64,000 bases of DNA from an uncultured Porphyromonadaceae bacterium. GTDB lineage: Bacteria > Bacteroidota > Bacteroidia > Bacteroidales > UBA12481. The translations under genes and the position numbers were made by a program. The notes under the pieces were generated by a model. That model ran no database searches and was not told where the DNA came from. It saw only the letters and a program-made list of their open reading frames with translations. The first letter of the stretch is position 1. Every line of letters starts with the position of its first letter. Positions 1-64,000 of the stretch are shown in pieces. Where the stretch lies: positions 10,394-74,393 of the forward strand of contig CAZEKJ010000005.1 of NCBI GenBank assembly GCA_964512915.1. Reading direction: 5' to 3'.

Positions 1-839
1 GGTGGGCTGCTTTTGTAATTGTTGATGATGAAGTTGGCAACCAGCCGGGGAGTTTCAATGGGAAAATGGTGACCTTCTGAATCCTGCAGGCCTTGGGTGC
101 ATGGAACCACAGTGGCAATACCTCCAAGCCTGATGTAGCGATTCACCAGGACCATGGTGTTGAGTTCCGGCGGCACCACTGCATCGTTCAAGCCAATCAA
201 ATGAAGGATCGGAACTTTTGCCTTTGCAAGGGCATCCAGATTATCTATCGGGTTGTCGGTATAAGCAAGTGCTTCAGCATCATTCTTAAAGCCATACATT
301 TCAAGGATCAGCCTCCAGTCGGAATCGCTGCGTTTTCCTCCGGTAAAGGCACCGGGCCAGGTTTTGAAATCGCAAACCGGAGCTTCGGCATAGATGCAAC
401 TTACTTTATCGGGATATTTTTTAGCGAAGTTGTATACATAAAGTCCACCCCTGCTGACACCTTCTAAAGCTACTTTTGAGTAGAAATTATGAGTCGATAT
501 CAGGTAATTAAAATACTCGATCCAAGCTTCAACAGCTTTTGGACTGCCGATTAATTCATCAGTATTAATATAGGTTACATAAAAACCCTCGGTAAGAAGA
601 ATGCTGTCGATGTCGGTATGCCAGTCCGGAAACCGTGCATTCCAGACCCACGGGTTTCCCGGTGCTGCCTTATCCGGACAAACCACCCGGCAATCACGAT
701 CCTGAAATTTGAAGTCATACCGGGTAAATCCTTTCCAGGTAGTTTTTGTACCCGGAAAGTGGGTTTGAGCCTGTGCAGGTGAAATGGAAACCCCAAACGT
801 AAGGGTAAACAAGCAGACGATGAGAGAATTGAATTTCAT
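1..839 (-). CDS. secreted alpha/beta-hydrolase-fold esterase (C-terminus lies beyond window start)
   Basis: Missing from the ORF track because its stop lies left of position 1. Hand translation from ATG at 839-837 gives MKFNSLIVCLFTLTFGVSISPAQAQTHFPGTK..., a signal peptide. Further on is a G-x-S-x-G elbow (LEGVSRGGLYVY), and the frame stays open to position 1. Track ORFs 93..467(+) and 575..796(-) are out-of-frame shadows. Confidence 0.6.
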   Translation of the reverse strand, partial: MKFNSLIVCLFTLTFGVSISPAQAQTHFPGTKTTWKGFTRYDFKFQDRDCRVVCPDKAAPGNPWVWNARFPDWHTDIDSILLTEGFYVTYINTDELIGSPKAVEAWIEYFNYLISTHNFYSKVALEGVSRGGLYVYNFAKKYPDKVSCIYAEAPVCDFKTWPGAFTGGKRSDSDWRLILEMYGFKNDAEALAYTDNPIDNLDALAKAKVPILHLIGLNDAVVPPELNTMVLVNRYIRLGGIATVVPCTQGLQDSEGHHFPIETPRLVANFIINNYKSSP

Positions 840-903
840 AAGGGTTTAAATATCAAGGTGAACGCGATCCCCGCTTTCGGGCAGGGCATGTGCTTCAAAA
901 CTT

Positions 904-930
904 GGGATCCTGACTTTCGTCAGGATGACA
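904..930 (-). repeat. GTCATCC-N4-GAAR-N4-GGATC hairpin element (copy 1; stem ATCCTGAC/GTCAGGAT, loop GAAA on minus strand)
   Basis: The reverse complement reads TGTCATCCTGACGAAAGTCAGGATCCC. Perfect 8-bp stem. A degenerate second copy lies at about 866-893. Confidence 0.7.
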
Positions 931-938
931 GTTCTGGC

Positions 939-992
939 CAACCGGCAACCGGTAACCGGTAACCGGTAACTAGCAACCAGCAACCAGCAACT
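939..992. repeat. heptamer tandem array (CAACCGG/TAACCGG/CAACCAG, ~7.7 units), preceded by junction TTCTGGCC (932-939)
   Basis: Counted by hand with period 7. The last unit, CAACTA, supplies the TAG stop of the symporter gene. Confidence 0.9.
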
Positions 993-2919
993 ATTTTCTC
1001 TGAATGTACCCCGAATCCTTATGGTCCCTCACCATCGTGCGGAGCGCGTGGATCATCTCTTTCAGGTTTTTCAGGCCGCCGATTGTGAACCAGATGGTTA
1101 CGATAATGGAGGTAATCAGGTAAATCCAGGTATAGATTTTCCAGAATGACATCCAGGTTTCGTTTTTCACTTCGGTGGTGAGATTGTATATCGTTCCGAT
1201 GATGAACACAATGGTCCATGCTGCCGTCCATGTATAGGTTGCGATCAGGATCCCTTTATCGGATTTTGTAAATTCCTTGGTTGCTCCCATCACTTTCCAT
1301 CCTTTCACGGCTTCAGCCTCCTCAACCACATTGGTTTCACCCACAATGGCGTACTTCCCGCGGTGCAGCATTTTGTCCATGTTGTATGGCTCTTTCGAGG
1401 TGATCAGGGATACAATAAAATAGATCAATGCGCCTGATATCATTGCGATAAACCAGAACCACTGTCCGTTGATCGGGAAGTCTTTAACCACGGAGTTAAG
1501 CACGATCCCGGTAGTGGCGATTGTGGCTCCGGCGATCATGGCCGACCAGGCACCGGCAGTAGTTCCCCGCTTCCAATAAAGCCCGCCGATGATGGCCGCA
1601 CCGGACCCGCCCACATAAATGGCGCCGGAGATGGCAAGGAACAGGAATACTTTTTCGGTTTGCTGGAACAGGATGCTGAGGATGAAAATGGTGATGCCCA
1701 CCCCAAGAATGGAGAGTTTCAGGTATTTCAGATGCTGTGCCTGCTCGAACGGTTTCTTCCTGAAAGGCATGATGCAGTCCTGAATGAAAATACTTCCCCA
1801 GGAGTGCATATAGGTGTTGTGAACCGTGATGGAGGCTGCCAGCATGATGGCGGCAAAGGCTCCCTTGAAACCGATGGGGAGGAGATAGTTCAGAACCATC
1901 GGGGTCCTGAGCTGACTTTGCATGGCTTCGGTGCCGGCGCCGGCCAGGGTGCCGTTAATGCTGGCAGCGATATCCTTGAAATCAACATGATTATAAATAG
2001 TATAGGCTACTATCGGGATAAAGACCAGAAACAGTCCCCATTGCGGGATCAGGCGCCAGTTTGTAAGCAAATCAGCCATCTTTGCCTCATGTGCATTTTT
2101 TGCTGCCACGTTGAATGAACTGTTGCCCTGCCAGGAAAGCTTGGTATACACAAGACCAAACATCCCGATAAAGAAAAACCAGATATTAAAATCCTGTACC
2201 TTGCTGGATTGGAATGGGTTGATGAGGGAGGCATCCTTTGGTGCAGCCTCCATGGCTTGTGAAATATGGGCCCAATCAACTTTAATTATCAGCAGAATAA
2301 CTATTGCTACGAAAACGATGTTAACGAAAACCCCCTGGATAAAGTCAGTGAACATTACCGCAACATGGCCGCCGGTGAGGGTAAAGAATAACGGGATGGC
2401 CACAATGAGCGCTGTGATCAGGATAAAGGTGGCCGAATAGGGCCCGATTTGCCCGACTTCCGGAATCCCGCAGAAATAGATGAAGAATCGGGCGGTTACT
2501 GAGGGGAAGATCACCATATTGACGATCCCGGAGAGGAAGGCGAGAAAACCGGAGAATATGCGGAAGCCGCGGCTATAGCGTACCTCAAAGAACTGGGCCA
2601 TCGTCATCACGCGGGTCTGCCGGTAGCGGTAAACCACCCATCCGGTTACGCTTATCCCAACCAGGAGAATTGTTGTAAGCATCTCCCACCATCGGGCATT
2701 GAAGCCGGCAGAGAAATTCTGTTCCATCACCCCCACAATGGTGATCGCACCCAGTGCGGCCGTACCGTGAAACATCGAGATTATGTAACGTCCGCCCGTC
2801 CGGCCGGTTGCCAAAAAATCACTCACGCTGTGCATCAGCTTCTTGCTCAGGAAAACCAGTCCGAACATCAGGGCCAGCAGCGCTGCAACGATTGCCCAAT
2901 CGATCACAGTAAGGTTCAT
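991..2919 (-). CDS. sodium:solute symporter (SSF) family transporter
   Basis: 642-aa polytopic membrane ORF with many hydrophobic segments and an N-terminal region typical of SSF permeases. It is co-oriented with the glycoside phosphorylase genes. Confidence 0.8.
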   Translation of the reverse strand: MNLTVIDWAIVAALLALMFGLVFLSKKLMHSVSDFLATGRTGGRYIISMFHGTAALGAITIVGVMEQNFSAGFNARWWEMLTTILLVGISVTGWVVYRYRQTRVMTMAQFFEVRYSRGFRIFSGFLAFLSGIVNMVIFPSVTARFFIYFCGIPEVGQIGPYSATFILITALIVAIPLFFTLTGGHVAVMFTDFIQGVFVNIVFVAIVILLIIKVDWAHISQAMEAAPKDASLINPFQSSKVQDFNIWFFFIGMFGLVYTKLSWQGNSSFNVAAKNAHEAKMADLLTNWRLIPQWGLFLVFIPIVAYTIYNHVDFKDIAASINGTLAGAGTEAMQSQLRTPMVLNYLLPIGFKGAFAAIMLAASITVHNTYMHSWGSIFIQDCIMPFRKKPFEQAQHLKYLKLSILGVGITIFILSILFQQTEKVFLFLAISGAIYVGGSGAAIIGGLYWKRGTTAGAWSAMIAGATIATTGIVLNSVVKDFPINGQWFWFIAMISGALIYFIVSLITSKEPYNMDKMLHRGKYAIVGETNVVEEAEAVKGWKVMGATKEFTKSDKGILIATYTWTAAWTIVFIIGTIYNLTTEVKNETWMSFWKIYTWIYLITSIIVTIWFTIGGLKNLKEMIHALRTMVRDHKDSGYIQRK

Positions 2920-2935
2920 AGTTGTTAGATATTTT

Positions 2936-3140
2936 TAAATCTCAAATCTCAAAAAACAAATCTCAAATAAGCTCCAAAAAACAAATCACAAATCACAAAA
3001 AACAAATCTCAAATCACAAAAACCAAAAACCAAATAAGCTCCAATCCTCAAGCTCCAAAAATTCAAACAGTGCGAGTTTGGGGTTTTGAGTTTTGGTTTT
3101 TGGAGCTTATTTGGTTTTTGTTTTTTGTGGTTTGAGGTTT
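2936..3140. repeat. composite C/A-rich arm + unique core + T/G-rich arm (long imperfect hairpin)
   Basis: AAATCTC/AAATCAC/AAAACCA units. Perfect 21-nt stem, CAAAAACCAAATAAGCTCCAA (3024-3044) against TTGGAGCTTATTTGGTTTTTG (3100-3120). The loop holds the core TTCAAACAGTGCGAGTTTGGGG. Confidence 0.85.
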
Positions 3141-3146
3141 ATTATG

Positions 3147-4103
3147 TTATCCGCAATTCATCATTAATTCCGCGATCGTTGACACGGCCAGCCCCACGCA
3201 CGTATCCGCCGCCCCGTAGTAAACGTACACTTCACTTTCGGGTTTGGCAAATCCTTCGGCATCAAAATCATGTACGATGATCCCGCTGGGGAACACCACG
3301 TTCGGTACCTGTCCGGCCAATTCCCATATCTCTCTTGGCTCCAGTATGTTATAGAATCCACGGCTGATTACCTTCGATGGATCATTCAGATCAAGGAGCA
3401 TTACCCCTGCCTGATATATATTGGCGCTGCCGAAATGGGTGGCCACCCCGTGATATATATGAAGCCATCCTTCCCGTGTTTTCACCGGCGGCGGACCGCT
3501 GCCGATAAACTCATCCCAGTAGTGGAACCTCCCGTCGATCACCGGTGCAACAGGTTGCCAGTCAATCAAGTTCTCTGATGAGGACAGCCAGATGGTGCTT
3601 CCAGATGATGGGCCACCGGTGTGGCGGGCCTTGTTGGGGCGGTCGAGCCGCATGTATCTCCCATTGATTTTCTCCGGAAACAGCACCCCGTTCCGTATAT
3701 CTTCATTTGAGGTGATCCCCAGGAACTTAAACTCCTTAAAATCATCAGTCTGGCCCAATCCCAGCTGGCACCCGGCATCCATGTCCATCGCAAACATGAT
3801 ATAATACGTGCCTTCGAGAAAGGTGATCCGGGCATCATAAATATGGTAGACCTTCTCCTTGATTTTTTCAATCCCCTTAAAATCAACGATATGGTCTTCC
3901 GCTTTGAAGTGGATGCCATCGGTCGACTCAGCCATCACCATGAATGTTTCACGGGATCGGCTCTGGGTTCGCAGCATCATCAGGTACTTATCGCCAAACT
4001 TAATGGCACCGGGGTTAAAAACCGAGCTGCAGTCGATCAGGTGAGGAGCGATAGCGGGGATATCGCTGCGGGTAAGGATGGGGTTAATCTTGTATCGTTT
4101 CAT
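3147..4103 (-). CDS. GH130 beta-mannoside phosphorylase (short, BT1033/RaMP2-like size class)
   Basis: 318 aa. Contains SVFNPGAIKFGDKYLMMLR, IYDARITF, RNGVLFPEKINGRYMRLDRPN and GWLHIYHGV, which match the GH130 five-bladed propeller phosphorylase pattern. Confidence 0.85.
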   Translation of the reverse strand: MKRYKINPILTRSDIPAIAPHLIDCSSVFNPGAIKFGDKYLMMLRTQSRSRETFMVMAESTDGIHFKAEDHIVDFKGIEKIKEKVYHIYDARITFLEGTYYIMFAMDMDAGCQLGLGQTDDFKEFKFLGITSNEDIRNGVLFPEKINGRYMRLDRPNKARHTGGPSSGSTIWLSSSENLIDWQPVAPVIDGRFHYWDEFIGSGPPPVKTREGWLHIYHGVATHFGSANIYQAGVMLLDLNDPSKVISRGFYNILEPREIWELAGQVPNVVFPSGIIVHDFDAEGFAKPESEVYVYYGAADTCVGLAVSTIAELMMNCG

Positions 4104-4115
4104 TGTTGATGTTTA

Positions 4116-4303
4116 TATCTCAAATCTCAAATATCAAATTTCAAAAAACAAATAAATCTCAAAAACCAAAACTCAAAACCCCAAACTCGCACTGTTTGAA
4201 ATTTTGTGGTTTGAGAATTGGAGCTTATTTGAGATTTGTTTTTTGTGGTTTGAGGTTTGTCTTTTGGAGCTTATTTGCTTTTTGGATATTGTTGTTTGTG
4301 GTT
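4116..4303. repeat. composite C/A-rich arm + core (inverted) + T/G-rich arm, same family as 2936-3140
   Basis: Contains the exact reverse complement (4163-4200) of 3062-3099, plus two TTGGAGCTTATTTG-initiated 41-nt modules (4218-4258 and 4264-4304). Confidence 0.85.
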
Positions 4304-4310
4304 TCATAGG

Positions 4311-4661
4311 TTATTGTGATTTCAACAGTATTGCTGAAAGTATCTTTTTAAGTTCTTCGGATTCCTTCATAAGAGCCAGACCTTCGGCCTGATATTTATC
4401 TTCATTTGTTTCTGTGATAAGTCTAAGCCAATATTGGCTCTCTTTTGCTTCTTTCCGACAAATTTTGATCCTCATTACAAAGTCTTTCTTGCTCAGGGCT
4501 TCATTCGCCTCGATATAATTTGCTCCAACGGATCCTGATGATCGAACCACTTGTTTGCCATATTCTACATTTGAAATGTCCTTAACTAATCCTTTTATGA
4601 AAAGAGCAACCCTCTTCGAAAACTGAAAAGTCCTCTCCTCTAAATCATTACGCTGCCCCAT
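4311..4661 (-). CDS. four-helix-bundle protein (23S rRNA intervening-sequence protein / Avd-like family)
   Basis: 116 aa. QVVRSSGSVGANYIEANEALSKKDFVMRIKICRKEAKESQYWLRLI matches the family signature (R-S-x-S-I-x-A-N-I-A-E-G ... E-x-x-Y-W-L). Two hand-counted 60-nt samples gave 35-38% G+C, against 47% for a sample of the adjacent GH94 gene. Confidence 0.8.
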   Translation of the reverse strand: MGQRNDLEERTFQFSKRVALFIKGLVKDISNVEYGKQVVRSSGSVGANYIEANEALSKKDFVMRIKICRKEAKESQYWLRLITETNEDKYQAEGLALMKESEELKKILSAILLKSQ

Positions 4662-4664
4662 TGC

Positions 4665-4737
4665 TGTTTGTTTTTTTGATTTTTGATTATTGGAGCTTAT
4701 TTGATATTTGTTTTTTGTGATTTGTGATTTGTGATTT
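4665..4737. repeat. T/G-rich arm with 41-nt module (4690-4730), same family as 3100-3140
   Basis: TTGGAGCTTATTTGATATTTGTTTTTTGTGATTTGTGATTT. It ends 6 nt before the GH94 stop codon. Confidence 0.85.
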
Positions 4738-7145
4738 TACCCCAGCATTACCTCAACATGGCAAACCTCCTTGTCTGTCAATGGAATCCGATAGTCTACT
4801 CCCTTAACTATCTCAACTCCCTCAACTAGAACTTTCCTCACACCGCTCTCTTTCCCCTCCGGATTCAGCACGTGTATGATGTAACGTGTTCCCCGGTGCA
4901 CCCTTTCCATGGTAAATTCTTTCCAGTCTGAAGGAATGGTAGGATCGATGATCAGACCGTCATAGCCTGCGCGGGCGCCGAAGATGTAGTCGAACACCAC
5001 CCGGTACATCCAGGCGGCGGTTCCGGTTTGCCAGGAATGACTGGCCCGGCCGGCGGTTTCATGCTCGTCGCTGGTGATGTACTGGGAGTAAACATAAGGC
5101 TCGGCGAAGAAGGTATCGGAGTCAATGCGGTTCGGCAGCATCTTTTTGTAATAGCGGAAGGCTTCATTGCCATGACCCAGCATGCACTCTGCCTGAATCA
5201 GCCAGGTAGTGGGGTGGCCAAAGATGGCACCGTTCTCCTTTTTGCCCCATACACAGCGGGTTACCAATCCGATTTTGGGATCGATCTCCCGATAGGCCGG
5301 CGTGCATTTCTTCGGACCCTGTTCACTGTCGAGATGCGTGCGGATGCTTTCAAGAGCCTGCTCCTGGCGCTTGGGATCGAGTCCCGCCAGCACAGCCCAG
5401 GTTTGTGTGTTGATAAAAATCTTCCCGTATTTATTGTCCTTTGCCCCGATGCGCTTCTGGTTCTCGCCAAATGCCCGGATATACCAGTCACCGTCCCAGC
5501 AGTTGTCGTCCAGGGATTTAGCCATCCTGCTGGTCACTTCCTCAACAGCCGACTTCAGATCGGGCTTTTCAATCCTTGCCAGCAGTTCGATCAGCAGGTT
5601 CAGCATGGATACATAGAACATACCGCCCCAGACGCTCTCCCCGCCATCATCGCCGCCGATGTAATCCAGCGTGTCGTTCCAGTCGCCCCGGCCAAAAATA
5701 GGGAGTCCATGAGCCCCGAGATTTCCCTTTACGAAAGTGACAACGGCCATCAGGTGGTCGAGAATGGTTCCCGAAGTTCCATCATTATAGGGCTGAACCT
5801 CACTCAATATGCCAAAATCTCCGGTTTCTTTGATATAGTCCGTCACCGCCAGGATAAACCACAGCGGATCGTCGCAATGCTTGGTATACTCGCCCTGACC
5901 ATCGCCGTGGAAGTGATGGTACACTTTTCCATCGCCCCGCATCTGTCTGGCTAACATCAGGATACGTTGTTTGGCCTTGTCCGGATAGGAGATGGTTACC
6001 GCAATGGTATCCTGGGCTGTATCCCGGAACCCGAATCCCCTGCCGATCCCCCAGTAATAAAAACTGGTTACCCTCCCAATGTCAAACGCCACCTTGGCCT
6101 GGTAGGGCGACCAGCCGTTCATGAAAATATTCACATCCTGATCCGGAGTCTGAACTTTGGTGTGCGCAAAATACGCATCCCAGTATTGACGGACCTCGGC
6201 GAAGGCCTGCTCAACCTCCCTTTTATCCTGATACTTTAATACTTCATACTTTCCTTTTGCCTTCCTGCCCTCTTGCCCTCTGCCTTCGAAATCCGTTTTC
6301 GGAATCACGCCCAACTGAAAGATTACATCCCGGATTTCACCCGGAGCAAGTTCTATCTCGATTTGTATCGCCCCAACCGTGTTTCCAAAATCCGTGTCTT
6401 TACATCGTAAGTTGCCGGTTTCCAGGGCAATCGGGTTGGTTTCGTTCCGGTAAAACCCGATGAACTCCTCGCGGATCGTCTCATATTTAGTAATCGGGTG
6501 GTTAACCGTGAAGAAAGCCCACTGGTCCCACTCCTTGTTTTCCTGCTGCTGGGTTCCTTTGGTTTCGGTAACCCAGTAGGTCTTGGTGCCGAAAATCGAG
6601 TTTAATTCCTTATCCAGATAGACACGGTTAAAGTGCTGGTCATCACACTGATTAATAAGATCCACCAGCGCATGACCCAGCGCAAACTCTACATAACCGG
6701 TTATTTTTAGCCGTCGCTTTTTATCAGATTTGTTTGTCAGGACGGACTTCCAGATCTCGCGGTTATCGGTTCTCGGGACAAAAAACAGGAGTTCCGACTG
6801 AATTCCTTCAATTTCAGATTCCACGCGGGTATAACCGAATCCGTGCGCCACCCGGTATTTCTCCAGATGGTTGCCTACGGGCTGCCAGGTGAGGCTCCAC
6901 ATTTCGCCGCTGTCCTGGTCCTGAATATAGATGTATTTTCCGGGCCGGTCGGCTGGTACGTCGTTGATCCGGTACCGCGTGATCCGTCCGTGCAGGGGAA
7001 TCCGGTGGTAGCTGATGCCGCCGCCGTTGGCAGAGATGGTTGAGAAATATTCGTTATTATAAATGTAATTGATCCATGGGCGCGGAGTGGCCACATTATC
7101 AATGATATACTCCCGGCCATCTGCCGAGAAATGTCCGTAATTCAT
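4737..7145 (-). CDS. GH94 glycoside phosphorylase (cellobiose/chitobiose phosphorylase family)
   Basis: 802 aa. The N-terminus GREYIIDNVATPRPWINYI...GGGISYH...RITRYRINDVPADRPGKYIYIQD and the overall length are typical of GH94. Confidence 0.85.
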   Translation of the reverse strand: MNYGHFSADGREYIIDNVATPRPWINYIYNNEYFSTISANGGGISYHRIPLHGRITRYRINDVPADRPGKYIYIQDQDSGEMWSLTWQPVGNHLEKYRVAHGFGYTRVESEIEGIQSELLFFVPRTDNREIWKSVLTNKSDKKRRLKITGYVEFALGHALVDLINQCDDQHFNRVYLDKELNSIFGTKTYWVTETKGTQQQENKEWDQWAFFTVNHPITKYETIREEFIGFYRNETNPIALETGNLRCKDTDFGNTVGAIQIEIELAPGEIRDVIFQLGVIPKTDFEGRGQEGRKAKGKYEVLKYQDKREVEQAFAEVRQYWDAYFAHTKVQTPDQDVNIFMNGWSPYQAKVAFDIGRVTSFYYWGIGRGFGFRDTAQDTIAVTISYPDKAKQRILMLARQMRGDGKVYHHFHGDGQGEYTKHCDDPLWFILAVTDYIKETGDFGILSEVQPYNDGTSGTILDHLMAVVTFVKGNLGAHGLPIFGRGDWNDTLDYIGGDDGGESVWGGMFYVSMLNLLIELLARIEKPDLKSAVEEVTSRMAKSLDDNCWDGDWYIRAFGENQKRIGAKDNKYGKIFINTQTWAVLAGLDPKRQEQALESIRTHLDSEQGPKKCTPAYREIDPKIGLVTRCVWGKKENGAIFGHPTTWLIQAECMLGHGNEAFRYYKKMLPNRIDSDTFFAEPYVYSQYITSDEHETAGRASHSWQTGTAAWMYRVVFDYIFGARAGYDGLIIDPTIPSDWKEFTMERVHRGTRYIIHVLNPEGKESGVRKVLVEGVEIVKGVDYRIPLTDKEVCHVEVMLG

Positions 7146-7166
7146 GCCAGTTTAGTTTCAGGCGAA

Positions 7167-7201
7167 GATAAAAAAAATGTAAGGGCGAGCTGCGCTCGCC
7201 C
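7167..7201 (-). terminator. intrinsic-terminator-like hairpin + T8 on the minus strand, 22 nt upstream of the GH94 start
   Basis: Stem GGGCGAGC (7183-7190) / GCTCGCCC (7194-7201) with a 3-nt loop. On the minus strand it is followed by TTACATTTTTTTT (A-run 7170-7177 on plus). Confidence 0.45.
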
Positions 7202-7222
7202 GTTTTGGCATGAGCACAGTGG

Positions 7223-7266
7223 GGGCACAAGGGCACAAGGGCACAAGGGCATAAGGGCATAGGGGG
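7223..7266. repeat. octamer tandem array GGGCACAA/GGGCATAA (~5.5 units)
   Basis: Counted by hand with period 8. Confidence 0.9.
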
Positions 7267-7273
7267 GTGCACT

Positions 7274-7300
7274 TGTCATCCCTGCGAAGGCGGGGATCCC
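7274..7300 (+). repeat. GTCATCC-N4-GAAR-N4-GGATC hairpin element (copy 2; stem ATCCCTGC/GCGGGGAT with one T-G wobble, loop GAAG)
   Basis: TGTCATCCCTGCGAAGGCGGGGATCCC. Confidence 0.7.
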
Positions 7301-7311
7301 CTCCCTCAATG

Positions 7312-7586
7312 CTAATTCTTACAAAAAAGCTGCTCTTTTGGTGGCTTCTCTACTTCCATCAGGAAGCCCATCATGTCCTCAAAGTCGCCGAGCATCCCGC
7401 ACAGAGACACCGGCTGAATCAGCGCTGTTCAGCAAATCCAGAACTTCTTCATTGACTAATACAGCCGTGCTGGCTTCATACAGATCTTTAAAGTATTTCC
7501 AGGAAAGAAGCCCTATGGTGGAGGTTTTGCAGAAAAGGGTTCGTCTTAAAGGGCAGTTTAAACTGAGTGGGGTTCTCGTTTTCCAT
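7312..7586 (-). pseudogene. possible decayed small gene (three consecutive reading segments separated by two +1 shifts)
   Basis: Hand translation gives three segments. Segment 1 is MENENPTQFKLPFKTNPFLQNLHHRASFLEIL*. Segment 2 is KDLYEASTAVLVNEEVLDLLNSADSAGVSVRDARRL*. Segment 3 is DFEDMMGFLMEVEKPPKEQLFCKN*. The terminator-like hairpin at 7167-7201 lies downstream. No family recognised. Confidence 0.2.
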
Positions 7587-7709
7587 CTTTTGTGTGGTTT
7601 TCAGGCAGACATATTCTCCCGTTAATACATTAATAGCAAAAGCCGGCAAAAAGTTACCGGGGTTGTGAAAAAAAATAGTAATACTTTAGAGACGTAATCA
7701 ACTCATTAC

Positions 7710-8621
7710 TTGTTCCACAGTTCACATTCCACATTCAACATCATGAGAGCCATACTTATTTGCGTTGTCCTGATAATGGCCGCTGCAACCAGCCAGGCAC
7801 AGGATAAATTCGACCTTCAGGGCCACCGCGGATGCCGGGGCCTGATGCCGGAAAACACCATACCGGCTTTTATTAAGGCGCTTGACCTGGGTTGCACCAC
7901 ACTGGAGCTCGATGTGGTGATCACTGCCGATAAAAGGGTGGTGGTTTCCCATGAAACCTACATGAACTCGGTTACATGTCTTGATTCCACGGGTGCGCCA
8001 ATCACGAAGGAGAGTCAAAAGAGGTTCAATATTTTCAGATTGACTTATGATCAGGTAAAGAAGTTTGATTGCGGTACTGTGCCTCACCCGGATTTTCCTG
8101 AACAGAAAAAGATGAAAGTCATTAAGCCCCTGCTGAGCGATGTAATCAAGGCTGCCGAGCTCTATGCACGGCAGAAGCAACTGCCCCCTGTGCGGTATAA
8201 TATCGAAATAAAGTGCTCACCTGAAGGGGACAATATAGATCATCCGGAGCCGGGAGTCTTCTCTGAACTGGTGCTTGCTGCAGTAAAAGATGCTGGCGTT
8301 ACAGACCGTATGAATATCCAGTCATTCGATTTGCGGCCGCTCCGGTATATTCATGAAAAATACCCGGCAATACAGCTGGCCCTTCTCATTGCTAACCCGA
8401 AATCAATCGGCGGGAATATCAGTGACCTTGGCTTTACCCCTGCCATTTATAGCCCTTACTATCTGTTAGTCAACAGAAAAGCGGTTAGAAAAGCTCATGC
8501 GGCCGGCATGAAAATCATTCCCTGGACCGTTAATAAGGGAAAAGACATGAACAAAATGAGGGCTTTGGGCGTAGATGGAATTATTACCGACTACCCGGAT
8601 CGGTTTAAATCGGGAAAATAG
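7710..8621 (+). CDS. glycerophosphodiester phosphodiesterase (GDPD) family, secreted
   Basis: FDLQGHRGCRGLMPENTIPAF...LELDVVITADKRVVVSHE is the GDPD catalytic motif. The likelier start is the ATG at 7743 (MRAILICVVLIMAAATSQA, a signal peptide). Confidence 0.85.
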   Translation: MFHSSHSTFNIMRAILICVVLIMAAATSQAQDKFDLQGHRGCRGLMPENTIPAFIKALDLGCTTLELDVVITADKRVVVSHETYMNSVTCLDSTGAPITKESQKRFNIFRLTYDQVKKFDCGTVPHPDFPEQKKMKVIKPLLSDVIKAAELYARQKQLPPVRYNIEIKCSPEGDNIDHPEPGVFSELVLAAVKDAGVTDRMNIQSFDLRPLRYIHEKYPAIQLALLIANPKSIGGNISDLGFTPAIYSPYYLLVNRKAVRKAHAAGMKIIPWTVNKGKDMNKMRALGVDGIITDYPDRFKSGK

Positions 8622-8660
8622 TGCCATTTTCGGTGCAATGCGAAAACGGAAGGAGTTATA

Positions 8661-9464
8661 GTGAAGACAATCAAAAAGATTCGGTACGTATGGAAATTCG
8701 CATACCGGCACCTGTTTTTCAAGGCCTGGTACCGGGTTATCAGCATCCTCGACAAAAAGGCGGAAGTGCTTTTTATGAATTTCGGCTACCATAATGATGA
8801 GCATGTCCTGAACCTGCTTCCGGAGGAGCAGATCAACCGCTATTCAATACACCTCTACCATCAGTTGGTTCACAAGCATCAGCTGTCGGGTAAGAAAATC
8901 CTGGAGGTCGGATGCGGACGGGGTGGCGGTCTGGCTTATGTGAAACGGCAATTCGCTCCGGCCCTGGCAATTGGCCTCGACCTGGACAGCAAGGCGGTTA
9001 AGTTTTGCCGGAATCATCATCCCTCAATAGGTTTGGAATTTGTGGCCGGAAATGCCCATCAGCTGCCTTTTGAGGACAATTCATTCGATTTTGTCATCAA
9101 TGTGGAATCGTCCCACCGGTATGAAAATATAGGTCAGTTTCTGAATGAGGTTCACCGGGTCCTTCGTCCCGGCGGTTTTTTCCTGATTACTGATTTCAGG
9201 CGTGAGTTTTTGGTTGATAAGTTCGACAAAGACCTGAATACATCGAACTTGACAGTGGCTGTGCGGGAGGATATCACCCCAAATGTTACGGCAGCCCTTG
9301 AACGGGACGACGCCCGCAGAAAAGAGCTGATCAACCGGATCGCACCCTTTTTCCTCAAAAAATTGGCACTGGAATTCGCAGGAATAAAGGATTCCGATGT
9401 TTACAGGAACTTTGAGTCGGGCCGGTGGGTCTACCTGAATTATTTTCTACAGAAAGATTCTTGA
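8661..9464 (+). CDS. class I SAM-dependent methyltransferase
   Basis: Motif I ILEVGCGRGGG and post-I/II motifs (FDFVINVES, LRPGGFF). GTG start preceded by AAGGAG (8650-8655). The alternative ATG is at 8775. Confidence 0.75.
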   Translation: MKTIKKIRYVWKFAYRHLFFKAWYRVISILDKKAEVLFMNFGYHNDEHVLNLLPEEQINRYSIHLYHQLVHKHQLSGKKILEVGCGRGGGLAYVKRQFAPALAIGLDLDSKAVKFCRNHHPSIGLEFVAGNAHQLPFEDNSFDFVINVESSHRYENIGQFLNEVHRVLRPGGFFLITDFRREFLVDKFDKDLNTSNLTVAVREDITPNVTAALERDDARRKELINRIAPFFLKKLALEFAGIKDSDVYRNFESGRWVYLNYFLQKDS

Positions 9465-9465
9465 T

Positions 9466-9579
9466 GCGTGAAGCGTGAAGCGTGAACCGTGAAGCGAAAT
9501 ATTGGAACGGTTCTCGCTTCTCGCTTCTCGCTTCTCGCTTCACGCTTCACGCTTCACGATTCATGCTTCACGCTTCACG
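9466..9579. repeat. imperfect palindrome of heptamer arrays: (GCGTGAA)x4 - spacer - (TTCTCGC)x4 (TTCACGC-like)x6
   Basis: Fills the whole gap between convergent genes. It begins 2 nt after the TGA of the methyltransferase and contains the stop of the URO-D-like gene (9568-9570). Confidence 0.9.
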
Positions 9580-10611
9580 TCCCGTCCTGAACATCGTCAG
9601 TATATTCTCAATCGGAATCCCATCATGCAGGGAATGATCGGAAGCCAGGATGTATCCCCCGCCGGGTGAGGCGATTGCAATGGCTTCGCGGACTTCGGCA
9701 GCAACTTCTTCAGGAGTTCCGAAAGGCAGGGTACGTGTAGAGTCGATATTCCCGATAATGCAGAATCGGTTGCCGTATTTTCCCTTGATGGTTCTCAAAT
9801 CCATATGGGCCGTACGCTGCAGGGGATGAACCGAGCAGATCTTGGTCTGGGCCAGGTCGTCCAGATAGGCATTGATGTTCCCGCAGGAGTGCAGCAGTAC
9901 CGGAACCCCCAGACTGTCAATATAATCGGCCATATCATGAATATAAGGCAGGAAAATCTCCCGGAAATGATCCACGGAAAAGAAACAGCTGTTGCTGTCG
10001 CCCAGGTCCTCGCTGATCCAGAGGCCTACACATCCTGATTCCACGGAACGGCGTGCAGCCTCCTTGAAATATTCGTTCGACATTTTCAGCACGTCGGTGA
10101 TCAGGCCGGGGTCCTCATACAGTGCATAACATATGCGTTCGAATCCCATCAGGAGCCAGGCAGTGCAAAGGGGACCACTGACCCCGCCCAGGATGGCCAT
10201 GTTTTCCCGGTTGTTTTCCACCGCGGCAAGGATCTCCGAATTCCGGCCGGGGAGGGTGGGGTCGGGGAGCCTGTATTTTCGAAGGTCTTCCCTCGATTTG
10301 ATCGGGTAATCGATCGGGGCATCAATCGGCCAGGAACTCTCATTTTTCTGATAGGTGGTGCCCCACTCATCCTGATAAACGTTGTCCTTCAGATATTTGG
10401 GCTGCAGTCCGGTAAATCCTCCAAATGGCACCCAAACCCCGTCGTGATCCAGCGCCAGCGCGCACTCCACAGCATCCTTGCCGTTATAACCCTCGGGTTT
10501 ATGCCCGATCAGGTGTTCATACAACGGCTGCTGAAACAGAAAATCAAACATCGGGACGCGATCCGGCACCTCCCGCCTCAACGCACTTAAAAAACGCTCT
10601 TTCCTATTCAT
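9568..10611 (-). CDS. uroporphyrinogen decarboxylase (URO-D) superfamily protein, MtaA/CmuA-like
   Basis: MNRKERFLSALRREVPDRVPMFD at the N-terminus, with length and C-terminus typical of URO-D-like methyltransferases. I prefer the ATG at 10611 over the track's GTG at 10617, which lies inside the repeat array. Confidence 0.7.
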   Translation of the reverse strand: MNRKERFLSALRREVPDRVPMFDFLFQQPLYEHLIGHKPEGYNGKDAVECALALDHDGVWVPFGGFTGLQPKYLKDNVYQDEWGTTYQKNESSWPIDAPIDYPIKSREDLRKYRLPDPTLPGRNSEILAAVENNRENMAILGGVSGPLCTAWLLMGFERICYALYEDPGLITDVLKMSNEYFKEAARRSVESGCVGLWISEDLGDSNSCFFSVDHFREIFLPYIHDMADYIDSLGVPVLLHSCGNINAYLDDLAQTKICSVHPLQRTAHMDLRTIKGKYGNRFCIIGNIDSTRTLPFGTPEEVAAEVREAIAIASPGGGYILASDHSLHDGIPIENILTMFRTGREA

Positions 10612-10612
10612 T

Positions 10613-10650
10613 GGCACATTGGCACATTAGCACATTAGCACATTAACACC
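10613..10650. repeat. octamer tandem array GGCACATT/AGCACATT (~4.7 units)
   Basis: Counted by hand. Same family and orientation as 12090-12145. Confidence 0.9.
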
Positions 10651-11988
10651 TCACCGTTTGAGTACGATATGTTCCAACTCTTCCAGTGATTTTCCCTTAG
10701 TCTCAACAAGGTATTTCCAGAAGAAAAAGAAGCTGATGAGGGTGGCGATGCAGTAAAAGCCGAAAACAGGGCCGGTGCCCATCTGTCCCATCACGATCGG
10801 GAAAAGGAAGGAGGTGGCGCAGTTAACCACCCATACGGCAAAGGAGCTGATGGCTGCCCCCCGGGCCCGGATAGCATTCGGGAACATCTCGGAAATGATC
10901 ACCCAGATCACCACTCCCATGGTGCTGGCAAAGGATGCAACATAGCAGATTACGCAGACCAGCAGCGCAAAGCCGCTAAACCAGTTATAGGTCATGCCCG
11001 ACCAGATCAGTCCGAGAAATACCGTCATGCCTGCAGCTCCGAACATCAGAAGTGATTTGCGGCCAACCTTATCGATAAGAGACATTCCGATGAACGTGAA
11101 CACCAGATTGGTAGCCCCGATGATAACCGTCTGCAGAAATGCGGAATCGCTGGAGAAGCCGGCCGATTGAAAGATGGTGGGCGCATAGTACATGATCACG
11201 TTGATTCCGGTGAACTGACTAAAGGTTCCCAGAATCATCCCGATGATCACAATGCGGGTATAGGGCTTTTTGAAGAGAGGAGTTCTCACCCCATTGGTGT
11301 TCTTCTGCACGGAGGCTATAATCTCCTCCATTTCCGGACCGGTATCGCGGCCCGGATTGAGGCGTTCGATGACCCGGCGGGCTTCATCGTTTTTCCCCAT
11401 GAGTACCAGCCACCGCGGGCTCTGGGAGACGAAGAACAAGAGGATGAAAAATAGCACCGCGGGAATGCTGCCGGCCAGGAACATCCAGCGCCAGTTATTT
11501 TCACCGGTGTTTACCAGCAGGTAGTTGGAAAAGAATGCCACGAGAATTCCTGTAACAATCGCCAATTGGCTGATAGCCACCAGACGCCCCCGGATTTTTG
11601 CAGGTGAGATTTCAGAGATATACATCGGGCTTAAAACCGATGCACCCCCAATGGCAAGACCACCGATGAACCGGAATAACACGAAGATAGTCAGGTTATT
11701 AGCCAATGCAGTACCAACTGCTGAAAGTAGAAAGAGCAGCGCCATCATTTTCAGCATGAAGCGCCTGCCATACAGGTCACCGGGTTTGCCAACGGCCATC
11801 GAACCTACCACGCAGCCGATCAGGGCCGAAGAAACCGCCCATCCCAGCATTGCATCTGTCAGGTTAAAATATTCTGTAATGAACGGGATGGTTCCCGAAA
11901 TCACGGCAGTGTCAAAACCAAACAGCAATCCGCCGAGTGCGGCGGTGAAGCTGTTGGCGGCGAGTAGGAAGCGGGGGTGGGGGGACAT
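10651..11988 (-). CDS. MFS sugar porter (sugar:H+ symporter family)
   Basis: 445 aa with about 12 TM segments. Contains GRRFMLK, SQSPRWL and the PETKG-like VETKGKSLEELE motifs of the sugar-porter family. Confidence 0.85.
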   Translation of the reverse strand: MSPHPRFLLAANSFTAALGGLLFGFDTAVISGTIPFITEYFNLTDAMLGWAVSSALIGCVVGSMAVGKPGDLYGRRFMLKMMALLFLLSAVGTALANNLTIFVLFRFIGGLAIGGASVLSPMYISEISPAKIRGRLVAISQLAIVTGILVAFFSNYLLVNTGENNWRWMFLAGSIPAVLFFILLFFVSQSPRWLVLMGKNDEARRVIERLNPGRDTGPEMEEIIASVQKNTNGVRTPLFKKPYTRIVIIGMILGTFSQFTGINVIMYYAPTIFQSAGFSSDSAFLQTVIIGATNLVFTFIGMSLIDKVGRKSLLMFGAAGMTVFLGLIWSGMTYNWFSGFALLVCVICYVASFASTMGVVIWVIISEMFPNAIRARGAAISSFAVWVVNCATSFLFPIVMGQMGTGPVFGFYCIATLISFFFFWKYLVETKGKSLEELEHIVLKR

Positions 11989-12043
11989 GTTGCTGGTTAT
12001 TGGTTGCTGGTTGCCAGTTGCCGGTTGCCGGTTTGGGCCAGAA
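11989..12043. repeat. heptamer array GTTGCTG/GTTGCCG (to 12035) + junction GGCCAGAA (12036-12043)
   Basis: The array starts at the nucleotide after the MFS start codon (CAT at 11986-11988). Confidence 0.9.
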
Positions 12044-12089
12044 GTTTATTTGTGTAATTTCTTAACTTGACTGATTCGTTTCCTTAATT

Positions 12090-12145
12090 AGCAAATTGGC
12101 ACATTAGCACATTAGCACATTGGCACATTAGCAAATTGGCACATT
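12090..12145. repeat. octamer tandem array AGCAAATT/GGCACATT/AGCACATT (7 units)
   Basis: Counted by hand with period 8. Confidence 0.9.
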
Positions 12146-12175
12146 AAATTATCTTTAGAGCAAATTAAACTAATT

Positions 12176-13468
12176 ATGAAACGCGCAGCCCTTCGGTTTT
12201 CCGGTTTATTTATCCTGATGTTCGCCTTGGCTTTTGTTAGTGAAGCCCAGGATACACAATATGTTCGTAAACAACTGATTAAGCTCTGCGGTCCGGAGAT
12301 GCACGGCCGGGGGTATTATAAGCGCGGCGACAGCATTGCAGCTTTTTATATTGCCGACCAGTTCAGGCAGCTTGGGGTAAAAACCTTTAACGGCGACTTT
12401 ATCCAGCGGTACCATTTCAATGTTAACCGCATCAACCGCACTTCAGTAAAATTCAACGGAAAGGAATTGAAGTTCAACAGTGAATACGTGGTGAGTCCCT
12501 ATTCGGCATCCGTGAAGGGAACCTTTAAACCCGTTATGATCAATGCAGCCCGAATGCAGAACACTGAAAAATTCCTTGAAGCTGTGAATGGCGTCGCCTC
12601 TCCTAAAGTGCTCATACTGGATTCAACAGGTCTCAAAAATCCGGGTCTGTACAGGTTTATCCGCGGACTGGCTTCAGCAAAGGAGATGGGCATTATTGCC
12701 ATTATTGAGGTGTTCCCAACAACACCGGGAACACATCCGGGCCGCTGGCAGGGAAAGATTGCGGAAATCAAGGTGGGCAAGCCGGCGATCCCTGAGGTTC
12801 TTAACGAAGTGATTCTTGATATTGAAGGTGAATACATGGAACGGTATCCTACCCAGAATGTGGTTGGATTCATCCAGGGACAGACCGATCAGTTTATCGT
12901 TTTTACTGCCCATTATGACGGTTACGGTTCGTATGGAGAAGGTAACTACAATGCCGCAGCTGAGGACAACGGCAGTGGTACCGCAATGGTAATGGACCTT
13001 GCAAGGCATTATATGGCTGGTAAAAAGCCCTATTATTCAATGGCTTTCATGCTTTTCAGCGGCGAGGAAGTAGGCCTGATGGGATCAAAGAATTATGTAA
13101 ACAATCCGATGTTCCCGCTCGAAAAAATAAAGCTCGTCATTAACCTCGACATGGTGATGACCGGTCAGGACGGAGTACTCCTTTTTGGTGGCAATAACTG
13201 GCCTAATGAAGCCTCTATCGTCCAGAAGATCAATGAGAAAAATCAATACATGAAGAATGTTGAAAACCGCGACGGCACCGCTAACAGCGACCATTTTCCG
13301 TTCCAGGAAAAGGGTATCCCGGCGATCTTCTTCCTCACCAAAGGTCCATCCGGCAGAGGCCACGGACCGGATGACACCTACAACAAGCTTCCTCTCTACG
13401 CATATGAGAATCTTTTTAAACTGGTGACTGAGATCCCGGAAGAACTCAAAAAGCAAGAGATTCGGTAG
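12176..13468 (+). CDS. M28 family metallopeptidase, secreted
   Basis: Signal peptide, then AEDNGSGTAMVMDLARHY and FMLFSGEEVGLMGSKNYV, which are the M28 zinc-ligand motifs. Confidence 0.8.
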   Translation: MKRAALRFSGLFILMFALAFVSEAQDTQYVRKQLIKLCGPEMHGRGYYKRGDSIAAFYIADQFRQLGVKTFNGDFIQRYHFNVNRINRTSVKFNGKELKFNSEYVVSPYSASVKGTFKPVMINAARMQNTEKFLEAVNGVASPKVLILDSTGLKNPGLYRFIRGLASAKEMGIIAIIEVFPTTPGTHPGRWQGKIAEIKVGKPAIPEVLNEVILDIEGEYMERYPTQNVVGFIQGQTDQFIVFTAHYDGYGSYGEGNYNAAAEDNGSGTAMVMDLARHYMAGKKPYYSMAFMLFSGEEVGLMGSKNYVNNPMFPLEKIKLVINLDMVMTGQDGVLLFGGNNWPNEASIVQKINEKNQYMKNVENRDGTANSDHFPFQEKGIPAIFFLTKGPSGRGHGPDDTYNKLPLYAYENLFKLVTEIPEELKKQEIR

Positions 13469-13474
13469 AAGACC

Positions 13475-13506
13475 AAGAGACTTAGAGACTACGAGACTGA
13501 GAGATC
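13475..13506. repeat. octamer array AAGAGACT/TAGAGACT/ACGAGACT (inverse orientation of the AGTCTnnn family)
   Basis: Counted by hand, 4 units. Confidence 0.8.
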
Positions 13507-13517
13507 AGGATATGAAG

Positions 13518-13554
13518 TCGTAAATCGTAAATTGTAAATCGTAAATCGTAAATC
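13518..13554. repeat. heptamer tandem array TCGTAAA (~5.3 units)
   Basis: Counted by hand. It ends 6 nt before the TerC start codon. Confidence 0.9.
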
Positions 13555-13560
13555 AGGAAA

Positions 13561-14487
13561 ATGGGAAGTTTACCGGAGAACGGCTGGCTTTGGGCCGGTT
13601 TTGTAGTTTTTGTAATCTGCATGCTCCTGCTGGATCTTGTGGTTTTCAATAAGAAAGCCCACGAGATCAAAATGAAGGAGGCCCTGCTCCTGAGTCTTTT
13701 CTGGATTTCACTGGCGGTAGCTTTTAATATCGGTGTCTGGAAGTTTCTCGGTACACAAAAGGCACTCGAATTCCTTACCGCTTACCTTATAGAGGAATCC
13801 CTTTCAATCGACAACCTCTTCGTGTTCATCATGATCTTCACCTATTTTCAGGTGAAACCGGAATATCAGCATAAAATTCTTTTCTGGGGGATTATTGGCG
13901 CCATGGTGATGAGGGCAATCTTTATTGTTACTGGCGTGGCTCTCATCCACCGGTTCGAATGGATCATCTATGTTTTCGGGGGCTTCCTTGTTATCACCGG
14001 GATCCGGATGATGTTCGACAAAGGAAAGCAAATCGATCCGGAAAAAAATCCCGTGATCCGGCTGGCAAGGAAACTGATACCGGTAACGCCTGACACCCAT
14101 GGCAGCCGGTTGTTTGTCAGGATTAACCATAAAACGTTTGCAACGCCTCTGTTTATTACCCTGATCATGATTGAGGTTACGGACCTGATTTTTGCAGTGG
14201 ATTCCATTCCGGCCGTGCTCGCTATCTCTTCCGATCCGTTTATTGTCTATACTTCGAACGTTTTTGCGATTCTCGGGCTCAGATCACTCTATTTTGCCCT
14301 GGCTTCCATTATCAAATACTTTCGTTTTCTTAAATACGGTCTTGCCGCCATACTGTTTTTCGTTGGGAGTAAGATGATTGTTTCATCTTTTTATAAGCTT
14401 CCCATTGGAGTTGCTCTGGGAACAGTTTTTGGGATACTTTTTCTTTCGGTGGTATTGTCGTTAATCATCCCTGAAAAAAAAGAGTAA
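13561..14487 (+). CDS. TerC/Alx family integral membrane protein
   Basis: LTAYLIEESLSIDNLFVFIMIF and a second DSIPAVLAI motif, characteristic of TerC. Confidence 0.85.
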   Translation: MGSLPENGWLWAGFVVFVICMLLLDLVVFNKKAHEIKMKEALLLSLFWISLAVAFNIGVWKFLGTQKALEFLTAYLIEESLSIDNLFVFIMIFTYFQVKPEYQHKILFWGIIGAMVMRAIFIVTGVALIHRFEWIIYVFGGFLVITGIRMMFDKGKQIDPEKNPVIRLARKLIPVTPDTHGSRLFVRINHKTFATPLFITLIMIEVTDLIFAVDSIPAVLAISSDPFIVYTSNVFAILGLRSLYFALASIIKYFRFLKYGLAAILFFVGSKMIVSSFYKLPIGVALGTVFGILFLSVVLSLIIPEKKE

Positions 14488-14513
14488 GTTTGCTAATTCT
14501 TATACCTAAACCG

Positions 14514-15161
14514 ATGGCAAAAGGATTCCTGCGCAAAATTCTTCTCCCCAAAGAAGATAAGTTTTTCCCAATGTTTGAAGAAATGGCTGATTTGATTTCA
14601 AAGGCCGCTGCAATCCTTAAACGTATTATTGATGCGGGTCTGCCGTATGATGAAAACGAGGCTTTTGCCGAGATTAAAATGCTCGAAAACAAAGCGGATG
14701 ATATCGTACACAATGTCCTTGATACTGTGGATTCTTCGTTCATTACTCCCTTTGACAGGGAGGACATCCAGCGACTGATCTCGAAAATGGATGACGTGAT
14801 CGATCTTATCAACTCAACGAGCCAGCAGATTAAACTTTACAAGCCCAAGAGCAGGATGCCCCAGGTGCGTGATTTGGCGCAGATTATTGTCAGTGGGTGT
14901 GAGCAAATCAGAATTGCCGCACCGGAATTGCGTAATCTCAAGAAATCAGAAAAGCTCCATGCTGCCTGTCTTGCCATGAATGACCTGGAAAACCAGGCCG
15001 ACGATGTGTTCCATGAGATGATCTCCACCCTTTTCCAGACAGAGACCAATCCGATAGAATTGGTTAAGCGGAAGGAAATCATTGAGACCATGGAAGAGAT
15101 CACAGATTGCATTGAGGATGTGTCAGACGTGCTGAAAACGATAATGATTAAATCTGCTTAA
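14514..15161 (+). CDS. DUF47 (PhoU-like, Pit accessory) protein
   Basis: MAKGFLRKILLPKEDKFFPMFEEMA... is the usual DUF47 N-terminus. I chose the ATG at 14514 over the track's non-ATG start at 14490. It sits directly upstream of a PiT transporter. Confidence 0.75.
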   Translation: MAKGFLRKILLPKEDKFFPMFEEMADLISKAAAILKRIIDAGLPYDENEAFAEIKMLENKADDIVHNVLDTVDSSFITPFDREDIQRLISKMDDVIDLINSTSQQIKLYKPKSRMPQVRDLAQIIVSGCEQIRIAAPELRNLKKSEKLHAACLAMNDLENQADDVFHEMISTLFQTETNPIELVKRKEIIETMEEITDCIEDVSDVLKTIMIKSA

Positions 15162-15171
15162 CCTTAAATTT

Positions 15172-16164
15172 ATGACGTGGTTTATCATCTTCATTATTGT
15201 TGTTGCACTGGCATTCGACTTCCTCAATGGAATGAATGATGCAGCCAACTCAATTGCAACCGTTGTTTCAACCAAGGTGTTAAGCCCAACCCAGGGTGTA
15301 ATCTGGGCAGCTTTCTGGAATTTTGCAGCTGTGTTTATTTTCGGTGTTCATGTTGCTAAAACCATCGGCAAGGGAATTGTTGATGCCGATATTGTGAACG
15401 AATATGTCATCTTTTCGGCCCTCATGGGAGCCATTGTCTGGGTTTATACGTGCACTCACCTGGGGCTGCCGATCAGTGTTTCACATTCCCTGATCGGAGG
15501 TTTAATAGGACCTGCTTTATTGATAGGAGGCCCGGATGCGCTGATCGCCACCGGAATTATTAAGATTGTTTTGTTTATTTTCCTTTCACCAATTGTGGGT
15601 TTCCTCCTTGGCTATCTGTTGATGGTAGCAACCATGTGGGTTTTCCGAAAAACATCGCCCCGAAAGGTTGATGGCGTATTCAGGGGCATGCAGCTTCTAT
15701 CTTCTGCCGTTTTCAGCCTGGGACATGGAAGCAATGATGCCCAAAAAACAATCGGAATCATAACGATTCTGCTTTTCAGTACCGGAAACCTGACCGGAGA
15801 ATTTCACGTTCCGGTGTGGGTGATTTTCGCCAGTTACACCACCATCGGTCTTGGCACCCTTGCAGGAGGCTGGAAAGTCATTAAGACTCTCGGGACCTCC
15901 CTCACCCACCTTAAGCCGGTTCAGGGTTTTTCTGCTGAAACTGCTGGTGCAATAACCGTAATCGGAAGCACCCTCGGAGGGATTCCGGTTAGTACTACTC
16001 ATACGATCACCGGGTCAATCATGGGTGTCGGATCGGTTAAACGACTCAGCGCGGTTCGCTGGGGGGTGGCAGGTAACATTATTCTGGCCTGGGTATTAAC
16101 AATTCCCGGAGCTATGCTCATCAGTACCGGCGTCTATTGGATTGTCAGCCTGATAATCAAATAA
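15172..16164 (+). CDS. inorganic phosphate transporter, PiT (PHO4) family
   Basis: FLNGMNDAANSIATVVSTKVL plus the duplicated GSNDAQKTIG motif. Confidence 0.9.
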   Translation: MTWFIIFIIVVALAFDFLNGMNDAANSIATVVSTKVLSPTQGVIWAAFWNFAAVFIFGVHVAKTIGKGIVDADIVNEYVIFSALMGAIVWVYTCTHLGLPISVSHSLIGGLIGPALLIGGPDALIATGIIKIVLFIFLSPIVGFLLGYLLMVATMWVFRKTSPRKVDGVFRGMQLLSSAVFSLGHGSNDAQKTIGIITILLFSTGNLTGEFHVPVWVIFASYTTIGLGTLAGGWKVIKTLGTSLTHLKPVQGFSAETAGAITVIGSTLGGIPVSTTHTITGSIMGVGSVKRLSAVRWGVAGNIILAWVLTIPGAMLISTGVYWIVSLIIK

Positions 16165-16190
16165 CAAATCCCTCCCTCATACCCTCTTAA

Positions 16191-16278
16191 AGTCTTACAG
16201 TCTTACAGTCTTACAGTCTTACAGTCTTAAAGTCTTACAGTCTTAAAGTCTTACAGTCTCTCCGTCTCTAAGTCTTCC
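16191..16278. repeat. octamer tandem array AGTCTTAC/AGTCTTAA (11 units)
   Basis: Counted by hand. The last units, CGTCTCTA and AGTCTTCC, contain the phoU stop codon and its last three codons. Confidence 0.95.
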
Positions 16279-16933
16279 TCTTCGAGTGCCTCAATACTTT
16301 CGCTTCCAGGTAAAAGATCAACTCCTCAGCCATGTTCTTGGTCTGATCCCCGACCCGTTCGAGTTTTCTAATAACCGATAGCAGGCATAAAATGTCGTGA
16401 GTATGTTCAGGATGCTGCTTGATCAGATCAGCAGCTACACTGTTTGAATTCATCTTGATCTGATCCAGACTATCATCTTTTTTAAATATTTGCCTGGCTT
16501 TTTGGGCATCTTCTTTTTCGAAAGCCGACGACATGATCTGCAGCATGGTAAGTGAAATGTCGAACATCTCTGGAATACGCATGTCCTTTAAACAGGACGG
16601 ATCAATGGGTTTTTTGAGATCGCGGACAATGGTGGCTATGTTGTATGCATAATCTCCTATTCGCTCAATGTTGTAATTGGTTTTCAGAGCTGAAAGAACA
16701 AATCTCAGATCATTTGCCACGGGGCTGAAAAGTGCCAGCGTATTCTCGCAGTCCATATTGATCTTCAGTTCGTATGCATCCACCCGGCGCTCATTTCGCG
16801 AAATCTCCTCCACAAGCTCCTTGTCAAAATGCTCCAGGGCCGCTCTTGATTTAACCAATTGGTTTATCACCAGGTTGCCCATCTCAATAAGGTTGGTTTT
16901 CAGTGCATTTAATTCGTTGGGAATGTGTGTCAT
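16268..16933 (-). CDS. phoU: phosphate signalling complex protein PhoU
   Basis: 221 aa with two PhoU repeats (E..RNERRVD... and IRKLERVGDQTKNMAEE). Located downstream of pstB. Confidence 0.9.
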   Translation of the reverse strand: MTHIPNELNALKTNLIEMGNLVINQLVKSRAALEHFDKELVEEISRNERRVDAYELKINMDCENTLALFSPVANDLRFVLSALKTNYNIERIGDYAYNIATIVRDLKKPIDPSCLKDMRIPEMFDISLTMLQIMSSAFEKEDAQKARQIFKKDDSLDQIKMNSNSVAADLIKQHPEHTHDILCLLSVIRKLERVGDQTKNMAEELIFYLEAKVLRHSKRKT

Positions 16934-16946
16934 ACCTTAATGTTTT

Positions 16947-17705
16947 TCATCCGAACCTTCCCGTAATGTAATTCTGTGTCCGAAGATCCGTTGGATTTGT
17001 AAAGATAACTTTGGTTGAATTCCACTCAACCAGTTCACCCAGATAAAAGAAAGCTGTATAGTCGCTGATACGCCCCGCCTGTTGGAGGTTGTGCGTTACA
17101 ATAATGATTGTATAATGATTCTTTAGCTCAAAAATAAGATCTTCAATCTTTCCGGTACTGATCGGATCGAGGGCCGAAGCAGGCTCATCCATCAGGATCA
17201 GGGCGGGTTCAACGGCCAAAGCACGGGCAATGCAGAGACGTTGCTGCTGGCCTCCCGAGAGCTCCATGGCTGATTTCTTAAGTTTATCCTTCACTTCATC
17301 CCAAAGCGCTGCCTGTTTAATCGAGCTGATAACCTGCTCTTCAATATGATGTTTGTCGGTCATTCCATTCACCCGCAATCCATAGGCTACATTCTCGAAG
17401 ATTGTTTTTGGAAAGGGATTGGGCTTCTGAAATACCATTCCCACCTTTTTCCGGAGACCGTCAACACCAATGTTTCTGGCATATACATCATGCCCGTCCA
17501 CATAAACTTCACCGGTAAAGTGCATCCCGTCAATCAGATCATTCATCCGGTTGAACATCCTCAGAAGGGTCGACTTTCCGCACCCTGAGGGGCCTATGAA
17601 GGCAGTAACCGTATTAGCCTCAGCAGTAAACTTAATATTTTTCAGTGCCTGAAAATCACCGTAAGACAGATTCAGGTCTTTAGTCTCTACTTTATGGTCA
17701 GACAT
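16947..17705 (-). CDS. pstB: phosphate ABC transporter ATP-binding protein PstB
   Basis: Walker [10 protein letters not shown], signature [14 protein letters not shown], Walker B ILMDEP. The PstB-typical N-terminus is [14 protein letters not shown]. Confidence 0.95.
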
Positions 17706-17706
17706 A

Positions 17707-18564
17707 TCAGTTCATCTTGGTTTTTTTTCCGGCTACCTTGCGAACCAGGTTTGCCAGAAGGTTCAGTATAAGCACAATCACGATCAGCACGAAGGCGGTT
17801 CCATAAGCCATCGGTCTGGATTCCTCAACATTGGTGCCGCTTGTGGTCAGAACGTAAAGGTGATAGGGAAGCGCCATAACCTGGTCAAAGATCCCTGAAG
17901 GTAGCTTGGGGAGGAAATAGACCGCAACGGTAAACAGGATAGGGGCAGTTTCTCCTGAAACCCTTCCAATCGATAGAATCAGCCCTGTAAGAATATTCGG
18001 AAAGGCAACCGGTAAAACAACCTTTCGGATTGTTTGTAACCGGGTGGCTCCCAAAGCATAACTACCTATCCGGAGGGTATCATCAACCGATTTTAATGCC
18101 TCTTCCGTGGTGCGTATGATAACCGGAAGTGCCATCAATCCCAGCGTGAGCGAACCGGCAATGATGGAATCCCCGAATTTCAGGGTGTTCACAAATAGCG
18201 CCATGCCGAACAGACCGAAAACAATACTGGGTATGCCCGCCAGGTTGTTGGTCATGGTCCGGATGAATTTTTTGAGAAAAGTCTCTTTGAGGTATTCATT
18301 CATGTAAATAGCAGAAAGAACCCCTATCGGAAATGCGAAGATCATGCTTCCGGCGATCAGGCACAAGGTGCCTATGATTGCGGGATATATCCCCCCGCCC
18401 GTCATTCCATCCTTTGGCATGGTGGTCAGGAATTCCCAGTTGATGACCCGGATTCCTTTCATGATAATGAATCCCAGGATCAAAAACAGGATTGCCACCA
18501 CCATCAGGCTAACCAGACGGAAAAAGCTGAAGGCAATGCGTTGCCTGATCTGTTTCCGTGTCAT
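17707..18564 (-). CDS. pstA: phosphate ABC transporter permease PstA
   Basis: 285 aa, six TM segments, EAA-like loop ([22 protein letters not shown]). Operon position also fits. Confidence 0.9.
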
Positions 18565-19754
18565 ATTTTCCGGGTTTTAACAGTTTGAACGAGCAGGTTG
18601 AAAACAAATGTAATCAGGAAGAGAATAATCCCTAATGCGAATAATGCCTTGAAATGCGTTCCGCCAAACGACGCTTCACCAAGTTCTGCCGCAATGGTGG
18701 CAGGAATGGTCCTTACTGGTTCAAGAAAAGAATCAGGAACCACCGATGCATTTCCGGTAACCATCAATACAGCCATCGTTTCACCAACAGCACGACCGAT
18801 GCCGAGGATGACCGCAGCAATAATTCCTGATTTTGCGTAAGGAATGGTCACTCTTACCAAGGTTTGCCAGTGGGAAGCACCCAATGCCAGGCTGGCTTCT
18901 TTCATGGCCCGGGGTGTGGTACGAATGGAATCTTCAGCTATCGTTATGATGGTAGGCAAGGACATGATAGCCAGGATAATACTGCCGGCAAGAGCGGTCT
19001 CTCCAACATCCAGCCTGAATACCTTCTGAATGAGTGGAACCAGCACCACCAACCCAAAAAAACCGTAAACCACCGATGGAATGCCGGAAAGCAATTCAAC
19101 AACGGGTTTAAGGATGTTGCGGAGCCGAGGGCCGGCTACTTCGGCCATATAGATGGCTGTGATGAGTCCGATTGGCAGAGCCAGCAGGATGGCACCGATA
19201 CTAACCCACAACGTGCCCAGGATCAAAGGCAAGGCTCCGTAGACGGCCGCCGGTTGTGAGGTCGGATACCACTCCACGCCTGTGATGAACTCCTTTACTG
19301 TGATTTTTTTCAGGGGAATCAGCTTTTCACTGAAGCCCTCCTTCAAAAAGGTGTCAGGGAAATAGGCTATTACTCCCTTGTTTTCCTTTACATATTTCTC
19401 AATAAGGTTGGGAAGGTTCACATAATTGGCCCCGAGTTCCTCTTCTGAGAACTGACCGGCGAGATCGTCTATTGATTTTATAACGATCTCTTCATCAATT
19501 CCGCCTACCTCTTTCCAATTGGTAATATCCTGATTGAATATGTCCTTCACCTGTTTCGAGGTGAGTTGGCTAAGAGAGTTTGAAGAATTAACGACCATCA
19601 CCAGGTGCTTCTCCACTGCAGTCTGATTGAACAGGCCGATCCCCTCACGGAACAGGAATATTACGACCAACAGCACGGTCACTGAGGTAACCATGCTGCT
19701 GGAAAACAAAACGCCCCGCGCAATTTTTTCGATAAACCGTTTAAACGGATTCAT
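18561..19754 (-). CDS. pstC: phosphate ABC transporter permease PstC with an extra PstS-like periplasmic insert
   Basis: 397 aa. The C-terminal two-thirds are PstC-like (AEDSIRTTPRAMKEASLALGASHWQT). Residues ~50-150 resemble part of the neighbouring PstS, sharing ITNWKEVGG. Confidence 0.85.
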   Translation of the reverse strand: MNPFKRFIEKIARGVLFSSSMVTSVTVLLVVIFLFREGIGLFNQTAVEKHLVMVVNSSNSLSQLTSKQVKDIFNQDITNWKEVGGIDEEIVIKSIDDLAGQFSEEELGANYVNLPNLIEKYVKENKGVIAYFPDTFLKEGFSEKLIPLKKITVKEFITGVEWYPTSQPAAVYGALPLILGTLWVSIGAILLALPIGLITAIYMAEVAGPRLRNILKPVVELLSGIPSVVYGFFGLVVLVPLIQKVFRLDVGETALAGSIILAIMSLPTIITIAEDSIRTTPRAMKEASLALGASHWQTLVRVTIPYAKSGIIAAVILGIGRAVGETMAVLMVTGNASVVPDSFLEPVRTIPATIAAELGEASFGGTHFKALFALGIILFLITFVFNLLVQTVKTRKI

Positions 19755-19772
19755 AAATGGGTAAAAGCCTTG

Positions 19773-20600
19773 TTATTTTTTTAGGGGTACATAACCGGTT
19801 TCCAAAACAATCTTCTGCCCTTCAGGAGAAAGGATATAGTTTATAAAGGGTGAAACCGTCTTGTCTAAACTTACTAGGTAATAGTAATAAAGAGGTCGGC
19901 TTATGGGGTATGTTTTATCCATTGCGGTGGTCACAGTAGGAACAACATAGGTTTTTCCCTTGTCGTAAGAAACTTTCAGTGATTTGATGTTTTTTTCAAG
20001 ATACGCAAGACCTACGTAACCTATCGCGCCCTTTGTCTGGCTTATCGACTGCACAATCGCTCCGGTAGCCGGCATCAAAAGTGCATTGGCTGCAAAATTC
20101 TTTTTGTTAAGAACATGCTCCTTGAAAAATTCATAGGTTCCGGAACTCGTTTCCCTTGAATAGGTTACGATTTTCAGGTCATCACCACCAACTTCCTTCC
20201 AGTTTGTGATCTTCCCTGTGTAAATGCCCTCAAGCTGTTCACGGGTCAGCTGGCTCACCGGGTTCGAAGGATTAACAATGACAGCCAAAGCATCATAGGC
20301 GATAATTACCTCCTTGAATGCTTTTCCTGCCTCCTGCATCTTCAGCTTCTCGTCCATTTTCATGGGGCGGGATGATTGGGCAATATCGGTTGTTCCGCTT
20401 AAAATGGCGGATAATCCTACTCCTGAACCACCACCGGTAACTCCGATGGAGGCGTTCGGGTTCTTTTTCATATACGCTTCAGCCTCAGCCTGTGATAGCG
20501 GAAGAACAGTATCACTGCCTTTGATCTTGAATGCCTGTGCCTGTAAGAGGGCCGGCAGTAAAATTGCCAGCACCATCAGTTTTAACAATTTGCTTTTCAT
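19773..20600 (-). CDS. pstS: phosphate-binding protein PstS (PBP family)
   Basis: Signal peptide, then GSDTVLPL, GGGSGVG and SRETSSGTYEFF motifs. Confidence 0.85.
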   Translation of the reverse strand: MKSKLLKLMVLAILLPALLQAQAFKIKGSDTVLPLSQAEAEAYMKKNPNASIGVTGGGSGVGLSAILSGTTDIAQSSRPMKMDEKLKMQEAGKAFKEVIIAYDALAVIVNPSNPVSQLTREQLEGIYTGKITNWKEVGGDDLKIVTYSRETSSGTYEFFKEHVLNKKNFAANALLMPATGAIVQSISQTKGAIGYVGLAYLEKNIKSLKVSYDKGKTYVVPTVTTAMDKTYPISRPLYYYYLVSLDKTVSPFINYILSPEGQKIVLETGYVPLKK

Positions 20601-20649
20601 TTTTATATGCTTTTCAGAATGGTTAAATTAACCTTTTGTTTTGTGATTA

Positions 20650-21975
20650 TCAGAATTTGTATTGAACACGAAGAGTAAAAATATTGTCATGCCGATCAGT
20701 GGAAAGATCTTTCAGAGTACTCGGATTGGTAATAGCAGATGTGGTCTCGTTCATCACATAATCGTAATAAGCCGTGATCCGCACCTGGCTGTTCCATTTA
20801 TAAACCAAACCAAGGCCAAGAGTTGAATATTTAATATCAGCCGCTTGGGTAGCTTTGTTTTTCCCGGATATTTTAACGCCGATATCGTTACCTGAAACGG
20901 CTGTGTTCGGATCATAAAAATCATACTTTACGATCGTCTGAAACCTTGTATGCAGCAGGTTCTGGATCCAATAAAAGTAGGCTCCGTTAAAATTCCGGAT
21001 ATAGGCATCAGCCGGTTGAGCGGCAGGACTCGCAGAGCTGGCTACCACACCTGGCTGGGTTCCCATGATAAACTCACCTCGAAGCTGAGTAAGCCCAAAA
21101 GGAAAATCAATGGACAACTGTGCATCAGCTCCGTAATACTGCCTCCGTAATTTGTCGCCAATGACTGAGCCGGTTGAATCGACCGTGAAGGCCATTATGT
21201 TGCCCTCAGAGAGAGCCACATCGTTCATCGAATAGTTGTATTTGGTTCCCTGCCTCCAGCCGCCATTATAATATGAGACTCCGAGACCCAACTTGATTCT
21301 TTCATTCCGGCTGCTTTTGTTGATCATCAGGTGGCTGATGAAATCCTTGTAACGGTCGAAATCCACACCATTGGGTCCGATACCATTGTATAAGCCCGCA
21401 TCGAACTTGATGAAATTGAATCTTGATGTTTTCGGGGGCTGGAAGGTAAATTTCGCACCCAGGTCACGTTCACCCGGGAACAGGGTCTGAAACATCCTCG
21501 AACGTTCGGGGCTTTCCCTTGAGCTGGAGGAATAGGAAATCTCGTATCCGAACGGACGATCCATCACTCCGGCTGTAATGGCGAAACAATTCAGCCAGGG
21601 ATCAGTGAAGCTTACATACGCATCCTTTATCCCGACGCCTTTTTCGGTAACATCCACCTGAACCACAAACTGCGAGAAGGAATAATCGTAAGCCAGCTTG
21701 AAGCGGCCGCGACGAACGGCAAAACGGTTGTCAATACCGGCCGGAAAATTGCCACCGGCAAAAGATTCAATGCCAGCTGTGTCAGCTTTTTGGAACTGTG
21801 CCTGGATATAGCCGGTGATCTTTAACCGGCTTAAAAGGGCGATGTCAGTCTGGACCTTCTCAACCGCAGCCGGAAGTGTATCTGCTAACTTTTCATCCAG
21901 GACCTGGGATTTCAACTCAACACCGGAAATCAACAAACAGGCCAGAATGGCACTTAAAATCTGCCGTTTTTTCAT
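20650..21975 (-). CDS. outer-membrane porin, probably phosphate-selective (OprO/P-like)
   Basis: Beta-rich sequence ending in ...RVQYKF (aromatic C-terminus). It heads the pst operon. I prefer the start at the ATG at 21975 (MKKRQILSAILACLLISG, a signal peptide) over the track start at 22050. Confidence 0.6.
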   Translation of the reverse strand: MKKRQILSAILACLLISGVELKSQVLDEKLADTLPAAVEKVQTDIALLSRLKITGYIQAQFQKADTAGIESFAGGNFPAGIDNRFAVRRGRFKLAYDYSFSQFVVQVDVTEKGVGIKDAYVSFTDPWLNCFAITAGVMDRPFGYEISYSSSSRESPERSRMFQTLFPGERDLGAKFTFQPPKTSRFNFIKFDAGLYNGIGPNGVDFDRYKDFISHLMINKSSRNERIKLGLGVSYYNGGWRQGTKYNYSMNDVALSEGNIMAFTVDSTGSVIGDKLRRQYYGADAQLSIDFPFGLTQLRGEFIMGTQPGVVASSASPAAQPADAYIRNFNGAYFYWIQNLLHTRFQTIVKYDFYDPNTAVSGNDIGVKISGKNKATQAADIKYSTLGLGLVYKWNSQVRITAYYDYVMNETTSAITNPSTLKDLSTDRHDNIFTLRVQYKF

Positions 21976-22074
21976 GTCGGATTTTGCTATGATCAAATTC
22001 TTTTTTACCGTTACAAAGAGACTGCTGAAATGTGAACCGGAAGTTACCACAATATTAAGAAAAGGTTAAGGACA

Positions 22075-22115
22075 GTTGCCGGTTTCCGGTTGCCGGTTAC
22101 CGGTTGGGCCAGAAC
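22075..22115. repeat. heptamer array GTTGCCG/GTTTCCG/GTTACCG + junction GGCCAGAAC (22107-22115)
   Basis: Counted by hand. It is the inverse partner of 22199-22230. Confidence 0.9.
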
Positions 22116-22189
22116 TGTCATCCCGGCGAAGGCCGGGATCTCCTGCCTCAGAGTATTTTCAGGAGATTCCGGTTTTCACCGGAATGACA
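22116..22189. repeat. 74-nt three-hairpin module closed by TGTCAT/ATGACA (two GTCATCC-type hairpins in inverted orientation around a central hairpin)
   Basis: H1 is ATCCCGGC-GAAG-GCCGGGAT (22120-22139). H2 is ATCTCCTG-14 nt-CAGGAGAT (22138-22167). H3 is ATTCCGGT-TTTC-ACCGGAAT (22166-22185). All three stems are perfect 8-bp. Confidence 0.8.
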
Positions 22190-22198
22190 TCAGTGCCA

Positions 22199-22230
22199 TA
22201 ACCGGCAACCGGTAACCGGCAACCGGCAAC
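22199..22230. repeat. heptamer array TAACCGG/CAACCGG (~4.6 units)
   Basis: Its last unit, CAACTA(G), supplies the TAG stop of the gene at 22230. Confidence 0.9.
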
Positions 22231-24422
22231 TAGTCCTCCACCATTCCCCCTGGCCCGGCCAGCCTGAATTCCACCTTCCACTCCTTCGGCCAGGCAGGGA
22301 ACCGGAGAACCTCATTCCCATACCATTGAACGAGCATCCGCTGGAGGGCTATCATGGCAACTGTGCCATGGTCCTGATCGGGCGACCAGTCGTAATTCGG
22401 TCCCCAGAATGCCGGAAAACGGCACTCCGGATCGGAATGTGAAAACTTATCAATCACCAGAGCTGCTGCCTCTTCAGCAAGTCCGAGACAGGCCGCCTGG
22501 ATTGCACTGTGCTGCCAGCCTATGTTCATCGTGTGTCTGCGGTTCTCGTAGGTCCGGATGGCCAGGTCAAGAAAAAGCTCCGAAGGGCCATATATACGGA
22601 AGGGGAAAATAGCATAGAGTTCGGGGTTTTCAATATTGGCAAGCCTTGCGGAGTTGCGGGCCGGAGCAATGACACTTTCCTCACCGATTTTTCTCAATGG
22701 AATTTCAGGTATTGCCGCGGATAGCAGCTTCCACCTTTTTTTCAGGTCCCTGCCAACCAGGGAGTCCGGAAATGTTAGCATGTGACGTGTTATGCTCATG
22801 AGCCCGGCAATATCCGGAGTGGGATCCACAGCCGTCTGGTAGGTCTCAAGTGCCTGGGCCGGGGTGAAAAGGATTTTCCCTTCAATATCCCGGGGCCAGT
22901 GCTGGTCGAAAAAGGTGAGGATCTCGGTCACAAACGGAACCAGGGTGTCCCTGGCAAAACCAGTTCTTTGGGTAAACCGGTAATAATCAATCATCATCTC
23001 ACTAACCTCGAGCCCGCCCGTCCAGTAATAACGGATATAGGTGTTCTGAGTCAACCCGTCGGGCATGCCCTCGCGATTCCTGCCGTAATTATCATTGGTA
23101 TAGGTGCCCCAGAAATACATGGTTTCCGGATAAAAAGCCCCGTCATGGCTGTAATACTTCTTTGTTGCAGCCTTCCGGAGCGGCAGGGCATCCATATACA
23201 TTCTGAACAACGGTGCCATCATTTCAAAATCTCCTGCCTGCAGCATCGACCAGTAAGGAAGACGGGTGTTTTGAAACCAGTAGGGCCCGCCCCACAAGCG
23301 AAAATCGGCATCAAAACCTTTGCGAACTGAACGATTATAAGTGTCAACGGTAAAAATCGAGCCGTTGAATTTTATAGGCGAGCCTCCCCGGCCGGAACAG
23401 GCGTTCATAAAACGCTGAAGAATATAGCCGCGGGTCACGGTTTCGGCCGACTTTGCCGGACCCTCCTGATCGGCACTGATAAAGATGTAGCTCCGGGTCC
23501 AGAAATCAGTCCACCAGTTACGGTGGTTCCGGATCCGGATTTCCGGCACTGTCTTTCCGATTTCCGAAATCCGGGTATCCAGGCTTTTCTGCCACTCTGC
23601 CAGGGGCTTCGAGGTAGTCGTTAAAGGATATACCAACAAGGTAAACTTTCTCGAATTGCTTATACTCTTAAGCTTCAGCTTTGATTCAGCCTGCATTCCG
23701 GAACCTTCAATGGCCGCGCCAAAAATGCGTCCGAGGAGCGGATCGGCAAGGCTGCCGGTCATATCACCCAGAGCCTGCAGATTGAGATTGTCGGCCCAGA
23801 TGGAACGGCTGTTCCGGTGAAACCAGGTCAGCCTTCCTCCCGAAGCGGGCAGGATCGAGTCGGGATCGATGACCACGGGCTCTCCTTTTGCCTGCTGCAT
23901 GCCATACACAGCGGGCAGCTCATCGGGATTGCTCATGATCCGCGGTGCCGTGCGCCAGGGCTCCAGCAAAACTTCTGCTGCAAGCGGCCGGCCGGATTCA
24001 ATTGCCACCTCGGCAAGCGGATGGTTGGCATCAGCCCGGATAACGATCTCAACAGGTTCCCCGGCTGAGCCTCCCTTTATCCTGATCTCCCCACGCTCAA
24101 GGTCAAGTTCCTGGCGGAAAAGATTTCCCTTTGTAAAAGGATTGGGAGTCAGCCGTATACGAACCTTTCCAAGCTTAAGTAATTGGGCATTCTCACTCCA
24201 GGCATCGGTCTTTGAAAGATAAAACAGCAAATCACCATCCTCTTCCACCCAGACATTCATTCCGATATCACCATTACCCACAGGCATGGAGCCCAGTGAA
24301 TTCAGGCTCGGGGTTTCCCAGATGACATTATACTTGCGGAGTTCCCGGATCGGGTCAAAGGTCTGGGCGGCCAGCAGCTGCACAACCAGCAGCATAGCCC
24401 AAAACAGGCTGAGCTTTTTCAT
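22230..24422 (-). CDS. secreted DUF5703-type protein (GH95-like six-hairpin glycosidase candidate)
   Basis: Signal peptide. The N-terminus YNVIWETPSLNSLGSMPVGNGDIGMNVWVEEDGDLLFYLSKTDAWSENAQLLKLGKVRI matches my recollection of the DUF5703 N-terminal domain. The family name needs an HMM check. Confidence 0.55.
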   Translation of the reverse strand: MKKLSLFWAMLLVVQLLAAQTFDPIRELRKYNVIWETPSLNSLGSMPVGNGDIGMNVWVEEDGDLLFYLSKTDAWSENAQLLKLGKVRIRLTPNPFTKGNLFRQELDLERGEIRIKGGSAGEPVEIVIRADANHPLAEVAIESGRPLAAEVLLEPWRTAPRIMSNPDELPAVYGMQQAKGEPVVIDPDSILPASGGRLTWFHRNSRSIWADNLNLQALGDMTGSLADPLLGRIFGAAIEGSGMQAESKLKLKSISNSRKFTLLVYPLTTTSKPLAEWQKSLDTRISEIGKTVPEIRIRNHRNWWTDFWTRSYIFISADQEGPAKSAETVTRGYILQRFMNACSGRGGSPIKFNGSIFTVDTYNRSVRKGFDADFRLWGGPYWFQNTRLPYWSMLQAGDFEMMAPLFRMYMDALPLRKAATKKYYSHDGAFYPETMYFWGTYTNDNYGRNREGMPDGLTQNTYIRYYWTGGLEVSEMMIDYYRFTQRTGFARDTLVPFVTEILTFFDQHWPRDIEGKILFTPAQALETYQTAVDPTPDIAGLMSITRHMLTFPDSLVGRDLKKRWKLLSAAIPEIPLRKIGEESVIAPARNSARLANIENPELYAIFPFRIYGPSELFLDLAIRTYENRRHTMNIGWQHSAIQAACLGLAEEAAALVIDKFSHSDPECRFPAFWGPNYDWSPDQDHGTVAMIALQRMLVQWYGNEVLRFPAWPKEWKVEFRLAGPGGMVED

Positions 24423-26083
24423 TGCAGGGATTTTAAGAGTTCAGTTTTCACTGAGCGGTATGCGGAAATGTCTGTATTATATTGATTAAAAGCCTGGAAC
24501 AGTCTGTCTGTCAGCTCAGAAGCCAGATCGGGGTTCTTCTTTTTTAACTGCATCAGGAGTTCATAATCCTCCATGCCAATGCGGTGAGCTTCAAAACGAA
24601 GACTCGACAGCGGTCCCGCCAACCCCGGATAAATAATGTGTGAGTCACCGGCGGGAAGAAAGTTCTTCTCATCCCCATGCTGCCTTACCAACTCATCAAA
24701 TGGTTTGCCCCGATGATGATTCAATCCCCAGTGAAGGAATCCCTGAAGGTCATATTTCGAGCAGGCCCAGCCCACATAGACCTGGCGCAGCCGCTCCTGG
24801 TCCACCAGCCGGTTGATCCAGGGGCCCCCGGGAATCAGACAGGTGTATACCCAAACCTCATCCCCGGCCGCACGGCGCTCCTTGAAAAACTCCATGTTAG
24901 CCTGATAATCCTGCACCTGTGGACACCAGAAATCGACAATCCCGGCCAGACTCACCGTCATGGTTGCCTCCAGAATTCGGATTCCCGGATCCAGGCTCTT
25001 CAGAACCGCAGCGGTAGCCTTATACCGTTCAATATACTCCTCCGTCGGTTCATCAAAAATTCCCTGAGCCCAGCTTTTGTCCCAGCCGTTTTCCTTTAAC
25101 CGCGCCAGGATTGGGCTTGCCATGCTGCGAAAAATTCTCAATCCCTCTTCGGACAGCATCGGGATCTCTTTGCCGTTTTCTGCCGGTACAGCCAGCAGGA
25201 AGGCATCCGATTCCCAGTTTCGCCTGCGTGCAAACGGCGCACCCTGAATGGTAGTGAGACCTTCATCCAGAAAAGTACGGATATAGCGGTCGAACCGCTC
25301 CCCGTAAAATTCCACCACTCTTCCATCGGGATTGAATCTGAAAAAATCACTCCAGATAAACCAGAACCTATTCTGCCTCCCTTTGGCCATCAACCGGGCA
25401 TAGTTGCCCAGCATCGCCCAGAAGGGTTCACTCCAGATCTCAACCCCGTGATCCGCAGCGATCCTGCCGTTGCTGTGCCAGTTAACGTACTTAAGGTGCG
25501 CCCCCTGCAGGGGCGGAACCTGGACAGGATATACTTTTACTGTAAAAGCCAGTTTCTTGTGGAACCCGGGCGTTGAAACCTCAATGGTGTAATCATTTAA
25601 TCCGATGTTTGCCCCCGCATCAATGGGAATTTCGAGGCGATAGGCTTCAGTTTCCGATTTTATCCCGATAGGCGATGCAACAGGGTCCATCGCCTCGTAA
25701 ATCCGGAAGGGTGCACGTCGGATCACATAGGGATTGGTTTTTCCTGAAAACTTCTCAGTACGACTGTCAAGTCCCGTGTTCTCTGCAACCGGAACATCCA
25801 CAAGACGATACCAGGTTGATTCAGGTGCTTTGCCGCCCGAACCGAAAACCCTGAATGACAGTTCATTCCCGGGTTTCAGTCCGTTAAACAGCAAATGAAC
25901 CGAGGCAATGGTTCCGCGGGCTGCATCGACACTGAAACGCATGACCGGGGTTGTAATTTTTGTATCAGGATAAATGGCAGCCAGTTCATCGTACAGGGTG
26001 ACCTTCACCCCTGCCTGAGCCGAAATGGTCATGAGGCAGAAGAGGGCCAGGGTGGCGGTTTTAGCAAAAATTCGGGTATTCAT
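24419..26083 (-). CDS. secreted DUF4091 / GH123-like glycoside-hydrolase-domain protein
   Basis: The EVWVYTCLIPGGPWINRLVDQERLRQVYVGWACSKYDLQGFLHWGLNHH block resembles DUF4091. I prefer the start at the ATG at 26083 (MNTRIFAKTATLALFCLM) because the track's GTG start at 26110 lies inside a repeat array. 4-nt overlap with the downstream gene. Confidence 0.55.
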   Translation of the reverse strand: MNTRIFAKTATLALFCLMTISAQAGVKVTLYDELAAIYPDTKITTPVMRFSVDAARGTIASVHLLFNGLKPGNELSFRVFGSGGKAPESTWYRLVDVPVAENTGLDSRTEKFSGKTNPYVIRRAPFRIYEAMDPVASPIGIKSETEAYRLEIPIDAGANIGLNDYTIEVSTPGFHKKLAFTVKVYPVQVPPLQGAHLKYVNWHSNGRIAADHGVEIWSEPFWAMLGNYARLMAKGRQNRFWFIWSDFFRFNPDGRVVEFYGERFDRYIRTFLDEGLTTIQGAPFARRRNWESDAFLLAVPAENGKEIPMLSEEGLRIFRSMASPILARLKENGWDKSWAQGIFDEPTEEYIERYKATAAVLKSLDPGIRILEATMTVSLAGIVDFWCPQVQDYQANMEFFKERRAAGDEVWVYTCLIPGGPWINRLVDQERLRQVYVGWACSKYDLQGFLHWGLNHHRGKPFDELVRQHGDEKNFLPAGDSHIIYPGLAGPLSSLRFEAHRIGMEDYELLMQLKKKNPDLASELTDRLFQAFNQYNTDISAYRSVKTELLKSLQ

Positions 26084-26096
26084 TTTGGTTGGGGCG

Positions 26097-26125
26097 GTGT
26101 CACGCGTCACGTGTCACGCGTCACG
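26097..26125. repeat. short tandem array GTCACGC/GTCACGT (~4 units)
   Basis: GTGTCACGCGTCACGTGTCACGCGTCACG. It contains the TGA stop of the DUF190 gene. Confidence 0.8.
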
Positions 26126-26456
26126 TTTTATGTCTGTAAACGAAAACCTCAATATCTTCCAGTGTAATCAGTCCCTCCGTGACCACCTCTTCCAGGAAGG
26201 GCAGGATCAGCCCGATTTTCTCCTCGGTGTCGACGATCTCAATGACCAATGGCATATCTTCCGATAGCCGCAGCACTTTTGATGAGTGGAGTCTGCTGTT
26301 GGCCCCGTATCCCATGATGCCTCTCAAAACGGTAGACCCGGCGAGGTTCAGCTCCCGGGCTTTGAAAACAATGGTCTCAAACAGAGGCTTACCCTTGTGA
26401 ATATCAGCTTCCCCGATAAATATCCGGAGAAGCTTTCCATGTTGTGGTAATTTCAT
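26121..26456 (-). CDS. DUF190 (PII-like) protein commonly partnered with CrcB
   Basis: LLRIFIGEADIHKGKPLFETIVFKARELNLAGSTVLRGIMGYG. I prefer the start at the ATG at 26456 (MKLPQHG), 2 nt after the crcB stop. Confidence 0.75.
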   Translation of the reverse strand: MKLPQHGKLLRIFIGEADIHKGKPLFETIVFKARELNLAGSTVLRGIMGYGANSRLHSSKVLRLSEDMPLVIEIVDTEEKIGLILPFLEEVVTEGLITLEDIEVFVYRHKT

Positions 26457-26458
26457 AG

Positions 26459-26842
26459 CTAACGTGTTGTTGTGATGATCCATTTGGCGGCCGCATATCC
26501 GGCCCAAACCAGAAAAAGGCCGGCAATATTCGTTACCATAATGTTAACCAGGGCCGGCCAGACTTGGTTCTCGCGAATAAGGTTCAGAGTTTCAAGAGCA
26601 TAGGTTGAAAAGGTGGTGAACCCTCCTAACAACCCGATAAACACGAAGGATCGGTAGTTCGGAGCGATTTCCCTCTCCTCCGCTACGCCCCAAAGAAACC
26701 CGATCACCAGGGATCCGAGGAGGTTAACCACGAGGGTACCCATGGGGAAAGTGCCTGAATAGATGCGGTGAGTGAATCCGGCCAGGGCATACCGCCCGAG
26801 CGTCCCAATAGCACCGCCGGTAAGCAGCAGGATTATCTTCAT
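26459..26842 (-). CDS. crcB: fluoride channel CrcB/FluC
   Basis: 127 aa with four TM segments, GGAIGTLGRY and GGFTTFSTY motifs. ATGA start/stop overlap with the upstream GH38 gene. Confidence 0.9.
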   Translation of the reverse strand: MKIILLLTGGAIGTLGRYALAGFTHRIYSGTFPMGTLVVNLLGSLVIGFLWGVAEEREIAPNYRSFVFIGLLGGFTTFSTYALETLNLIRENQVWPALVNIMVTNIAGLFLVWAGYAAAKWIITTTR

Positions 26843-29800
26843 CTGGCACCCGTGATTATCTTGATAAACTTCGATTCCAGCGGCTTAAAAATAATCGGGT
26901 CCAATCCGCTTCCAATTATTCTCCCCGTCACATCCACCTCTTGTATCTTAAAATCTTTGAATCCTTCTTTGTTCTTTCTTCTTTCGTCTTTAATCTTTAT
27001 CCCCGCTGTAACTCCCGATATTTCGCGAAGCTGAAGGATAATCGCCCCCTCCTCCGGTACCGGCTTAGCATTCACAACCAACAGATTATCGGGTTCAATC
27101 AACAGGAATGATGCTTCTGCCGGCTTGCCGTTTGGCAAACCTGCCGGAAGCACCCGTGTAAGTAGCGGTACCCTCGTTCCCCAGCCAAAGCGGGTGGCGA
27201 AACGGTTGCCGGAATCCGACCCTGAGGTCAGGGAGTAGGTGAAGGTCAGTTCCCCGCGCTGGTCGGCATTGAAATTGGTTGTCCAGTAATTATTCATCGG
27301 CCAGCCGTAAATCTGGGTCGACGCCGGCTTCGCTCCATACTGGTAGCGCCCGGTATTGATTCCTCCGAATTGCATCAGCGGAATTTTATTGCTGGTCAGC
27401 AGTATCTGGCCCGATGTGTTCCGTACAGCGGCAAAATTCTGTACCGTATTCCAATCGGTCGTGGAACCCGGGATCTGGTCGACCCCCGCCTCCATCACGC
27501 CACCCTGCACCTCGCAATAGATCCTTCCTTTATCAAGCTTAAACGGAAATGCTATGTATATTGCCTCCGGATCTGTATTGAGCTGTTTGCGAATGGTATA
27601 GACAAAATCGATCTTCTTGCAGGTATTGAAGAACCGGATCTCTGCCACAAAACCGGCCGGTCCCGCAGCTGCAACTGTTTCTCCCTTGAAGCGCAGGGTG
27701 TTCCAGACCGGTCCCTCCTCATAATTTTCAAACCAAACGGTATCCAGCGGGAATCGCTGGTATTGAGTGAGCGTCCGGCTCTCCATCTGGGATCGGTTAC
27801 CGAGCCGCTCATAAATATACTGCCCGAGTTTCCATGGTGCTGAAGGATCAACCAGGTTGATGCCCATCTCCTTGTCTGTTAGAGATTTCAATGCTCCGGT
27901 TTCGAGGTCAATCTCGCAGGAATAATAACGGGTGTCCAGGTGGGTCACCGGCTTTGGATCCCTGGGGATGGATTTAATATCGGAATTAAGATCAACCCTG
28001 ATGGCATAGGTTTTATAACCCATAGGCGGTACTTCGTCTGCCCATATTCCCCAGTAAGTGCCGTCTGACCGGTGCGACAGGGCCTGGGCCGGAACAGTGC
28101 GGCCATCGGGCCCGATAATGGAAAATGCCTTGCCCTGCGGAAGGATCTGGTGATCGATATAGATTTCAGCCAATCCGGAACGGCTCCAGTTTAACGTGTT
28201 GAAAACTGAAAGGGTAGGGGCTTCCGGGTTCTTGCTGACAAGGGTCTGAAGCAAACCCATGGCCTCTTCACCAACCATACGGGTGCGCCTGAATGCCTCC
28301 CAGGCATAAGATTCTTTCAGCGCCCGCTGGTCCATTGTGCTTTCGTGCAAGGGAGCGGTAATACTTTCGGCAAAACCAAATGTGTGCTCGTCATAAAAGA
28401 GCAGTGCACGGTTGGCCTCGCTGATCCGGCTTGTGATTCCACCCGGAAGGTCGAGCCCGTTAAGCATGGCCATCGACAGCGCCCCCTGGTTCGCAATAAT
28501 CTCGGTGTGAGCCTGCCGTGCAGCTGAAACCTCACGGGCTGCTGATCCGTACCCGTCGGTCCACCAGTCGGGCCATGCTGCCCGGTAAACGGGGAGGTCT
28601 CCCGCATGATCCCTCTCAATCACCTCAAAAAAATCGCTGATGGTTGCTGTTTTTATCTTCGGCCACTCATACTTCTCATTCCACTGCCGGATCATATCGC
28701 ACGCCAGGGTGGAAGGCGGGGAATTATCGGTCTGGTAACCGGAGTGCTGAAGCGGAATGATATCATACGGATACTCCTTCCGGTCAAGATCTTCCAGATA
28801 GGCCATGAGGTTGGTTTCGAAATTCTCAAAGTTCTGGCTGTGAATGCCAAAGAGCGTGTTGCCTATCATGTAATGTTCCGCCCTGAAAGTCAACAGCCGG
28901 CTGCCCGATGGAGATTCCCACCAGAAAGCCGTCGGCTTTTCGAACGGCAGCAATGCCCGGTGGTTGTTGATGCCCATGTTTGCATACCGGATACCGGCAG
29001 CAGGAAAATAGTCGGTGAAGCACCATCCAAACCCGTTAACGTCATTCTGCATTGCGGTTTTCACCGGAATACCCGATTCCCGGAATAGCTTCAATGGCGC
29101 CAGAGAAGCTGCGTAGGTCTGTTCATCGGGGGTTTCATCGAAATTGAAGAACATTCCGGTAACCTCGATCCTTCCCTCTGCGATACGTGTCTTCAGCCTC
29201 TCCACCTGGCTTACCGGCCGGGTCAGGAGGTACTCATTCACGGCAAAGGCCGCCTCGCAGGTCCATCTGAATTGGGATTCCTTCGGATACTGATCGGTGG
29301 CATCACAGTAATCAAGTGCATAATCTATGTATCTGAGATGCTCCGCCAGGATCTCGGTTTGCGGCCGCGTATACCCTATATCGGTGTGGGAATGCTGCAC
29401 CAGGTTGACTTTCCACTGTTTAACCGGCTGAACGGTTATCGATTCCTCCTGCGTCATGCCGGCCGATTCAATCCGGAAGGTAAAAGGCGCCGGATATTCT
29501 ACGGCCGGAAGTGCGATTTTAAACTGATGAACACCAAAGGAGAGGTCAAACTTCTTTTCGGTTTTTCCATTGACACTTAAAATCGCAGGCCCCGTCTGGC
29601 CGAAATAGACGATCTGGACCGATACCGGTTGAACCAGCTGGCCCCCTTCCCGGTAAAGTGCCGGATAGGGTTTGAATTTCAGACCGGTGGGGATCTCCGA
29701 CTGAAAGGTCATGTACCAGGCCTGGCTGTTACTCCTGGAACCTGTAATGGCAATTGTGACAGGCTTGCCGGCGATAATCCCGGAGGCTGGCAATCTCAGA

Positions 29801-30246
29801 AACATGAATCCGAAAAGATCCCCCGGTCCGTCTACCCGGGTAGCCCTGAAGCTCAGCCGTGATCCGTCGGGAAGCTCATAATCCCAGGATTTGCGCCGCT
29901 CGGTGAAAAAGGAGAAGGACGGCTTTCCGTTCACCGACAAGTCCATCTGAACATTGCCCAGATTGGCCCCGACAGCCCCGAGCCAAACGAAATTCACAAA
30001 TTTACCAGCTGGTTTCAGCGGTGCAGGAGCAGTCTCCCATTCCATCCTCTGGGTTCCGTCAATGGCCCTGATCAACAGTGCGTTGGTTATGTCAGGAAGA
30101 GATGACTGGTAATAAAAATCCATCCCGGATAGTTTCTTCCCGAAACCCTGGATAATATCTTCATTCTTCCCGATGGGGTTGTCGGGCTGGGCACTCAGGC
30201 TTATGGAGGCCATCAGCAAGGTAATCAGGCTGAAAAGTCTTGTCAT
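26839..30246 (-). CDS. secreted GH38-family alpha-mannosidase-like protein
   Basis: 1135 aa with a signal peptide. VNLVQHSHTDIGYTRPQTEI resembles the GH38 N-terminal metal-binding HxHxD motif. The domain order needs an HMM check. Confidence 0.7.
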   Translation of the reverse strand: MTRLFSLITLLMASISLSAQPDNPIGKNEDIIQGFGKKLSGMDFYYQSSLPDITNALLIRAIDGTQRMEWETAPAPLKPAGKFVNFVWLGAVGANLGNVQMDLSVNGKPSFSFFTERRKSWDYELPDGSRLSFRATRVDGPGDLFGFMFLRLPASGIIAGKPVTIAITGSRSNSQAWYMTFQSEIPTGLKFKPYPALYREGGQLVQPVSVQIVYFGQTGPAILSVNGKTEKKFDLSFGVHQFKIALPAVEYPAPFTFRIESAGMTQEESITVQPVKQWKVNLVQHSHTDIGYTRPQTEILAEHLRYIDYALDYCDATDQYPKESQFRWTCEAAFAVNEYLLTRPVSQVERLKTRIAEGRIEVTGMFFNFDETPDEQTYAASLAPLKLFRESGIPVKTAMQNDVNGFGWCFTDYFPAAGIRYANMGINNHRALLPFEKPTAFWWESPSGSRLLTFRAEHYMIGNTLFGIHSQNFENFETNLMAYLEDLDRKEYPYDIIPLQHSGYQTDNSPPSTLACDMIRQWNEKYEWPKIKTATISDFFEVIERDHAGDLPVYRAAWPDWWTDGYGSAAREVSAARQAHTEIIANQGALSMAMLNGLDLPGGITSRISEANRALLFYDEHTFGFAESITAPLHESTMDQRALKESYAWEAFRRTRMVGEEAMGLLQTLVSKNPEAPTLSVFNTLNWSRSGLAEIYIDHQILPQGKAFSIIGPDGRTVPAQALSHRSDGTYWGIWADEVPPMGYKTYAIRVDLNSDIKSIPRDPKPVTHLDTRYYSCEIDLETGALKSLTDKEMGINLVDPSAPWKLGQYIYERLGNRSQMESRTLTQYQRFPLDTVWFENYEEGPVWNTLRFKGETVAAAGPAGFVAEIRFFNTCKKIDFVYTIRKQLNTDPEAIYIAFPFKLDKGRIYCEVQGGVMEAGVDQIPGSTTDWNTVQNFAAVRNTSGQILLTSNKIPLMQFGGINTGRYQYGAKPASTQIYGWPMNNYWTTNFNADQRGELTFTYSLTSGSDSGNRFATRFGWGTRVPLLTRVLPAGLPNGKPAEASFLLIEPDNLLVVNAKPVPEEGAIILQLREISGVTAGIKIKDERRKNKEGFKDFKIQEVDVTGRIIGSGLDPIIFKPLESKFIKIITGAR

Positions 30247-30247
30247 T

Positions 30248-31624
30248 TTATCGGTTTAATTCTGGATACTTTGAATAAATATATCGCTGATCCCCCTCCG
30301 GGAGACTTTTTAACGGTAATGGCGAGTCCTGCGGACGGGTCTGCTTCTGGTTGATCAGCCCCATCAGGCTCCAGTTCCGGCCCAGCTCCCGGGGCTCCGC
30401 CGCCGGCAGATCGTACCGGGTAAAGTCAATAACCTCTTTGGAATTATCCGTCAGGTTTTTCAAAATGGCCAGGCGGAATCCCTTGTTCATGTACCAGCTG
30501 ATCTCCTTGTCCTTATCCGAACCCCCGATCCCGGTGCCCTGCTGCACAAACCAGTAATCAATGTTGTCGTTGGTCTTAAACTCATTTCTCCAACGGAGTC
30601 CGAATTCCCCCTGGGTGATGCACTGCGCATCCGGCCAGCGCGTTCTGATCTCCTTCAGCCATTCGGTCAGTTTTTCAAGATGCCCGATCGGTTCAATCAG
30701 GGAGATCTCCCAGCAATTGGTTACCCAGGCAAACCCGTTCAGGGAAAACCCATTGTCGAAATGAGCAGCCGTGGTGGCGATCATTTGTTTCAACCCGTCC
30801 TCCGGGCCATGATTTCGGATGGTCTCAATCGGCCCGACCCCCATCCTGCTGTTAAACCCTTCCTTGAAACCCTCGCGGCGGGCTGCCAGGAAATCACAGG
30901 TCCAGCCGTCAAGGTTTACACAATCGATAAAATCGGCAGGCGACTGCGCCGGTTTGCAAAAATGTTCTTTCGAAGGATAATAGGGATAACTAATAGAGCC
31001 GTCACCATCCTGATTATCAATGGCATACTGGCTCCAGATATTCCCCTGGCAAACATGAATGCCCTCTTTCTCAGCGAGGTACTGAATATTCTCCGCTGCC
31101 AGGAATCCGGCTACAATACTGTTGGGACGAAAATCTTTCCCCATGAATTCTGATATTCTTTTCAAGGCGTCATGCAAGTCGAGGTTAACCTGTTCACGTG
31201 TATTGTAGGCATTGGCAAAATAGCCCCCGGGAATAAAGGTTACATCATCGCCATAATGAAGGTGGCATTTGCGGGCATATTTACGGATGGCATCATAGTT
31301 CTCAAGCTCCGAAAACAGGGCCTGCCAGCTAAAGGCCCAGGTGATTCTGGCTTCCGGCCAGCCTTCAGCGATAGCATCCCTGAAGGCTTGTGCATGCTCC
31401 AGGGTATGGATGGAGGCCTCGTCTTCACCTTCGTTCCGGTCGCGGGTGACCTCAATCTGGTTCACGCGAACCACGGTATTAAGCGTCAGAAAGCGATTGC
31501 CGGTTACCGGTGCTGAAACGAGGGCCTGGAATTTTTTCCTTTCTTTTGACCGTGAGGAAAAAAACAAAATCAGATAAACGGACATAAAACCGATAGCAAA
31601 CAGCGCGAACGTCATTCTTTTCAT
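30248..31624 (-). CDS. membrane-anchored uncharacterised protein (recalls DUF3863 family)
   Basis: 458 aa with an N-terminal TM anchor. The ITWAFSWQAL and GGYFANAYN blocks support the family assignment only from memory. Confidence 0.4.
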   Translation of the reverse strand: MKRMTFALFAIGFMSVYLILFFSSRSKERKKFQALVSAPVTGNRFLTLNTVVRVNQIEVTRDRNEGEDEASIHTLEHAQAFRDAIAEGWPEARITWAFSWQALFSELENYDAIRKYARKCHLHYGDDVTFIPGGYFANAYNTREQVNLDLHDALKRISEFMGKDFRPNSIVAGFLAAENIQYLAEKEGIHVCQGNIWSQYAIDNQDGDGSISYPYYPSKEHFCKPAQSPADFIDCVNLDGWTCDFLAARREGFKEGFNSRMGVGPIETIRNHGPEDGLKQMIATTAAHFDNGFSLNGFAWVTNCWEISLIEPIGHLEKLTEWLKEIRTRWPDAQCITQGEFGLRWRNEFKTNDNIDYWFVQQGTGIGGSDKDKEISWYMNKGFRLAILKNLTDNSKEVIDFTRYDLPAAEPRELGRNWSLMGLINQKQTRPQDSPLPLKSLPEGDQRYIYSKYPELNR

Positions 31625-31634
31625 AAATGGAATT

Positions 31635-32978
31635 CTATTTCTTTTTCAGTTTATATTGTGCGGTCCAGTACTCCTCGATCTCTTCCAGTGTTTTCCCGCG
31701 GGTTTCCGGCAGCAATCTCCAGACCAGCAGTATGGTGGGAATGCAGAACAGGGCAAAGATCCAGAAGGTATACGCGGTATTGAACTTCTCGAGCAGGAGT
31801 GGTACCATTTGGCCGAGAAGCGCGTTGGTAACCCATAGCATCAGGGTGGCGATGGCCATGGCGCGTCCCCGGATCCGGTTCGGAAAGATCTCGGAAAGGC
31901 ATATCCATACCACCGGACCGTAGGAGAAGGCGAAGCAGGCAATAAATATCAGAATAAAGACCAGCATTGTAACTCCTTGTGTAATACCGGAATAGAATAA
32001 TATTCCGATAATTGTATGCGATATCAGGGCACCTGTTGCGCCGATCAGGAGCATAGTACGCCGTCCCCATTGGTCAACTTTCCAGATCGCCAGCAGCGTA
32101 AAAACCACCATGATGGCGCCGATGACAACCTGGCCGCCAAGGGCACTGCTGAGGCTGAAACCGGCATTTTCAAGGATCCGGGGCCCGTAATACAAAATGG
32201 CATTGATCCCGCTTAACTGCTGCAGCATGGCAAGGGCTATCCCGATCAGCAGCACCGGACCGAAGCCTGTTTTAAAGATTGTTTTGATCGAAATTCGATC
32301 TGAATTCTGCGCAGGGTCAACCAGACCGGTCGTGGAGAGCTGCTGGTGGCGCAGCGCCAGCCATCGCGGACTCTCAGGTACCAGCAGCACCAGGATGATA
32401 AACAGGAGGGCAGGAATCATTCCGCTGCCAAACATGGATCGCCACACATCATCGGTAATAATCCAGTTAAAAAAACCAGACGGATTAAAAACTTCGGATA
32501 CGGAAAGACTTAATAAACCGGCATTTACAAAATAGGCAGCCAGGATTCCCAGGGCGATAGAGAACTGATAAAACGCTACCAGGCGTCCACGGATTCTGGC
32601 AGGGGCGATTTCGGCGATGTAAACCGGGCAGATCAGTGATGCAACCCCAACACCAATACCGCCTATAAGGCGATAAGCGATGAGAGTCTGGTGAGTGCCG
32701 GCCAGCATGCAGCCCAGAGCCGAAACCATGAAGAGAAAAGCTGCCAGCCACATCACCGGCTTCCGTCCGAACCGGTCGCTCAGGTACCCGGCAAAGGATA
32801 CGCCGATAATGCATCCCACCAGGGCCGAACTGACAAACCAGCCCTCCGATATCGCATCAAGGGCAAACTTCGACTTAACCAGGCTGATGGTTCCGGAAAT
32901 CACCGCAGTGTCATAGCCAAAGAGGAATCCGCCTAACGAGGCGACAAATGCGAGGAGGGGAAGGGAGGGGGTGCGCAT
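31635..32978 (-). CDS. MFS sugar porter (paralog of 10651..11988)
   Basis: 447 aa. Contains GRKPVMW, PESPRWL and PETRGKTLEEIE. Confidence 0.85.
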   Translation of the reverse strand: MRTPSLPLLAFVASLGGFLFGYDTAVISGTISLVKSKFALDAISEGWFVSSALVGCIIGVSFAGYLSDRFGRKPVMWLAAFLFMVSALGCMLAGTHQTLIAYRLIGGIGVGVASLICPVYIAEIAPARIRGRLVAFYQFSIALGILAAYFVNAGLLSLSVSEVFNPSGFFNWIITDDVWRSMFGSGMIPALLFIILVLLVPESPRWLALRHQQLSTTGLVDPAQNSDRISIKTIFKTGFGPVLLIGIALAMLQQLSGINAILYYGPRILENAGFSLSSALGGQVVIGAIMVVFTLLAIWKVDQWGRRTMLLIGATGALISHTIIGILFYSGITQGVTMLVFILIFIACFAFSYGPVVWICLSEIFPNRIRGRAMAIATLMLWVTNALLGQMVPLLLEKFNTAYTFWIFALFCIPTILLVWRLLPETRGKTLEEIEEYWTAQYKLKKK

Positions 32979-32983
32979 AGGAT

Positions 32984-33048
32984 GTTGCTGGTTGCTGGTT
33001 GCTTGTTACCAGTTACCGGTTACCGGTTGCCGGTTAAGGAGCCAGAAG
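32984..33048. repeat. heptamer array GTTGCTG/GTTACCG (~7.5 units, to 33036) + junction GCCAGAAG (33041-33048)
   Basis: Starts 5 nt after the MFS start codon. Confidence 0.9.
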
Positions 33049-33071
33049 GTTTTATTCTAACAAATACTCAC

Positions 33072-33135
33072 AGTCTCAAAGTCTTATAGTCTCAAAGTCT
33101 TATAGTCTCAAAGTCTTATAGTCTCAAAGTCTTCT
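33072..33135. repeat. 16-nt tandem array AGTCTCAAAGTCTTAT (4 units)
   Basis: Counted by hand. Confidence 0.95.
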
Positions 33136-33167
33136 GACTCTCGGTCTCTCGGTCTCTCGGTCTCCAA
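33136..33167. repeat. octamer array GACTCTCG/GTCTCTCG (4 units)
   Basis: Counted by hand. It runs up to the stop of the amidohydrolase gene. Confidence 0.85.
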
Positions 33168-33178
33168 ACTCCCGACTC

Positions 33179-34819
33179 TCACTCTCCTCCCCACACCCTC
33201 TCTCCCCCGATCCACGTCTGCAGCACCTTAATTTTCGGTACCCTCAGCGGATCGGCAGTCATGATATCTTCCTCAAGGACGACGAAATCAGCCATTTTTC
33301 CAGGTTCCAGGCTTCCGCGCTCGTTTTCTTCGAAGCATGATTTGGCTGCCCAGATCGTCATCGCCCTCAGGCACTCCTCCCGGGTAAGGGCATTCTCAGT
33401 CTGCCATCCGCCATCCGGGAACCCGCTCTGGTCCATCCGGGCAAAGCCAGCAAAAAAGCCAAAGAGCGGATTGATCTTCTCAACCGGAAAGTCGCTGCCA
33501 TTGGGCAGCCAGCCATTCTGGTCAAGCAGTTCTTTATAGGCATAGGCACCCTTGATCCGTTCCGGTCCTACACGGTCTTCGGCCCAATACATATCCGAAG
33601 TGGCATGGCTCATCTGGACGGAAGGTATGATACTAAAGTCTTTGAAAAGCTTAAAATCATCAGGATGTATGATCTGCGCATGTTCAATCCTCCAGCGCCG
33701 GTCATTTGCCTCCATGAGTATGTCTTTATATATATTCAGCATCAACTGGTTGGCGGCATCGCCAATGCAATGCGTCTCTACCTGATAACCCGCATCGTAA
33801 CATTTCTGACAGATAATCCGTAAATAATCTGATTCATTAACCTGCAGCCCGGTTTTCTCCGGTGCATCGCTGTAAGGTTCGAGCATCAGAGCCCCCCTTG
33901 AACCCAGCGCACCATCGGCAAAAAGTTTAACGGACCGAACATTGAGCCGGTCTGTCTTGTAAATTCCTTTGCTTACGAATCCCTTGAAATTCTCATCCGT
34001 CGGTGACAGCATGGCATAAACCCGCATTTTGAGCTGCCCTTCCTTTTGAAGCTGGTCCATCAGGTTAACCATGGAGAAGCCAAGGCCAGCGTCTGCAACA
34101 GTTGTCAAGCCAACCGCAAAACAATTCTCCTGGGCCTTCAGCAATGCCTTTGTGCTTTCTGCGGCGGGCATGTCAGGAATGAAACGGCTGACAAGGTCCA
34201 TGGCATTGTCAACCAATACGCCTGTAATTTTGCCGTTAACACGGATGATCTCACCACCGGTAACAATGGTTTTATCATCGATTCCGGCGAGTTTAAGTGC
34301 TGCGGTGTTCACAACGGCCGCATGGCCATCCACCCGGGTAAGATATACCGGCAGATCGGGAAAATAGGTGTCAAGTTCTGAACGGTCGGGAAACTGCCTG
34401 CCCGGCCAGTCGTTCTGATCCCATCCCCGCCCCAATACCCATTCGGAGGGGAAACTCTTCTGATGTTCCACCAGTCGCTGGCATATCTCCGCGAAACTTT
34501 TCGTATCGGTCAGGTCGGCTTTTCTGAGATTATCGGCATAACCCGCAAAATGACAGTGTGCATCATAAAAACCGGGATATACCGGTTTACCCTCCAGATC
34601 AATGATCTGATCAGAGTTATAGCTGCGATCAATTTCCTGGTTTGACCCAACTGCCAGGATAAGGCCGCCACGCACTGCAAAACTCTCTGCGACCCTGCTG
34701 TTACCGTCCACCGTGTAGATTTTAGAGTTTTTAACAATAAAATCAGCGGTTTCAGGCCCTTTGCAGGATAGAACTGCACCAGAAGCAAGCAAAATCGACA
34801 TAAGAAATAGGTATTTCAT
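33179..34819 (-). CDS. amidohydrolase family lipoprotein (YtcJ-like, Amidohydro_3)
   Basis: Lipoprotein signal (LLASGAVLSC). GKPVYPGFYDAHCHF is the metal-binding HxH motif. 546 aa. Confidence 0.8.
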   Translation of the reverse strand: MKYLFLMSILLASGAVLSCKGPETADFIVKNSKIYTVDGNSRVAESFAVRGGLILAVGSNQEIDRSYNSDQIIDLEGKPVYPGFYDAHCHFAGYADNLRKADLTDTKSFAEICQRLVEHQKSFPSEWVLGRGWDQNDWPGRQFPDRSELDTYFPDLPVYLTRVDGHAAVVNTAALKLAGIDDKTIVTGGEIIRVNGKITGVLVDNAMDLVSRFIPDMPAAESTKALLKAQENCFAVGLTTVADAGLGFSMVNLMDQLQKEGQLKMRVYAMLSPTDENFKGFVSKGIYKTDRLNVRSVKLFADGALGSRGALMLEPYSDAPEKTGLQVNESDYLRIICQKCYDAGYQVETHCIGDAANQLMLNIYKDILMEANDRRWRIEHAQIIHPDDFKLFKDFSIIPSVQMSHATSDMYWAEDRVGPERIKGAYAYKELLDQNGWLPNGSDFPVEKINPLFGFFAGFARMDQSGFPDGGWQTENALTREECLRAMTIWAAKSCFEENERGSLEPGKMADFVVLEEDIMTADPLRVPKIKVLQTWIGGERVWGGE

Positions 34820-34844
34820 TTTTTGGAACGGTTGTAGTTGTTAA

Positions 34845-34852
34845 CAAATCTA
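34845..34852 (-). promoter_or_regulatory. candidate Bacteroidota -7 box (TAGATTTG on minus strand)
   Basis: Perfect match to TAnnTTTG, 26 nt upstream of the ATG at 34819. Confidence 0.4.
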
Positions 34853-34924
34853 GGAATTTATGATGACACAACATTTTTTACCTGAATATGCGTTAATTTT
34901 ATACTTAAATCCCATAGTACATCT

Positions 34925-37402
34925 ATGAAAACTGAATGGTCACGAATATTTTCCCGGTGCATAGGCGGGGCTCTTTACGGAATCCTGTTTATTCTGATCA
35001 TGGGCGGTTGCGAATATATCCTCCCCAACAAGCCTCCGTATGTTGAAAAAACGAGTCCAGTGGATGATGCGGCCTTCAATATCGGCTCGGTAATTCCTTT
35101 TAAAGTCAATGCATACGATGTGGATGGCTCGATTGATTCCGTTGTTTTCAGGGCTCCGGGCTCTGCCGCTTTTATTGATGCGGTGGCTCCTTATGAATTT
35201 AACTGGAATACTGCCGGAATGTCCGAAGGGGCTTTTCAGGTTGAGATCAGTGCAATAGACAATGACGACGAACCCTATATTATCAAGGTAGCGGTGCGCC
35301 TGGTTGGCTCAACGCAGGCCCGTGCCGGGGAAGACGCTACCGTTTCCACCTCATCCACAACCTATATCCTTCAGGCTGAGGCTCCAACTAGCGGAACCGG
35401 CACCTGGTCTATTGTTGCAGGCACAGGAGGACAGATTTCAGATGTTAACAACCCCAATGCCACTCTCACGGGTGTTCCCTGCCAGGCCTATATCCTGAGG
35501 TGGACCGTGGCCAATGTGGTAAGCCAGTCCTCAGATGATGTCCTCATTCGCTTCATGCATCTGCCGAGCATTTCCTTTGCAGGAGCTGACCAGATTGTTG
35601 GCAACGGCATTACAACCGTTACCCTCGGTGCCAGTATTCCATCAGAAGGCACCGGCATGTGGAAGATAGAAACCGGGGGAGAGGGAGTTTTTAGCGATAT
35701 GGCCCAGCCGGCGTCACTATTTACCGGCCAGGCCTGCACGAACTACCGGCTTGTATGGTCGGTTTCAACGGCCTGTGCTGTATCCAGCGATACGGTGGAT
35801 ATCCGGTTTGAACAGTATACAGTTGAAGCCTCTGCCGGGCCCGATCAGTTCTCACTAGACGGCCGGACCGCTACAACCCTTGCGGGAAATACCCCTGTTA
35901 TCGGAACCGGAACCTGGACAATTATTGCCGGATCAGCCGGGCAGTTCAGCGACCCCAATTCACCCAATGCCTTGTTCAGCGGTCAGATCTGCCAGACCTA
36001 TATCCCCCGTTGGACTGTCTCCACAGCATGCGGCTCACGCCGAGATGATGTGGTGATCACTTTTGATCATATACCGTCGGATGCAATGGCAGGTCCCGAT
36101 ATCAGGCTGACAGGAACCTCACGCTCAGTGACCCTTGCAGGCAATGTGCCGGAGCAGGGGAGCGGCGAATGGGAAATTGTAAGCGGTTCCGGCGGAGTCA
36201 TTGACAGTCCCGGTGAAGCAAGATCCCTTTTTACAGGCCAGCCCTGTGAAACCTATATTCTTCGTTGGACAATCTCAACACAGTGCGACGCATCTTCCGA
36301 TCAGATGACCATCGTCATAATTGATCTGCCTTCAGAAGCAAATGCGGGGCCCGACCAGAAACTGGTTGACGGTTCAACCGATACCGAACTGAATGCGAAC
36401 CTGCCGCTCAATGGAACCGGCATGTGGAGCATTACGGATGGCGGAACCGGAATTTTTTCCGATCCAGAGGACCCGCATGCAACCTTCTCAGGTGAGTTAT
36501 GCAGCAGCTATACCCTGCGCTGGACCATTTCAACCGATTGCGAATCAAGCTCGGATGAAATGACCGTTGTGTTTAATGAAATCAATATTCAGGCAGACGC
36601 CGGTCCGGATCAGAGCCTGACGAACGGAACCATAAGCACCCGGATGAATGCAAACAGCCCGGGCCAGGCTATGTCAGGCACATGGACCGTTGTAAATGGA
36701 ACAGGTGGCAGCTTTACAGATGAAAATGCCCCCGAAACAATCTTTAGCGGTCAGCTCGGACAGGTATATAAACTCAAATGGTCACTCAACAGCTCGTGCG
36801 CCGAAAACTCTGATATAGTTCTTATTGCCTTCCTGAACAGTCAGGTTCTCTATGATGCACGTGACGGGCAGGCCTATTTTACCATTGGCCTGGGTAACCA
36901 GGTATGGATGGCCTCTAACCTGAACTTCACAACCAACGAGGGCAGCTATGCCTTTGGAAACACGCCCTCCAACGCAACAACTTATGGCCGTCTATATACC
37001 TGGGCTGCTGCATCAGGGGCATGCCCTACAGGCTGGCACCTGCCTTCCGACGGGGAATGGCGCCAACTCGAAAAAGTGCTGGGCATGGACGAGTCAACCA
37101 CCCTGCTGGAATGGTACAGGGGAGTTGATGAAGGTGGTATGCTTAAGGAAGCCGGACTGGGTAGATGGCAAAACCCAAATACGGGCGCTACCAATATAGC
37201 TGCCTTTAAAGCACTTCCTGGTGGATACCGCACCCCGAGTGCTACTTTTGGCGGATTAACCAGTCATGCAGGATTCTGGACCACAACGGTCAACGACGAT
37301 AATAAAGCCATGTACAGGGCGCTCCATAAAGATAAAGCCCAGATCGGGCGCGACTGGAGTGAAACAGGATATGGATTTTCGGTAAGGTGTGTTAAAAATT
37401 AG
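34925..37402 (+). CDS. large surface lipoprotein: Ig-like domain + six ~85-aa Cys-containing repeats + C-terminal FISUMP (Fibrobacter succinogenes major paralogous) domain
   Basis: Lipobox IMGGC. The C-terminus matches the FISUMP pattern: YDARDGQAYFTIGLGNQVWMASNLNF...YGRLYTWAAA...CPTGWHLPSDGEWRQLE...GFSVRCVKN. Confidence 0.75.
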   Translation: MKTEWSRIFSRCIGGALYGILFILIMGGCEYILPNKPPYVEKTSPVDDAAFNIGSVIPFKVNAYDVDGSIDSVVFRAPGSAAFIDAVAPYEFNWNTAGMSEGAFQVEISAIDNDDEPYIIKVAVRLVGSTQARAGEDATVSTSSTTYILQAEAPTSGTGTWSIVAGTGGQISDVNNPNATLTGVPCQAYILRWTVANVVSQSSDDVLIRFMHLPSISFAGADQIVGNGITTVTLGASIPSEGTGMWKIETGGEGVFSDMAQPASLFTGQACTNYRLVWSVSTACAVSSDTVDIRFEQYTVEASAGPDQFSLDGRTATTLAGNTPVIGTGTWTIIAGSAGQFSDPNSPNALFSGQICQTYIPRWTVSTACGSRRDDVVITFDHIPSDAMAGPDIRLTGTSRSVTLAGNVPEQGSGEWEIVSGSGGVIDSPGEARSLFTGQPCETYILRWTISTQCDASSDQMTIVIIDLPSEANAGPDQKLVDGSTDTELNANLPLNGTGMWSITDGGTGIFSDPEDPHATFSGELCSSYTLRWTISTDCESSSDEMTVVFNEINIQADAGPDQSLTNGTISTRMNANSPGQAMSGTWTVVNGTGGSFTDENAPETIFSGQLGQVYKLKWSLNSSCAENSDIVLIAFLNSQVLYDARDGQAYFTIGLGNQVWMASNLNFTTNEGSYAFGNTPSNATTYGRLYTWAAASGACPTGWHLPSDGEWRQLEKVLGMDESTTLLEWYRGVDEGGMLKEAGLGRWQNPNTGATNIAAFKALPGGYRTPSATFGGLTSHAGFWTTTVNDDNKAMYRALHKDKAQIGRDWSETGYGFSVRCVKN
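35321..36850 (+). repeat. six tandem protein-level repeats (~255 nt each) inside the CDS
   Basis: Each unit reads AGPDQ...G(T/S)G.W.I..G.GG.FSD...P.A.F(S/T)G..C..Y.LRWT.ST.C..SSD.....F. Boundaries are approximate. The DNA copies are diverged. Confidence 0.8.
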
Positions 37403-37461
37403 GATGGCATCATAATCTTCCCGCCTTTCCGTTATTCATTCATTACCGGATAGAATTCCAT

Positions 37462-38919
37462 ATGAAAAAACTCCTGTCCATCGGTGCCGGCTTACTGATT
37501 CTGATTTGGCTGTGGTCCTGCGAACAAAACAATCCCATTGTCGACCCCGGTGCAAAGCTCGGCTTCTCAACCGATACCGTACTTTTTGATACCATCTTCA
37601 CCACAGTTGGCTCAACGACCCTGAATTTCAGAGTCTATAACCCACATACCCAGCCGATTGTCATCGACAGGATCTCCCTGGCAAATACTCCGGGCACACC
37701 GTTCCGGCTTAACATCAACGGGCGCCAGTCCAATTCCCTCGATAAAGTGGAAATCCCGGCCAACGACAGTATCTATATTTTTGTTGAGGTCACACTAAAC
37801 CCCAACGGACAATACCTTCCCATGGTCATTCAGGATTCTGTAGTCTTCCAAACCAACGGCAATACCCAGGATGTTGATCTGGTAGCGTTCGGGCAGGACG
37901 TGCACCTGATTAACGGCGAGATCCTTAAAACCCGAACCTGGATCAACGATAAACCTTACCTGGTCTATAATTCCATGCTGGTGGATTCGCTTCAAACCCT
38001 GACTATCGAACCGGGTACCCGGATTCACTTCCACAAGGGATCCTCCATGCTTGTCAAAGGAACCCTGCGTGCACGCGGCACACTGGAAGACCCTGTCAGC
38101 TTTCAGGGTGACAGGCTCGAAGCCATGTATGACAACATCCCTGGCCAATGGGGTGCCTGGATCGATTATGAAAGCGGGGCTACCTACATTCTCGGTGGCA
38201 TACATTTTCTCAATGGCAGCAAAGACAATGAAATCCGATATTCAATCATCAAAAACGCCATGAAAGGTATACAGGTTGATACCTTGGCCAATACCTCGAA
38301 ACCAACCCTCACCATCTCAGATACCCGGATTGAAAACATGTCGGTGGCCGGAATTTATGCCCAAAGCACAACCATTCTGGCAACTAACTGCCTGGTGGCA
38401 AACTGCGGGTCGTGGTGCGTCGCCCTTACTTTAGGTGGAGCTTACGAATTTTATCACTGCACCCTGTCAAATAATTATGGTTACGGCGCCCGGACAGAGC
38501 CAGCCGTTATGCTGAACAATTTCTTTGTCTATGATGGCACCGCCTATGTCTACCACCTGACCAACGCCCTCTTTACCAACTGCATCATAACCGGTACACG
38601 CAGTATGGAAATAGAATTGATCAACACCATCGACAAAAAACCGGTACCAGGTCAGTTCAATTATGTTTTCGACCATTGCCTGGTTAAGGTTGATACGATG
38701 AATACCAGCAATCCTGACCATTGGGTCGGTATCATTAAAAACCTGGACCCCCGGTTTGCCTCATTGTCTGCCCGTGATTACCAGATAGATTCTCTTTCCC
38801 CTGCCAGGGATTTGGCCAATCCTGCTTATTCACAGTTCCTTCCCAGGGATTTGATGGGCAATCCACGGCTGTCAGACGGAAAGCCGGATATTGGTGCTTA
38901 TGAATATATCAAGAGATGA
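37462..38919 (+). CDS. lipoprotein with probable right-handed beta-helix region
   Basis: Lipobox LWSC. Repetitive beta-helix-like middle region. The C-terminal ...DGKPDIGAYEY recalls choice-of-anchor-Q / pectate-lyase-fold proteins. Confidence 0.45.
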   Translation: MKKLLSIGAGLLILIWLWSCEQNNPIVDPGAKLGFSTDTVLFDTIFTTVGSTTLNFRVYNPHTQPIVIDRISLANTPGTPFRLNINGRQSNSLDKVEIPANDSIYIFVEVTLNPNGQYLPMVIQDSVVFQTNGNTQDVDLVAFGQDVHLINGEILKTRTWINDKPYLVYNSMLVDSLQTLTIEPGTRIHFHKGSSMLVKGTLRARGTLEDPVSFQGDRLEAMYDNIPGQWGAWIDYESGATYILGGIHFLNGSKDNEIRYSIIKNAMKGIQVDTLANTSKPTLTISDTRIENMSVAGIYAQSTTILATNCLVANCGSWCVALTLGGAYEFYHCTLSNNYGYGARTEPAVMLNNFFVYDGTAYVYHLTNALFTNCIITGTRSMEIELINTIDKKPVPGQFNYVFDHCLVKVDTMNTSNPDHWVGIIKNLDPRFASLSARDYQIDSLSPARDLANPAYSQFLPRDLMGNPRLSDGKPDIGAYEYIKR

Positions 38920-39968
38920 GAGTATTCCTCCTGATTTGCCTGATTCCGATACTGCTCGCCGGCTCTTGCGAGAAAGAGAAGCCTGCGGCTAACGTTGACA
39001 GAAACCCGCATTACCGGGTGATGTTTTACAACGTGGAGAACTTGTTTGATGCCGAAGATGATCCCCTGATCAATGATGCTGAGTTCCTTCCGGCCAGCGA
39101 GAAAAAATGGACCGATGAGCGGTACCAGGATAAACTGGATAAGATTGCCAGGATCATTGGCGAGGTGGGGCATGATACGCTGCCGATTCTGGTAGGCCTG
39201 TGTGAAGTCGAGAACCGGCGCACCCTGGATGACCTGCTGTCAAAGCCCCCGCTGGCCAACCAGGATTACCGGATTGTGCATCGCGAATCCCCTGATTACC
39301 GGGGTATCGATGTAGCTTTGCTCTATCGGGCTAACTATTTTGAGCTTCTTAGCCAACACTTTTTCCCAATCTGGTTTCCGTTCGATACTGCAGTGAGAAC
39401 CCGTGAGATCCTCTATGTAAAGGGCATTCTGGGCAAAAAGGACACACTTCATGTTTTTGTAAATCACTGGCCGTCAAGGTCATCGGGGGAGGTGCAAAGC
39501 CGCCCGCTCCGCGCATTCGTCGCCAGCGCCGTGCGTGCCCGCGTGGATTCAATACTGTCCGGGAACAACCATGCCAATATTATCATTACCGGAGATTTTA
39601 ATGATGAACCCCAGGATCTGAGTGTAGTATCAGCATTAAGGGCGCAGCTAACCTTCGGGGATCCGAAACCGGGGGAACTTTATGACCTGACCACAATCCT
39701 GAAATCGGGATTCCCAGGCGGGACCTACAAATACAGGGGAACCTGGAACCAGCTGGATCACATGGTCATTTCAGGAAGCCTTATGGACACAACCCGGAGC
39801 CTCTATGCCAGAACGGCAGACATGCACGTGTTCGCCCCTTCAAGAATTCTCGAAGAGGACAAAGAATATATGGGCGAACGGCCCTTTCGAACCTACCTGG
39901 GACCTTATTACCACGGAGGGTACTCCGATCACCTGCCGGTGTTTCTCGATATACACTTTAGAAGATAG
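38916..39968 (+). CDS. endonuclease/exonuclease/phosphatase (EEP) family lipoprotein
   Basis: Lipobox LLAGSC. The YRVMFYNVENLFD, GLCEVEN and SDHLPV motifs are typical of EEP. ATGA overlap with the upstream gene. Confidence 0.75.
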   Translation: MRVFLLICLIPILLAGSCEKEKPAANVDRNPHYRVMFYNVENLFDAEDDPLINDAEFLPASEKKWTDERYQDKLDKIARIIGEVGHDTLPILVGLCEVENRRTLDDLLSKPPLANQDYRIVHRESPDYRGIDVALLYRANYFELLSQHFFPIWFPFDTAVRTREILYVKGILGKKDTLHVFVNHWPSRSSGEVQSRPLRAFVASAVRARVDSILSGNNHANIIITGDFNDEPQDLSVVSALRAQLTFGDPKPGELYDLTTILKSGFPGGTYKYRGTWNQLDHMVISGSLMDTTRSLYARTADMHVFAPSRILEEDKEYMGERPFRTYLGPYYHGGYSDHLPVFLDIHFRR

Positions 39969-40026
39969 TTGCCGGTTGGAAGACAGTTCCCGGTTGCCGG
40001 TTACCAGTTACCGGTTAGGCCAGAAC
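39968..40026. repeat. heptamer array GTTGCCG/GTTACCG + junction GGCCAGAAC (40018-40026)
   Basis: Starts within the TAG stop of the EEP gene (TAGTTGCCGG). Confidence 0.9.
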
Positions 40027-40028
40027 TT

Positions 40029-40063
40029 TCTCCCGACTCCCGTCTCCCGTCTCCCGTCTCCCA
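40029..40063. repeat. heptamer array TCTCCCG/ACTCCCG (5 units)
   Basis: Counted by hand. Confidence 0.85.
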
Positions 40064-40118
40064 GTCTCTTGGTCTTAAAGTCTAACAGTCTTAAAGTCTA
40101 ACAGTCTCTAAGTCTTCC
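40064..40118. repeat. AGTCTTAA/AGTCTAAC octamer/16-mer array
   Basis: Its last units contain the stop and the last three codons of the flavin reductase gene. Confidence 0.85.
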
Positions 40119-40674
40119 TCGAAACGCTGTACCCAAACGTCCCGATCCTCTTACCGACTACGCAGTAGCTTCCATGGACATAGGTGATAAGGCTTGAATC
40201 CAGCAGGTTGAGCTTTCCGGTATCGGGGTGGATCAGCTTTTGATTGACCTGGATGTTGGTCACTTCGGCGAGAAACATATGGTGGCAGCCAAGCTCCTTG
40301 ATCTCTGTTACCTTGCACTCAATATTGACCGGGGATTCCATTACAATGGGGGCCTGGATGGTTTTCGAAAGGCCGGGAGTCAGCTTCATTTCCTGAAATT
40401 TGTTGAAATCCCTTCCTGATCTGACTCCGCACCAATCGACCTTTTTGGTCATTTCGATAGTAGTCAGGTTTATAACAAACTCACCGGTTCTCTTCAGGAT
40501 TTCGTAGGAGTGCCGCTCAGGCCTGACACTGATGTAACACATGGGCGGATTGGTACAGACGGTGCCTGTCCAGGCAATCGTTATCAGGTTATACTCATCC
40601 GGCTGCCTGCCGCAGCTTACCAGTACGGCAGGCACCGGGTAAACCATGGTGCCGGGCTTAAAATCAGTTTTCAT
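40108..40674 (-). CDS. flavin reductase-like (FMN-binding split-barrel) protein
   Basis: [12 protein letters not shown]...[33 protein letters not shown] is typical of the Flavin_Reduct domain. Confidence 0.8.
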
Positions 40675-42127
40675 GCTGAGTAGGAATGTCAGTCAGTGGT
40701 TTTTCGAAGCCTGGCTTCGGCGAAAGCCCCATCTCTGCGGCCGACCGAACCATCAGCTCCCAGGCCTCTTCCCGGTCGTTGTGGATGATCCCGTCCAGTA
40801 TGGCATCCTTAATCCGGTTTTTCAGAATCCCAACTGGTTTACTGGGGGCCAGGTCGAAAACCTCCATGATCTCTTCACCGCTGATCGGTGGCTGCCAGTT
40901 GCGAACGCGGTCCTTCTCCTCAATCTCAATGAGTTTTTGTCTCACCAATTGGAAATTATTCAGATAACGGTCGACCTTTTCCCGGATTCCGGAAGTAATG
41001 TCAGCTTCGCATAGGGTCATCAGATCATCAATGTCATCACCGGCTTCAAACAAAAGCCGCCTCACGGCAGAATCTGTAACAATCTCCTGCGACAGAACAA
41101 TAGGCCGCATGTGCAGGTGGACGATTTTTTCAACAAATTTCATCTTCTCATTCATCGGGAGCTTCATTCTGCGGAAAATAACCGGAACCATGCGCGCACC
41201 GTAATGATTGTGCCCGTGAAAGGTCCAGCCATTCTCCCGATCAAAACGCTTGGTTGCAGGCTTGGCAATATCATGCAGCAGGGTAGCCCACCTGAGCCAG
41301 AGATCATCGGTATTCGGGCAAATATTATCCAGCACGCGGATCGTGTGATAGAAATTGTCCTTGTGCCGTATTCCATTCTTTTCTTCGATTCCTTTCAGCG
41401 CATGCATTTCAGGGAAGATCAGCTGCAGAAGACCCGATTCATCGAGCAGCCGGAAGCCGATAGAAGGTTTCGGCGACAGGATAATTTTGTTGAGCTCATC
41501 AGATACCCGCTCCGTCGAAACAATGCTGATCCGTTCGCGGTTCCGGACAATCGATTTAAAGGTCTCCTCTTCAATGTGGAACTTCAGCTGTGTGGCAAAA
41601 CGGATAGCCCTCATCATCCGGAGGGGATCATCCGAAAAAGTGGTGTCAGGCTCCAGTGGTGTCCGGATCAACCGGTCCTGAAGGTCCTGAATCCCATTGA
41701 AGGGATCGATCAGCTCTCCATAATTTTCAGGATTAAGACTGATTGCCAATGCGTTGATTGTGAAGTCCCTGCGCTTCTGATCATCCTCCAGGGTACCGCT
41801 TTCTACGGCTGGCTTCCTGGAGTCGGGAGAGTAGGACTCCCGGCGGGCACCTACAAATTCAATTTCAAAATCACGGTACCGGATCATCGCTGTGCCGAAC
41901 GTCCGGAAAATCTGTATTCTCTTGCTCCCAAGGCGCTCTGCAACCTTTTGCGCCAGTTCGATTCCGCTGCCCAGGGTGACAATATCGATATCCTTCGATT
42001 GACGCTGCAGAATCAGGTCACGAACATAGCCACCGATCACAAATGCGGGTTGGCCCAATTCCTGGGCTACGGATGAAACTGACTTGAAAACCGGATGGTT
42101 AAGGTGTTCGCCTTGTTCTATTGCCAT
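40664..42127 (-). CDS. CCA tRNA nucleotidyltransferase / poly(A) polymerase family with HD domain
   Basis: [23 protein letters not shown] head domain, RDFTINALA, and an HD region (LLHDIAKP). I prefer the start at the ATG at 42127 (MAIEQGEH). The track's longer ORF would run through the divergent thioredoxin promoter region. Confidence 0.8.
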
Positions 42128-42145
42128 TTTGTTCACTAAAACTGA

Positions 42146-42153
42146 CAAAATTA
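42146..42153 (-). promoter_or_regulatory. candidate -7 box (TAATTTTG on minus strand)
   Basis: Perfect TAnnTTTG, 19 nt upstream of the ATG at 42127. Confidence 0.4.
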
Positions 42154-42296
42154 CCATTTTTTCCGTCACCGGAGGAAAGGCATAGATATTGATATATCTA
42201 GTTAAATAAATAAATAAATTTACACCCGGATTTTCGGGAGATTTAAACTTTTTTATCCGAAAATTGTCTAACTTAGTGAAACCAGAAAGGAATTGC

Positions 42297-42662
42297 ATGG
42301 CACTTGAGCATTTAACACAGGAAACTTTCAAGTCGAAGGTTTTTAATTTTGAAGCAAACAGCGAATGGAAGTTCGAAGGAAAACTTCCTGCTGTTATCGA
42401 TTTCTATGCAGATTGGTGCGGGCCGTGCAAAATGGTAGCCCCTGTTCTGGAAGAACTTGCAACAGAGTATAAAGGAAAAATTGATATCTATAAAGTTGAC
42501 ACTGAAGCAGAACGAGAACTTGCTGGCATGTTCCAGATACAAAGTATCCCGTCGATCCTGTTTATTCCCGTAGAGGGACAACCGGCGATGGCCAAAGGAG
42601 CAATGCCGAAGGATTCTTTCGTTAAAGCTTTTTCTGATGTTTTAAAAGTCGATTTGGATTAG
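42297..42662 (+). CDS. thioredoxin
   Basis: WCGPCK active site. I prefer the ATG at 42297 ([11 protein letters not shown]) over the TTG at 42264. Confidence 0.9.
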
Positions 42663-42694
42663 ATTTGTGATTTTGGTTTGTTTGGTTTGGGTTT
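42663..42694. repeat. T/G-rich units (ATTTGTG/ATTTTGG/TTTGTTTGG), same flavour as 3100-3140
   Basis: Begins at the nucleotide after the thioredoxin stop. Confidence 0.7.
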
Positions 42695-42695
42695 A

Positions 42696-42730
42696 GCCGG
42701 CCGGGGATTTCCCTGGTCGGCTTTTTTTTT
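42696..42730 (+). terminator. rho-independent terminator of thioredoxin
   Basis: GCCGGCCGGGG-ATTT-CCCTGGTCGGC stem (11 bp with two G-T wobbles), followed by T9 (42722-42730). Confidence 0.7.
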
Positions 42731-42757
42731 GTACAGACGCATGTATGCGTCCCGACA

Positions 42758-42790
42758 AATCGTAAATCGTCAATCGTAAATCGTCAATTT
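42758..42790. repeat. AATCGTA/AATCGTC heptamer array (TCGTAAA family)
   Basis: Counted by hand, ~4.7 units. Confidence 0.85.
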
Positions 42791-42793
42791 CAT

Positions 42794-42801
42794 TACCTTT
42801 G
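42794..42801 (+). promoter_or_regulatory. candidate -7 box TACCTTTG for the TPP-riboswitch transcript
   Basis: Perfect TAnnTTTG. The predicted start site falls at the 5' edge of the riboswitch. Confidence 0.45.
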
Positions 42802-42900
42802 CCCCGTCCTCTAAGGGGGTGCCTGAAAACAACGGGCTGAGATCATACCCTTAGTACCTGATCCGGATAATGCCGGCGAAGGGAGAATGGCCACGGGGAC
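42801..42900 (+). promoter_or_regulatory. TPP (THI-box) riboswitch
   Basis: GGGGTGCC...GGGCTGAGATCATACCCTTAGTACCTGATCCGGATAATGCCGGCGAAGGGA matches the conserved THI-element core (CUGAGA, ACCUGAUCYGGAUAAURCCRGCG). It lies 28 nt upstream of a TonB-dependent receptor. Confidence 0.85.
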
Positions 42901-42927
42901 TTTGGCCGGTTTTAATTGTAAAAAACG

Positions 42928-45294
42928 ATGTATAAAAGGATTGCTGTTTTGGCAGTATCCTGCTTCATCGTCCTGGCTGCAAAAGCACAATTAAGTATAA
43001 CCGGGACAATAACTGATGAATCAGGAGCGCCTCTTATAGGGGCAAATGTGCTAATCTCAAATTCACTTATCGGGGTTTCTTCCGGGAATGAAGGCCGGTT
43101 TCTGGTGACCGGCCTTAAACCAGGAACATACCAACTGGCGGTTTCCTACATGGGGTTTGAGCCCCGCGTAGTCCCGGTCAACCTGTCGGCTTCCGTTACC
43201 CTGGCAATAAAACTCATCCCGGCCTCCATCCTGGCAGACGAGATAATCGTCAGGGCCACAAGAGCCGGTAAGAATGCGCCGGTTGCCTGGTCGGCAATCA
43301 CGAAAGAGGATATCCGGAATTCCTCGAAAATTCAGGACATCCCATACCTGCTGGCCTCCACCCCTTCGGTAACCGTCACTTCGGATGCCGGCCTGGGCGT
43401 GGGATATTCGGGCATCCGGATACGGGGTACCGATCCTACCCGGATCAATGTGACCATCAATGGGGTTCCCTTCAACGACAGTGAATCCCATGAAGTATAT
43501 TGGGTTGATATCCCGGATATCATGGCCTCAACGGAGAATATTCAGGTCCAAAGGGGAGTTGGGACCTCAACCCAGGGAGCCGCTTCTTTCGGGGCCAATA
43601 TCAATCTGCAGACTACCTCAGTGAACAGTCGCCCGAATGCTTCAGTCAGCCTATCCGGAGGCTCCTTTAATACATCAAGAGCCAGCGTTTCTGCTGGTAC
43701 CGGTTTGATTAACAGCCACTGGAATGTGGATACCCGGTTCTCCCGGATCCATACCGATGGTTTTATCGACCGGGCCTTTGCCGATCTGAATTCCATGAGC
43801 GTATCGGGAGGCTATTTTTCAAAAAGAAATATTGTGAAAGCGACCCTTCTGTCAGGCTACGAAAGGACCTACCAGGCCTGGGGTGGAGTGCCTTCGGAGT
43901 TGCTGGAGACGCAACGCACGTATAATCCCTATACCTATGAAAATGAGGTGGATGACTATAAGCAGCAGCATGCCCAGTTGCAATGGTCGAGCAGGCTCAG
44001 GTCTGATCTGCATCTCAATGTATCCCTTTATTATACCCGGGGAAACGGTTACTATGAACAGTACAGGGAGGGCGAAAACCTGTCGGGTTACTTGATCCCT
44101 CCGGTTGTTATCGGAATGGACACACTCAACGAAACCGATCTGGTAAGAAGAAAATGGCTCGATAACCGGTTTTACGGTGCCGTATATTCCCTGAACCATC
44201 AAGGTAACCGACTGAATCTGACCTATGGCGGTGGAATCAGCAATTATTCCGGCGACCATTTCGGTCGGGTTATCTGGTCGAGGCTTGCCTCATCAGCCGC
44301 TCCGGATCATCAGTATTATTTCAGCAATGGTAAAAAGCTTGAATTGAATCAGTTCGTGAAGGCTGAAATGGCTGTTACCGACCGCATAGATCTTTTTGCC
44401 GACCTGCAGTATCGTCTCATCCGATATTCCATCAACGGCAATGACGATGACCTGAGAGATATCAGTCAAAGTCACCCGTATAATTTCATCAACCCGAAAG
44501 CGGGCCTAAACTTCAGAATCAGCAACGGATCCCGGGCTTTTATTAGCTATGGCATGGCCAACCGGGAGCCGAAGCGCAGCAATTTTACCGATGCCCGGCC
44601 TGGTGAGGTGGTCAGGCCGGAGCAGCTCCGTGACCTGGAAGCCGGGCTGGAATCGGGAAAAGGTGCTTTATCGGGTTCTGTAAACCTCTATTGGATGGAT
44701 TATACCGATCAGCTGGTACTGACCGGCAGGATTAATGACGTGGGTGCACCGGTGATGATCAACATCCCTGAAAGCTATCGGGCCGGCATCGAATTCAGCG
44801 GGACCTGGCAGCCGGTAAAGAGTATCAGTATGCAGGCCAATCTCACGCTTAGCACCAACAAAATCAGGCAGTTTACCGAGTATGTGGATGATTGGGATAC
44901 CGGAGTTCAGCAAGAGTTTTTTCTGGGTTCCACAGATATTGCCTTTTCGCCGTCTGTGATTTCCGCCGGCCGCATCACCTGGCTGGCACTCCCTGACCTG
45001 CGGTTTAGCCTCGACTCCCGGTATGTGGGCAGGCAATATACCGATAATACATCATCCGAAGAAAGGATGCTTGATCCTTATTGGGTCAATAACCTTATGA
45101 TATCCTGGTCGTTGCATCCCAAGGGATTTACAGAGCTCTCCCTCTTTCTGCAGGTTAACAACCTGTTGAATGAGCATTATGAGACCAATGCCTGGGTATA
45201 CAGTTATATCTACGAAGGGAACAGGGGTCAACTGGACGGATACTTCCCGCAGGCAGGAATACATTTCTTTGCTGGCTTAACTGCCTCGTTCTGA
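42928..45294 (+). CDS. TonB-dependent receptor with CarboxypepD_reg N-domain (thiamine-related uptake inferred from riboswitch)
   Basis: Signal peptide, ITGTITDESGAPLIGANVLI, plug-domain motifs, and a beta-barrel ending in ...LTASF. Confidence 0.85.
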   Translation: MYKRIAVLAVSCFIVLAAKAQLSITGTITDESGAPLIGANVLISNSLIGVSSGNEGRFLVTGLKPGTYQLAVSYMGFEPRVVPVNLSASVTLAIKLIPASILADEIIVRATRAGKNAPVAWSAITKEDIRNSSKIQDIPYLLASTPSVTVTSDAGLGVGYSGIRIRGTDPTRINVTINGVPFNDSESHEVYWVDIPDIMASTENIQVQRGVGTSTQGAASFGANINLQTTSVNSRPNASVSLSGGSFNTSRASVSAGTGLINSHWNVDTRFSRIHTDGFIDRAFADLNSMSVSGGYFSKRNIVKATLLSGYERTYQAWGGVPSELLETQRTYNPYTYENEVDDYKQQHAQLQWSSRLRSDLHLNVSLYYTRGNGYYEQYREGENLSGYLIPPVVIGMDTLNETDLVRRKWLDNRFYGAVYSLNHQGNRLNLTYGGGISNYSGDHFGRVIWSRLASSAAPDHQYYFSNGKKLELNQFVKAEMAVTDRIDLFADLQYRLIRYSINGNDDDLRDISQSHPYNFINPKAGLNFRISNGSRAFISYGMANREPKRSNFTDARPGEVVRPEQLRDLEAGLESGKGALSGSVNLYWMDYTDQLVLTGRINDVGAPVMINIPESYRAGIEFSGTWQPVKSISMQANLTLSTNKIRQFTEYVDDWDTGVQQEFFLGSTDIAFSPSVISAGRITWLALPDLRFSLDSRYVGRQYTDNTSSEERMLDPYWVNNLMISWSLHPKGFTELSLFLQVNNLLNEHYETNAWVYSYIYEGNRGQLDGYFPQAGIHFFAGLTASF

Positions 45295-45296
45295 TG

Positions 45297-45860
45297 TCAG
45301 AACCAGAATCCCAGTGAGAGCCTCGGGGCATAAAAGGGCATGATCCGCATGTAAGGATTATCCGGATCCTTCTGAAGGGTCATGCCGGCTTGTCCGGCCA
45401 GGGCTATACTCAGCCTGTTGCCGAAGAGAAAAGCATACCCGGCTTCAGCCGCAAGCCCCAGGGAATAAAAGTCGTTGAGCGGCCGGTATTCCGGAATGAC
45501 TACTGCTGCTGCATAGAATCCCCTCTGGCCTTCCTCGCTGTTCTTCAGGGGAAAGTAATAGGGAACGGCGATCTCGGCACCGATGCTCGAAATCACTGCC
45601 GGAAATTCAGGCCTCACCTGGATAGTCCAGATGGAATGAAGGCGGATGCCCCAATGCCGGTCGATGGCATATTCAACCGTCAGGGGCAGAATATTGATAT
45701 TAAAGGCTGATCTGTACTCGTCGAATGGAATTACCTCGAGGTCGGGCTGGATTCCAAGGTAGATCTGAACCGGCCTGATAACCGGTTTTTCCGCTTCCTG
45801 TGCGCATAACGCCACCATCGTGAACAAAGCGGGAATGAGAAAGGTTAGCCGGCGTATCAT
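45297..45860 (-). CDS. small putative outer-membrane beta-barrel protein
   Basis: Start at the ATG at 45860 (MIRRLTFLIPALFTMVALCAQE, a signal peptide). Alternating-hydrophobicity strands, ending in ...LSLGFWF. No family recognised. Confidence 0.4.
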   Translation of the reverse strand: MIRRLTFLIPALFTMVALCAQEAEKPVIRPVQIYLGIQPDLEVIPFDEYRSAFNINILPLTVEYAIDRHWGIRLHSIWTIQVRPEFPAVISSIGAEIAVPYYFPLKNSEEGQRGFYAAAVVIPEYRPLNDFYSLGLAAEAGYAFLFGNRLSIALAGQAGMTLQKDPDNPYMRIMPFYAPRLSLGFWF

Positions 45861-45867
45861 ATCGGAA

Positions 45868-47238
45868 TTATTTTTTTCTGCGATACCTGGAAATCTCAGG
45901 AACCATCTGGTCGGCCCAGACCGCATATCCTTCGCGTGTAAGATGTATAGCGTCGGGCGACATCAGGCCTTCAACCAGCGATCCGTCGGAATTGATGAAC
46001 TGCTTGTTGAGCGACTGATAAAAAACGTTTTTCCCGTTCGAAAGATCCCGGATGATCTTGTGGATTTCGTTGTATTTTTTCCGGTTAGGATCCGAATTAT
46101 CTTTTCCTGTCGGCAGCGGGCCATAAAGCAGGATTTTTGTCTCTGGCAGTTTTTTCAGAAGTGCCGAAACGATAGCCTTTATTCCTTTGGCAATCTCTTC
46201 CGCAGAATGATACGGGAAATTGTTTACTCCGATTTCGAGGACAACCACATCGGGTTTCACCAATTCAAAATTTCCGTTTTTGACACGCCAGAGTACATGC
46301 TGTGTGCGGTCGCCCGAAATGCCAAAGTTTGCCGCATTCAATGGCTTAAGCCGGGATTCCCATATCTCAGGAGCGGCCGACCAGACGGTGCGGCCATCTC
46401 CACCCCATCCCTGGGTAATGGAATTGCCCAGAAGAACAACATCGGGCTTTGAAGTTTTACCTATTTCATTGATAGCCTCAAACTGGCTGTACCAGTCCTT
46501 GCCTGCTCCCCATCCGGCTGCCGCACCCCGGCATTCGGCCCCGGGCGCTGCCAGAACTGCAGTATTCAGGTAACCGGAACTATGCATTTTATCACGGTGA
46601 AAAAGCGCCCGGTATATCTCTTCTACCATAAAGGCTGCCCCGATTGAGTTGGGATGAACATCATCCGGGAATGCATATTTATAAGGACGAAGGGGGGTAT
46701 ACAGATCGATCGTCTGAAGCTTTGTGGCTTTTGCGACGCTGTTGATTTTTGGTATAACCTCATCGCGGACAACCGAATCCCGGATCCCCCATTTGTCAGG
46801 AACAAATACTGGCACAGGCAGAGCCAGTATAATCCTCGGTTTCGAGGGCAGGTTCTTGTAGACAGTGATCAGGTCGGTGTAATCCTGTTCGAATTCACCG
46901 GCGAACTTCCAGTTCTGGGGCTTCGAATCATTGGTCCCCAGCTTGATAAGGATAATATCGGGATTAAAATCCAGAACCTTGCTGAACTCCGGCTCCTCCC
47001 AATAAGGTTTATCACCTTTCTTAAGCAGTGTTGCCCCTGAAACGCCGAAGTTTCTTACATCATACTCCTTTCCCAGCCACGCTTGCAGCTGGGCGGGATA
47101 GGACATTTTTTCCCGGTTGCCGATCCCGGCGCCATACGTGATGGAATTGCCCACGCAAGCAACCCTGATCACCTGCGATTGAACAGGGATCAATGCTCCG
47201 AGAGCAAACAGGAAAAGAAAAGGGATAGTCCTGTTCAA
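45868..47238 (-). CDS. secreted tandem SGNH/GDSL hydrolase (two esterase domains)
   Basis: Two block-I motifs, VACVGNSITYG and VVLLGNSITQGWGG, each followed by D..HP/D.IH block-V motifs. Confidence 0.75.
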   Translation of the reverse strand: MNRTIPFLFLFALGALIPVQSQVIRVACVGNSITYGAGIGNREKMSYPAQLQAWLGKEYDVRNFGVSGATLLKKGDKPYWEEPEFSKVLDFNPDIILIKLGTNDSKPQNWKFAGEFEQDYTDLITVYKNLPSKPRIILALPVPVFVPDKWGIRDSVVRDEVIPKINSVAKATKLQTIDLYTPLRPYKYAFPDDVHPNSIGAAFMVEEIYRALFHRDKMHSSGYLNTAVLAAPGAECRGAAAGWGAGKDWYSQFEAINEIGKTSKPDVVLLGNSITQGWGGDGRTVWSAAPEIWESRLKPLNAANFGISGDRTQHVLWRVKNGNFELVKPDVVVLEIGVNNFPYHSAEEIAKGIKAIVSALLKKLPETKILLYGPLPTGKDNSDPNRKKYNEIHKIIRDLSNGKNVFYQSLNKQFINSDGSLVEGLMSPDAIHLTREGYAVWADQMVPEISRYRRKK

Positions 47239-47244
47239 AACAGA

Positions 47245-48228
47245 TTACTTACCACACTTAAGGGTAACCTCAATCTCATATTTGGCATTTTCGGCGAACT
47301 GGCCAAACAACGCTTTTTTGTAAGCATCGCAGGCTTTAACCTTGTCACCTTTTCCGGCAAAAGCCACACCGGCTTCAAACCAGAATTTTGCCTCTTTCTC
47401 AGGAACATCTTCTTCCAATTCAAGCCCTTTGTTGGCAATCTCCAGTCCTTTGTCAAACTGAGACATCCCGTTGTAGGCTTTTGACAGGAAGAAAAGCATA
47501 TCCTTGCTGGTGTCGTCGTATTTCATTGATTTTTCCAGAACAGCAGTAGCTTCTGGAAACTTGCTTCCGTTAACCAGTTTGGATCCGGCACCCAGAAAAT
47601 ACTTGGCTGCAGCCTGTTTAGCCATCTTGGTCTCGTTGGCATTTTTGGAGGTCTCTTCAACTTTGGCAACGGCAGATTCAAATTTGTCTGCCAGATCGCC
47701 ATCGCGATAAATGAAAGACTGAACGATCCATGCGCGTGAACTGGTTGAATCAACAGCCAGGGACATGCCGATCAGTTCCTGTGCTTTCACCAGGTCCTTA
47801 GCCGTTCTTGCAGCATCTGCCTGCATATAGTAGATTTGAGCCAGGGCTATATTGCTTCTTTTGAGAACTTCGGCGTTATTGGTTTTTTCACCAAACTGAA
47901 TGGCAAGCTTGAAATTTTCAACGGCGGTGGCCAGATCCTTGGCACCTGCCAGTTTAGTTCCCAAATTATAGTAGGTTTCGGCGAATTTGGAGTTGGCCGC
48001 TGTCTTAATCGAATCAGCCGGAGCACCGATTTTACCGCACAAATCAATACAGGATTTGAGCGAATTAACGGATGCTGCCGGATCACTCCTCATAGTTTGC
48101 AGGGCAGCATTATAAGCGGTGATCACTTCAGTAAGGTCCTGTGCTACGACATTTCCTAAAAACCCGAGACTGAATACAGCCGTCAGTGCCAAACGGACAA
48201 AACTCTTTACTTTCATCATGAATCTCAA
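47245..48228 (-). CDS. secreted TPR-like helical repeat protein
   Basis: Signal peptide. Ala/Lys-rich helical repeats. No catalytic motif seen. Confidence 0.4.
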   Translation of the reverse strand: MRFMMKVKSFVRLALTAVFSLGFLGNVVAQDLTEVITAYNAALQTMRSDPAASVNSLKSCIDLCGKIGAPADSIKTAANSKFAETYYNLGTKLAGAKDLATAVENFKLAIQFGEKTNNAEVLKRSNIALAQIYYMQADAARTAKDLVKAQELIGMSLAVDSTSSRAWIVQSFIYRDGDLADKFESAVAKVEETSKNANETKMAKQAAAKYFLGAGSKLVNGSKFPEATAVLEKSMKYDDTSKDMLFFLSKAYNGMSQFDKGLEIANKGLELEEDVPEKEAKFWFEAGVAFAGKGDKVKACDAYKKALFGQFAENAKYEIEVTLKCGK

Positions 48229-48326
48229 TTATTAATCAGTTAGTTAAACAGTTAGTGATTTTCCAGCCGGTAAAGATAGAAAAGTCTTGAAAATAGAAAA
48301 ACCCGATACCAATTCATTCTACATCT

Positions 48327-48545
48327 TTATGACTCCATTTCCTTCAGGATCTTCTCGACTTCCTTTTCGGCGGTAAAAAGCTTTTTTTTGCATAACCGGA
48401 TAAGCTCGTTAACCCGTTTGAGCTTTTCAGCCAAATCATCCACATCAAGATCCTGTTTTTCAATCTTTCCAAGAATGGATTCAATTTCCCGGATAGCCTG
48501 CCTGTAGGAAAGATCGGGTGTTTCGGTTGTTTTATCAGTAGCCAT
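48327..48545 (-). CDS. xseB: exodeoxyribonuclease VII small subunit
   Basis: 72 aa. LSYRQAIREIESILGKIEKQDLDVDDLAEKLKRVNELIRLCKKKL matches the XseB pattern. Confidence 0.85.
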   Translation of the reverse strand: MATDKTTETPDLSYRQAIREIESILGKIEKQDLDVDDLAEKLKRVNELIRLCKKKLFTAEKEVEKILKEMES

Positions 48546-49002
48546 AAACTTTTCCGGTTATTTTTTCAATTTTAATCCTCATTACAAGCACGTTACGGAT
48601 GGAGGGTTCGCTGAATTCATAATCCTCCCCGGAATATTTTTGCATAACCAGCTTCATCACCCGGTATTTCTCATCATATTCCTCTACAAAAACCACTTTC
48701 CCGTGCACATTCACACTCTTGAATTTCATACCCCATGAGCAGCCCACTTCTTTGTGCCTGTGAAACAGTTCATTGCCCGTGTTGAAGTTTATGCACACCG
48801 ATGGGTTCTGCTTGAGTATATCAATCTTCGTGCCGTGTATATCAGCATGGAGATAAACACATCCCTCAGCAAACGCAAAATTCATGGGCAGCACATAGGG
48901 ACCCTCGCCGGAAGTCATGCCCACATAACACACCGTTGCCTCCTGTATGATGGCCTCCATTTCTGGTTGCCTGGATAAGAACCTGGGTCTGAGCATAATC
49001 AA
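48535..49002 (-). CDS. pyridoxamine 5'-phosphate oxidase-like FMN-binding protein (Pyridox_ox_2/NimA-like)
   Basis: 155 aa. CYVGMTSGEGPYVLPMNFAF..GCVYLHAD..G.KIDILKQNPSVCI is typical of the family. Confidence 0.7.
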   Translation of the reverse strand: MIMLRPRFLSRQPEMEAIIQEATVCYVGMTSGEGPYVLPMNFAFAEGCVYLHADIHGTKIDILKQNPSVCINFNTGNELFHRHKEVGCSWGMKFKSVNVHGKVVFVEEYDEKYRVMKLVMQKYSGEDYEFSEPSIRNVLVMRIKIEKITGKVYGY

Positions 49003-49008
49003 AATGTT

Positions 49009-50262
49009 TTAAAGATTTGTAATCGTGTCAATGTCAGCCTGAACTTCTCCGTCAGAAAATTTCGTGGTCACCCTGTCTCCTTTTGTTAACTGGGTAACTG
49101 ATTTGATAATCTTGCCCTCCTTAACCGTGAGGGTGTACCCCCGGGTCAGGAGCCTTCCGGGATCGTTGAGCACGGACGCCTGTTCAAGAAGCCTGATTTT
49201 TTGCTCCTGCGACCGGAAAAAGGTTGTATTGCCGGTCTGGAAACGGTTGATCAACTGCGAAATACGCAATAGATTTTGTTCCCTGAAATTTCTGGACGAC
49301 AATTTGAGCGTCTGCAAGGCCAGTGTAACCTTTTCGCGCTGAACCCGAAGGTATTGTTTTGCCGTTTCAACTGTATCGCCAGCCAGGGCATCGAGGCTGC
49401 GGCTAAATTCTTCAACGTGGTCAAGCAGGAATTCCGCCACCGCTGTGGGTGTCTTGCAACGGGTGTGTGCAACCATGTCCAGAACGGAGTCATCCTGTTC
49501 GTGGCCTATCCCGGTGATTACCGGCAGCGGGAATTGTGTGACGTAATACCCCAGGTCGTAATGGTCGAAGCTGCTGAGATCGAGCTTCGAGCCTCCTCCA
49601 CGGATTATCGCAACAACATCAAAGAAATCCGCATACCGCGCTATCCGGTCAAGGGCCGAAATAATCGAGGAAGCTGTCTCTTCTCCCTGCATTACAGCCG
49701 GGAAAAGCCGGGTATAGAAAACATACCCCGATGTGTTGTTCTGCAACTGGTCCTGAAAATCACCATACCCGGCTGCAGTCGGACTCGATATTACGGCAAT
49801 CCGTTGCGGAACCAGAGCGAGCTCAGTACCCTTATTCATATCAAATACGCCTGCTTCCTCCAGCCGCCGGATAATCTGTTGCCTTTTACGGGCCAGGTCG
49901 CCCAATGTAAAACTGGGTTCAATATCCCTGACAGTAAGACTGATAGAGTAGAGTTCGTGAAATTCAACGGAAACCTTGATCAGGATTTTTATTCCGGGGG
50001 CCAGCTCCTGGCCTGTAGTGGTTTCAAAATAGGGACGTAACATTCGCAGGGTAGTAGCCCATATGGTAGCCCTGCTGCGGGCCAGGATCCGGTCCTCATC
50101 CGGAGCCTTTTCAATGAGCTCCATGTAACAATGGCCATTCCGGTTATAGGTCAGGTCACTGATTTCGGCAATGATCCAGACCGGTTCCGGGATGCCGGAT
50201 TCCAGTACTCCCCGTATCCGGTTATTTAAGTCGAATAGGCTTAATGCTTCCTTGCCCGTCAT
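49009..50262 (-). CDS. xseA: exodeoxyribonuclease VII large subunit
   Basis: 417 aa. OB-fold N-terminus (VWIIAEISD...NGHCYMELIE) and IAVISSPTAAGYGDF, IIRGGGS and ITGIGHEQD motifs. Confidence 0.9.
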   Translation of the reverse strand: MTGKEALSLFDLNNRIRGVLESGIPEPVWIIAEISDLTYNRNGHCYMELIEKAPDEDRILARSRATIWATTLRMLRPYFETTTGQELAPGIKILIKVSVEFHELYSISLTVRDIEPSFTLGDLARKRQQIIRRLEEAGVFDMNKGTELALVPQRIAVISSPTAAGYGDFQDQLQNNTSGYVFYTRLFPAVMQGEETASSIISALDRIARYADFFDVVAIIRGGGSKLDLSSFDHYDLGYYVTQFPLPVITGIGHEQDDSVLDMVAHTRCKTPTAVAEFLLDHVEEFSRSLDALAGDTVETAKQYLRVQREKVTLALQTLKLSSRNFREQNLLRISQLINRFQTGNTTFFRSQEQKIRLLEQASVLNDPGRLLTRGYTLTVKEGKIIKSVTQLTKGDRVTTKFSDGEVQADIDTITNL

Positions 50263-50275
50263 GAATCGGATTGGT

Positions 50276-51949
50276 TTACCGTTGCGATATCCGAATCACC
50301 TTTCTATCATGGTGAGTGGTTCCGGTAATAATCCGGAGTATATACATCCCCTCTGGCAACGTGTGAAATTCACTGAGCTCGATTGAATTGACAGAGGTAA
50401 CCCCGACTTCAGCCTTTCGGCTTGCGATCACTCTGCCGGTCAGGGTAAGTAGCTGGATGCTGATCTCCTGTCGTTGAGGCGAGAAAAAATCTACCCTTAG
50501 CCGGTCAGTAAAAGGGTTTGGAAATATCCGGAACAGCGATTCATCGGTAAGCGGTATCGGGTTCATTCCCTGGATCAGGAAAAGGGCCTTGCCGAAATCC
50601 GGAATGCCATAACCCATCAGTGAATCCGGGCTGTTTGCCTGCGAAGCGCTGGCCTGTATTGCCTCGATGATTTTCATCGGGGGAAGGGAGCGGTTAATCT
50701 GCCAGAGGCAGGCAGCCAGGCCGCACATCACGGGTGAACTGAAGGAGGTCCCGCTACCCCTGTATATATTTCCATCGGTACCGGCAATGGCGGTCCAGGA
50801 TCCCTGAGCCGAAACATTGGGTTTGATCCGCCGGTCGAAAGTGGGACCGGTCGAACTGAATGGGGAGTAGTATCCCAGGGAATCAACAGACCCGATCGTG
50901 AGGATGCTGTCGGCATCTGCCGGAGCTGTGATATAATGCCAGGGTTTGTTGCCTTCATTGGCCGCACTGCTGACTACCAGTATTCCTCTAGCAGCAGCCA
51001 TGTCCGCCGCAATGGTTATTCGCGTGGTATTGCCGTCCATATCGGCATAGGTATGGTTCTGGGCGGGATTATCGAAAGTGGAGTACCCCAGCGAACTGTT
51101 GATCAGGTCGGCACCGGCACTGTCGGCCCACTCCGCACCAGCAACCCAGTTATCTTCCTCAATGATCAGCTCCGAGCCTGTATCTTCGGTCAGCAACAGG
51201 TAAAAGGAAGCTCTTGGAGCAGTTCCTACCATTTCACCGCTCAGGTTGGCCCCAATCGTTGACAGAACCTGCGCTCCATGAGAATGCTCGTCGTAGGCTA
51301 CCGGTTTGTTTCTTACAAAATCCCAGGTTCCCAGGATGCGGTTATCATGACGCAGGGAATCGAAGGCGCGGTTGATATTGACATTCCGGAATCCGCCGTC
51401 AAGAATGGCGATCACCATGCCCTGTCCCTGAAAGCCTTGATTATGAAGAATATGTCCGTTAAGCATCCCAATCTGGCGGGTTGCCTGACCATAACGAAGC
51501 AGGGTGGTGTCGGTCTGGTCAATCGAGGGAGTCAGAAACTGAAGGTCGGTTTCAAATTTATCTTTTACCAGTTGGCCCGATTTATAATAGCCTGCCGATT
51601 TAATCTGATAAACGAAAGGCAGTTTCCTGATGGTTTCAAGAATGGAAGTATCGGTTGCACGGATGGTCACCGCATTGAACCAGCGGGAGCGGGTAAGAAT
51701 TTCGGCGCCTGCGCTGCGGATGGAATCCAGGTAAGCCGGGTTCACCGGCAAGTCCTGACTGTTCACCGGGATTGAATACCGATCGCGTCTTTCAAGCGCC
51801 CTTGCCGAAAGAAATTCCCCGGGACGGTCAATGGAATAGGGAGAGTTGGCTTTATCGGTAAAACGTATCCAGTATTTATCAGGTGCTGTTTGTCCGGCAA
51901 CAGCGGAACAAACGCCCAGGCCGAGTAAAAATATCAGGATTCTTTTCAT
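50276..51949 (-). CDS. S8 subtilisin-family serine protease with T9SS C-terminal sorting domain
   Basis: The D/H/S triad contexts are ILDGGF, HGAQV and GSGTSFSSP. The C-terminal ~80 aa (FRIFPNPFTDRLRVDF...GMYILRII) form a Por/T9SS CTD. Confidence 0.85.
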   Translation of the reverse strand: MKRILIFLLGLGVCSAVAGQTAPDKYWIRFTDKANSPYSIDRPGEFLSARALERRDRYSIPVNSQDLPVNPAYLDSIRSAGAEILTRSRWFNAVTIRATDTSILETIRKLPFVYQIKSAGYYKSGQLVKDKFETDLQFLTPSIDQTDTTLLRYGQATRQIGMLNGHILHNQGFQGQGMVIAILDGGFRNVNINRAFDSLRHDNRILGTWDFVRNKPVAYDEHSHGAQVLSTIGANLSGEMVGTAPRASFYLLLTEDTGSELIIEEDNWVAGAEWADSAGADLINSSLGYSTFDNPAQNHTYADMDGNTTRITIAADMAAARGILVVSSAANEGNKPWHYITAPADADSILTIGSVDSLGYYSPFSSTGPTFDRRIKPNVSAQGSWTAIAGTDGNIYRGSGTSFSSPVMCGLAACLWQINRSLPPMKIIEAIQASASQANSPDSLMGYGIPDFGKALFLIQGMNPIPLTDESLFRIFPNPFTDRLRVDFFSPQRQEISIQLLTLTGRVIASRKAEVGVTSVNSIELSEFHTLPEGMYILRIITGTTHHDRKVIRISQR

Positions 51950-51984
51950 CGCTCACACAATTCAGTATATCGGTAAAGATAAGA

Positions 51985-52779
51985 CTATCGTTTGATCAAT
52001 TCTTCGGGGTTGTTGAGAAAGTCGGCGGGGTCCCTGAGGAGCCCCTGGTTTTTCTCGTACTGCTCAAAGGATTCCCGCTGGATCCTGCTCAAAACCTCGG
52101 GATTAAGAAGTTTCCCTTTGCGAAAGCTCAGGATATAATCCACGCTCCCATTGCCTTTGTAGTAGGTCCAGCGGCCCGATTTGGTTCCTTCCGAATACTG
52201 GCCCGATATTTCGGTTTTCCCATCGGGAAGAAGAACCTCAAATAATCCGTCGGCAATGCCGTTCCGGTATGACATTTTTGCCTGAACCGGGCCTTCGGGG
52301 TGAAAGGTTATCTGGATTCCCTCCAGTACATTGTTTTTCCACACGGTCTTTTCCACCGGACGCCCGTCAATATCATATCGCCATGCATCCCCGTTAATGA
52401 GTCCGTTTTGATAAAAGATACGGTATAAAGGTGTTTTGGCCGAAGAAAAAAACTCCCATAGCCCCTCCTTACGCTGATTAAGGTATAATCCCGTTGCCCT
52501 CAGGATGCCTTCGCTGTCGAAGAAACGGGCCATCACATGAGTGCCGGTTGAATCGTAATCCAGGTATGCACTGACCTTACCATCGGGATGGTACCGGGTG
52601 AACTTTCCGACAGGGTGCCCATCGAGAAAATACCCTTCGTATTGCTTTTGACCCGTTGAGCCGGAGTAGATCCAGTAGCCTGATTTGCGCCCGGATGAAT
52701 CAAGGCGGTTGAGTGTATCGGTCTGGGCCTGAAGGGCTGACGAAAAGGCGAGCAGGGTTATGATCAGAATCCGGATCAT
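51985..52779 (-). CDS. MORN-repeat / YwqK-like secreted protein
   Basis: Repeated G.W..Y..G....EG.Y..G...G units. I chose the start at 52779 (MIRILIITLLAFSSALQA) because the -7 box and the upstream terminator both fit it. Confidence 0.65.
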   Translation of the reverse strand: MIRILIITLLAFSSALQAQTDTLNRLDSSGRKSGYWIYSGSTGQKQYEGYFLDGHPVGKFTRYHPDGKVSAYLDYDSTGTHVMARFFDSEGILRATGLYLNQRKEGLWEFFSSAKTPLYRIFYQNGLINGDAWRYDIDGRPVEKTVWKNNVLEGIQITFHPEGPVQAKMSYRNGIADGLFEVLLPDGKTEISGQYSEGTKSGRWTYYKGNGSVDYILSFRKGKLLNPEVLSRIQRESFEQYEKNQGLLRDPADFLNNPEELIKR

Positions 52780-52795
52780 GCTGGTTGGTTTACTG

Positions 52796-52803
52796 CAAAA
52801 ATA
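52796..52803 (-). promoter_or_regulatory. candidate -7 box (TATTTTTG on minus strand)
   Basis: Perfect TAnnTTTG, 17 nt upstream of the ATG at 52779. Confidence 0.4.
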
Positions 52804-52836
52804 CAACAAAAAACCCCGGACTGGAAGCCCGGGGTT
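52801..52836 (-). terminator. rho-independent terminator of the peroxiredoxin (dnaK-prx) transcript
   Basis: On the minus strand, AACCCCGG-9 nt-CCGGGGTT is followed by TTTTGTTGTATTTTT. Confidence 0.65.
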
Positions 52837-52850
52837 ACTGATGTAATTAT

Positions 52851-53483
52851 CTATTTTTTACTGAGGTAATCTGCGACCCCCTCTGCGGTGGCCTTCATGG
52901 CTTTGTCGCCTTCATGCCAGTCGGCCGGGCAAACCTCGCCACACTCCTCGAAATGGTGAAGGGCATCAACCATGCGAAGGGCTTCAGTAACACTCCTGCC
53001 CAGTGGAAGGTCGTTGATTACGCAATGCCGCACATCTCCCTGCTTGTCTATCAGGAAGAGTCCCCTGAAAGCGACGGGAGCCCCGTTGAATTTGAGCTGG
53101 CCGTTTTCATCGTAATCATAATCCCCGGCAAGAACACCGTAGTTATATGCGATGGATTTGGTCAGGTCGGCAACAATGGGGAAGGTAACACCCTTGATCC
53201 CACCGTTTTTCTTTTCCGTATTCAGCCAGGCCCAGTGCGAAAACTCGGAGTCAACGGAGCAGGCAACCACTTCAACGTTCCGCTTCTTGAACTCATCCAG
53301 TTTTTCCTGGAAAGCCAGGATTTCGGTGGGGCAGACAAAGGTGAAATCGAGGGGGTAAAAGAAAAAAACAACTGATTTCTTCCCAATGAACTGGTCCAGT
53401 GAAAAATTCTCAACAATATCGCCTCCATTAACCACAGCTGTGGAGCTAAAATGGGGTGCTTTTTTTCCAACTAATGTATCCAT
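52851..53483 (-). CDS. 2-Cys peroxiredoxin (AhpC/Prx1 type)
   Basis: FFFYPLDFTFVCPTEI peroxidatic Cys motif and a resolving Cys in EVCPA. Confidence 0.9.
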   Translation of the reverse strand: MDTLVGKKAPHFSSTAVVNGGDIVENFSLDQFIGKKSVVFFFYPLDFTFVCPTEILAFQEKLDEFKKRNVEVVACSVDSEFSHWAWLNTEKKNGGIKGVTFPIVADLTKSIAYNYGVLAGDYDYDENGQLKFNGAPVAFRGLFLIDKQGDVRHCVINDLPLGRSVTEALRMVDALHHFEECGEVCPADWHEGDKAMKATAEGVADYLSKK

Positions 53484-53500
53484 GTTTATTTAAAATGAAA

Positions 53501-55411
53501 TTATTTTACTTCTTCAAAGTCCACATCGGTAACGTCCTGGTCCTTCTTTGTCTGTCCGGCACCGGGATTCGGATCCTGCTGAGGACCACCGGGCTGCGGG
53601 CCAGAATCCTGGCTCTGACGGTACATGTCTTCTGATGCGGACTGGAATACCTGGTTCAGGTCGGCACTGGCTTTCTCGATCGAAGGCAGGTCCTGATTCT
53701 TGTGTGCTTCCTTCAGTTTAGCCAAAGCATCTTCTATCAGTACTTTTTTATCAGCCGGCAGTTTTTCACCAAAGTCCTTGAGTTGTTTTTCAGTCTGGAA
53801 AATAAGGCTGTCAGCTGCATTCAGCTTATCAACCTTTTCCCGCTGCTGGCGGTCTTCATCGGCGAAGCGGCTGGCTTCGTCCTTCATGCGCTTGATTTCA
53901 TCATCGCTCAGGCCGGATGAAGCTTCAATCCTGATTTTTTGCTCGCGTCCGGTTCCCCGGTCTTTTGCTGATACATGGAGAATTCCGTTGGCATCAATGT
54001 CAAAAGTAACTTCAATCTGCGGAATACCGCGGGGTGCCGGCGGCAGTCCGTCGAGGTGGAACCGTCCGATGGTGCGGTTTTGTGCGGCCATCGGGCGTTC
54101 GCCCTGAAGTACGTGAATCTCAACTGAAGGCTGGCTGTCAGCCGCGGTTGTAAAGGTTTCAGTCTTTTTCGACGGGATCGTGGTGTTGGATTCGATCAGC
54201 CTGGTGAATACACCGCCAAGGGTTTCGATACCCAGGGACAACGGGGTAACATCGAGAAGCAGAACGTCTTTGACATCTCCGCTCAGAACGCCGCCCTGAA
54301 TGGCCGCGCCTACAGCAACAACCTCATCGGGGTTAACCCCTTTGGACGGAGCCTTGCCGAAGAAATCTTCAACCACTTTCTGGATTGCCGGAATACGGGT
54401 TGAACCTCCAACCAGGATAACTTCATCAATCTGTGAATTAGTGATCCCGGCATCTTTCATGGCCTTGCGGCAGGGTTCAATGGTTGCCTGGATCAGTTTG
54501 TCGCACAGTTGTTCGAATTTCGCACGGGTAAGGGTTTTGACAAGATGCTTTGGAATCCCGTTCACCGGCATGATATAGGGAAGGTTGATTTCAGTAGTGG
54601 TTGAACTGGAGAGTTCAATCTTGGCTTTTTCTGCCGCTTCTTTCAGACGCTGAAGTGCCATCGGATCTTTCCTGAGGTCAAGGCCTTCTTCTTTCAGGAA
54701 GTCCTCTGCCAGCCAATCAATGACCATCTGGTCAAAGTCGTCACCACCCAGGTGAGTGTCACCGTTGGTGGATTTTACCTCGAACACGCCATCTCCGAGA
54801 TCCAGGATGGAAATATCGAAGGTACCCCCTCCAAGATCAAAGACGGCAACTGTCATGTCCTTGCCTTTTTTATCAAGGCCGTAAGCCAGGGCAGCAGCAG
54901 TAGGCTCGTTGATGATTCTCCGTACGATCAGTCCGGCAATCTCACCAGCCTCTTTGGTAGCCTGGCGCTGGGAATCGTTAAAATAGGCAGGAACCGTAAT
55001 TACGGCTTCGGTAACCTCATGGCCAAGAAAGTCTTCTGCTGTTTTTTTCATCTTCTGAAGAACCATGGCGCTGATCTCCTGGGGAGAATACTTCCGGTCC
55101 TGAATGACAACCCTCGGGGTGTCATTTTCGCCCTGATGAACTTTAAAGGGTACACGGCCGATCTCTTTTGAGAGATTGCTGTACCGTTCACCCATAAATC
55201 GTTTGATGGAAGAGATGGTTTTTTCCGGGTTCGTGATCGCCTGACGTTTAGCAGGATCGCCCACTTTCCGTTCGCCATTTTCTATAAAAGCCACAACAGA
55301 CGGGGTAGTACGTTTGCCTTCGCTGTTGGGGATTACTACGGGCTCGCTGCCTTCCATTACTGCAACACAGGAGTTTGTGGTGCCCAGGTCAATTCCAATT
55401 ATTTTGCTCAT
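53501..55411 (-). CDS. dnaK: molecular chaperone DnaK (Hsp70)
   Basis: [21 protein letters not shown] and [11 protein letters not shown]. 636 aa. Confidence 0.97.
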
Positions 55412-55504
55412 ATCTGCTGGATAAACTGTTTACTTGTTATCCTGCATGCTCAAGCATTGTGCCAAGGGGAAAGGGATGACAAAACGACAGGATGACAGGG
55501 CTTG

Positions 55505-56521
55505 CTAAAAGTGATAATACTCATTCCTGCTGTCATCAAACCCGAGATTACGGGTATAGATGCCGTTGGCCAGGGAGTCAATGGAATGGTTTGTCAGGGA
55601 TTTGCCGTTAATCTCCTGACGAAACCGTGAGGAGAACAGTCCGATACCATTGACAATATTGGTGAAGACTGGTTTCTCCTTAAGGATTCCGGTATCCTCT
55701 CCATAAATCTGCATATAGGTGTACAGTTCTTCTCCACCAACCGTAAAGATGAAATCGATAGCCTCGCGCCTGGCTAGCCGGATAATTCCGGAAGTCGGCT
55801 TATCCAGTTGGTTGCCCAGCCATTTGTAGAAATTCCGGTGTAGAATTTCGGACATGATCGTCTGGCCACCATTGCCATAATTCGTGGTATAATGAGCGAT
55901 ATTCCAGTCAGCTGTTTTATGGGTGGTGTCTTGTTTGCTGACTTCCAGATAATGAAAGCGGATGGCCAGGTGATAAACCCGGGTATAGGGTGCTGATACC
56001 CATTCAACCGTCTGGACATTGTCGTATGAGGAGAAGGCGAGGTTCTTCTTAAAGGTTTCAGGACGGATGACCCTGAATTCGCTGACTACCCGGGTGCGTG
56101 CGCTGATTTCAGCGCCGGTTGAGGGTATCGTGATTGTCAGCCGGTACTCGCTGTTACCGGTGAGCTTGCTGTCAACCTTGTACAGGTAATTAGGGCTCTC
56201 CAGAAAGATCCCCGTGTCGCGGTCTTCTGCCACAATGCGCTCCATGGGCAGCTGCTGGCGGAGTTGTCCGTCCGACCACCGCTCCAGCATTACTGTTGCA
56301 TCGGGATAATAGATGGAGTCCTCATGCCGGGCCATTTCATAAGCACTTGCCTGTCCGATAAACGACTTTTCCAGCCTTAGGTACTGGGTCTCCTCTTTTG
56401 GGTTGAGAACGCAATAGACCACCGGAATGTCCTTGTAGGGGGCCATAACAACCAGCTCGTTTCCACAGGAGGAAAGAAGGGCGGAAAGTGCCGTAATTAG
56501 TATAACCTGCCTTGTTGTCAA
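55505..56521 (-). CDS. uncharacterised lipoprotein (possibly DUF4249-like)
   Basis: A TTG start gives MTTRQVILITALSALLSSC (lipobox). No catalytic motif recognised. Confidence 0.4.
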   Translation of the reverse strand: MTTRQVILITALSALLSSCGNELVVMAPYKDIPVVYCVLNPKEETQYLRLEKSFIGQASAYEMARHEDSIYYPDATVMLERWSDGQLRQQLPMERIVAEDRDTGIFLESPNYLYKVDSKLTGNSEYRLTITIPSTGAEISARTRVVSEFRVIRPETFKKNLAFSSYDNVQTVEWVSAPYTRVYHLAIRFHYLEVSKQDTTHKTADWNIAHYTTNYGNGGQTIMSEILHRNFYKWLGNQLDKPTSGIIRLARREAIDFIFTVGGEELYTYMQIYGEDTGILKEKPVFTNIVNGIGLFSSRFRQEINGKSLTNHSIDSLANGIYTRNLGFDDSRNEYYHF

Positions 56522-56528
56522 ATAATCA

Positions 56529-56536
56529 TACCTTTG
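56529..56536 (+). promoter_or_regulatory. candidate -7 box TACCTTTG for panB
   Basis: Perfect TAnnTTTG, 45 nt upstream of the ATG at 56581. Confidence 0.4.
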
Positions 56537-56580
56537 TGCGGTAAAAGTACTCTTTTCATTACAAAAATCAGTTGCGGATT

Positions 56581-57396
56581 ATGTCAGTTCATCAGCAGAT
56601 AAAAAGGGTTACGACTCATGTTCTTCAGGAAATGAAGGGCAAAGGCAAGAAGATAGCCATGCTTACAGCCTACGACTACTCGATTGCCCGGATACTGGAT
56701 AACACCGGCATTGACGTGGTTCTGGTAGGGGATTCTGCTTCGAATGTGATGGCCGGTTATGAAACCACCCTGCCTATCACCCTTGACCAGATGATCTACC
56801 ATGGAGCATCGGTGGTGAGGGGAATCCGGCGTGCCCTGGTCATTGTTGACATGCCTTTCGGGACGTATCAGGGGAACTCCAAGGAAGCGCTCCAGTCCGC
56901 TATCCGCATCATGAAAGAGACCGGCGCAGGCGGTGTTAAAATGGAAGGCGGGCAGGAGATCGTTGAATCGGTTCAAAGAATACTCTCGGCCGGGATCCCT
57001 GTGATGGGACATCTCGGGCTCACACCGCAGTCGATCCATAAATTTGGCACCTATGTGGTGCGCGCAACCGAGGAGGCAGAGGCGGAGAAACTGATGCATG
57101 ACGCTGCTTTACTGGAAGAAACGGGCTGCTTTGCCATCGTGCTGGAAAAGATTCCCGCTGATCTGGCAGGAAGGGTTTCAGCCTCCCTGAAAATTCCTAC
57201 CATCGGGATCGGAGCCGGGCAACATTGCGACGGACAGGTTCTTGTTCTCCATGATATGCTGGGCATCACTCAGGATTTCTCCCCGCGCTTTCTCCGCAGG
57301 TATCACAACCTGTTTGATGAAATTACAGGGGCCGTTACCCGTTATATTGATGATGTTAAGAGCTGCGATTTTCCAAACGAAAAAGAACAATACTAG
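56581..57396 (+). CDS. panB: 3-methyl-2-oxobutanoate hydroxymethyltransferase
   Basis: [30 protein letters not shown] and GHLGLTPQS motifs. ATG at 56581. Confidence 0.92.
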
Positions 57397-57401
57397 TAGG
57401 G

Positions 57402-57455
57402 GAGGACCCGCGGTCCTCCCGGATTAACCGAGGACCCGCGGTCCTCCCGGATTAA
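57402..57455. repeat. two tandem copies (28-nt spacing) of a GC hairpin unit GAGGACCCGCGGTCCTCCCGGATTAA
   Basis: Copy 1 is 57402-57427 and copy 2 is 57430-57455. Each has a GGAGGACC/GGTCCTCC stem with a CGC loop. Confidence 0.85.
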
Positions 57456-57461
57456 AATATT

Positions 57462-58148
57462 ATGCAGATATTATACGAAGATAATCACCTGATTGCGGTG
57501 AATAAGCAGGTCTCTGACCTGGTGCAGTCGGATGCTACGGGTGACGAGGTTCTGGGGGATCAGATCAAGGCTTATATCGCAAAAAAATATAAGAAACCCG
57601 GGGATGTTTTTTTGGGCGTTGTTCACCGGCTCGACCGGCCGGCTACGGGCGTGGTTGTTTTTGCCCGGACCAGCAAGGCGCTGACCCGCATGAACGAGAT
57701 GTTCAAGGACCATGAAGTGAAGAAAACATACTGGGCTGTTGTCAAGAACCGCCCGGCAGAAGAGGAAGGCACCCTGGTACACTATCTTCACAAGGATCCG
57801 AATCAGAATAAGAGCTTTGCTTATCTAAAGCCCAAGGGGTCGGCCAAGGAAGCCCGGTTATCCTACAGACTTATCGGTGTAACCAATAATTTTTCTCTGC
57901 TTGAGATAGACCTTCAGACCGGCAGACACCATCAGATCCGCTGCCAGCTGGCAAAAATCGGGAGCCCGATAAAGGGAGACCTGAAGTATGGGTTTGCGCG
58001 GTCAAATCCGGATGGCGGCATTCACCTGCATGCAAGGAAAATGCGTTTTATTCACCCGGTGCAGAAAACGGAAGTGGTAATAATTGCCGATCCGCCCATC
58101 GACCCGATCTGGAATGAATTTCTTCAGCAAGCTCCGGTAGGGAGTTAA
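57462..58148 (+). CDS. RluA-family RNA pseudouridine synthase
   Basis: HRLDRPATGVVVFARTSKA catalytic Asp motif and GRHHQIR. Confidence 0.85.
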   Translation: MQILYEDNHLIAVNKQVSDLVQSDATGDEVLGDQIKAYIAKKYKKPGDVFLGVVHRLDRPATGVVVFARTSKALTRMNEMFKDHEVKKTYWAVVKNRPAEEEGTLVHYLHKDPNQNKSFAYLKPKGSAKEARLSYRLIGVTNNFSLLEIDLQTGRHHQIRCQLAKIGSPIKGDLKYGFARSNPDGGIHLHARKMRFIHPVQKTEVVIIADPPIDPIWNEFLQQAPVGS

Positions 58149-58633
58149 AGGATGAATTTCAGGGGCAGCAATGACCCTGCCGATTCCACCCTCACAATTC
58201 GGTTCCGGCCCACCATGAATATCTCCATCGGGATCTCCTGGCGCTCTTCGGTTTCAACCATAACCTGACGGCAGGCGCCGCAGGGATAGGCAGGCTCTTC
58301 TGTGGTTATGCCATCCTGCTGAGCCAGGATAATCATGCGCCTGATGGTTGAGTCAGGGTGGTTGGCTTTCACAAAGAAAAGTCCGGTTCGCTCCGCGCAG
58401 AGTCCGGATGGATACGCTTTGTTTTCCTGATTGTTGGCCATAAACCGGGTGCCATCGGATAACTCAATGGCCACGCCCACATTAAAGCCGGAGTAGGGTG
58501 CATAGGCACGGGAAGCAGCACTGGCGGCCATCTGGATCAAAGATGCGGTCTCGGGCCCGGTCTCTTCCGGGGAGCTGTATTCAGTGACGGCGATTCTTAT
58601 CTCCTTAGAAATCATGCGTTCGGTTTTGCTCAA
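58145..58633 (-). CDS. cdd: cytidine deaminase
   Basis: CAERTGLF (H/C-A-E) and PCGACRQVM zinc motifs. Confidence 0.85.
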   Translation of the reverse strand: MSKTERMISKEIRIAVTEYSSPEETGPETASLIQMAASAASRAYAPYSGFNVGVAIELSDGTRFMANNQENKAYPSGLCAERTGLFFVKANHPDSTIRRMIILAQQDGITTEEPAYPCGACRQVMVETEERQEIPMEIFMVGRNRIVRVESAGSLLPLKFIL

Positions 58634-58711
58634 AAGTACAAAAAATCAATGGCCCTGAATGACCTGCTAAAAATCCCTATATTAGTCGCCGAGAAAAGAT
58701 GCCGATCCGAT

Positions 58712-59665
58712 ATGAATCGATACACCTTACGACTTTTTACGCTCACGGCCCTGTTATATATTGTCGCAACCGACCTTTCCGCCCAGGTTGATTCCCTTTA
58801 TTGGTCCTATATCCGGAAGTACAGTAACCTCGCTATCAGTGAAATGCACTACAGCCAGATTCCCGCCAGCATAACCATGGCACAGGCTCTGCTTGAATCC
58901 AGGTTCGGTACGAGTGAGCTTGCGGTTAATGCCAACAATCATTTTGGAATCAAATGCCAGATGGAGTGGACCGGAGAGCGTTATACCTACCAGGATGATG
59001 ATGATAATACCTGCTTCAGAAAGTATAGTTCAATAGAAGAATCCTTCCGGGATCACTCTCATTTTCTGATGTACCGGCCGCGCTATGCAGGCTTGTTCAA
59101 GCTTGACCCCACGGATTACAGCGCCTGGGCTTACGGATTAAAGCAGGCCGGCTATGCCACCAACCCGAATTATGCCCCGATGCTCCTTAAGATCATTGAA
59201 AACTACCGGCTGTACATGCTCGACTCGTCGCCGCCCCAGATTGACCACGTGAATTCCGTGAATGACATTCTTATTCCCATGACGTTTCCTGGCACCGGAG
59301 TCCCTGCTACCCGCGTTTTTCACAGGAACCGGATCGATTTTACCATCGCCCGGGAGGGAGACAATGTCGGGAGCCTGACCCGCCAGTTTGACAAGCTTCG
59401 CTGGGAGATTCGGAAATATAACGATATTCCAAAGGATCAGGACATCAGGCCCGGGCAGGTGGTGTATCTGCAGCCCAAGCGAAAGCAGGCCGAGCCCGGT
59501 TATTCAATCCATACGGTCGGGAAAGGGGAGACCATGCACAGCATATCACAGATGTATGGTATCCGGATTAAATGTCTCTATAAACGGAATGAAATGAAGC
59601 CCGGGGCAGAGCCCAGGCCGGGAGATGAAATCTGGCTGAGGGGAATGAAAGCTAACCGGCGCTGA
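58712..59665 (+). CDS. N-acetylglucosaminidase-domain peptidoglycan hydrolase with two C-terminal LysM domains
   Basis: IPASITMAQALLESRFGTSELAVNANNHFGIKC is the glucosaminidase domain. It is followed by two LysM-like units (Y.V..GD....I). I prefer the ATG at 58712 (MNRYTLRLFTLTALL). Confidence 0.8.
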   Translation: MNRYTLRLFTLTALLYIVATDLSAQVDSLYWSYIRKYSNLAISEMHYSQIPASITMAQALLESRFGTSELAVNANNHFGIKCQMEWTGERYTYQDDDDNTCFRKYSSIEESFRDHSHFLMYRPRYAGLFKLDPTDYSAWAYGLKQAGYATNPNYAPMLLKIIENYRLYMLDSSPPQIDHVNSVNDILIPMTFPGTGVPATRVFHRNRIDFTIAREGDNVGSLTRQFDKLRWEIRKYNDIPKDQDIRPGQVVYLQPKRKQAEPGYSIHTVGKGETMHSISQMYGIRIKCLYKRNEMKPGAEPRPGDEIWLRGMKANRR

Positions 59666-60620
59666 TGATCTGCTGACGGAAACCGCGAAGGAACTCTGCA
59701 ATCACCATACCTTTTTTACCTGCCTGCTGAAGTTTTTTAACCCTCAGGGAGCCGCTGCCTGTCTGAATCCAGAGTTTGTTGGGTTTCTCGAAAACAACCT
59801 CACCGGGATAGCCCCATTGTGCGTTCGGATCAATCTCGGTCTCCAGGATCTTCATTCCAAAGCTGTATCCGGTATCGGTGAGAAACTGTGTCCAGGCTCC
59901 CGGAGTGGGTGAGAGACCCCGTATCTGGTTATGGATTTTTCCGGCCGGATCGTTCCAGTTGATGTGCCCGTCCTCACGGCTGATCTTGGGCGCCATTTTC
60001 ATTTCCTGTCCGGCCTTTATCAGGTCGCTCTGGGGAATGGCCCTGATGGTGCCGTTAACCACCTCATTTACGGTCTCAACCAGGAGATCAGCACCCAGCA
60101 TCATGAGCTGGTCATGGAGCTCGCCTGCTAAGGTGTTGGGTGTAAGGCTTATAGACTGCCTTTTAAGTATGTTTCCGGTGTCGATATCTTTTTCGATGAA
60201 AAAGGTTGTTACCCCGGTTTCCTCTTCCCCGTTGATCAGCACCCTGTTGATCGGGGCAGCCCCGCGGTAATCAGGCAGCAGGGAAGCATGCAGATTAATG
60301 GTTCCGAGCCTTGGCATAGCCCAGACCACCTCGGGCAGCATGCGGAAAGCAACCACCACAAAGAGGTCGCCTTTAAGGTCCTGGAGATCCTCAATAAAAT
60401 ACTCCTCTTTCAGGCTGTCGGGCTGATGTACCGGGATTCCCCGGTCTTCGGCAAACCGTTTAACCGGTGGGAGAGTCATTTGTAAACCCCTTCCGGCGGG
60501 TTTGTCTGGTGCCGTAATAACGCCGGCAATGGGATAACCCGCACGGATCAGGGCATCCAGGGACGGCACCGCAAATTCCGGCGTTCCCATAAATACGATT
60601 CGTGTGGTTTTCTCGCTCAT
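59652..60620 (-). CDS. fmt: methionyl-tRNA formyltransferase
   Basis: IVFMGTPEFAVPSL, NLHASLLPDYRGAAPI and the C-terminal domain. It overlaps the convergent gene by 14 nt. Confidence 0.92.
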   Translation of the reverse strand: MSEKTTRIVFMGTPEFAVPSLDALIRAGYPIAGVITAPDKPAGRGLQMTLPPVKRFAEDRGIPVHQPDSLKEEYFIEDLQDLKGDLFVVVAFRMLPEVVWAMPRLGTINLHASLLPDYRGAAPINRVLINGEEETGVTTFFIEKDIDTGNILKRQSISLTPNTLAGELHDQLMMLGADLLVETVNEVVNGTIRAIPQSDLIKAGQEMKMAPKISREDGHINWNDPAGKIHNQIRGLSPTPGAWTQFLTDTGYSFGMKILETEIDPNAQWGYPGEVVFEKPNKLWIQTGSGSLRVKKLQQAGKKGMVIAEFLRGFRQQIISAG

Positions 60621-60628
60621 GATGTAAC

Positions 60629-61888
60629 TTAGTGATGGTGAGTATCCAAGTCGGGATGAAGATGCAGAAAATGTCCCATTTTATCGCGCTTGGTCTGCAA
60701 ATAAAAGGCATTATGGGTGTTCGGCACAATTTCAAGAGCTACGTTTTCAACGATATTAATACCATATCCCTCAAGCCCTGCGCGCTTCCGCGGGTTATTG
60801 GTAATAAGTCTGATTTTCTTGATACCGAGGTCCCTGAGGATCTGAGCGCCAACGCCATAATCCCTCTCATCATCCTCGAAACCGAGGTTGAGGTTGGCCT
60901 CAACCGTATCCTGGCCCTGCTCCTGCAGCTGATAAGCCTTTATTTTGTTGAAGAGCCCTATGCCGCGTCCCTCCTGGTTCATATAGATCAGGGCTCCCCG
61001 TCCCTCTTTTTCGATCATCTGCATGGCGGCGTGAAGCTGCGAGCCGCAATCACACCGGTAGGATCCGAAAATATCGCCGGTAACGCAGGAGGAGTGAACT
61101 CTTACCAGGATCGGCTCATCGGGGCTGATATTTCCTTTTACCAGGGCGATGTGTTCGAGGCCGGTCGATTTCTGGACATACGGAATCAGATCGAAATTTC
61201 CATGGGCAGTTGGAAGGCTCACCCGCACACCACGGTCAATCAGGCTCTCCTGCTTCAGCCGGTAGGCGATCAGGTCTTTGATGGTAATGATGCGGAGGCG
61301 GAATTCTTCAGCGATCTCCAGTAGCTCGGGCAGGCGGGCCATACTGCCGTCTTCGTTCATGATCTCAACAAGTACCCCGCCAGGCCGCAGCCCTGCCAGG
61401 CGGGTGAGGTCAACCGCGGCCTCGGTATGCCCGGCCCTTCGGAGTACACCCTTGCTCTTGCTGATCAGGGGAAAAATATGCCCCGGCCGTCCGAAATCCT
61501 CAGGCCTCGAGCGGGGATCGACCAATGCCTGAACGGTTTTGGAACGGTCCTGCGCAGAGATCCCGGAGGTGCAGCCCTGACCGAGCAGGTCGATAGAAAC
61601 GGTAAAGGCGGTTTCATGGAAAGAGGTGTTCTTGCCCACCATCAGGGGAAGATCGAGCTCCTGGCAGCGCTCTTCCGGCAGCGGGGCGCAGATCAGCCCC
61701 CGGCCGAAACGCGCCATGAAGTTGATGGTTTTGGCCGTAGCCAGCTGGGCCGCTGCAATGAAATCACCCTCGTTCTCACGGTCTTCATCATCCACAACAA
61801 TGATAGTCTCACCGTTTCGGATCGCCTCGATGGCGTCTTCAATCGTATCGAGCCTTTTACTGATGTCGCTTGGTTGGTTGCCAGACAT
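60629..61888 (-). CDS. ribBA: bifunctional 3,4-dihydroxy-2-butanone-4-phosphate synthase / GTP cyclohydrolase II
   Basis: [13 protein letters not shown] (RibB) and [21 protein letters not shown] (RibA zinc motif). Confidence 0.92.
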
Positions 61889-63026
61889 TCGTTTTTACAC
61901 CTTTCAGATATCGTAACAGTCCTTTCGCCATTGCCAGGTTCATGGCCAGAAAATGGGAGATGAACCTGAAAATTGGAAAATGCAAATTTAGCTTTTTCAG
62001 CGCAAAATCGAGACCCGGGATAAGTAAAACTATCACGTAGATAATCAGCAGTATACGGTAAAATGGATGGGTAAAGGCAATGAATATCAGGCTAATGAGT
62101 GCACCCAGGATAAAAAGAGGGCCAATCCAGCGCAGTACCTTGTGGCTCCAGAAACAAAACGACAGGCCGGGCCGCCTGGAAAAGAGCAGTCTCCGGAACC
62201 GGGCCAGGTTCTGAAAGTTACCGGTAGCGATGCGGATCTTGCGCCTGAATTCAATGGCTGCATCGTTTGAGACATCCTCATAAACGCAGGCTGCGGGATT
62301 GTTTACTGCTTTATAGCCCGATTCCAGAACTTTCATGTTAAGGAAGAAATCATCTACCAGAAAATTTCTGGGGATCGGTTCAAACAATTTCGCACGGATG
62401 GCAAAGCATCCGCCAAAGGGGCCCATCATCGTGCCCCACAGGCGGCTTTCAAGCTCCTTGATTCCTACCTCCCGGGATATATAGGCCTTCTCCTGGAAAG
62501 AGATCCCTTCTTTTTTCATGCCCAGGTTAATCATCCGGGTGTCCACAAGTCCCATGAGAGGATCAGAAAACGGAGCCATCATTTCCGACAGGGTATCTTC
62601 ATCAAACAACACATTGGCATCCGTGAAAACGAGGATCTCACCAGAGGCTTTACCGGCCAGAAGGCTGATCACATTTGGTTTGCCCCGCCGCTCGCTGAAA
62701 ACAAAGGCTTTAAGGGCGGGAAACTCTTTTTCAAGCTCCCTGAGGATTTCAGGCGTGCGGTCGGACGATCCGTCGGATCCCACCAGAATCTCGAATTTTT
62801 TCGCCGGATATCTGCTGCTGAAGACTGACCGAACCTTATCGGAAATAACCTCCTCCTCGTTGAATGCCGACATCAGAATGGAGACCTGGGGAGGCTCGGC
62901 CAGGTCTTGATAATGAATGTTTTTCCTGGCCTTCAGTTTCGCAAATAGCCTCAATAGAAGCGGGAAAAGGATATAACTGTGGAAAACAGCTGCAACACAA
63001 AGCCAGAAAAGGAGGATTGCGATCAT
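61857..63026 (-). CDS. family 2 glycosyltransferase (membrane-associated)
   Basis: [16 protein letters not shown] and C-terminal TM segments. Confidence 0.8.
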
Positions 63027-64000
63027 GGTAATCGGGTTAAAAAATCAACAAACCTCTTGATCAATAAGTCGTTGGAGTAATTATTCTGTACCAGTTCAAT
63101 GGCTTTTTTGCCCATCTCTTTTCTGAGTCCGGGTGAGCGCAGGAGTGTGATCACGGCGGCTGCGAAATCAAACGGACGGTCGGCAACCAGGCACTCTGTG
63201 CCGGGTGTCAGACAAACGCCTTCGGCTCCGATGGTGGTTGAAACCACTGCCTTTCCCGCAGAAAGGTAGTCGAGCATCTTGATGCGCATACCGCTGCCGG
63301 AAAAGAGCGGAATCACCATGACCGACAGTTCGGCCGTAAAAACTTGGGCATCCTCGATCTCGCCATGAAAAACAGCACCCAATCCCTTCATTTCTGTAGC
63401 AAAATCATTTGGCGAATTGCGACCCGCCAGATGAAATTCGGCTTCGGGAATGCTTTTCTTTACGACAGGCCATACCTCCTGGAGGAACCACCGGATCCCA
63501 TTCTGATTCGGCAGCCAGTCGAGAGCTCCAAGGTGCCCCACCTTGAATCCGGTTCCTGGTTGTGTTTTTAAATCTTTGTTTAACAGTTCGATGCCTGTGG
63601 GCAATACGAACATGGGCTTGTGATTTCCAAATGCGGTGAGCTGACCTCCGTCGCGTTCGGAAATCGGTACAACCGCCGAATAGCGGTTGATCTGTTTTAA
63701 TTCGAACCTCCGGATCCTGTTTCCCAGGATTTTCAGGTACCTTCCTTTAAGTCCGGGGGTAGCCTTTGCGGTTCTGAGCCAGATTTCATGCTCGATATTG
63801 TGGGAGCGCATAAGGATCCGGGTTCCCGGAAAGCTTTCCGGAATATCGAGATACAGGAAAGTGTAGAGGTTTTCCAACAGGACGAAGTCGAATTTTTCAT
63901 TCTGCAGCAATTTCCTCAGTGCGGCTGCATATTCCCTGGAGCGGAACCTGACGGCGTTGTAAGGGAGCCGCGAAAAAAGCAGGTTGATCAACGCCGGAAA
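63023..64000 (-). CDS. GT4/GT1-type glycosyltransferase (N-terminus beyond window end)
   Basis: The C-terminal E-x7-E-like region (GSGMRIKMLDYLSAGKAVVSTTIGAEG). The frame stays open through position 64000, so the track start at 63991 is not the real start. Confidence 0.7.
   Translation of the reverse strand, partial: FPALINLLFSRLPYNAVRFRSREYAAALRKLLQNEKFDFVLLENLYTFLYLDIPESFPGTRILMRSHNIEHEIWLRTAKATPGLKGRYLKILGNRIRRFELKQINRYSAVVPISERDGGQLTAFGNHKPMFVLPTGIELLNKDLKTQPGTGFKVGHLGALDWLPNQNGIRWFLQEVWPVVKKSIPEAEFHLAGRNSPNDFATEMKGLGAVFHGEIEDAQVFTAELSVMVIPLFSGSGMRIKMLDYLSAGKAVVSTTIGAEGVCLTPGTECLVADRPFDFAAAVITLLRSPGLRKEMGKKAIELVQNNYSNDLLIKRFVDFLTRLP

Follow-up and report, generated by a model that had tools for sequence, protein, structure and literature searches.

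The short tandem arrays in the gene spacers of the window analysed here, a 64,000-nucleotide stretch of a Bacteroidales genome close to the MAG GWF2_49_14, are probably hypervariable 7-/8-nt long simple-sequence repeats (SSRs), driven by slippage in the intergenic DNA of one lineage, spread with REP-like modules and subject to selection at ORF borders. Repeats of this kind are known (long SSRs, STRR, TAACTGA repeats); what is new is the lineage, and the mosaic form is unusually dense. Striking as they are, they belong to an already described type of bacterial "simple-sequence" DNA.

The arrays are non-random, confined to spacers and built from a small set of unit families. TRF located all of those in a preliminary description of this DNA in the same place or a few bases off, and the merged short-period arrays of the window number 26, with periods of 7 nt in 16 and 8 nt in 8 and other periods nearly absent. 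First-order Markov simulations of the window (n=20) gave 0-3 arrays, and simulations of its non-coding fraction (n=50) gave 0-1. Non-coding DNA, only ~6% of the window, holds 1119 of the 1212 array bases (92%), and the array share of non-coding bases is 33% in 1-43 kb versus 4% in 43-64 kb. Mosaics had been assigned to every operon boundary from the symporter to thioredoxin; of the 18 spacers in 1-43 kb that measure 30 nt or more, 14 indeed carry arrays, but four are array-free (8622-8660, 20601-20649, 34820-34924 and 37403-37461). Likewise, the claim that none occurs in the housekeeping half (43-64 kb) holds within the window, but this half has short spacers and only 666 non-coding bases, and on other Bacteroidales contigs 7/8-nt arrays lie directly beside dnaK. 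The GCGTGAA (9466-9579) and GTCACGY (26097-26125) arrays, once grouped as one type (f), are two different units. The sites are as follows, with copy numbers after each unit.

903..991, minus strand: symporter stop, (GTTGCYG)x7.6 (939-991), junction GGCCAGAAC (931-939) and NTS/SRM-like hairpin GTCATCCTGACGAAAGTCAGGATCC (903-930); a degenerate second hairpin copy lies beside it at ~866-895.
2936..3143, no strand: first type-b palindrome, with a C/A-only arm (AAATCTC/AAATCAC), loop CAAACAGTGCGAGTTTG and a T/G-only arm, including the motif AATAAGCTCCAA / TTGGAGCTTATT; dG -70, z -9.5.
4117..4303, no strand: second type-b palindrome, loop orientation opposite to the first, adjoining a 23S-rRNA-IVP-family gene (4311-4661).
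4665..4738, plus strand: single T/G-only type-b arm on the other flank of that gene.
7223..7301, plus strand: (GGGCACAA)x4.6, G-quadruplex-capable, then NTS/SRM-like hairpin TTGTCATCCCTGCGAAGGCGGGGATCC (7274-7301).
9462..9579, no strand: (GCGTGAA)x5 facing (TTCNCGC)x10 between convergent genes, overlapping both stop codons; dG -61, z -8.
10609..10650, plus strand: (GCACATTR)x5, with an MFS stop codon on one side and the next gene on the other.
11989..12146, plus strand: (GTTGCYG)x7 against the MFS start codon (11989-12035), junction GGCCAGAAG (12036-12044), a 40-nt spacer and (TTRGCACA)x7.5 (12087-12146).
13470..13554, plus strand: (GAGACTNA)x4.4 right behind a peptidase stop, then (TCGTAAA)x5.3, which stops 7 nt short of the TerC start.
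16185..16259, plus strand: (AGTCTTAM)x9.4, unstructured, with convergent genes on both sides.
22075..22230, no strand: composite palindrome of (GTTGCCG)x4.6 (22075-22106), junction GGCCAGAAC, SRM hairpin (22116-22143, plus), 14-nt loop, SRM hairpin (22162-22189, minus) and (AACCGGC)x4.4 (22199-22230); whole, dG -112, z -12.
26097..26126, plus strand: (GTCACGY)x4, overlapping a gene junction.
32984..33167, plus strand: (GTTGCTG/GTTACCG)x8 against the second MFS start codon, junction variant GAGCCAGAAG (33039-33048), (AGTCTCAAAGTCTTAT)x3.9 (33072-33133) and (CTCTCGGT)x3.4 (33138-33164).
39968..40116, plus strand: (GTTRCCG)x~6 right behind a stop codon, junction GGCCAGAAC (40018-40026), (TCTCCCG)x5.6 (40029-40068; minus strand G4-capable) and (GTCTTAAAGTCTAACA)x2.8 (40072-40116).
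42651..42788, plus strand: behind the thioredoxin stop, a short T/G-only type-b stretch, a canonical hairpin and T-run terminator (42696-42730) and (AAATCGT)x4.6 (42757-42788), closely followed by a TACCTTTG -7 box and the TPP riboswitch.

Array (a), the GTTGCYG type, and its junction form a dispersed module. The junction GGCCAGAA occurs exactly at 932 (minus strand), 12036, 22107 and 40018, each time 0-3 nt past an (a) array, and the recurrence noted earlier stands with one qualification: array (a) plus GGCCAGAA(C/G) is shared by 8 of the 9 copies aligned from three genomes, but one of the five sites first listed (33041) reads GAGCCAGAAG, with one mismatch. The module occupies six window sites, is also found in the relatives L001 and L002, and precedes two MFS paralogs sharing only 37% identity; this recurrence, like that of unit families across species, points to dispersal rather than independent origin. 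No fixed order extends beyond it, since a-e-h at 33 kb, a-h-e at 40 kb and a-spacer-c at 12 kb are all found.

The hairpins, too, belong to a genuine family. Of the 16 copies identified, whose stems show compensatory changes, 10 are exact instances of the published SRM pattern (2 from the window and 8 from relatives), where at most 0.4 per sequence would be expected. The hairpin behind the GGCCAGAAC junction fits the published NTS/SRM motif, at which Ssn GIY-YIG ssDNA nucleases act; in Neisseria these enzymes modulate how incoming DNA recombines (PMC11893778).

Folding separates two structural classes. Inverted arrays, at four loci, form very stable hairpins (z -8 to -12), whereas single-orientation arrays show no excess structure (z ~0). 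The "C/A-only versus T/G-only" type-b arrays are present as first described, but they are the paired arms of ~200-nt palindromes. The analogy drawn with E. coli BIMEs is apt for 22051-22229, where two inverted hairpin units lie between inverted arrays (dG -112 kcal/mol, z -12).

Close relatives carry similar arrays, so these characterise the lineage and do not stem from faulty assembly. Such relatives number 11-12 (L001-L011, L062), at densities of 0.5-5.9 per 10 kb, mostly 1.9-5.9; most distant taxa that share the gene have 0-1. Across the clade, 64 of 82 arrays have periods of 7 or 8 nt, neither a multiple of three. The suggestion that these spacers are hypermutable is borne out among genomes with 82-92% DNA identity between their genes (L001 BLAST blocks): orthologous spacers vary in copy number, unit or presence of an array, while the position stays. 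For example, the AGTCTTAC unit of the 16185..16259 site has 9.4 copies in the window versus ~4-5 in L002, and TCGTAAA has ~5 versus 2 copies at an orthologous spacer. At 7223..7301, L001 has (GGGGCATA)x6.6 in place of GGGCACAA, together with the hairpin. GCACATTR at 10609..10650 has 5 copies in the window and 3 in L002, and L001 has (ATCATCWC)n, a swap seen on either side of the MFS gene. The inverted array of 103 nt at 9465-9567 is missing in L001 (16-nt spacer) and L002 (32-nt spacer), and the loop of the 2936..3143 palindrome is inverted relative to its L001 ortholog. Arrays supply stop codons in the window, L001, L009 and L062. Nevertheless, unit families recur across species and are shared among genomes with genes only 70-80% identical in DNA, a persistence not expected of sequence that is purely neutral and decays fast.

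Arrays sit against the ends of ORFs, their G-rich strand directed outward. Among stop-proximal arrays the sense strand has G>C in 21 versus 4 cases (p=0.0009), and 16 of 20 start-proximal arrays have C>G; start-proximal arrays lack NTG in 15/24 cases on the sense strand versus 4/24 on the antisense. The ORF calls behind these statistics are crude, the numbers small and the loci not phylogenetically independent, and the 3' bias was not replicated in an independent dnaK set (6 versus 6).

We favour a model in which slipped-strand mispairing and unequal exchange would make arrays grow, shrink and homogenise, and a few unit families would be copied from spacer to spacer. At least part of this copying may ride with small REP-like modules comprising the (a) array, the GGCCAGAAC junction and an NTS/SRM-type hairpin, single or as inverted doublets. 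This mobilisation step is unsupported, because the 64-kb window and the related loci yielded no transposase, integrase, RAYT or ssn gene. Selection would restrict arrays to spacers and filter their orientation, so that they abut start and stop codons with the G-rich strand facing out from the gene, and the strand read into the gene would consequently be G-poor and lack start triplets. Any roles would be secondary: inverted pairs could form long hairpins that serve as terminators or RNA-stabilising stems, and single arrays could provide structure-free leaders, with no dedicated function.

Although the repeats were at first not recognised as a catalogued family, heptamer-dominated long SSRs are a described bacterial class (PMC4679880, PMC4692102), quite apart from the hairpin's fit to NTS/SRM. 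The window arrays share ORF-border geometry, with the G-rich strand outward, with the heptamers of Xanthomonas and Nostoc, which also show intergenic bias and length variation among close relatives (PMC4692102). TAACTGA repeats have been reported, some Bacteroidetes included; those of Beggiatoaceae and Flexibacter, for which a translational role was proposed (PMC4679880), are positioned like the window arrays at start codons.

A positive RNA-level role could explain the orientation bias equally well. It is conceivable, though we think it improbable, that the arrays punctuate RNA, with G-poor, structure-free leaders permitting the Shine-Dalgarno-independent initiation of Bacteroidota and G/U-rich or inverted arrays past stops acting as terminators, 3'-end stabilisers or insulators. 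Besides the bias, the avoidance of sense-strand start triplets upstream of ATG and the TAACTGA parallel, this would fit the inverted composites (dG -61 to -112) that separate convergent or tandem genes. It would also fit the ATG of one orthologous MFS transporter, which has an array in all 11 clade genomes examined despite unit turnover (AACCGRC, a GTCT-type octamer, CTTCACCNT), whereas only ~11-17% of other gene starts do; it looks as if the presence of some array, whatever its unit, had been retained, which hints at a function. However, close relatives gain and lose arrays while the genes stay unchanged, most starts and stops are array-free, type-b palindromes have the opposite polarity, and most 3' arrays lack both stem and T-run, the canonical terminator at 42696-42730 lying beside arrays.

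Less likely still, the arrays mark DNA boundaries, where an Ssn-type ssDNA nuclease or REP-type transposase would act at hairpins and repeat microhomology would promote exchange, insertion or loss of the bracketed genes or operons. The SRM-like hairpins suit this idea, as does the MFS gene lying between direct arrays of one unit that varies by genome. All three window-L001 indels (pst operon plus porin, 16268-22050; crcB plus DUF190, 26121-26842; an AbiEii/DUF6922 pair) fall at array or hairpin spacers, but this placement is not discriminating because almost every spacer has arrays. The lack of ssn, RAYT and integrase genes noted above also tells against it, and hairpins number only ~5 against 26 arrays.

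We hold it more doubtful again that these are contingency (phase-variation) loci, in which unit copy number in promoters or 5' leaders would tune uptake and glycan-degradation genes. Copy number does differ among relatives, transporters, porins and glycoside hydrolases are common among flanking genes, and the (d) array is closely followed by a -7 box. Yet all gene classes are flanked, dnaK included in other Bacteroidales, arrays follow stop codons as often as they precede starts, 7-8-nt units outside ORFs would not switch frames, and the Xanthomonas study rejected this reading too (PMC4692102). Assembly or binning errors, a concern because the DNA probably comes from a metagenome-assembled genome and repeats are prone to misassembly, are effectively refuted: most arrays are <100 nt and so within read length, their flanks are collinear with L001 and L002, and the same arrays recur at orthologous sites in genomes that different studies assembled independently.

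That the arrays mark transcription-unit boundaries, as first described, is only a proposal: Bacteroidetes-type -7 boxes (TAnnTTTG) number only three in the window spacers, and the long runs of co-directional genes may mean that transcription passes through the arrays.

The existence of the arrays is confirmed and statistically overwhelming. Tandem Repeats Finder (TRF) reports 26 arrays of period 5-24 in the window after merging, against 0-3 in 20 first-order Markov simulations of the window and 0-1 in 50 simulations of its non-coding fraction, and it calls essentially every array that had been located from the sequence alone, where they can also be read directly. Non-coding DNA, about 6% of the window, holds 1119 of the 1212 array bases (92%). 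Units of 7 nt (16 of the 26 arrays) and 8 nt (8 arrays) predominate, as they do in the clade of close relatives (38 arrays of 7 nt, 26 of 8 nt and 18 of all other periods together). By these counts the window has the head-to-tail units of 5-11 nt above chance, the mostly intergenic placement and the excess of the 7-nt class that are expected of long SSRs. Arrays make up 33% of the non-coding bases in 1-43 kb versus 4% in 43-64 kb. The preliminary description had placed them at nearly every boundary in the first 43 kb, which is close to what we find: 14 of the 18 spacers of at least 30 nt in that part carry arrays, but 4 do not.

What was overstated is the link of the arrays to transcription units. 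Only three Bacteroidetes -7 boxes (TAnnTTTG) occur in the window's spacers, too few to trace transcription units, and in the long co-directional gene runs transcription may well continue through the arrays. A window scan for sigma-70 promoters, the wrong promoter type for Bacteroidota, gave no excess over shuffles, and a tRNA search found no tRNA genes. The sole real match of the Rfam search (at gathering and at E<=1) was a TPP riboswitch (RF00059, 61 bits; within window 42794-42902), upstream of a TonB-dependent receptor gene (42928-45294); miRNA-precursor matches on the palindromes were rejected as generic long-hairpin matches. One of the three -7 boxes, the perfect TACCTTTG at 42794-42801, stands ahead of this riboswitch and immediately past the family (d) array (TCGTAAA).

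The gene content of the window is that of a Bacteroidota polysaccharide and phosphate scavenger (T9SS sorting tail, SusC-type receptor, GH94, GH130, GH38, GH123, Pst system). Its nearest public locus is L001, from the MAG 'Bacteroidetes bacterium GWF2_49_14', with an MFS transporter of 95% amino-acid identity; the transporter is 94% identical in the relative L002 and 77-81% identical in about ten freshwater/groundwater Bacteroidales MAGs. Gene order is collinear in the window, L001 and L002. When TRF was run on all 80 loci, 12 close relatives had 0.5-5.9 arrays per 10 kb (most 1.9-5.9), and most distant taxa sharing the MFS gene had 0-1 arrays. The unit families AATGTGCY, AAGACTGT-type, AACCGRC and AAGCGTG recur across species. 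CRISPR, coding-repeat and assembly-artefact readings were ruled out by period length, intergenic place and recurrence in independent assemblies; an artefact in particular has virtually no chance of being right, and because independently assembled genomes show arrays at the same sites, the arrays are a trait of the lineage.

The habit is wider than the window's clade, because other metagenomic Bacteroidales, with dnaK genes 75-80% identical and a GC content of 34-44%, carry 7/8-nt arrays of their own, some of them directly beside dnaK (e.g. L206, L211, L247).

Arrays on dnaK contigs of other Bacteroidales
L206, 11923-11983
L211, 9739-9775, with seven further arrays
L247, 9781-9819
L262, 1696-1763

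Units on these contigs include AAGATTC, in eight copies right past the dnaK stop codon, AAATTTGA and ATTTCACC. Thus the earlier statement that the housekeeping half has no such arrays is true within the window, but that half holds just 666 non-coding bases in short spacers, and dnaK is flanked by arrays in these other Bacteroidales. The heptamer CTGCCTA forms arrays in both a Bacteroidales MAG (L006 14104-14168) and a Calditrichota MAG (L018 1880-1918).

That the spacers might be hypermutable is borne out by the orthologous spacers of the window, L001 and L002 (genes 82-92% DNA-identical to L001 in BLAST blocks), which differ in copy number, in unit and in the presence of whole arrays. The unit AGTCTTAC has 9.4 copies versus about 4-5, and TCGTAAA about 5 versus 2. 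The window's GGGCACAA is replaced by GGGGCATA at the same L001 site, and both flanks of the L001 MFS gene have ATCATCWC in place of GCACATTR. At the 12-kb locus L001 has a hairpin doublet instead of the central spacer, and neither L001 nor L002 has the 103-nt inverted array at 9465-9567. Length and sequence are therefore polymorphic among close relatives while position is kept, as in long SSRs.

The (a) arrays (CCGGTTR/AACCGGY) belong to a larger module, with the consensus ...(GGTTRCC)n-GGTT-(0-3 nt)-GGCCAGAAS in eight of nine aligned copies from three genomes. Of the five window sites at which a common junction had been read after (a), four have GGCCAGAA exactly, 0-3 nt past the array, and the fifth has one mismatch. 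The proposed recurrent order holds for this first step, (a) followed by the junction, but what comes downstream differs from site to site: it may be a hairpin, an A/T-rich spacer of 40 nt, or arrays of families (h) (TCTCCCG/CTCTCGG) and (e) (AGTCTTAM) in either order. The same module of about 60 nt stands ahead of two MFS paralogs that are only 37% identical to each other; it has therefore moved by copying from spacer to spacer rather than by descent with the genes. Viral contigs scanned for CCGGTT-N0-2-GGCCAGAA gave 120 chance matches to a pattern that is too short, none behind an (a) array. Within four (a) arrays (window 939, 11989 and 32984, and the L002 MFS leader), CTGG/CCAG units lie on the ORF side and CCGG units on the junction side; as a general rule a CpG-decay gradient was rejected, since it fails in other arrays.

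At two window sites, and likewise in L001, the junction continues into GTCAT, a 7-bp stem and a GNRA-like loop, with the form TGTCATYCCNGCGAAAGCNGGRAYC (as ssDNA, TGTCATCCCGGCGAAGGCCGGGATC). A structure-aware search found 16 copies in the clade that share GTCA-T, stem and loop, with compensatory changes at four stem positions. This hairpin is near-identical in design to the Neisseria NTS CGTCATTCCCGCGMAVGCGGGAATC, and its sequence is almost NTS CGTCATTCCCGCGMAVGCGGGAATCYRG (PMC11893778). Like the Ssn-related motif (SRM; Chenal et al. 2025, PMC11893778), it is extragenic, has a conserved GTCAT head that gives it an orientation, and is often present as inverted pairs around genes. The SRM pattern HGTCWYN(0-2)YYVSBRHN(0-5)WNVSBRGN(0-2)RNCYNB (PMC11893778) has two strict matches in the window, at 22116(+) and 22189(-), and eight in relatives (four in L001, two in L009, one each in L005 and L006), where simulation predicts at most 0.4 per sequence; the copies at 7274 and 930(-) fit the relaxed hairpin search only. 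As in an SRM, the hairpin core has an oriented, conserved 5' flank. In Neisseria, the small GIY-YIG nuclease SsnA cuts NTS hairpins in ssDNA form, and these hairpins modulate recombination; the main text of that paper does not mention Bacteroidota (PMC11893778). A signature search of the window and 160 loci found no small GIY-YIG-like ORF of the ssn type (cd10448, ~95 aa). The surroundings also differ from those of Neisseria dRS3/NIME, NIMEs being 50-150-bp RS units and not 7/8-nt tandem arrays (PMC11893778).

Hairpin copies stand singly, as direct pairs (866-931) or as inverted doublets that form one long hairpin (22116-22189; L001 9875-9956), and it is in these doublets that the suggested resemblance to E. 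coli BIMEs and REPINs (Bertels & Rainey 2011, PMC3116915) is closest. Shared features are the extragenic palindromic units, the mosaic structure and spread within the genome as non-autonomous units. The head, however, is GTCAT and not GTAG, the stem family differs, and the flanks are micro-tandem arrays in place of defined BIME linker motifs. No RAYT (IS200/IS605-like Y1 transposase) was found among the window genes scanned. The likeness applies to one composite of the window, that around 22116-22189, whereas most of the mosaic consists of arrays without any palindromic unit.

Structurally, the tracts fall into two classes. Inverted composites are predicted to form very stable hairpins on either strand, whereas single-orientation arrays (families (c), (d), (e), (g), (h) and most of (a)) fold like shuffled sequence (z about 0).

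Inverted composites of the window, with predicted folding energy
22051-22235, either strand: (a) arrays around the hairpin doublet; dG -112 kcal/mol, z -12
2920-3146, either strand: type-b palindrome; dG -70 kcal/mol, z -9.5
9455-9585, either strand: inverted array between convergent genes, over both stop codons; dG -61 kcal/mol, z -8
4104-4310, either strand: type-b palindrome; dG -49 kcal/mol, z -3 to -5

Family (b), first taken for independent arrays, is thereby reassigned: its C/A-only and T/G-only tracts are the arms of palindromes of about 200 nt, which have the common core AATAAGCTCCAA ... CAAACAGTGCGAGTTTG and are also found in L001, L009 and L010. The asymmetric loop CAAACAGTGCGAGTTTG at window 3060-3085 is inverted in the orthologous L001 copy (19308-19324), and the two window copies have their loops in opposite orientation, as expected if the arms recombine with each other. 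A gene of the 23S-rRNA-intervening-sequence-protein family (PF05635, four-helix bundle; 4311-4661) lies between the T/G-only arms 4200-4303 and 4665-4738, both of which contain TTGGAGCTTATTTG; the L001 arrangement is identical, and it looks as if the gene had been inserted into an arm of a type-b palindrome.

What stands of the overall earlier reading is that the spacers are modular, hypermutable and BIME-like in one composite; their novelty was overstated. Although absent from Rfam, the class is described in the literature as long SSRs, STRR or TAACTGA repeats. Long SSRs with a heptamer excess in prokaryotes were surveyed by Mrazek in 2007, as far as the summaries in PMC4679880 and PMC4692102 go. 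The Xanthomonas GGGAATC and Nostoc GGGGAYT repeats of Rehm et al. 2015 (PMC4692102) have the same ORF-end geometry, with stop-codon overlap, inverted pairs and variation among close relatives at kept positions. There as here (PMC4692102), tandem 7-nt units are ~90% intergenic and lie 0-50 bp from an ORF end or overlap its stop codon; upstream of a gene the G-rich strand is the non-coding one, downstream it is the coding one; arrays are paired in inversion; length and sequence differ in close relatives while position is kept; and some arrays are G4-capable. Those genomes have a single dominant G-rich unit, whereas here a region holds many unrelated unit families, with 8-nt units almost equal to 7-nt units in frequency; one spacer can string together several arrays, and the arrays of this uncultured Bacteroidales host are associated with a hairpin element. 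Most window units have one or two G, in contrast to the G-rich GGGAATC / GGGGAYT type, and only two of the 26 arrays have at least four G3 tracts and are G-quadruplex-capable (7223-7266 (+), the G-rich octamer of family (g), and 40029-40068 (-)); both have loops of 4-5 nt, on the strand that points away from the neighbouring ORF.

TAACTGA repeats closely precede start codons in Beggiatoaceae, cyanobacteria and five Bacteroidetes (MacGregor 2015, PMC4679880), the Bacteroidetes including Paludibacter, Flexibacter, Gramella and Aequorivita (PMC4679880). They too are heptamer direct repeats in spacers, many of them in 'forward' orientation a few nt from a start codon; single spacers with several kinds of heptamer array, and relatives without arrays at the same site, were noted as well (PMC4679880); unlike them, the arrays described here are equally common past stop codons. 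In one relative, L003, (YAACTGA)x4 of the MacGregor 2015 family directly adjoins (AACCGAC)x4 in a single spacer (3695-3755; L005 near-identical). Tandem TAACTGA itself was found neither in the window, even with two mismatches, nor in 280 loci; L003, with two TAACTGA-type units beside CAACTGA units, is the only locus noted for that unit.

Cyanobacterial STRR heptamers with nested small dispersed repeats (SDR) reportedly go back to work by Mazel in 1990 and Elhai in 2008. STRR are tandem heptamer families in spacers, kept as families across genera, and SDR are small hairpin elements in or beside them. The likeness lies in the heptamer families and in the small hairpins embedded in or adjacent to them; unit sequences, host phylum (Bacteroidota) and hairpin family all differ. 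The STRR1-3 consensus heptamers of heterocystous cyanobacteria matched none of the canonical units of the loci.

Array position nevertheless persists, as at the start of the MFS transporter gene. In all 11 clade genomes a repeat tract abuts its ATG, with a unit that varies among genomes (AACCGGC/AACCAGC/AACCGAC, TGTCTAAT, TTGTCTT, AGTCTTAT or CTTCACCNT); the native leader array is (AACCGGC)n, to which units such as AGTCTTAT and CTTCACCCT are heterologous. TRF scores an array in 8 of 12 MFS leaders versus 11-17% of other gene starts. Five genomes (window, L001, L002, L009, L062) also have a tract right past the MFS stop codon, which in L001, L009 and L062 lies inside the array. Arrays after stop codons are in general as common as arrays before start codons, and at both ORF ends their G-richer strand runs away from the gene: in the clade, the sense strand has G>C in 21 versus 4 stop-proximal arrays (p=0.0009) and C>G in 11 versus 4 start-proximal ones, counts that rest on crude ORF calls, small numbers and non-independent orthologous loci. 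In the independent Bacteroidales dnaK contigs the 5' rule recurs (5 versus 0) but the 3' rule is not reproduced (6 versus 6), and therefore the geometry of Rehm et al. holds at 5' ends in both sets and at 3' ends in the clade only. Type-b palindromes are an exception, with the opposite polarity. Start-proximal arrays lack ATG, GTG and TTG in 15 of 24 cases on the sense strand versus 4 of 24 on the antisense strand. Selection of 3' arrays as suppliers of stop codons was considered and rejected, as stop triplets are not significantly enriched on their sense strand (25 versus 19).

The explanation that we favor, and consider somewhat better than even, is that these are slippage-driven, self-perpetuating simple-sequence arrays, spread with modules and filtered by selection at ORF borders. 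A few unit families would have moved from spacer to spacer, in part at least together with REP-like modules made up of (a), the junction and the NTS/SRM hairpin. Purifying selection at ORF borders would then confine and orient the arrays, removing tracts that place start triplets or G-driven structure ahead of the ATG, or that intrude into the protein. The almost exclusive preference for 7 and 8 nt, with 6 or 9 avoided, could stem from polymerase slippage, an idea of Mrazek's as quoted in PMC4679880 and PMC4692102, or from the inability of non-triplet units to extend ORFs far. Inverted-pair hairpins and structure-free leaders are probably put to use incidentally.

Its main rival, that the tract itself is a functional RNA punctuation, finds its best argument at the MFS start codon, where a tract is retained although its unit turns over; we nevertheless think it unlikely. 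A more novel reading, which we hold to be a little less likely again, is a lineage-wide gene-boundary system that keeps the position and polarity of tracts and leaves unit sequence free to turn over. In these bacteria, which lack Shine-Dalgarno sequences, any G-poor, non-self-complementary 7/8-nt repeat might then give ribosomes a structure-free place to land, the preceding cistron would be closed by inverse tracts or inverted pairs, and an Ssn- or REP-type enzyme acting at the hairpins would renew and redistribute tracts. If true, this would give a testable function to heptamer repeats, unexplained since their discovery in cyanobacteria, and such a sequence-independent boundary signal would be of high interest.

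A role at the DNA level, in an exchange of cassettes tied to an Ssn-type nuclease, was considered in light of three gene-content differences between the window and L001. The pst block (phoU-pstBACS-porin; window 16268-22050) is absent from collinear L001 (5580-5770) and present in L002, with a AGTCTTAC array at one breakpoint and an (a)-hairpin-(a) composite at the other. The fluoride-resistance genes crcB + DUF190 (26121-26842) are absent from L001 (1604-1846), where an NTS/SRM hairpin together with a short GCACATT array occupies the site. Conversely, L001 has an AbiEii toxin (PF08843) and DUF6922 gene pair (14326-15211) at the site of window 7298-7671, a stretch of about 370 nt that contains no convincing ORF and shows no similarity to L001 that could be detected; in both genomes this site adjoins a G-rich octamer array and a hairpin. 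All three indels thus fall at array- or hairpin-bearing spacers, but the observation is weak because nearly all spacers carry arrays, and we consider such exchange improbable. Phase variation is more improbable still.

What this lineage shows is a new, unusually dense, multi-family case of a kind of bacterial repeat that is known but still unexplained, and that is joined here to a hairpin family characterised only recently. Heptamer repeats at gene borders have been recorded for decades in cyanobacteria, Xanthomonas, giant sulfur bacteria and a few Bacteroidetes, with no accepted origin or role. Here a third of the spacer DNA of 1-43 kb is array, the lineage has more than eight unit families, almost exclusively of 7 or 8 nt, and related genomes show expansion, unit swap and loss while the site persists. 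The arrays are also physically joined to hairpins of a class recently shown to be ssDNA-nuclease targets. Turnover across several related genomes and array-hairpin junctions therefore make this a good system for two questions: are the repeats selfish slippage products or sequence-independent expression signals, and do REP-like elements seed arrays? In practice, array-bearing spacers will mislead both MAG assembly and the calling of gene starts and stops, and the arrays are natural strain markers.

Two further features of the housekeeping half were also noted. At 57402-57455, between a panB-like gene (56572-57396) and a pseudouridine synthase gene (57462-58148), lies a perfect 28-nt x 1.9 tandem repeat, GAGGACCCGCGGTCCTCCCGGATTAACC, with a GC-rich palindrome per copy, which differs in kind from the 7/8-nt arrays. 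At 48327-48545 (-), an unlisted 72-aa ORF encodes the exonuclease VII small subunit (xseB, PF02609). Upstream of it on that strand is xseA (49009-50262), and a pyridoxamine-oxidase-like gene (48535-49002) separates the two; because the xseB ORF lies in it, the apparent 306-nt spacer at 48 kb is really only about 98 nt long.

Follow-up and report, generated by a model that had tools for sequence, protein, structure and literature searches.

To our knowledge, PF05635 is a family of unknown function whose studied contexts are limited to rRNA intervening sequences (IVSs) and the Avd protein of diversity-generating retroelements (DGRs). The family is large: clustering yields 8,000 or more clusters at 90% identity, and 6,572 at 50%. 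In the Coxiella IVS, two to three tandem heptamers lie directly before the S23p ATG, the inverted termini form a stem that RNase III cuts at the first heptamer, repeat number varies by strain and the ORF decays (PMC4990558). DGR Avd binds RNA stem-loops (bioRxiv 10.1101/2023.10.23.563531). Guilt-by-association has linked PF05635 to CRISPR adaptation modules, cas operons and defence islands (PMC3936711, PMC10910872). Tandem heptamers in intergenic DNA are often found inside operons, sometimes as inverted stem-loop pairs (PMC4692102).

Here, a PF05635 gene encoding a four-helix-bundle (4HB) protein was analysed in a 64-kb window, the whole stretch of 64,000 nucleotides under study. The gene lies between GH94 and GH130 in a sugar-phosphorylase operon, and all four genes (GH94, 4HB, GH130 and SSS) share the minus strand. 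A preliminary description had reported this gene together with its repeat flanks, and that observation is confirmed. We read positions 4104-4736 as an IVS-type cassette resident in mRNA, accompanied by an ORF-less derivative at 2920-3146, and give this reading a probability of roughly 0.55.

The 4HB gene, its arms and the ORF-less hairpin

The features of the locus are as follows.

4737..7145, (-), GH94 phosphorylase gene, upstream cistron (PF17167, 1e-114; PF06165, 2e-78)
4737-4739, (-), GH94 stop codon
4662..4736, (-), 5' arm of the cassette, 75 nt of G-poor, C/A-rich degenerate heptamers on the transcript
4311..4661, (-), 4HB gene, 116 aa, PF05635/TIGR02436 (S23p, 23S-rRNA-IVS protein, Avd-like)
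4200..4310, (-), second C/A-rich arm, directly after the 4HB stop, a direct repeat of the 5' arm
4182..4198, (-), hairpin loop core, the 17-mer CAAACAGTGCGAGTTTG on the transcript
4104..4181, (-), 3' arm, U/G-rich on the transcript (inverted repeats I11, I13, I17 and I20)
3147..4103, (-), GH130 phosphorylase gene, downstream cistron (PF04041, 9e-50)
2920..3146, (-), ORF-less (solo) hairpin copy in the GH130-SSS spacer
991..2919, (-), sodium/solute symporter (SSS) gene, last cistron (PF00474, 2e-21)

The 4HB protein matched PF05635 at 52.6 bits (cut-off 33.8) and TIGR02436 at 70.9 bits (cut-off 24), both above the curated thresholds. Its AF2 monomer model (pLDDT 94.6) comprises four helices (2-23, 29-53, 58-85 and 88-115), and Foldseek gave TM values of 0.80 to 2RLD, 0.80-0.83 to 2GSC and 0.68-0.71 to Avd (4DWL, 8UB7). 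The profile matches and the model bear out the family assignment and the Avd-like fold proposed in the preliminary description. Among proteins of solved structure, the closest by sequence is the stand-alone 2RLD (E 6e-15) and not Avd, to which phmmer detected no similarity. By analogy with the five chains of 2RLD and the literature on Xcc0516 (PMC4990558), the protein probably assembles into a homopentameric toroid.

The G+C content of the ORF was 37.9% (GC3 35%), compared with 50.3% in SSS, 51.2% in GH130 and 51.8% in GH94 (GC3 62-65% in these three genes), in agreement with earlier hand counts of 35-38% for the gene and 47% or more for its neighbours. The spacers in the operon contain 24-30% G+C. 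No 4HB paralogue was found elsewhere in the 64-kb window.

On the transcript, the 5' arm (24% G+C) reads AAATCAC x3 ... CAAATAAGCTCCAA ... and terminates at the 4HB ATG, where a period-7 array detected by TRF (4673-4738) also ends. The second C/A-rich arm, a member of direct-repeat family D1, is the 5' half of a local hairpin; an extra C/A arm after the 4HB gene was also present in loci L003, L084, L012, L019 and L064. The 3' arm contains period-7 arrays at 4117-4188, ends 12 nt before the GH130 ATG and is able to pair with either C/A arm. The T/G-rich direct copies (window strand) said to flank the gene were recovered at 4195-4284, 4241-4330 and 4667-4756 and share 69-76% identity with 3077-3166. 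For the C/A-rich arm at 4122-4154 (window strand), complementarity is 76% with 4234-4266 and 85% with 4705-4737 (I13). GGAGCTTATTTG occurs in six copies, all within 2964-4703, where shuffles expect 0.4.

Pairing of the C/A-rich arm with either T/G-rich copy, as suggested earlier, was reproduced by duplex energies of -44.3 kcal/mol for the pairing that encloses the ORF and -42.2 kcal/mol for the local hairpin, whose spacer folds at -41.2 kcal/mol (z -3.1). When the 671-nt transcript is folded to its MFE structure, the distal arm pairs with the one upstream of the ORF, giving the proposed topology with the ORF in a stem-loop; a stem is predicted at meaningful free energy.

The spacer at 2936-3140 had been described as the same element without its ORF, and this holds: 2996-3140 is a reverse-complement copy of 4122-4266 (I1; 145 nt, 83%), and the solo hairpin at 2920-3146 folds strongly (-68.3 kcal/mol, z -6.7). 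It consists, on the transcript, of a C/A arm (3143->3081), a loop core (3080->3064) and a U/G arm (3063->2936). The loop is the CAAACAGTGCGAGTTTG 17-mer, in the orientation opposite to the copy at 4182-4198, and the window holds two hairpin copies in all, in opposite orientation. Both hairpins of L084/L085 also have this 17-mer as their loop. The solo-hairpin loop in the window is inverted relative to the orthologous hairpin of L084, which implies that the arms recombine as DNA. No recognisable target-site duplication was seen at the solo hairpin. Similar ORF-less hairpins were found in L003, L012 and L047.

Distribution of the unit and its history at the locus

Homologues were surveyed at 80 genome loci from about ten phyla, picked for similarity to the query. 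The common unit was a C/A-heptamer 5' arm running up to the ATG, the 4HB ORF and a complementary T/G 3' arm. Flank complementarity reached a median Smith-Waterman score of 15 versus 7.5 for neighbouring genes (p = 6e-23), and cognate arm pairs outscored non-cognate pairs (p = 2e-6). The C+A fraction upstream was 0.70 versus 0.47 in controls, and the T+G fraction downstream 0.66 versus 0.42. An ORF enclosed by a stem is usual in the family: in whole-element MFE folds, the flanks were joined by at least 15 bp at 82% of 83 loci versus 24% of control windows. The arm motif CAAA[TC]AAAT was present upstream in 27 of 82 loci (background 0.03 per kb), and within 300 nt of 4HB genes the density of tandem arrays was 4.5 times that in the rest of these loci. 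The flanks of paralogues had been proposed as a check; homologues elsewhere do have similar arms. The suggestion that the ORF is incidental cargo did not hold up, since ORF and arms travel together across phyla.

Alignment of the arms revealed a 7-nt period and conserved termini (TAAATTCC ... GGAATTTA), with 77% Watson-Crick complementarity between aligned arms. The stems are imperfect, and the best ungapped register had a median of 22.5 of 35 matches, which counts against the cassette reading. Shuffling leaves T/G-rich arms able to pair with C/A-rich ones, so that duplex z-scores computed in this way were weak (median -2.6); the shuffle test was replaced by the neighbour-gene and non-cognate controls and the whole-element folds. 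Bases at the C:G position change in concert across all heptamers of one element, a pattern as compatible with homogenised repeats or sites of protein binding as with an RNA helix, and wobble asymmetry counts (118 vs 96) do not separate RNA-level from DNA-level constraint. Three arm types were noted (CCA, CTA and CGA), with few non-CCA cases for comparison with protein similarity.

Neighbouring genes were co-oriented with the 4HB gene upstream at 74 of 81 loci and downstream at 71 of 76, with median spacers of about 80 nt. The 115 neighbour genes that were matched fell into 179 Pfam families from functionally unrelated operons, and the pairs split by the cassette include nuoC|nuoD, leuC|leuD, gatA|gatB and hisH|hisF. 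Protein identity was 66.5% within phyla versus 63.2% between phyla, a comparison compressed by the choice of loci by similarity to the query. The ORF-plus-arms unit is found in functionally unrelated operons of different bacterial phyla, and its phylogenetic structure is slight. A 40% identical 4HB gene on a Planktothrix plasmid (L165), located between drmD and MmeI, likewise has complementary heptamer arrays; (CCCCAAT)6 and (CGTAAAT)n arrays flank this locus. CCCCAAT is the STRR1 unit reported by Mazel et al. 1990.

In relatives with 65-80% identical GH130, the GH94|GH130 spacer is 4 nt and the GH130|SSS spacer, the ancestral state of the solo-hairpin site, about 24 nt; cassette-free relatives have GH94 4-30 nt from GH130. 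Because only 4 nt separate GH94 and GH130 in relatives, the 633-nt segment in the window is an insertion, and the earlier statement that the 4HB gene interrupts the operon is upheld. The cassette is carried by the window, L002, L003 and the P0002 contig. L084/L085 (GH130 92% identical) retain it with a 29-aa in-frame deletion in 4HB, and it is missing in L086-L088 and L090 (GH130 84-88% identical). In the GH130 tree, genomes with and without the cassette are interspersed. This comparison of the spacer across relatives, which the preliminary description had called for, shows the cassette present, decayed or absent: it entered between the formerly abutting GH94 and GH130 in an ancestor of a Bacteroidota sub-clade and decayed or was lost in sister lineages. 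Synteny at this position is confined to the sub-clade, and the composition of the gene is not host-like.

Among the window, L002 and L003, pS of the 4HB gene was saturated (0.78-0.89) and pN was 0.10-0.13, and its rate of non-synonymous divergence was the same as that of GH130. With synonymous sites saturated while pN is low, the 4HB gene is old at this locus and has long been under purifying selection. ORF G+C lies below that of the flanks in nearly all 80 relatives, typically by 5-15 points, even in hosts of 31% and 68% G+C. The low G+C, noted in the preliminary description, does not point to recent arrival; the saturated pS and this wide occurrence speak against it.

Searches for an rRNA context or a vector returned little. 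The cassette lies outside rRNA, between GH94 and GH130 here and beside long co-oriented ORFs in nearly all 80 loci. Rfam gave only sub-threshold miRNA-like hairpin matches in the window region, and in ten relatives' loci no rRNA, with tRNA-Sec in two. Neither PADLOC nor PHROGs (defence and phage libraries) gave a match, and no relative turned up in IMG/VR. INPHARED returned two weak partial matches, with plasmid and phage matches at most 48% identical, and PLSDB matches were at most 43% identical and mostly cyanobacterial. Neither a transposase nor a target-site duplication nor a vector was identified for the cassette, and scans for sigma-70 promoters and terminators showed no excess over shuffles. 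The search for RNA evidence of the window matched groundwater DNA metagenomes only. Arm-flanked 4HB genes outside rRNA were not described in the full-text literature searched, the coverage of which is incomplete, so that a prior report is possible.

Proposed explanation and alternatives

We read the cassette as a promoter-less 4HB gene enclosed by inverted degenerate-heptamer arrays; it is oriented with the operon. For RNase III processing, mobility, the mode of spread and the role of the protein, we infer the following scheme. The arms would form a long, A.U-rich, imperfect stem, with the ORF and its start codon in the closed domain. In the window copy, the 3' arm could instead form a hairpin with the duplicated C/A arm, so that the leader of 4HB is freed. 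On the model of the 23S IVSs of Coxiella and Leptospira, the stem may be an RNase III substrate, and cleavage would release the 4HB mRNA and separate the GH94 message from that of GH130-SSS. A 4HB pentamer may bind its own heptamer arms or the stem and help to maintain or propagate the element. Direct arm copies could have recombined to give the derivative at 2920-3146, or it could stem from a MITE-like spread.

At the Scalindua locus L004, contigs assembled from metatranscriptomes cover the homologous cassette at flank-like depth. A recurrent contig break there (3246-3275) was considered as an RNA end and rejected, as its 30-nt overlap fits an assembly-graph break.

A wider generalisation is offered only tentatively. 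The 4HB gene with inverted heptamer arms may represent a pan-bacterial class of selfish cassettes of transcribed DNA (rRNA genes and operons), sense-oriented, insulated or excised as RNA through a stem of its own, with a pentamer that recognises the arrays. Its ORF-less derivatives and footprints might then explain a good part of the long-known surplus of heptameric tandem repeats in intergenic DNA of bacteria, including cyanobacterial STRR, Xanthomonas GGGAATC and the arrays of this window, and of the recurring statistical 'association' between PF05635 and CRISPR, DISARM or other operons.

The same material can be read at the level of DNA, with the arms as terminal inverted repeats or iterons of a MITE-like non-autonomous transposon, the 4HB gene as a passenger mobilised in trans and the RNA structure as incidental. 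We consider this rather unlikely. The conserved termini agree with it, as do the ORF-less hairpins in several phyla (window, L003, L012, L047), the loop inversion between the window and L084, the concerted change of all heptamers in an element and the lack of wobble asymmetry. However, the near-universal sense orientation requires an RNA- or expression-level explanation, no transposase lies nearby, no target-site duplication is recognisable, the protein is under purifying selection, and the rRNA IVSs, to date the sole relatives studied, function as RNA (PMC4990558). Repeats are also plentiful in this genome independently of 4HB: the window contains 27 tandem arrays, most with a 7- or 8-nt period and with many unrelated units, and long heptamer hairpins unrelated to 4HB at 9451-9579 and 22074-22231. 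G-poor heptamer leaders precede start codons in relatives without a 4HB gene (L086, L090, L106, L110 and L118). Part of the repeat content may thus be a lineage habit, and the repeats alone do not mark an element, since unrelated 7-/8-nt arrays are common in this genome's spacers. Together with the excess of heptameric SSRs in bacterial intergenic DNA (PMC4692102) and a non-synonymous rate equal to that of GH130, these arrays favour an ordinary, vertically inherited operon gene among generic intergenic heptamer repeats (slippage or translation leaders), with no discrete element. This is unlikely, because the arms accompany the ORF in all sampled phyla and share motifs, arrays are concentrated near 4HB genes, the flanks are complementary beyond mere repetition, the cassette is present or absent inside one clade, and identity between phyla nearly equals that within them.

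The possibility that the hairpins are domesticated, serving as host mRNA stabilisers, insulators or translation controllers in a glycan operon with 4HB as their RNA-binding regulator or chaperone, appears quite improbable. Close relatives lack the module or carry a broken 4HB gene, and the ORF-plus-arms unit also occurs in housekeeping operons with unrelated functions, which speaks against a role specific to this operon. Domestication would agree with hairpins whose ends lie 12-17 nt ahead of the start codons of GH130 and SSS, with two nearly isoenergetic pairings that could act as a switch, and with the long retention of the gene under purifying selection. A DGR Avd accessory protein, or the remnant of one, is extremely improbable and was rejected as an explanation in spite of the fold similarity to 4DWL and 8UB7, the closest solved relative being the stand-alone 2RLD. 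No template/variable repeat (TR/VR) pair was found at the 4HB locus, and no reverse transcriptase among the Pfam-scanned genes, which extend about 12-16 kb on one side and about 4 kb on the other. These neighbours, all with Pfam domains of ordinary metabolism, comprise GH94, GH130, SSS, GDPD, a methyltransferase, URO-D, an MFS transporter, peptidase M28, TerC, a PhoU-like protein and PHO4.

If stand-alone PF05635 members are mRNA-resident IVS-type cassettes, the rRNA IVS would be one niche of a general element and no longer a ribosomal peculiarity. The protein would then have a target hypothesis, its own heptamer arms, and processing of the operon transcript would be likewise testable. The defence links of PF05635, including that of L165, may in that case reflect hitch-hiking insertions, and a candidate source would be available for the intergenic heptamer-repeat excess. 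In genome annotation, the cassette flags an insertion between genes that otherwise abut or are coupled in translation, among them GH94|GH130, nuoC|nuoD and leuC|leuD.

Comparison with known systems

The ORF-bearing 23S IVSs (Coxiella burnetii helix-45, Leptospira) likewise carry a PF05635/S23p ORF within complementary termini. The Coxiella IVS and the window cassette both have tandem heptamers immediately upstream of the start. Both 23S IVSs and the cassette are without a good Shine-Dalgarno sequence, have a G+C content below that of the host and show a patchy, apparently horizontal distribution. ORF decay is also shared, as a 176-bp deletion in one Coxiella strain and the 29-aa deletion in L084 (PMC4990558). 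The 23S IVS, however, is located in an rRNA helix, whereas the window cassette lies between protein-coding genes of an mRNA operon, and the heptamers differ (AAATNCN in the window, GACAGAT in Coxiella). Unlike the 23S IVS, the window cassette has an extra duplicated arm and an alternative local hairpin. RNase III cleavage is established for the rRNA IVS and, by analogy, may also occur in the window cassette. The window 4HB gene is clearly under purifying selection, whereas Coxiella S23p is apparently not made.

Avd (4DWL, 8UB7) shares the four-helix-bundle monomer and belongs to a pentamer-forming family; it binds structured RNA flanking its own gene region (bioRxiv 10.1101/2023.10.23.563531). 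It differs in belonging to a DGR with a reverse transcriptase and a TR/VR pair, neither of which is present at the window locus.

Cyanobacterial STRR, Xanthomonas GGGAATC and Nostoc GGGGATT repeats are also tandem heptamers in intergenic spacers. These heptameric SSRs have been described without an associated gene, whereas the arrays of the cassette bracket a conserved ORF. The solo hairpins (2920-3146; L012, L047) resemble REP/BIME and MITE-like palindromes in being short, non-coding, intergenic and palindromic, probably transcribed as part of operons, and in occurring in either orientation. Those elements, however, are unique palindromes, while the arms of the solo hairpins are low-complexity heptamer arrays. 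Unlike REP/MITE, the solo hairpins have no known RAYT or transposase partner and no visible target-site duplication, and an ORF-bearing full-length form exists.

Integron cassettes are similar in combining a promoter-less ORF with an imperfect inverted-repeat site, dependence on a host promoter and a fixed orientation. They differ in forming arrays beside an integrase, whereas 4HB cassettes are single and dispersed in ordinary operons. An integron cassette has one attC site, whereas the 4HB cassette has inverted repeats on both sides of its ORF.

The four-helix-bundle gene and its arms

The gene for the 116-aa four-helix-bundle protein (4HB) and the spacers on either side of it make up a cassette at positions 4104–4736, within a run of four consecutive genes. 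The features are listed below in order of position.

991–2919, minus strand: sodium/solute symporter (SSS), last of the four genes
2920–3146: hairpin spacer (C/A-rich arm, short loop, T/G-rich arm), folding at −68.3 kcal/mol (z −6.7)
3147–4103, minus strand: GH130, third gene
4104–4310: hairpin spacer (C/A-rich arm, short loop, T/G-rich arm), folding at −41.2 kcal/mol (z −3.1)
4311–4661, minus strand: 4HB ORF, 116 aa, between GH94 and GH130, matching the PF05635/TIGR02436 profiles
4662–4736: third arm, separating the GH94 stop from the 4HB ATG
4737–7145, minus strand: GH94, first gene

The 4HB product scored 52.6 bits against PF05635 and 70.9 bits against TIGR02436, both far over the curated cut-offs. 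Its sole sequence relative with a solved structure was BT_0352 (2RLD, five chains; E 6e-15). An AlphaFold model made from 40 homologues consisted of four helices (pLDDT 94.6) and gave TM 0.80–0.83 to 2RLD and Xcc0516 (2GSC), and 0.68–0.71 to Avd, the accessory protein of diversity-generating retroelements (DGRs; 4DWL, 8UB7). By profile and fold, the ORF is clearly a PF05635/TIGR02436 member. The family assignment made in the preliminary description was thus confirmed, and the Avd-like fold it expected was recovered in this monomer model. The low G+C content it reported also held: 37.9% for the 4HB ORF (GC3 35%) versus 50–52% for the three neighbours (GC3 62–65%), with spacers at 24–30%.

Over 145 nt the two hairpin spacers are 83% reverse-complementary, which makes them inverted copies of one another, in agreement with the earlier view of the GH130–SSS spacer as a form of the element without cargo. 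The 12-mer GGAGCTTATTTG occurred in six copies, every one inside 2964–4703 (0.4 expected). At the RNA level, the U/G-rich arm (4181→4104) has two possible partners: the neighbouring C/A arm (−42.2 kcal/mol), or the C/A arm upstream of the 4HB ORF (−44.3 kcal/mol), a pairing that encloses the ORF; local pairing and pairing around the gene, both foreseen earlier, are thus available. The minimum free energy fold of a 671-nt transcript chose the long-range pairing. Being nearly isoenergetic, the two predicted pairings point to alternative states: a closed form, in which the 4HB ATG would lie within the stem, and an open form, in which a local hairpin would stand before GH130.

The extra C/A arm and loop of the window cassette were found again in five homologous loci (L003, L084, L012, L019, L064). 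Two direct C/A arms flanking the ORF would offer an obvious route for its deletion, with a solo hairpin left behind. In the orthologous GH130–SSS hairpins of the window (loop at 3064–3080) and L084, the 17-nt core of the loop, CAAACAGTGCGAGTTTG, points in opposite directions; judging by the sequences, this is a flip as expected from recombination between inverted arms.

Insertion, decay and loss in the GH94–GH130 operon

The cassette is a discrete insertion in the operon. A GH130 scan of metagenomes returned 80 loci, which were analysed. In relatives with GH130 65–80% identical, the GH94–GH130 gap was 4 nt and the GH130–SSS gap about 24 nt; both the 633 nt that separate GH94 from GH130 in the window and the 227-nt hairpin ahead of SSS are therefore additions. 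The proposal that the 4HB gene interrupts the operon was upheld by this spacer comparison.

The cassette has also decayed and been lost in sister lineages. Within the closer clade, 4HB was present in the window, L002 (78% identical 4HB), L003 (86%) and the P0002 contig of a relative (94%). In the closest relatives, L084 and L085 (GH130 92%, SSS 97% identical), the 4HB ORF (L084:1004–1267, L085:3584–3847) carried an in-frame 29-aa deletion (KESQYWLRLITETNEDKYQAEGLALMKES) with loss of invariant residues; outside the deletion, protein identity was still about 93%, and the copy appears to be in decay. The gene was absent from L086, L087, L088 and L090 (GH130 84–88% identical), and L087 retained just a 30-nt C/A leader. 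Carriers were mixed among non-carriers in a GH130 neighbour-joining tree, a single-gene tree that is not robust. Between GDPD and GH94, the P0002 contig additionally had an insertion of DUF6922 and AbiEii genes, absent from the window.

In L002, the orthologous GH130–SSS spacer (7434–7560) held a hairpin of a different repeat (ACAGAGA... / ...CTCCGTG), not of the C/A–T/G type. Hairpins at this site are replaced over time, beyond mere mutation.

Among the 4HB genes of the window, L002 and L003, pS was 0.78–0.89 (saturated) and pN was 0.10–0.13, the same as for GH130. Since synonymous sites are saturated at such low pN, 4HB has long been held under purifying selection and its AT-rich codon usage is a maintained state rather than a sign of recent arrival.

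The cassette across bacterial phyla

Searches found more than 8,000 cluster representatives related to 4HB (E below 1e-3), many 70–85% identical, with source names including Bacteroidia, Nitrospinota, Candidatus Jorgensenbacteria and Ca. Scalindua. More than 590 relatives came from a scan of species-representative genomes. The best 80 of these (58–75% identical) were examined, and came from Planctomycetota, Bacteroidota, Ignavibacteria, Desulfobacterota and "delta" lineages, many Patescibacteria, Cloacimonadota, Nitrospirota, Armatimonadota, Calditrichota and others.

Cassette architecture is conserved across phyla, in sense orientation. Upstream and downstream neighbours were co-oriented with 4HB in 74 of 81 and 71 of 76 loci, respectively, and median spacers around the ORF were about 80 nt in the best 80 loci. 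In nearly all of these, ORF G+C was below flank G+C, typically by 5–15 points, in hosts ranging from 31% to 68%. The 115 neighbour genes fell into 179 Pfam families, and subunit pairs of the same enzyme were repeatedly split by the insertion (nuoC|nuoD, leuC|leuD, gatA|gatB, hisH|hisF).

The 60 nt upstream of the 4HB ATG were G-poor with C+A of 0.70 (0.47 in controls), and the 80 nt downstream of the stop had T+G of 0.66 (0.42 in controls). Flank complementarity exceeded that of neighbour-gene flanks (median local alignment score 15 versus 7.5; Mann–Whitney p = 6e-23), and cognate arm pairs scored above non-cognate ones (p = 2e-6); aligned arms were 77% Watson–Crick complementary across about 45 nt. 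Of 83 loci folded as whole elements, 82% had 15 bp or more joining the flanks (median 31 bp), compared with 24% (median 7 bp) of random windows of the same size. Alignment of 27 "mini-elements" revealed a 7-nt period and a common consensus (5′ arm ...AAATnCCAAATnnCAAAnnCCAAATnnCAAATAAATTnCAATG; 3′ arm ...TTTGGAATTTATTTGGnATTTG...TTTGGAATTTAA). Upstream of the ATG, 27 of 82 loci carried the motif CAAA[TC]AAAT (0.03 per kb elsewhere), and in several loci the complement of the start codon region also occurred in the 3′ arm (ATGACCAAA / TTTGGTCAT). Hairpins with the same arms and no ORF were present in Patescibacteria (L012) and Gracilibacteria (L047).

Three loci had two cassettes per operon or contig: L015 (898–1272 and 3920–4336), L035 (3971–4336 and 5268–5636) and L044 (4001–4351 and 4470–4766). 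The paired genes were 40–75% identical to the query and flanked one host gene or lay in tandem; where flanks were inspected, in L015 and L035, each of the four copies had its own arms. In two unrelated MAGs, a tRNA-Sec gene (L041:4631–4724, L030:1081–1174) lay about 160–300 nt downstream of 4HB on the same strand.

Protein identity was 66.5% within phyla and 63.2% between them, and 36 of 65 proteins had their nearest neighbour within their own phylum (13 expected by chance). With the caveat that the set was picked by similarity to the query, this indicates a weak vertical signal over a background of horizontal spread.

On the Planktothrix agardhii plasmid NZ_LR882964.1 (L165, locus 2180–3040), a 40% identical member lay between drmD (DISARM) and the gene for an MmeI-type restriction enzyme; its flanks are (CCCCAAT)6(CGTAAAT)4 and complementary (CGATTTA)n. 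Surveys class PF05635 as "associated" with cas or CRISPR loci (PMC3936711, PMC10910872); hitch-hiking of the L165 type could account for such published associations with defence and CRISPR loci.

Repeat background, RNA pairing and known systems

The 64-kb window contained 27 tandem arrays (overlapping TRF rows merged), mostly of period 7 or 8 and multiples, with many unrelated units; examples are 939–991, 10609–10649, 12087–12146, 13518–13554, 16185–16259, 33067–33164, 39986–40116 and 42757–42788. Inspected arrays sat in inter-ORF spacers, and simple-sequence repeat density was unusually high for a bacterial genome. Two long hairpins with heptamer arms were unrelated to 4HB. One (9451–9579), with (GCGTGAA)n / (TTCACGC)n arms up to 93% complementary, occupied the spacer of a convergent methyltransferase (8661–9464, plus) and URO-D (9568–10617, minus). 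The other (22074–22231) comprised inverted (GTTNCCG)n arrays around tgtcatcccggcgaaggccgggatc, a small hairpin rich in G+C; this small hairpin has a near-copy, gtcatccctgcgaaggcggggatcc, beside a (GGGCACAA)x4.6 array located a short way upstream of GH94 (7190–7300). Related Bacteroidota had G-poor heptamer leaders ahead of start codons without any 4HB gene, and published work finds heptameric repeats in excess between bacterial genes, with Xanthomonas and Nostoc as notable cases, and draws no link to 4HB (PMC4692102). Because similar arrays abound without 4HB, heptamer repeats alone do not define the cassette; it is defined by complementary arms with shared motifs enclosing a conserved ORF. 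In the best 80 loci, arrays were 4.5 times denser within 300 nt of 4HB (119 versus 27 per 100 kb), and farther away their periods were still mainly multiples of 7. The wider heptamer arrays may be footprints of 4HB cassettes.

Several observations make the RNA interpretation less secure. The stems are imperfect: the best ungapped register matched 22.5 of 35 positions (median), a 7-nt shift of register still left about 17 matches, and registers out of phase gave about 10.5. A covarying C:G position (CG 17, UA 5, GC 3) changed together in all heptamers of one element, a pattern as compatible with homogenised repeats or iterons bound by protein as with a helix. Mismatches of G.U type (118) and A.C type (96) were about equal. 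In metatranscriptome contigs, which carry no RNA-end information, a Scalindua cassette had depth like its flanks. Searches for a transposase, a target-site duplication or a vector of the cassette found none; solo hairpins resemble REP or MITE elements, and their ends or target-site duplication could not be defined.

Under the proposed RNA mechanism, the arms would pair into a stem in vivo and RNase III would cut it. 4HB may bind its own arms, by analogy to Avd, a binder of RNA stem-loops beside its gene; the five or six heptamers per arm roughly match a pentamer. Identity of the gene as a DGR Avd was rejected, with no reverse transcriptase among the neighbours. In the literature searched (IVS papers, DGR papers and PF05635 surveys), there was no description of arm-flanked 4HB cassettes in operons. 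The window copy is an ordinary family member, and its interest lies in the family-wide pattern it exposed and a directly testable mechanism.

Among studied systems, the ORF-bearing 23S rRNA intervening sequence (IVS) comes closest. The Coxiella burnetii example, a selfish element about 430 nt long, has a 28-bp stem of complementary termini and an S23p (PF05635) ORF; GACAGAT heptamers, two or three in tandem, abut the ATG, and the first is the RNase III cut site (PMC4990558). Strains differ in their number of heptamers, a large ORF deletion is present in one of them, and G+C is below that of the host (PMC4990558). The window element agrees on these features, the RNase III cut by inference, and differs in sitting outside rRNA genes, with mRNA as the host molecule. 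Because the Coxiella features match save for the host molecule, it is most likely, by this analogy, an IVS-type cassette resident in mRNA.
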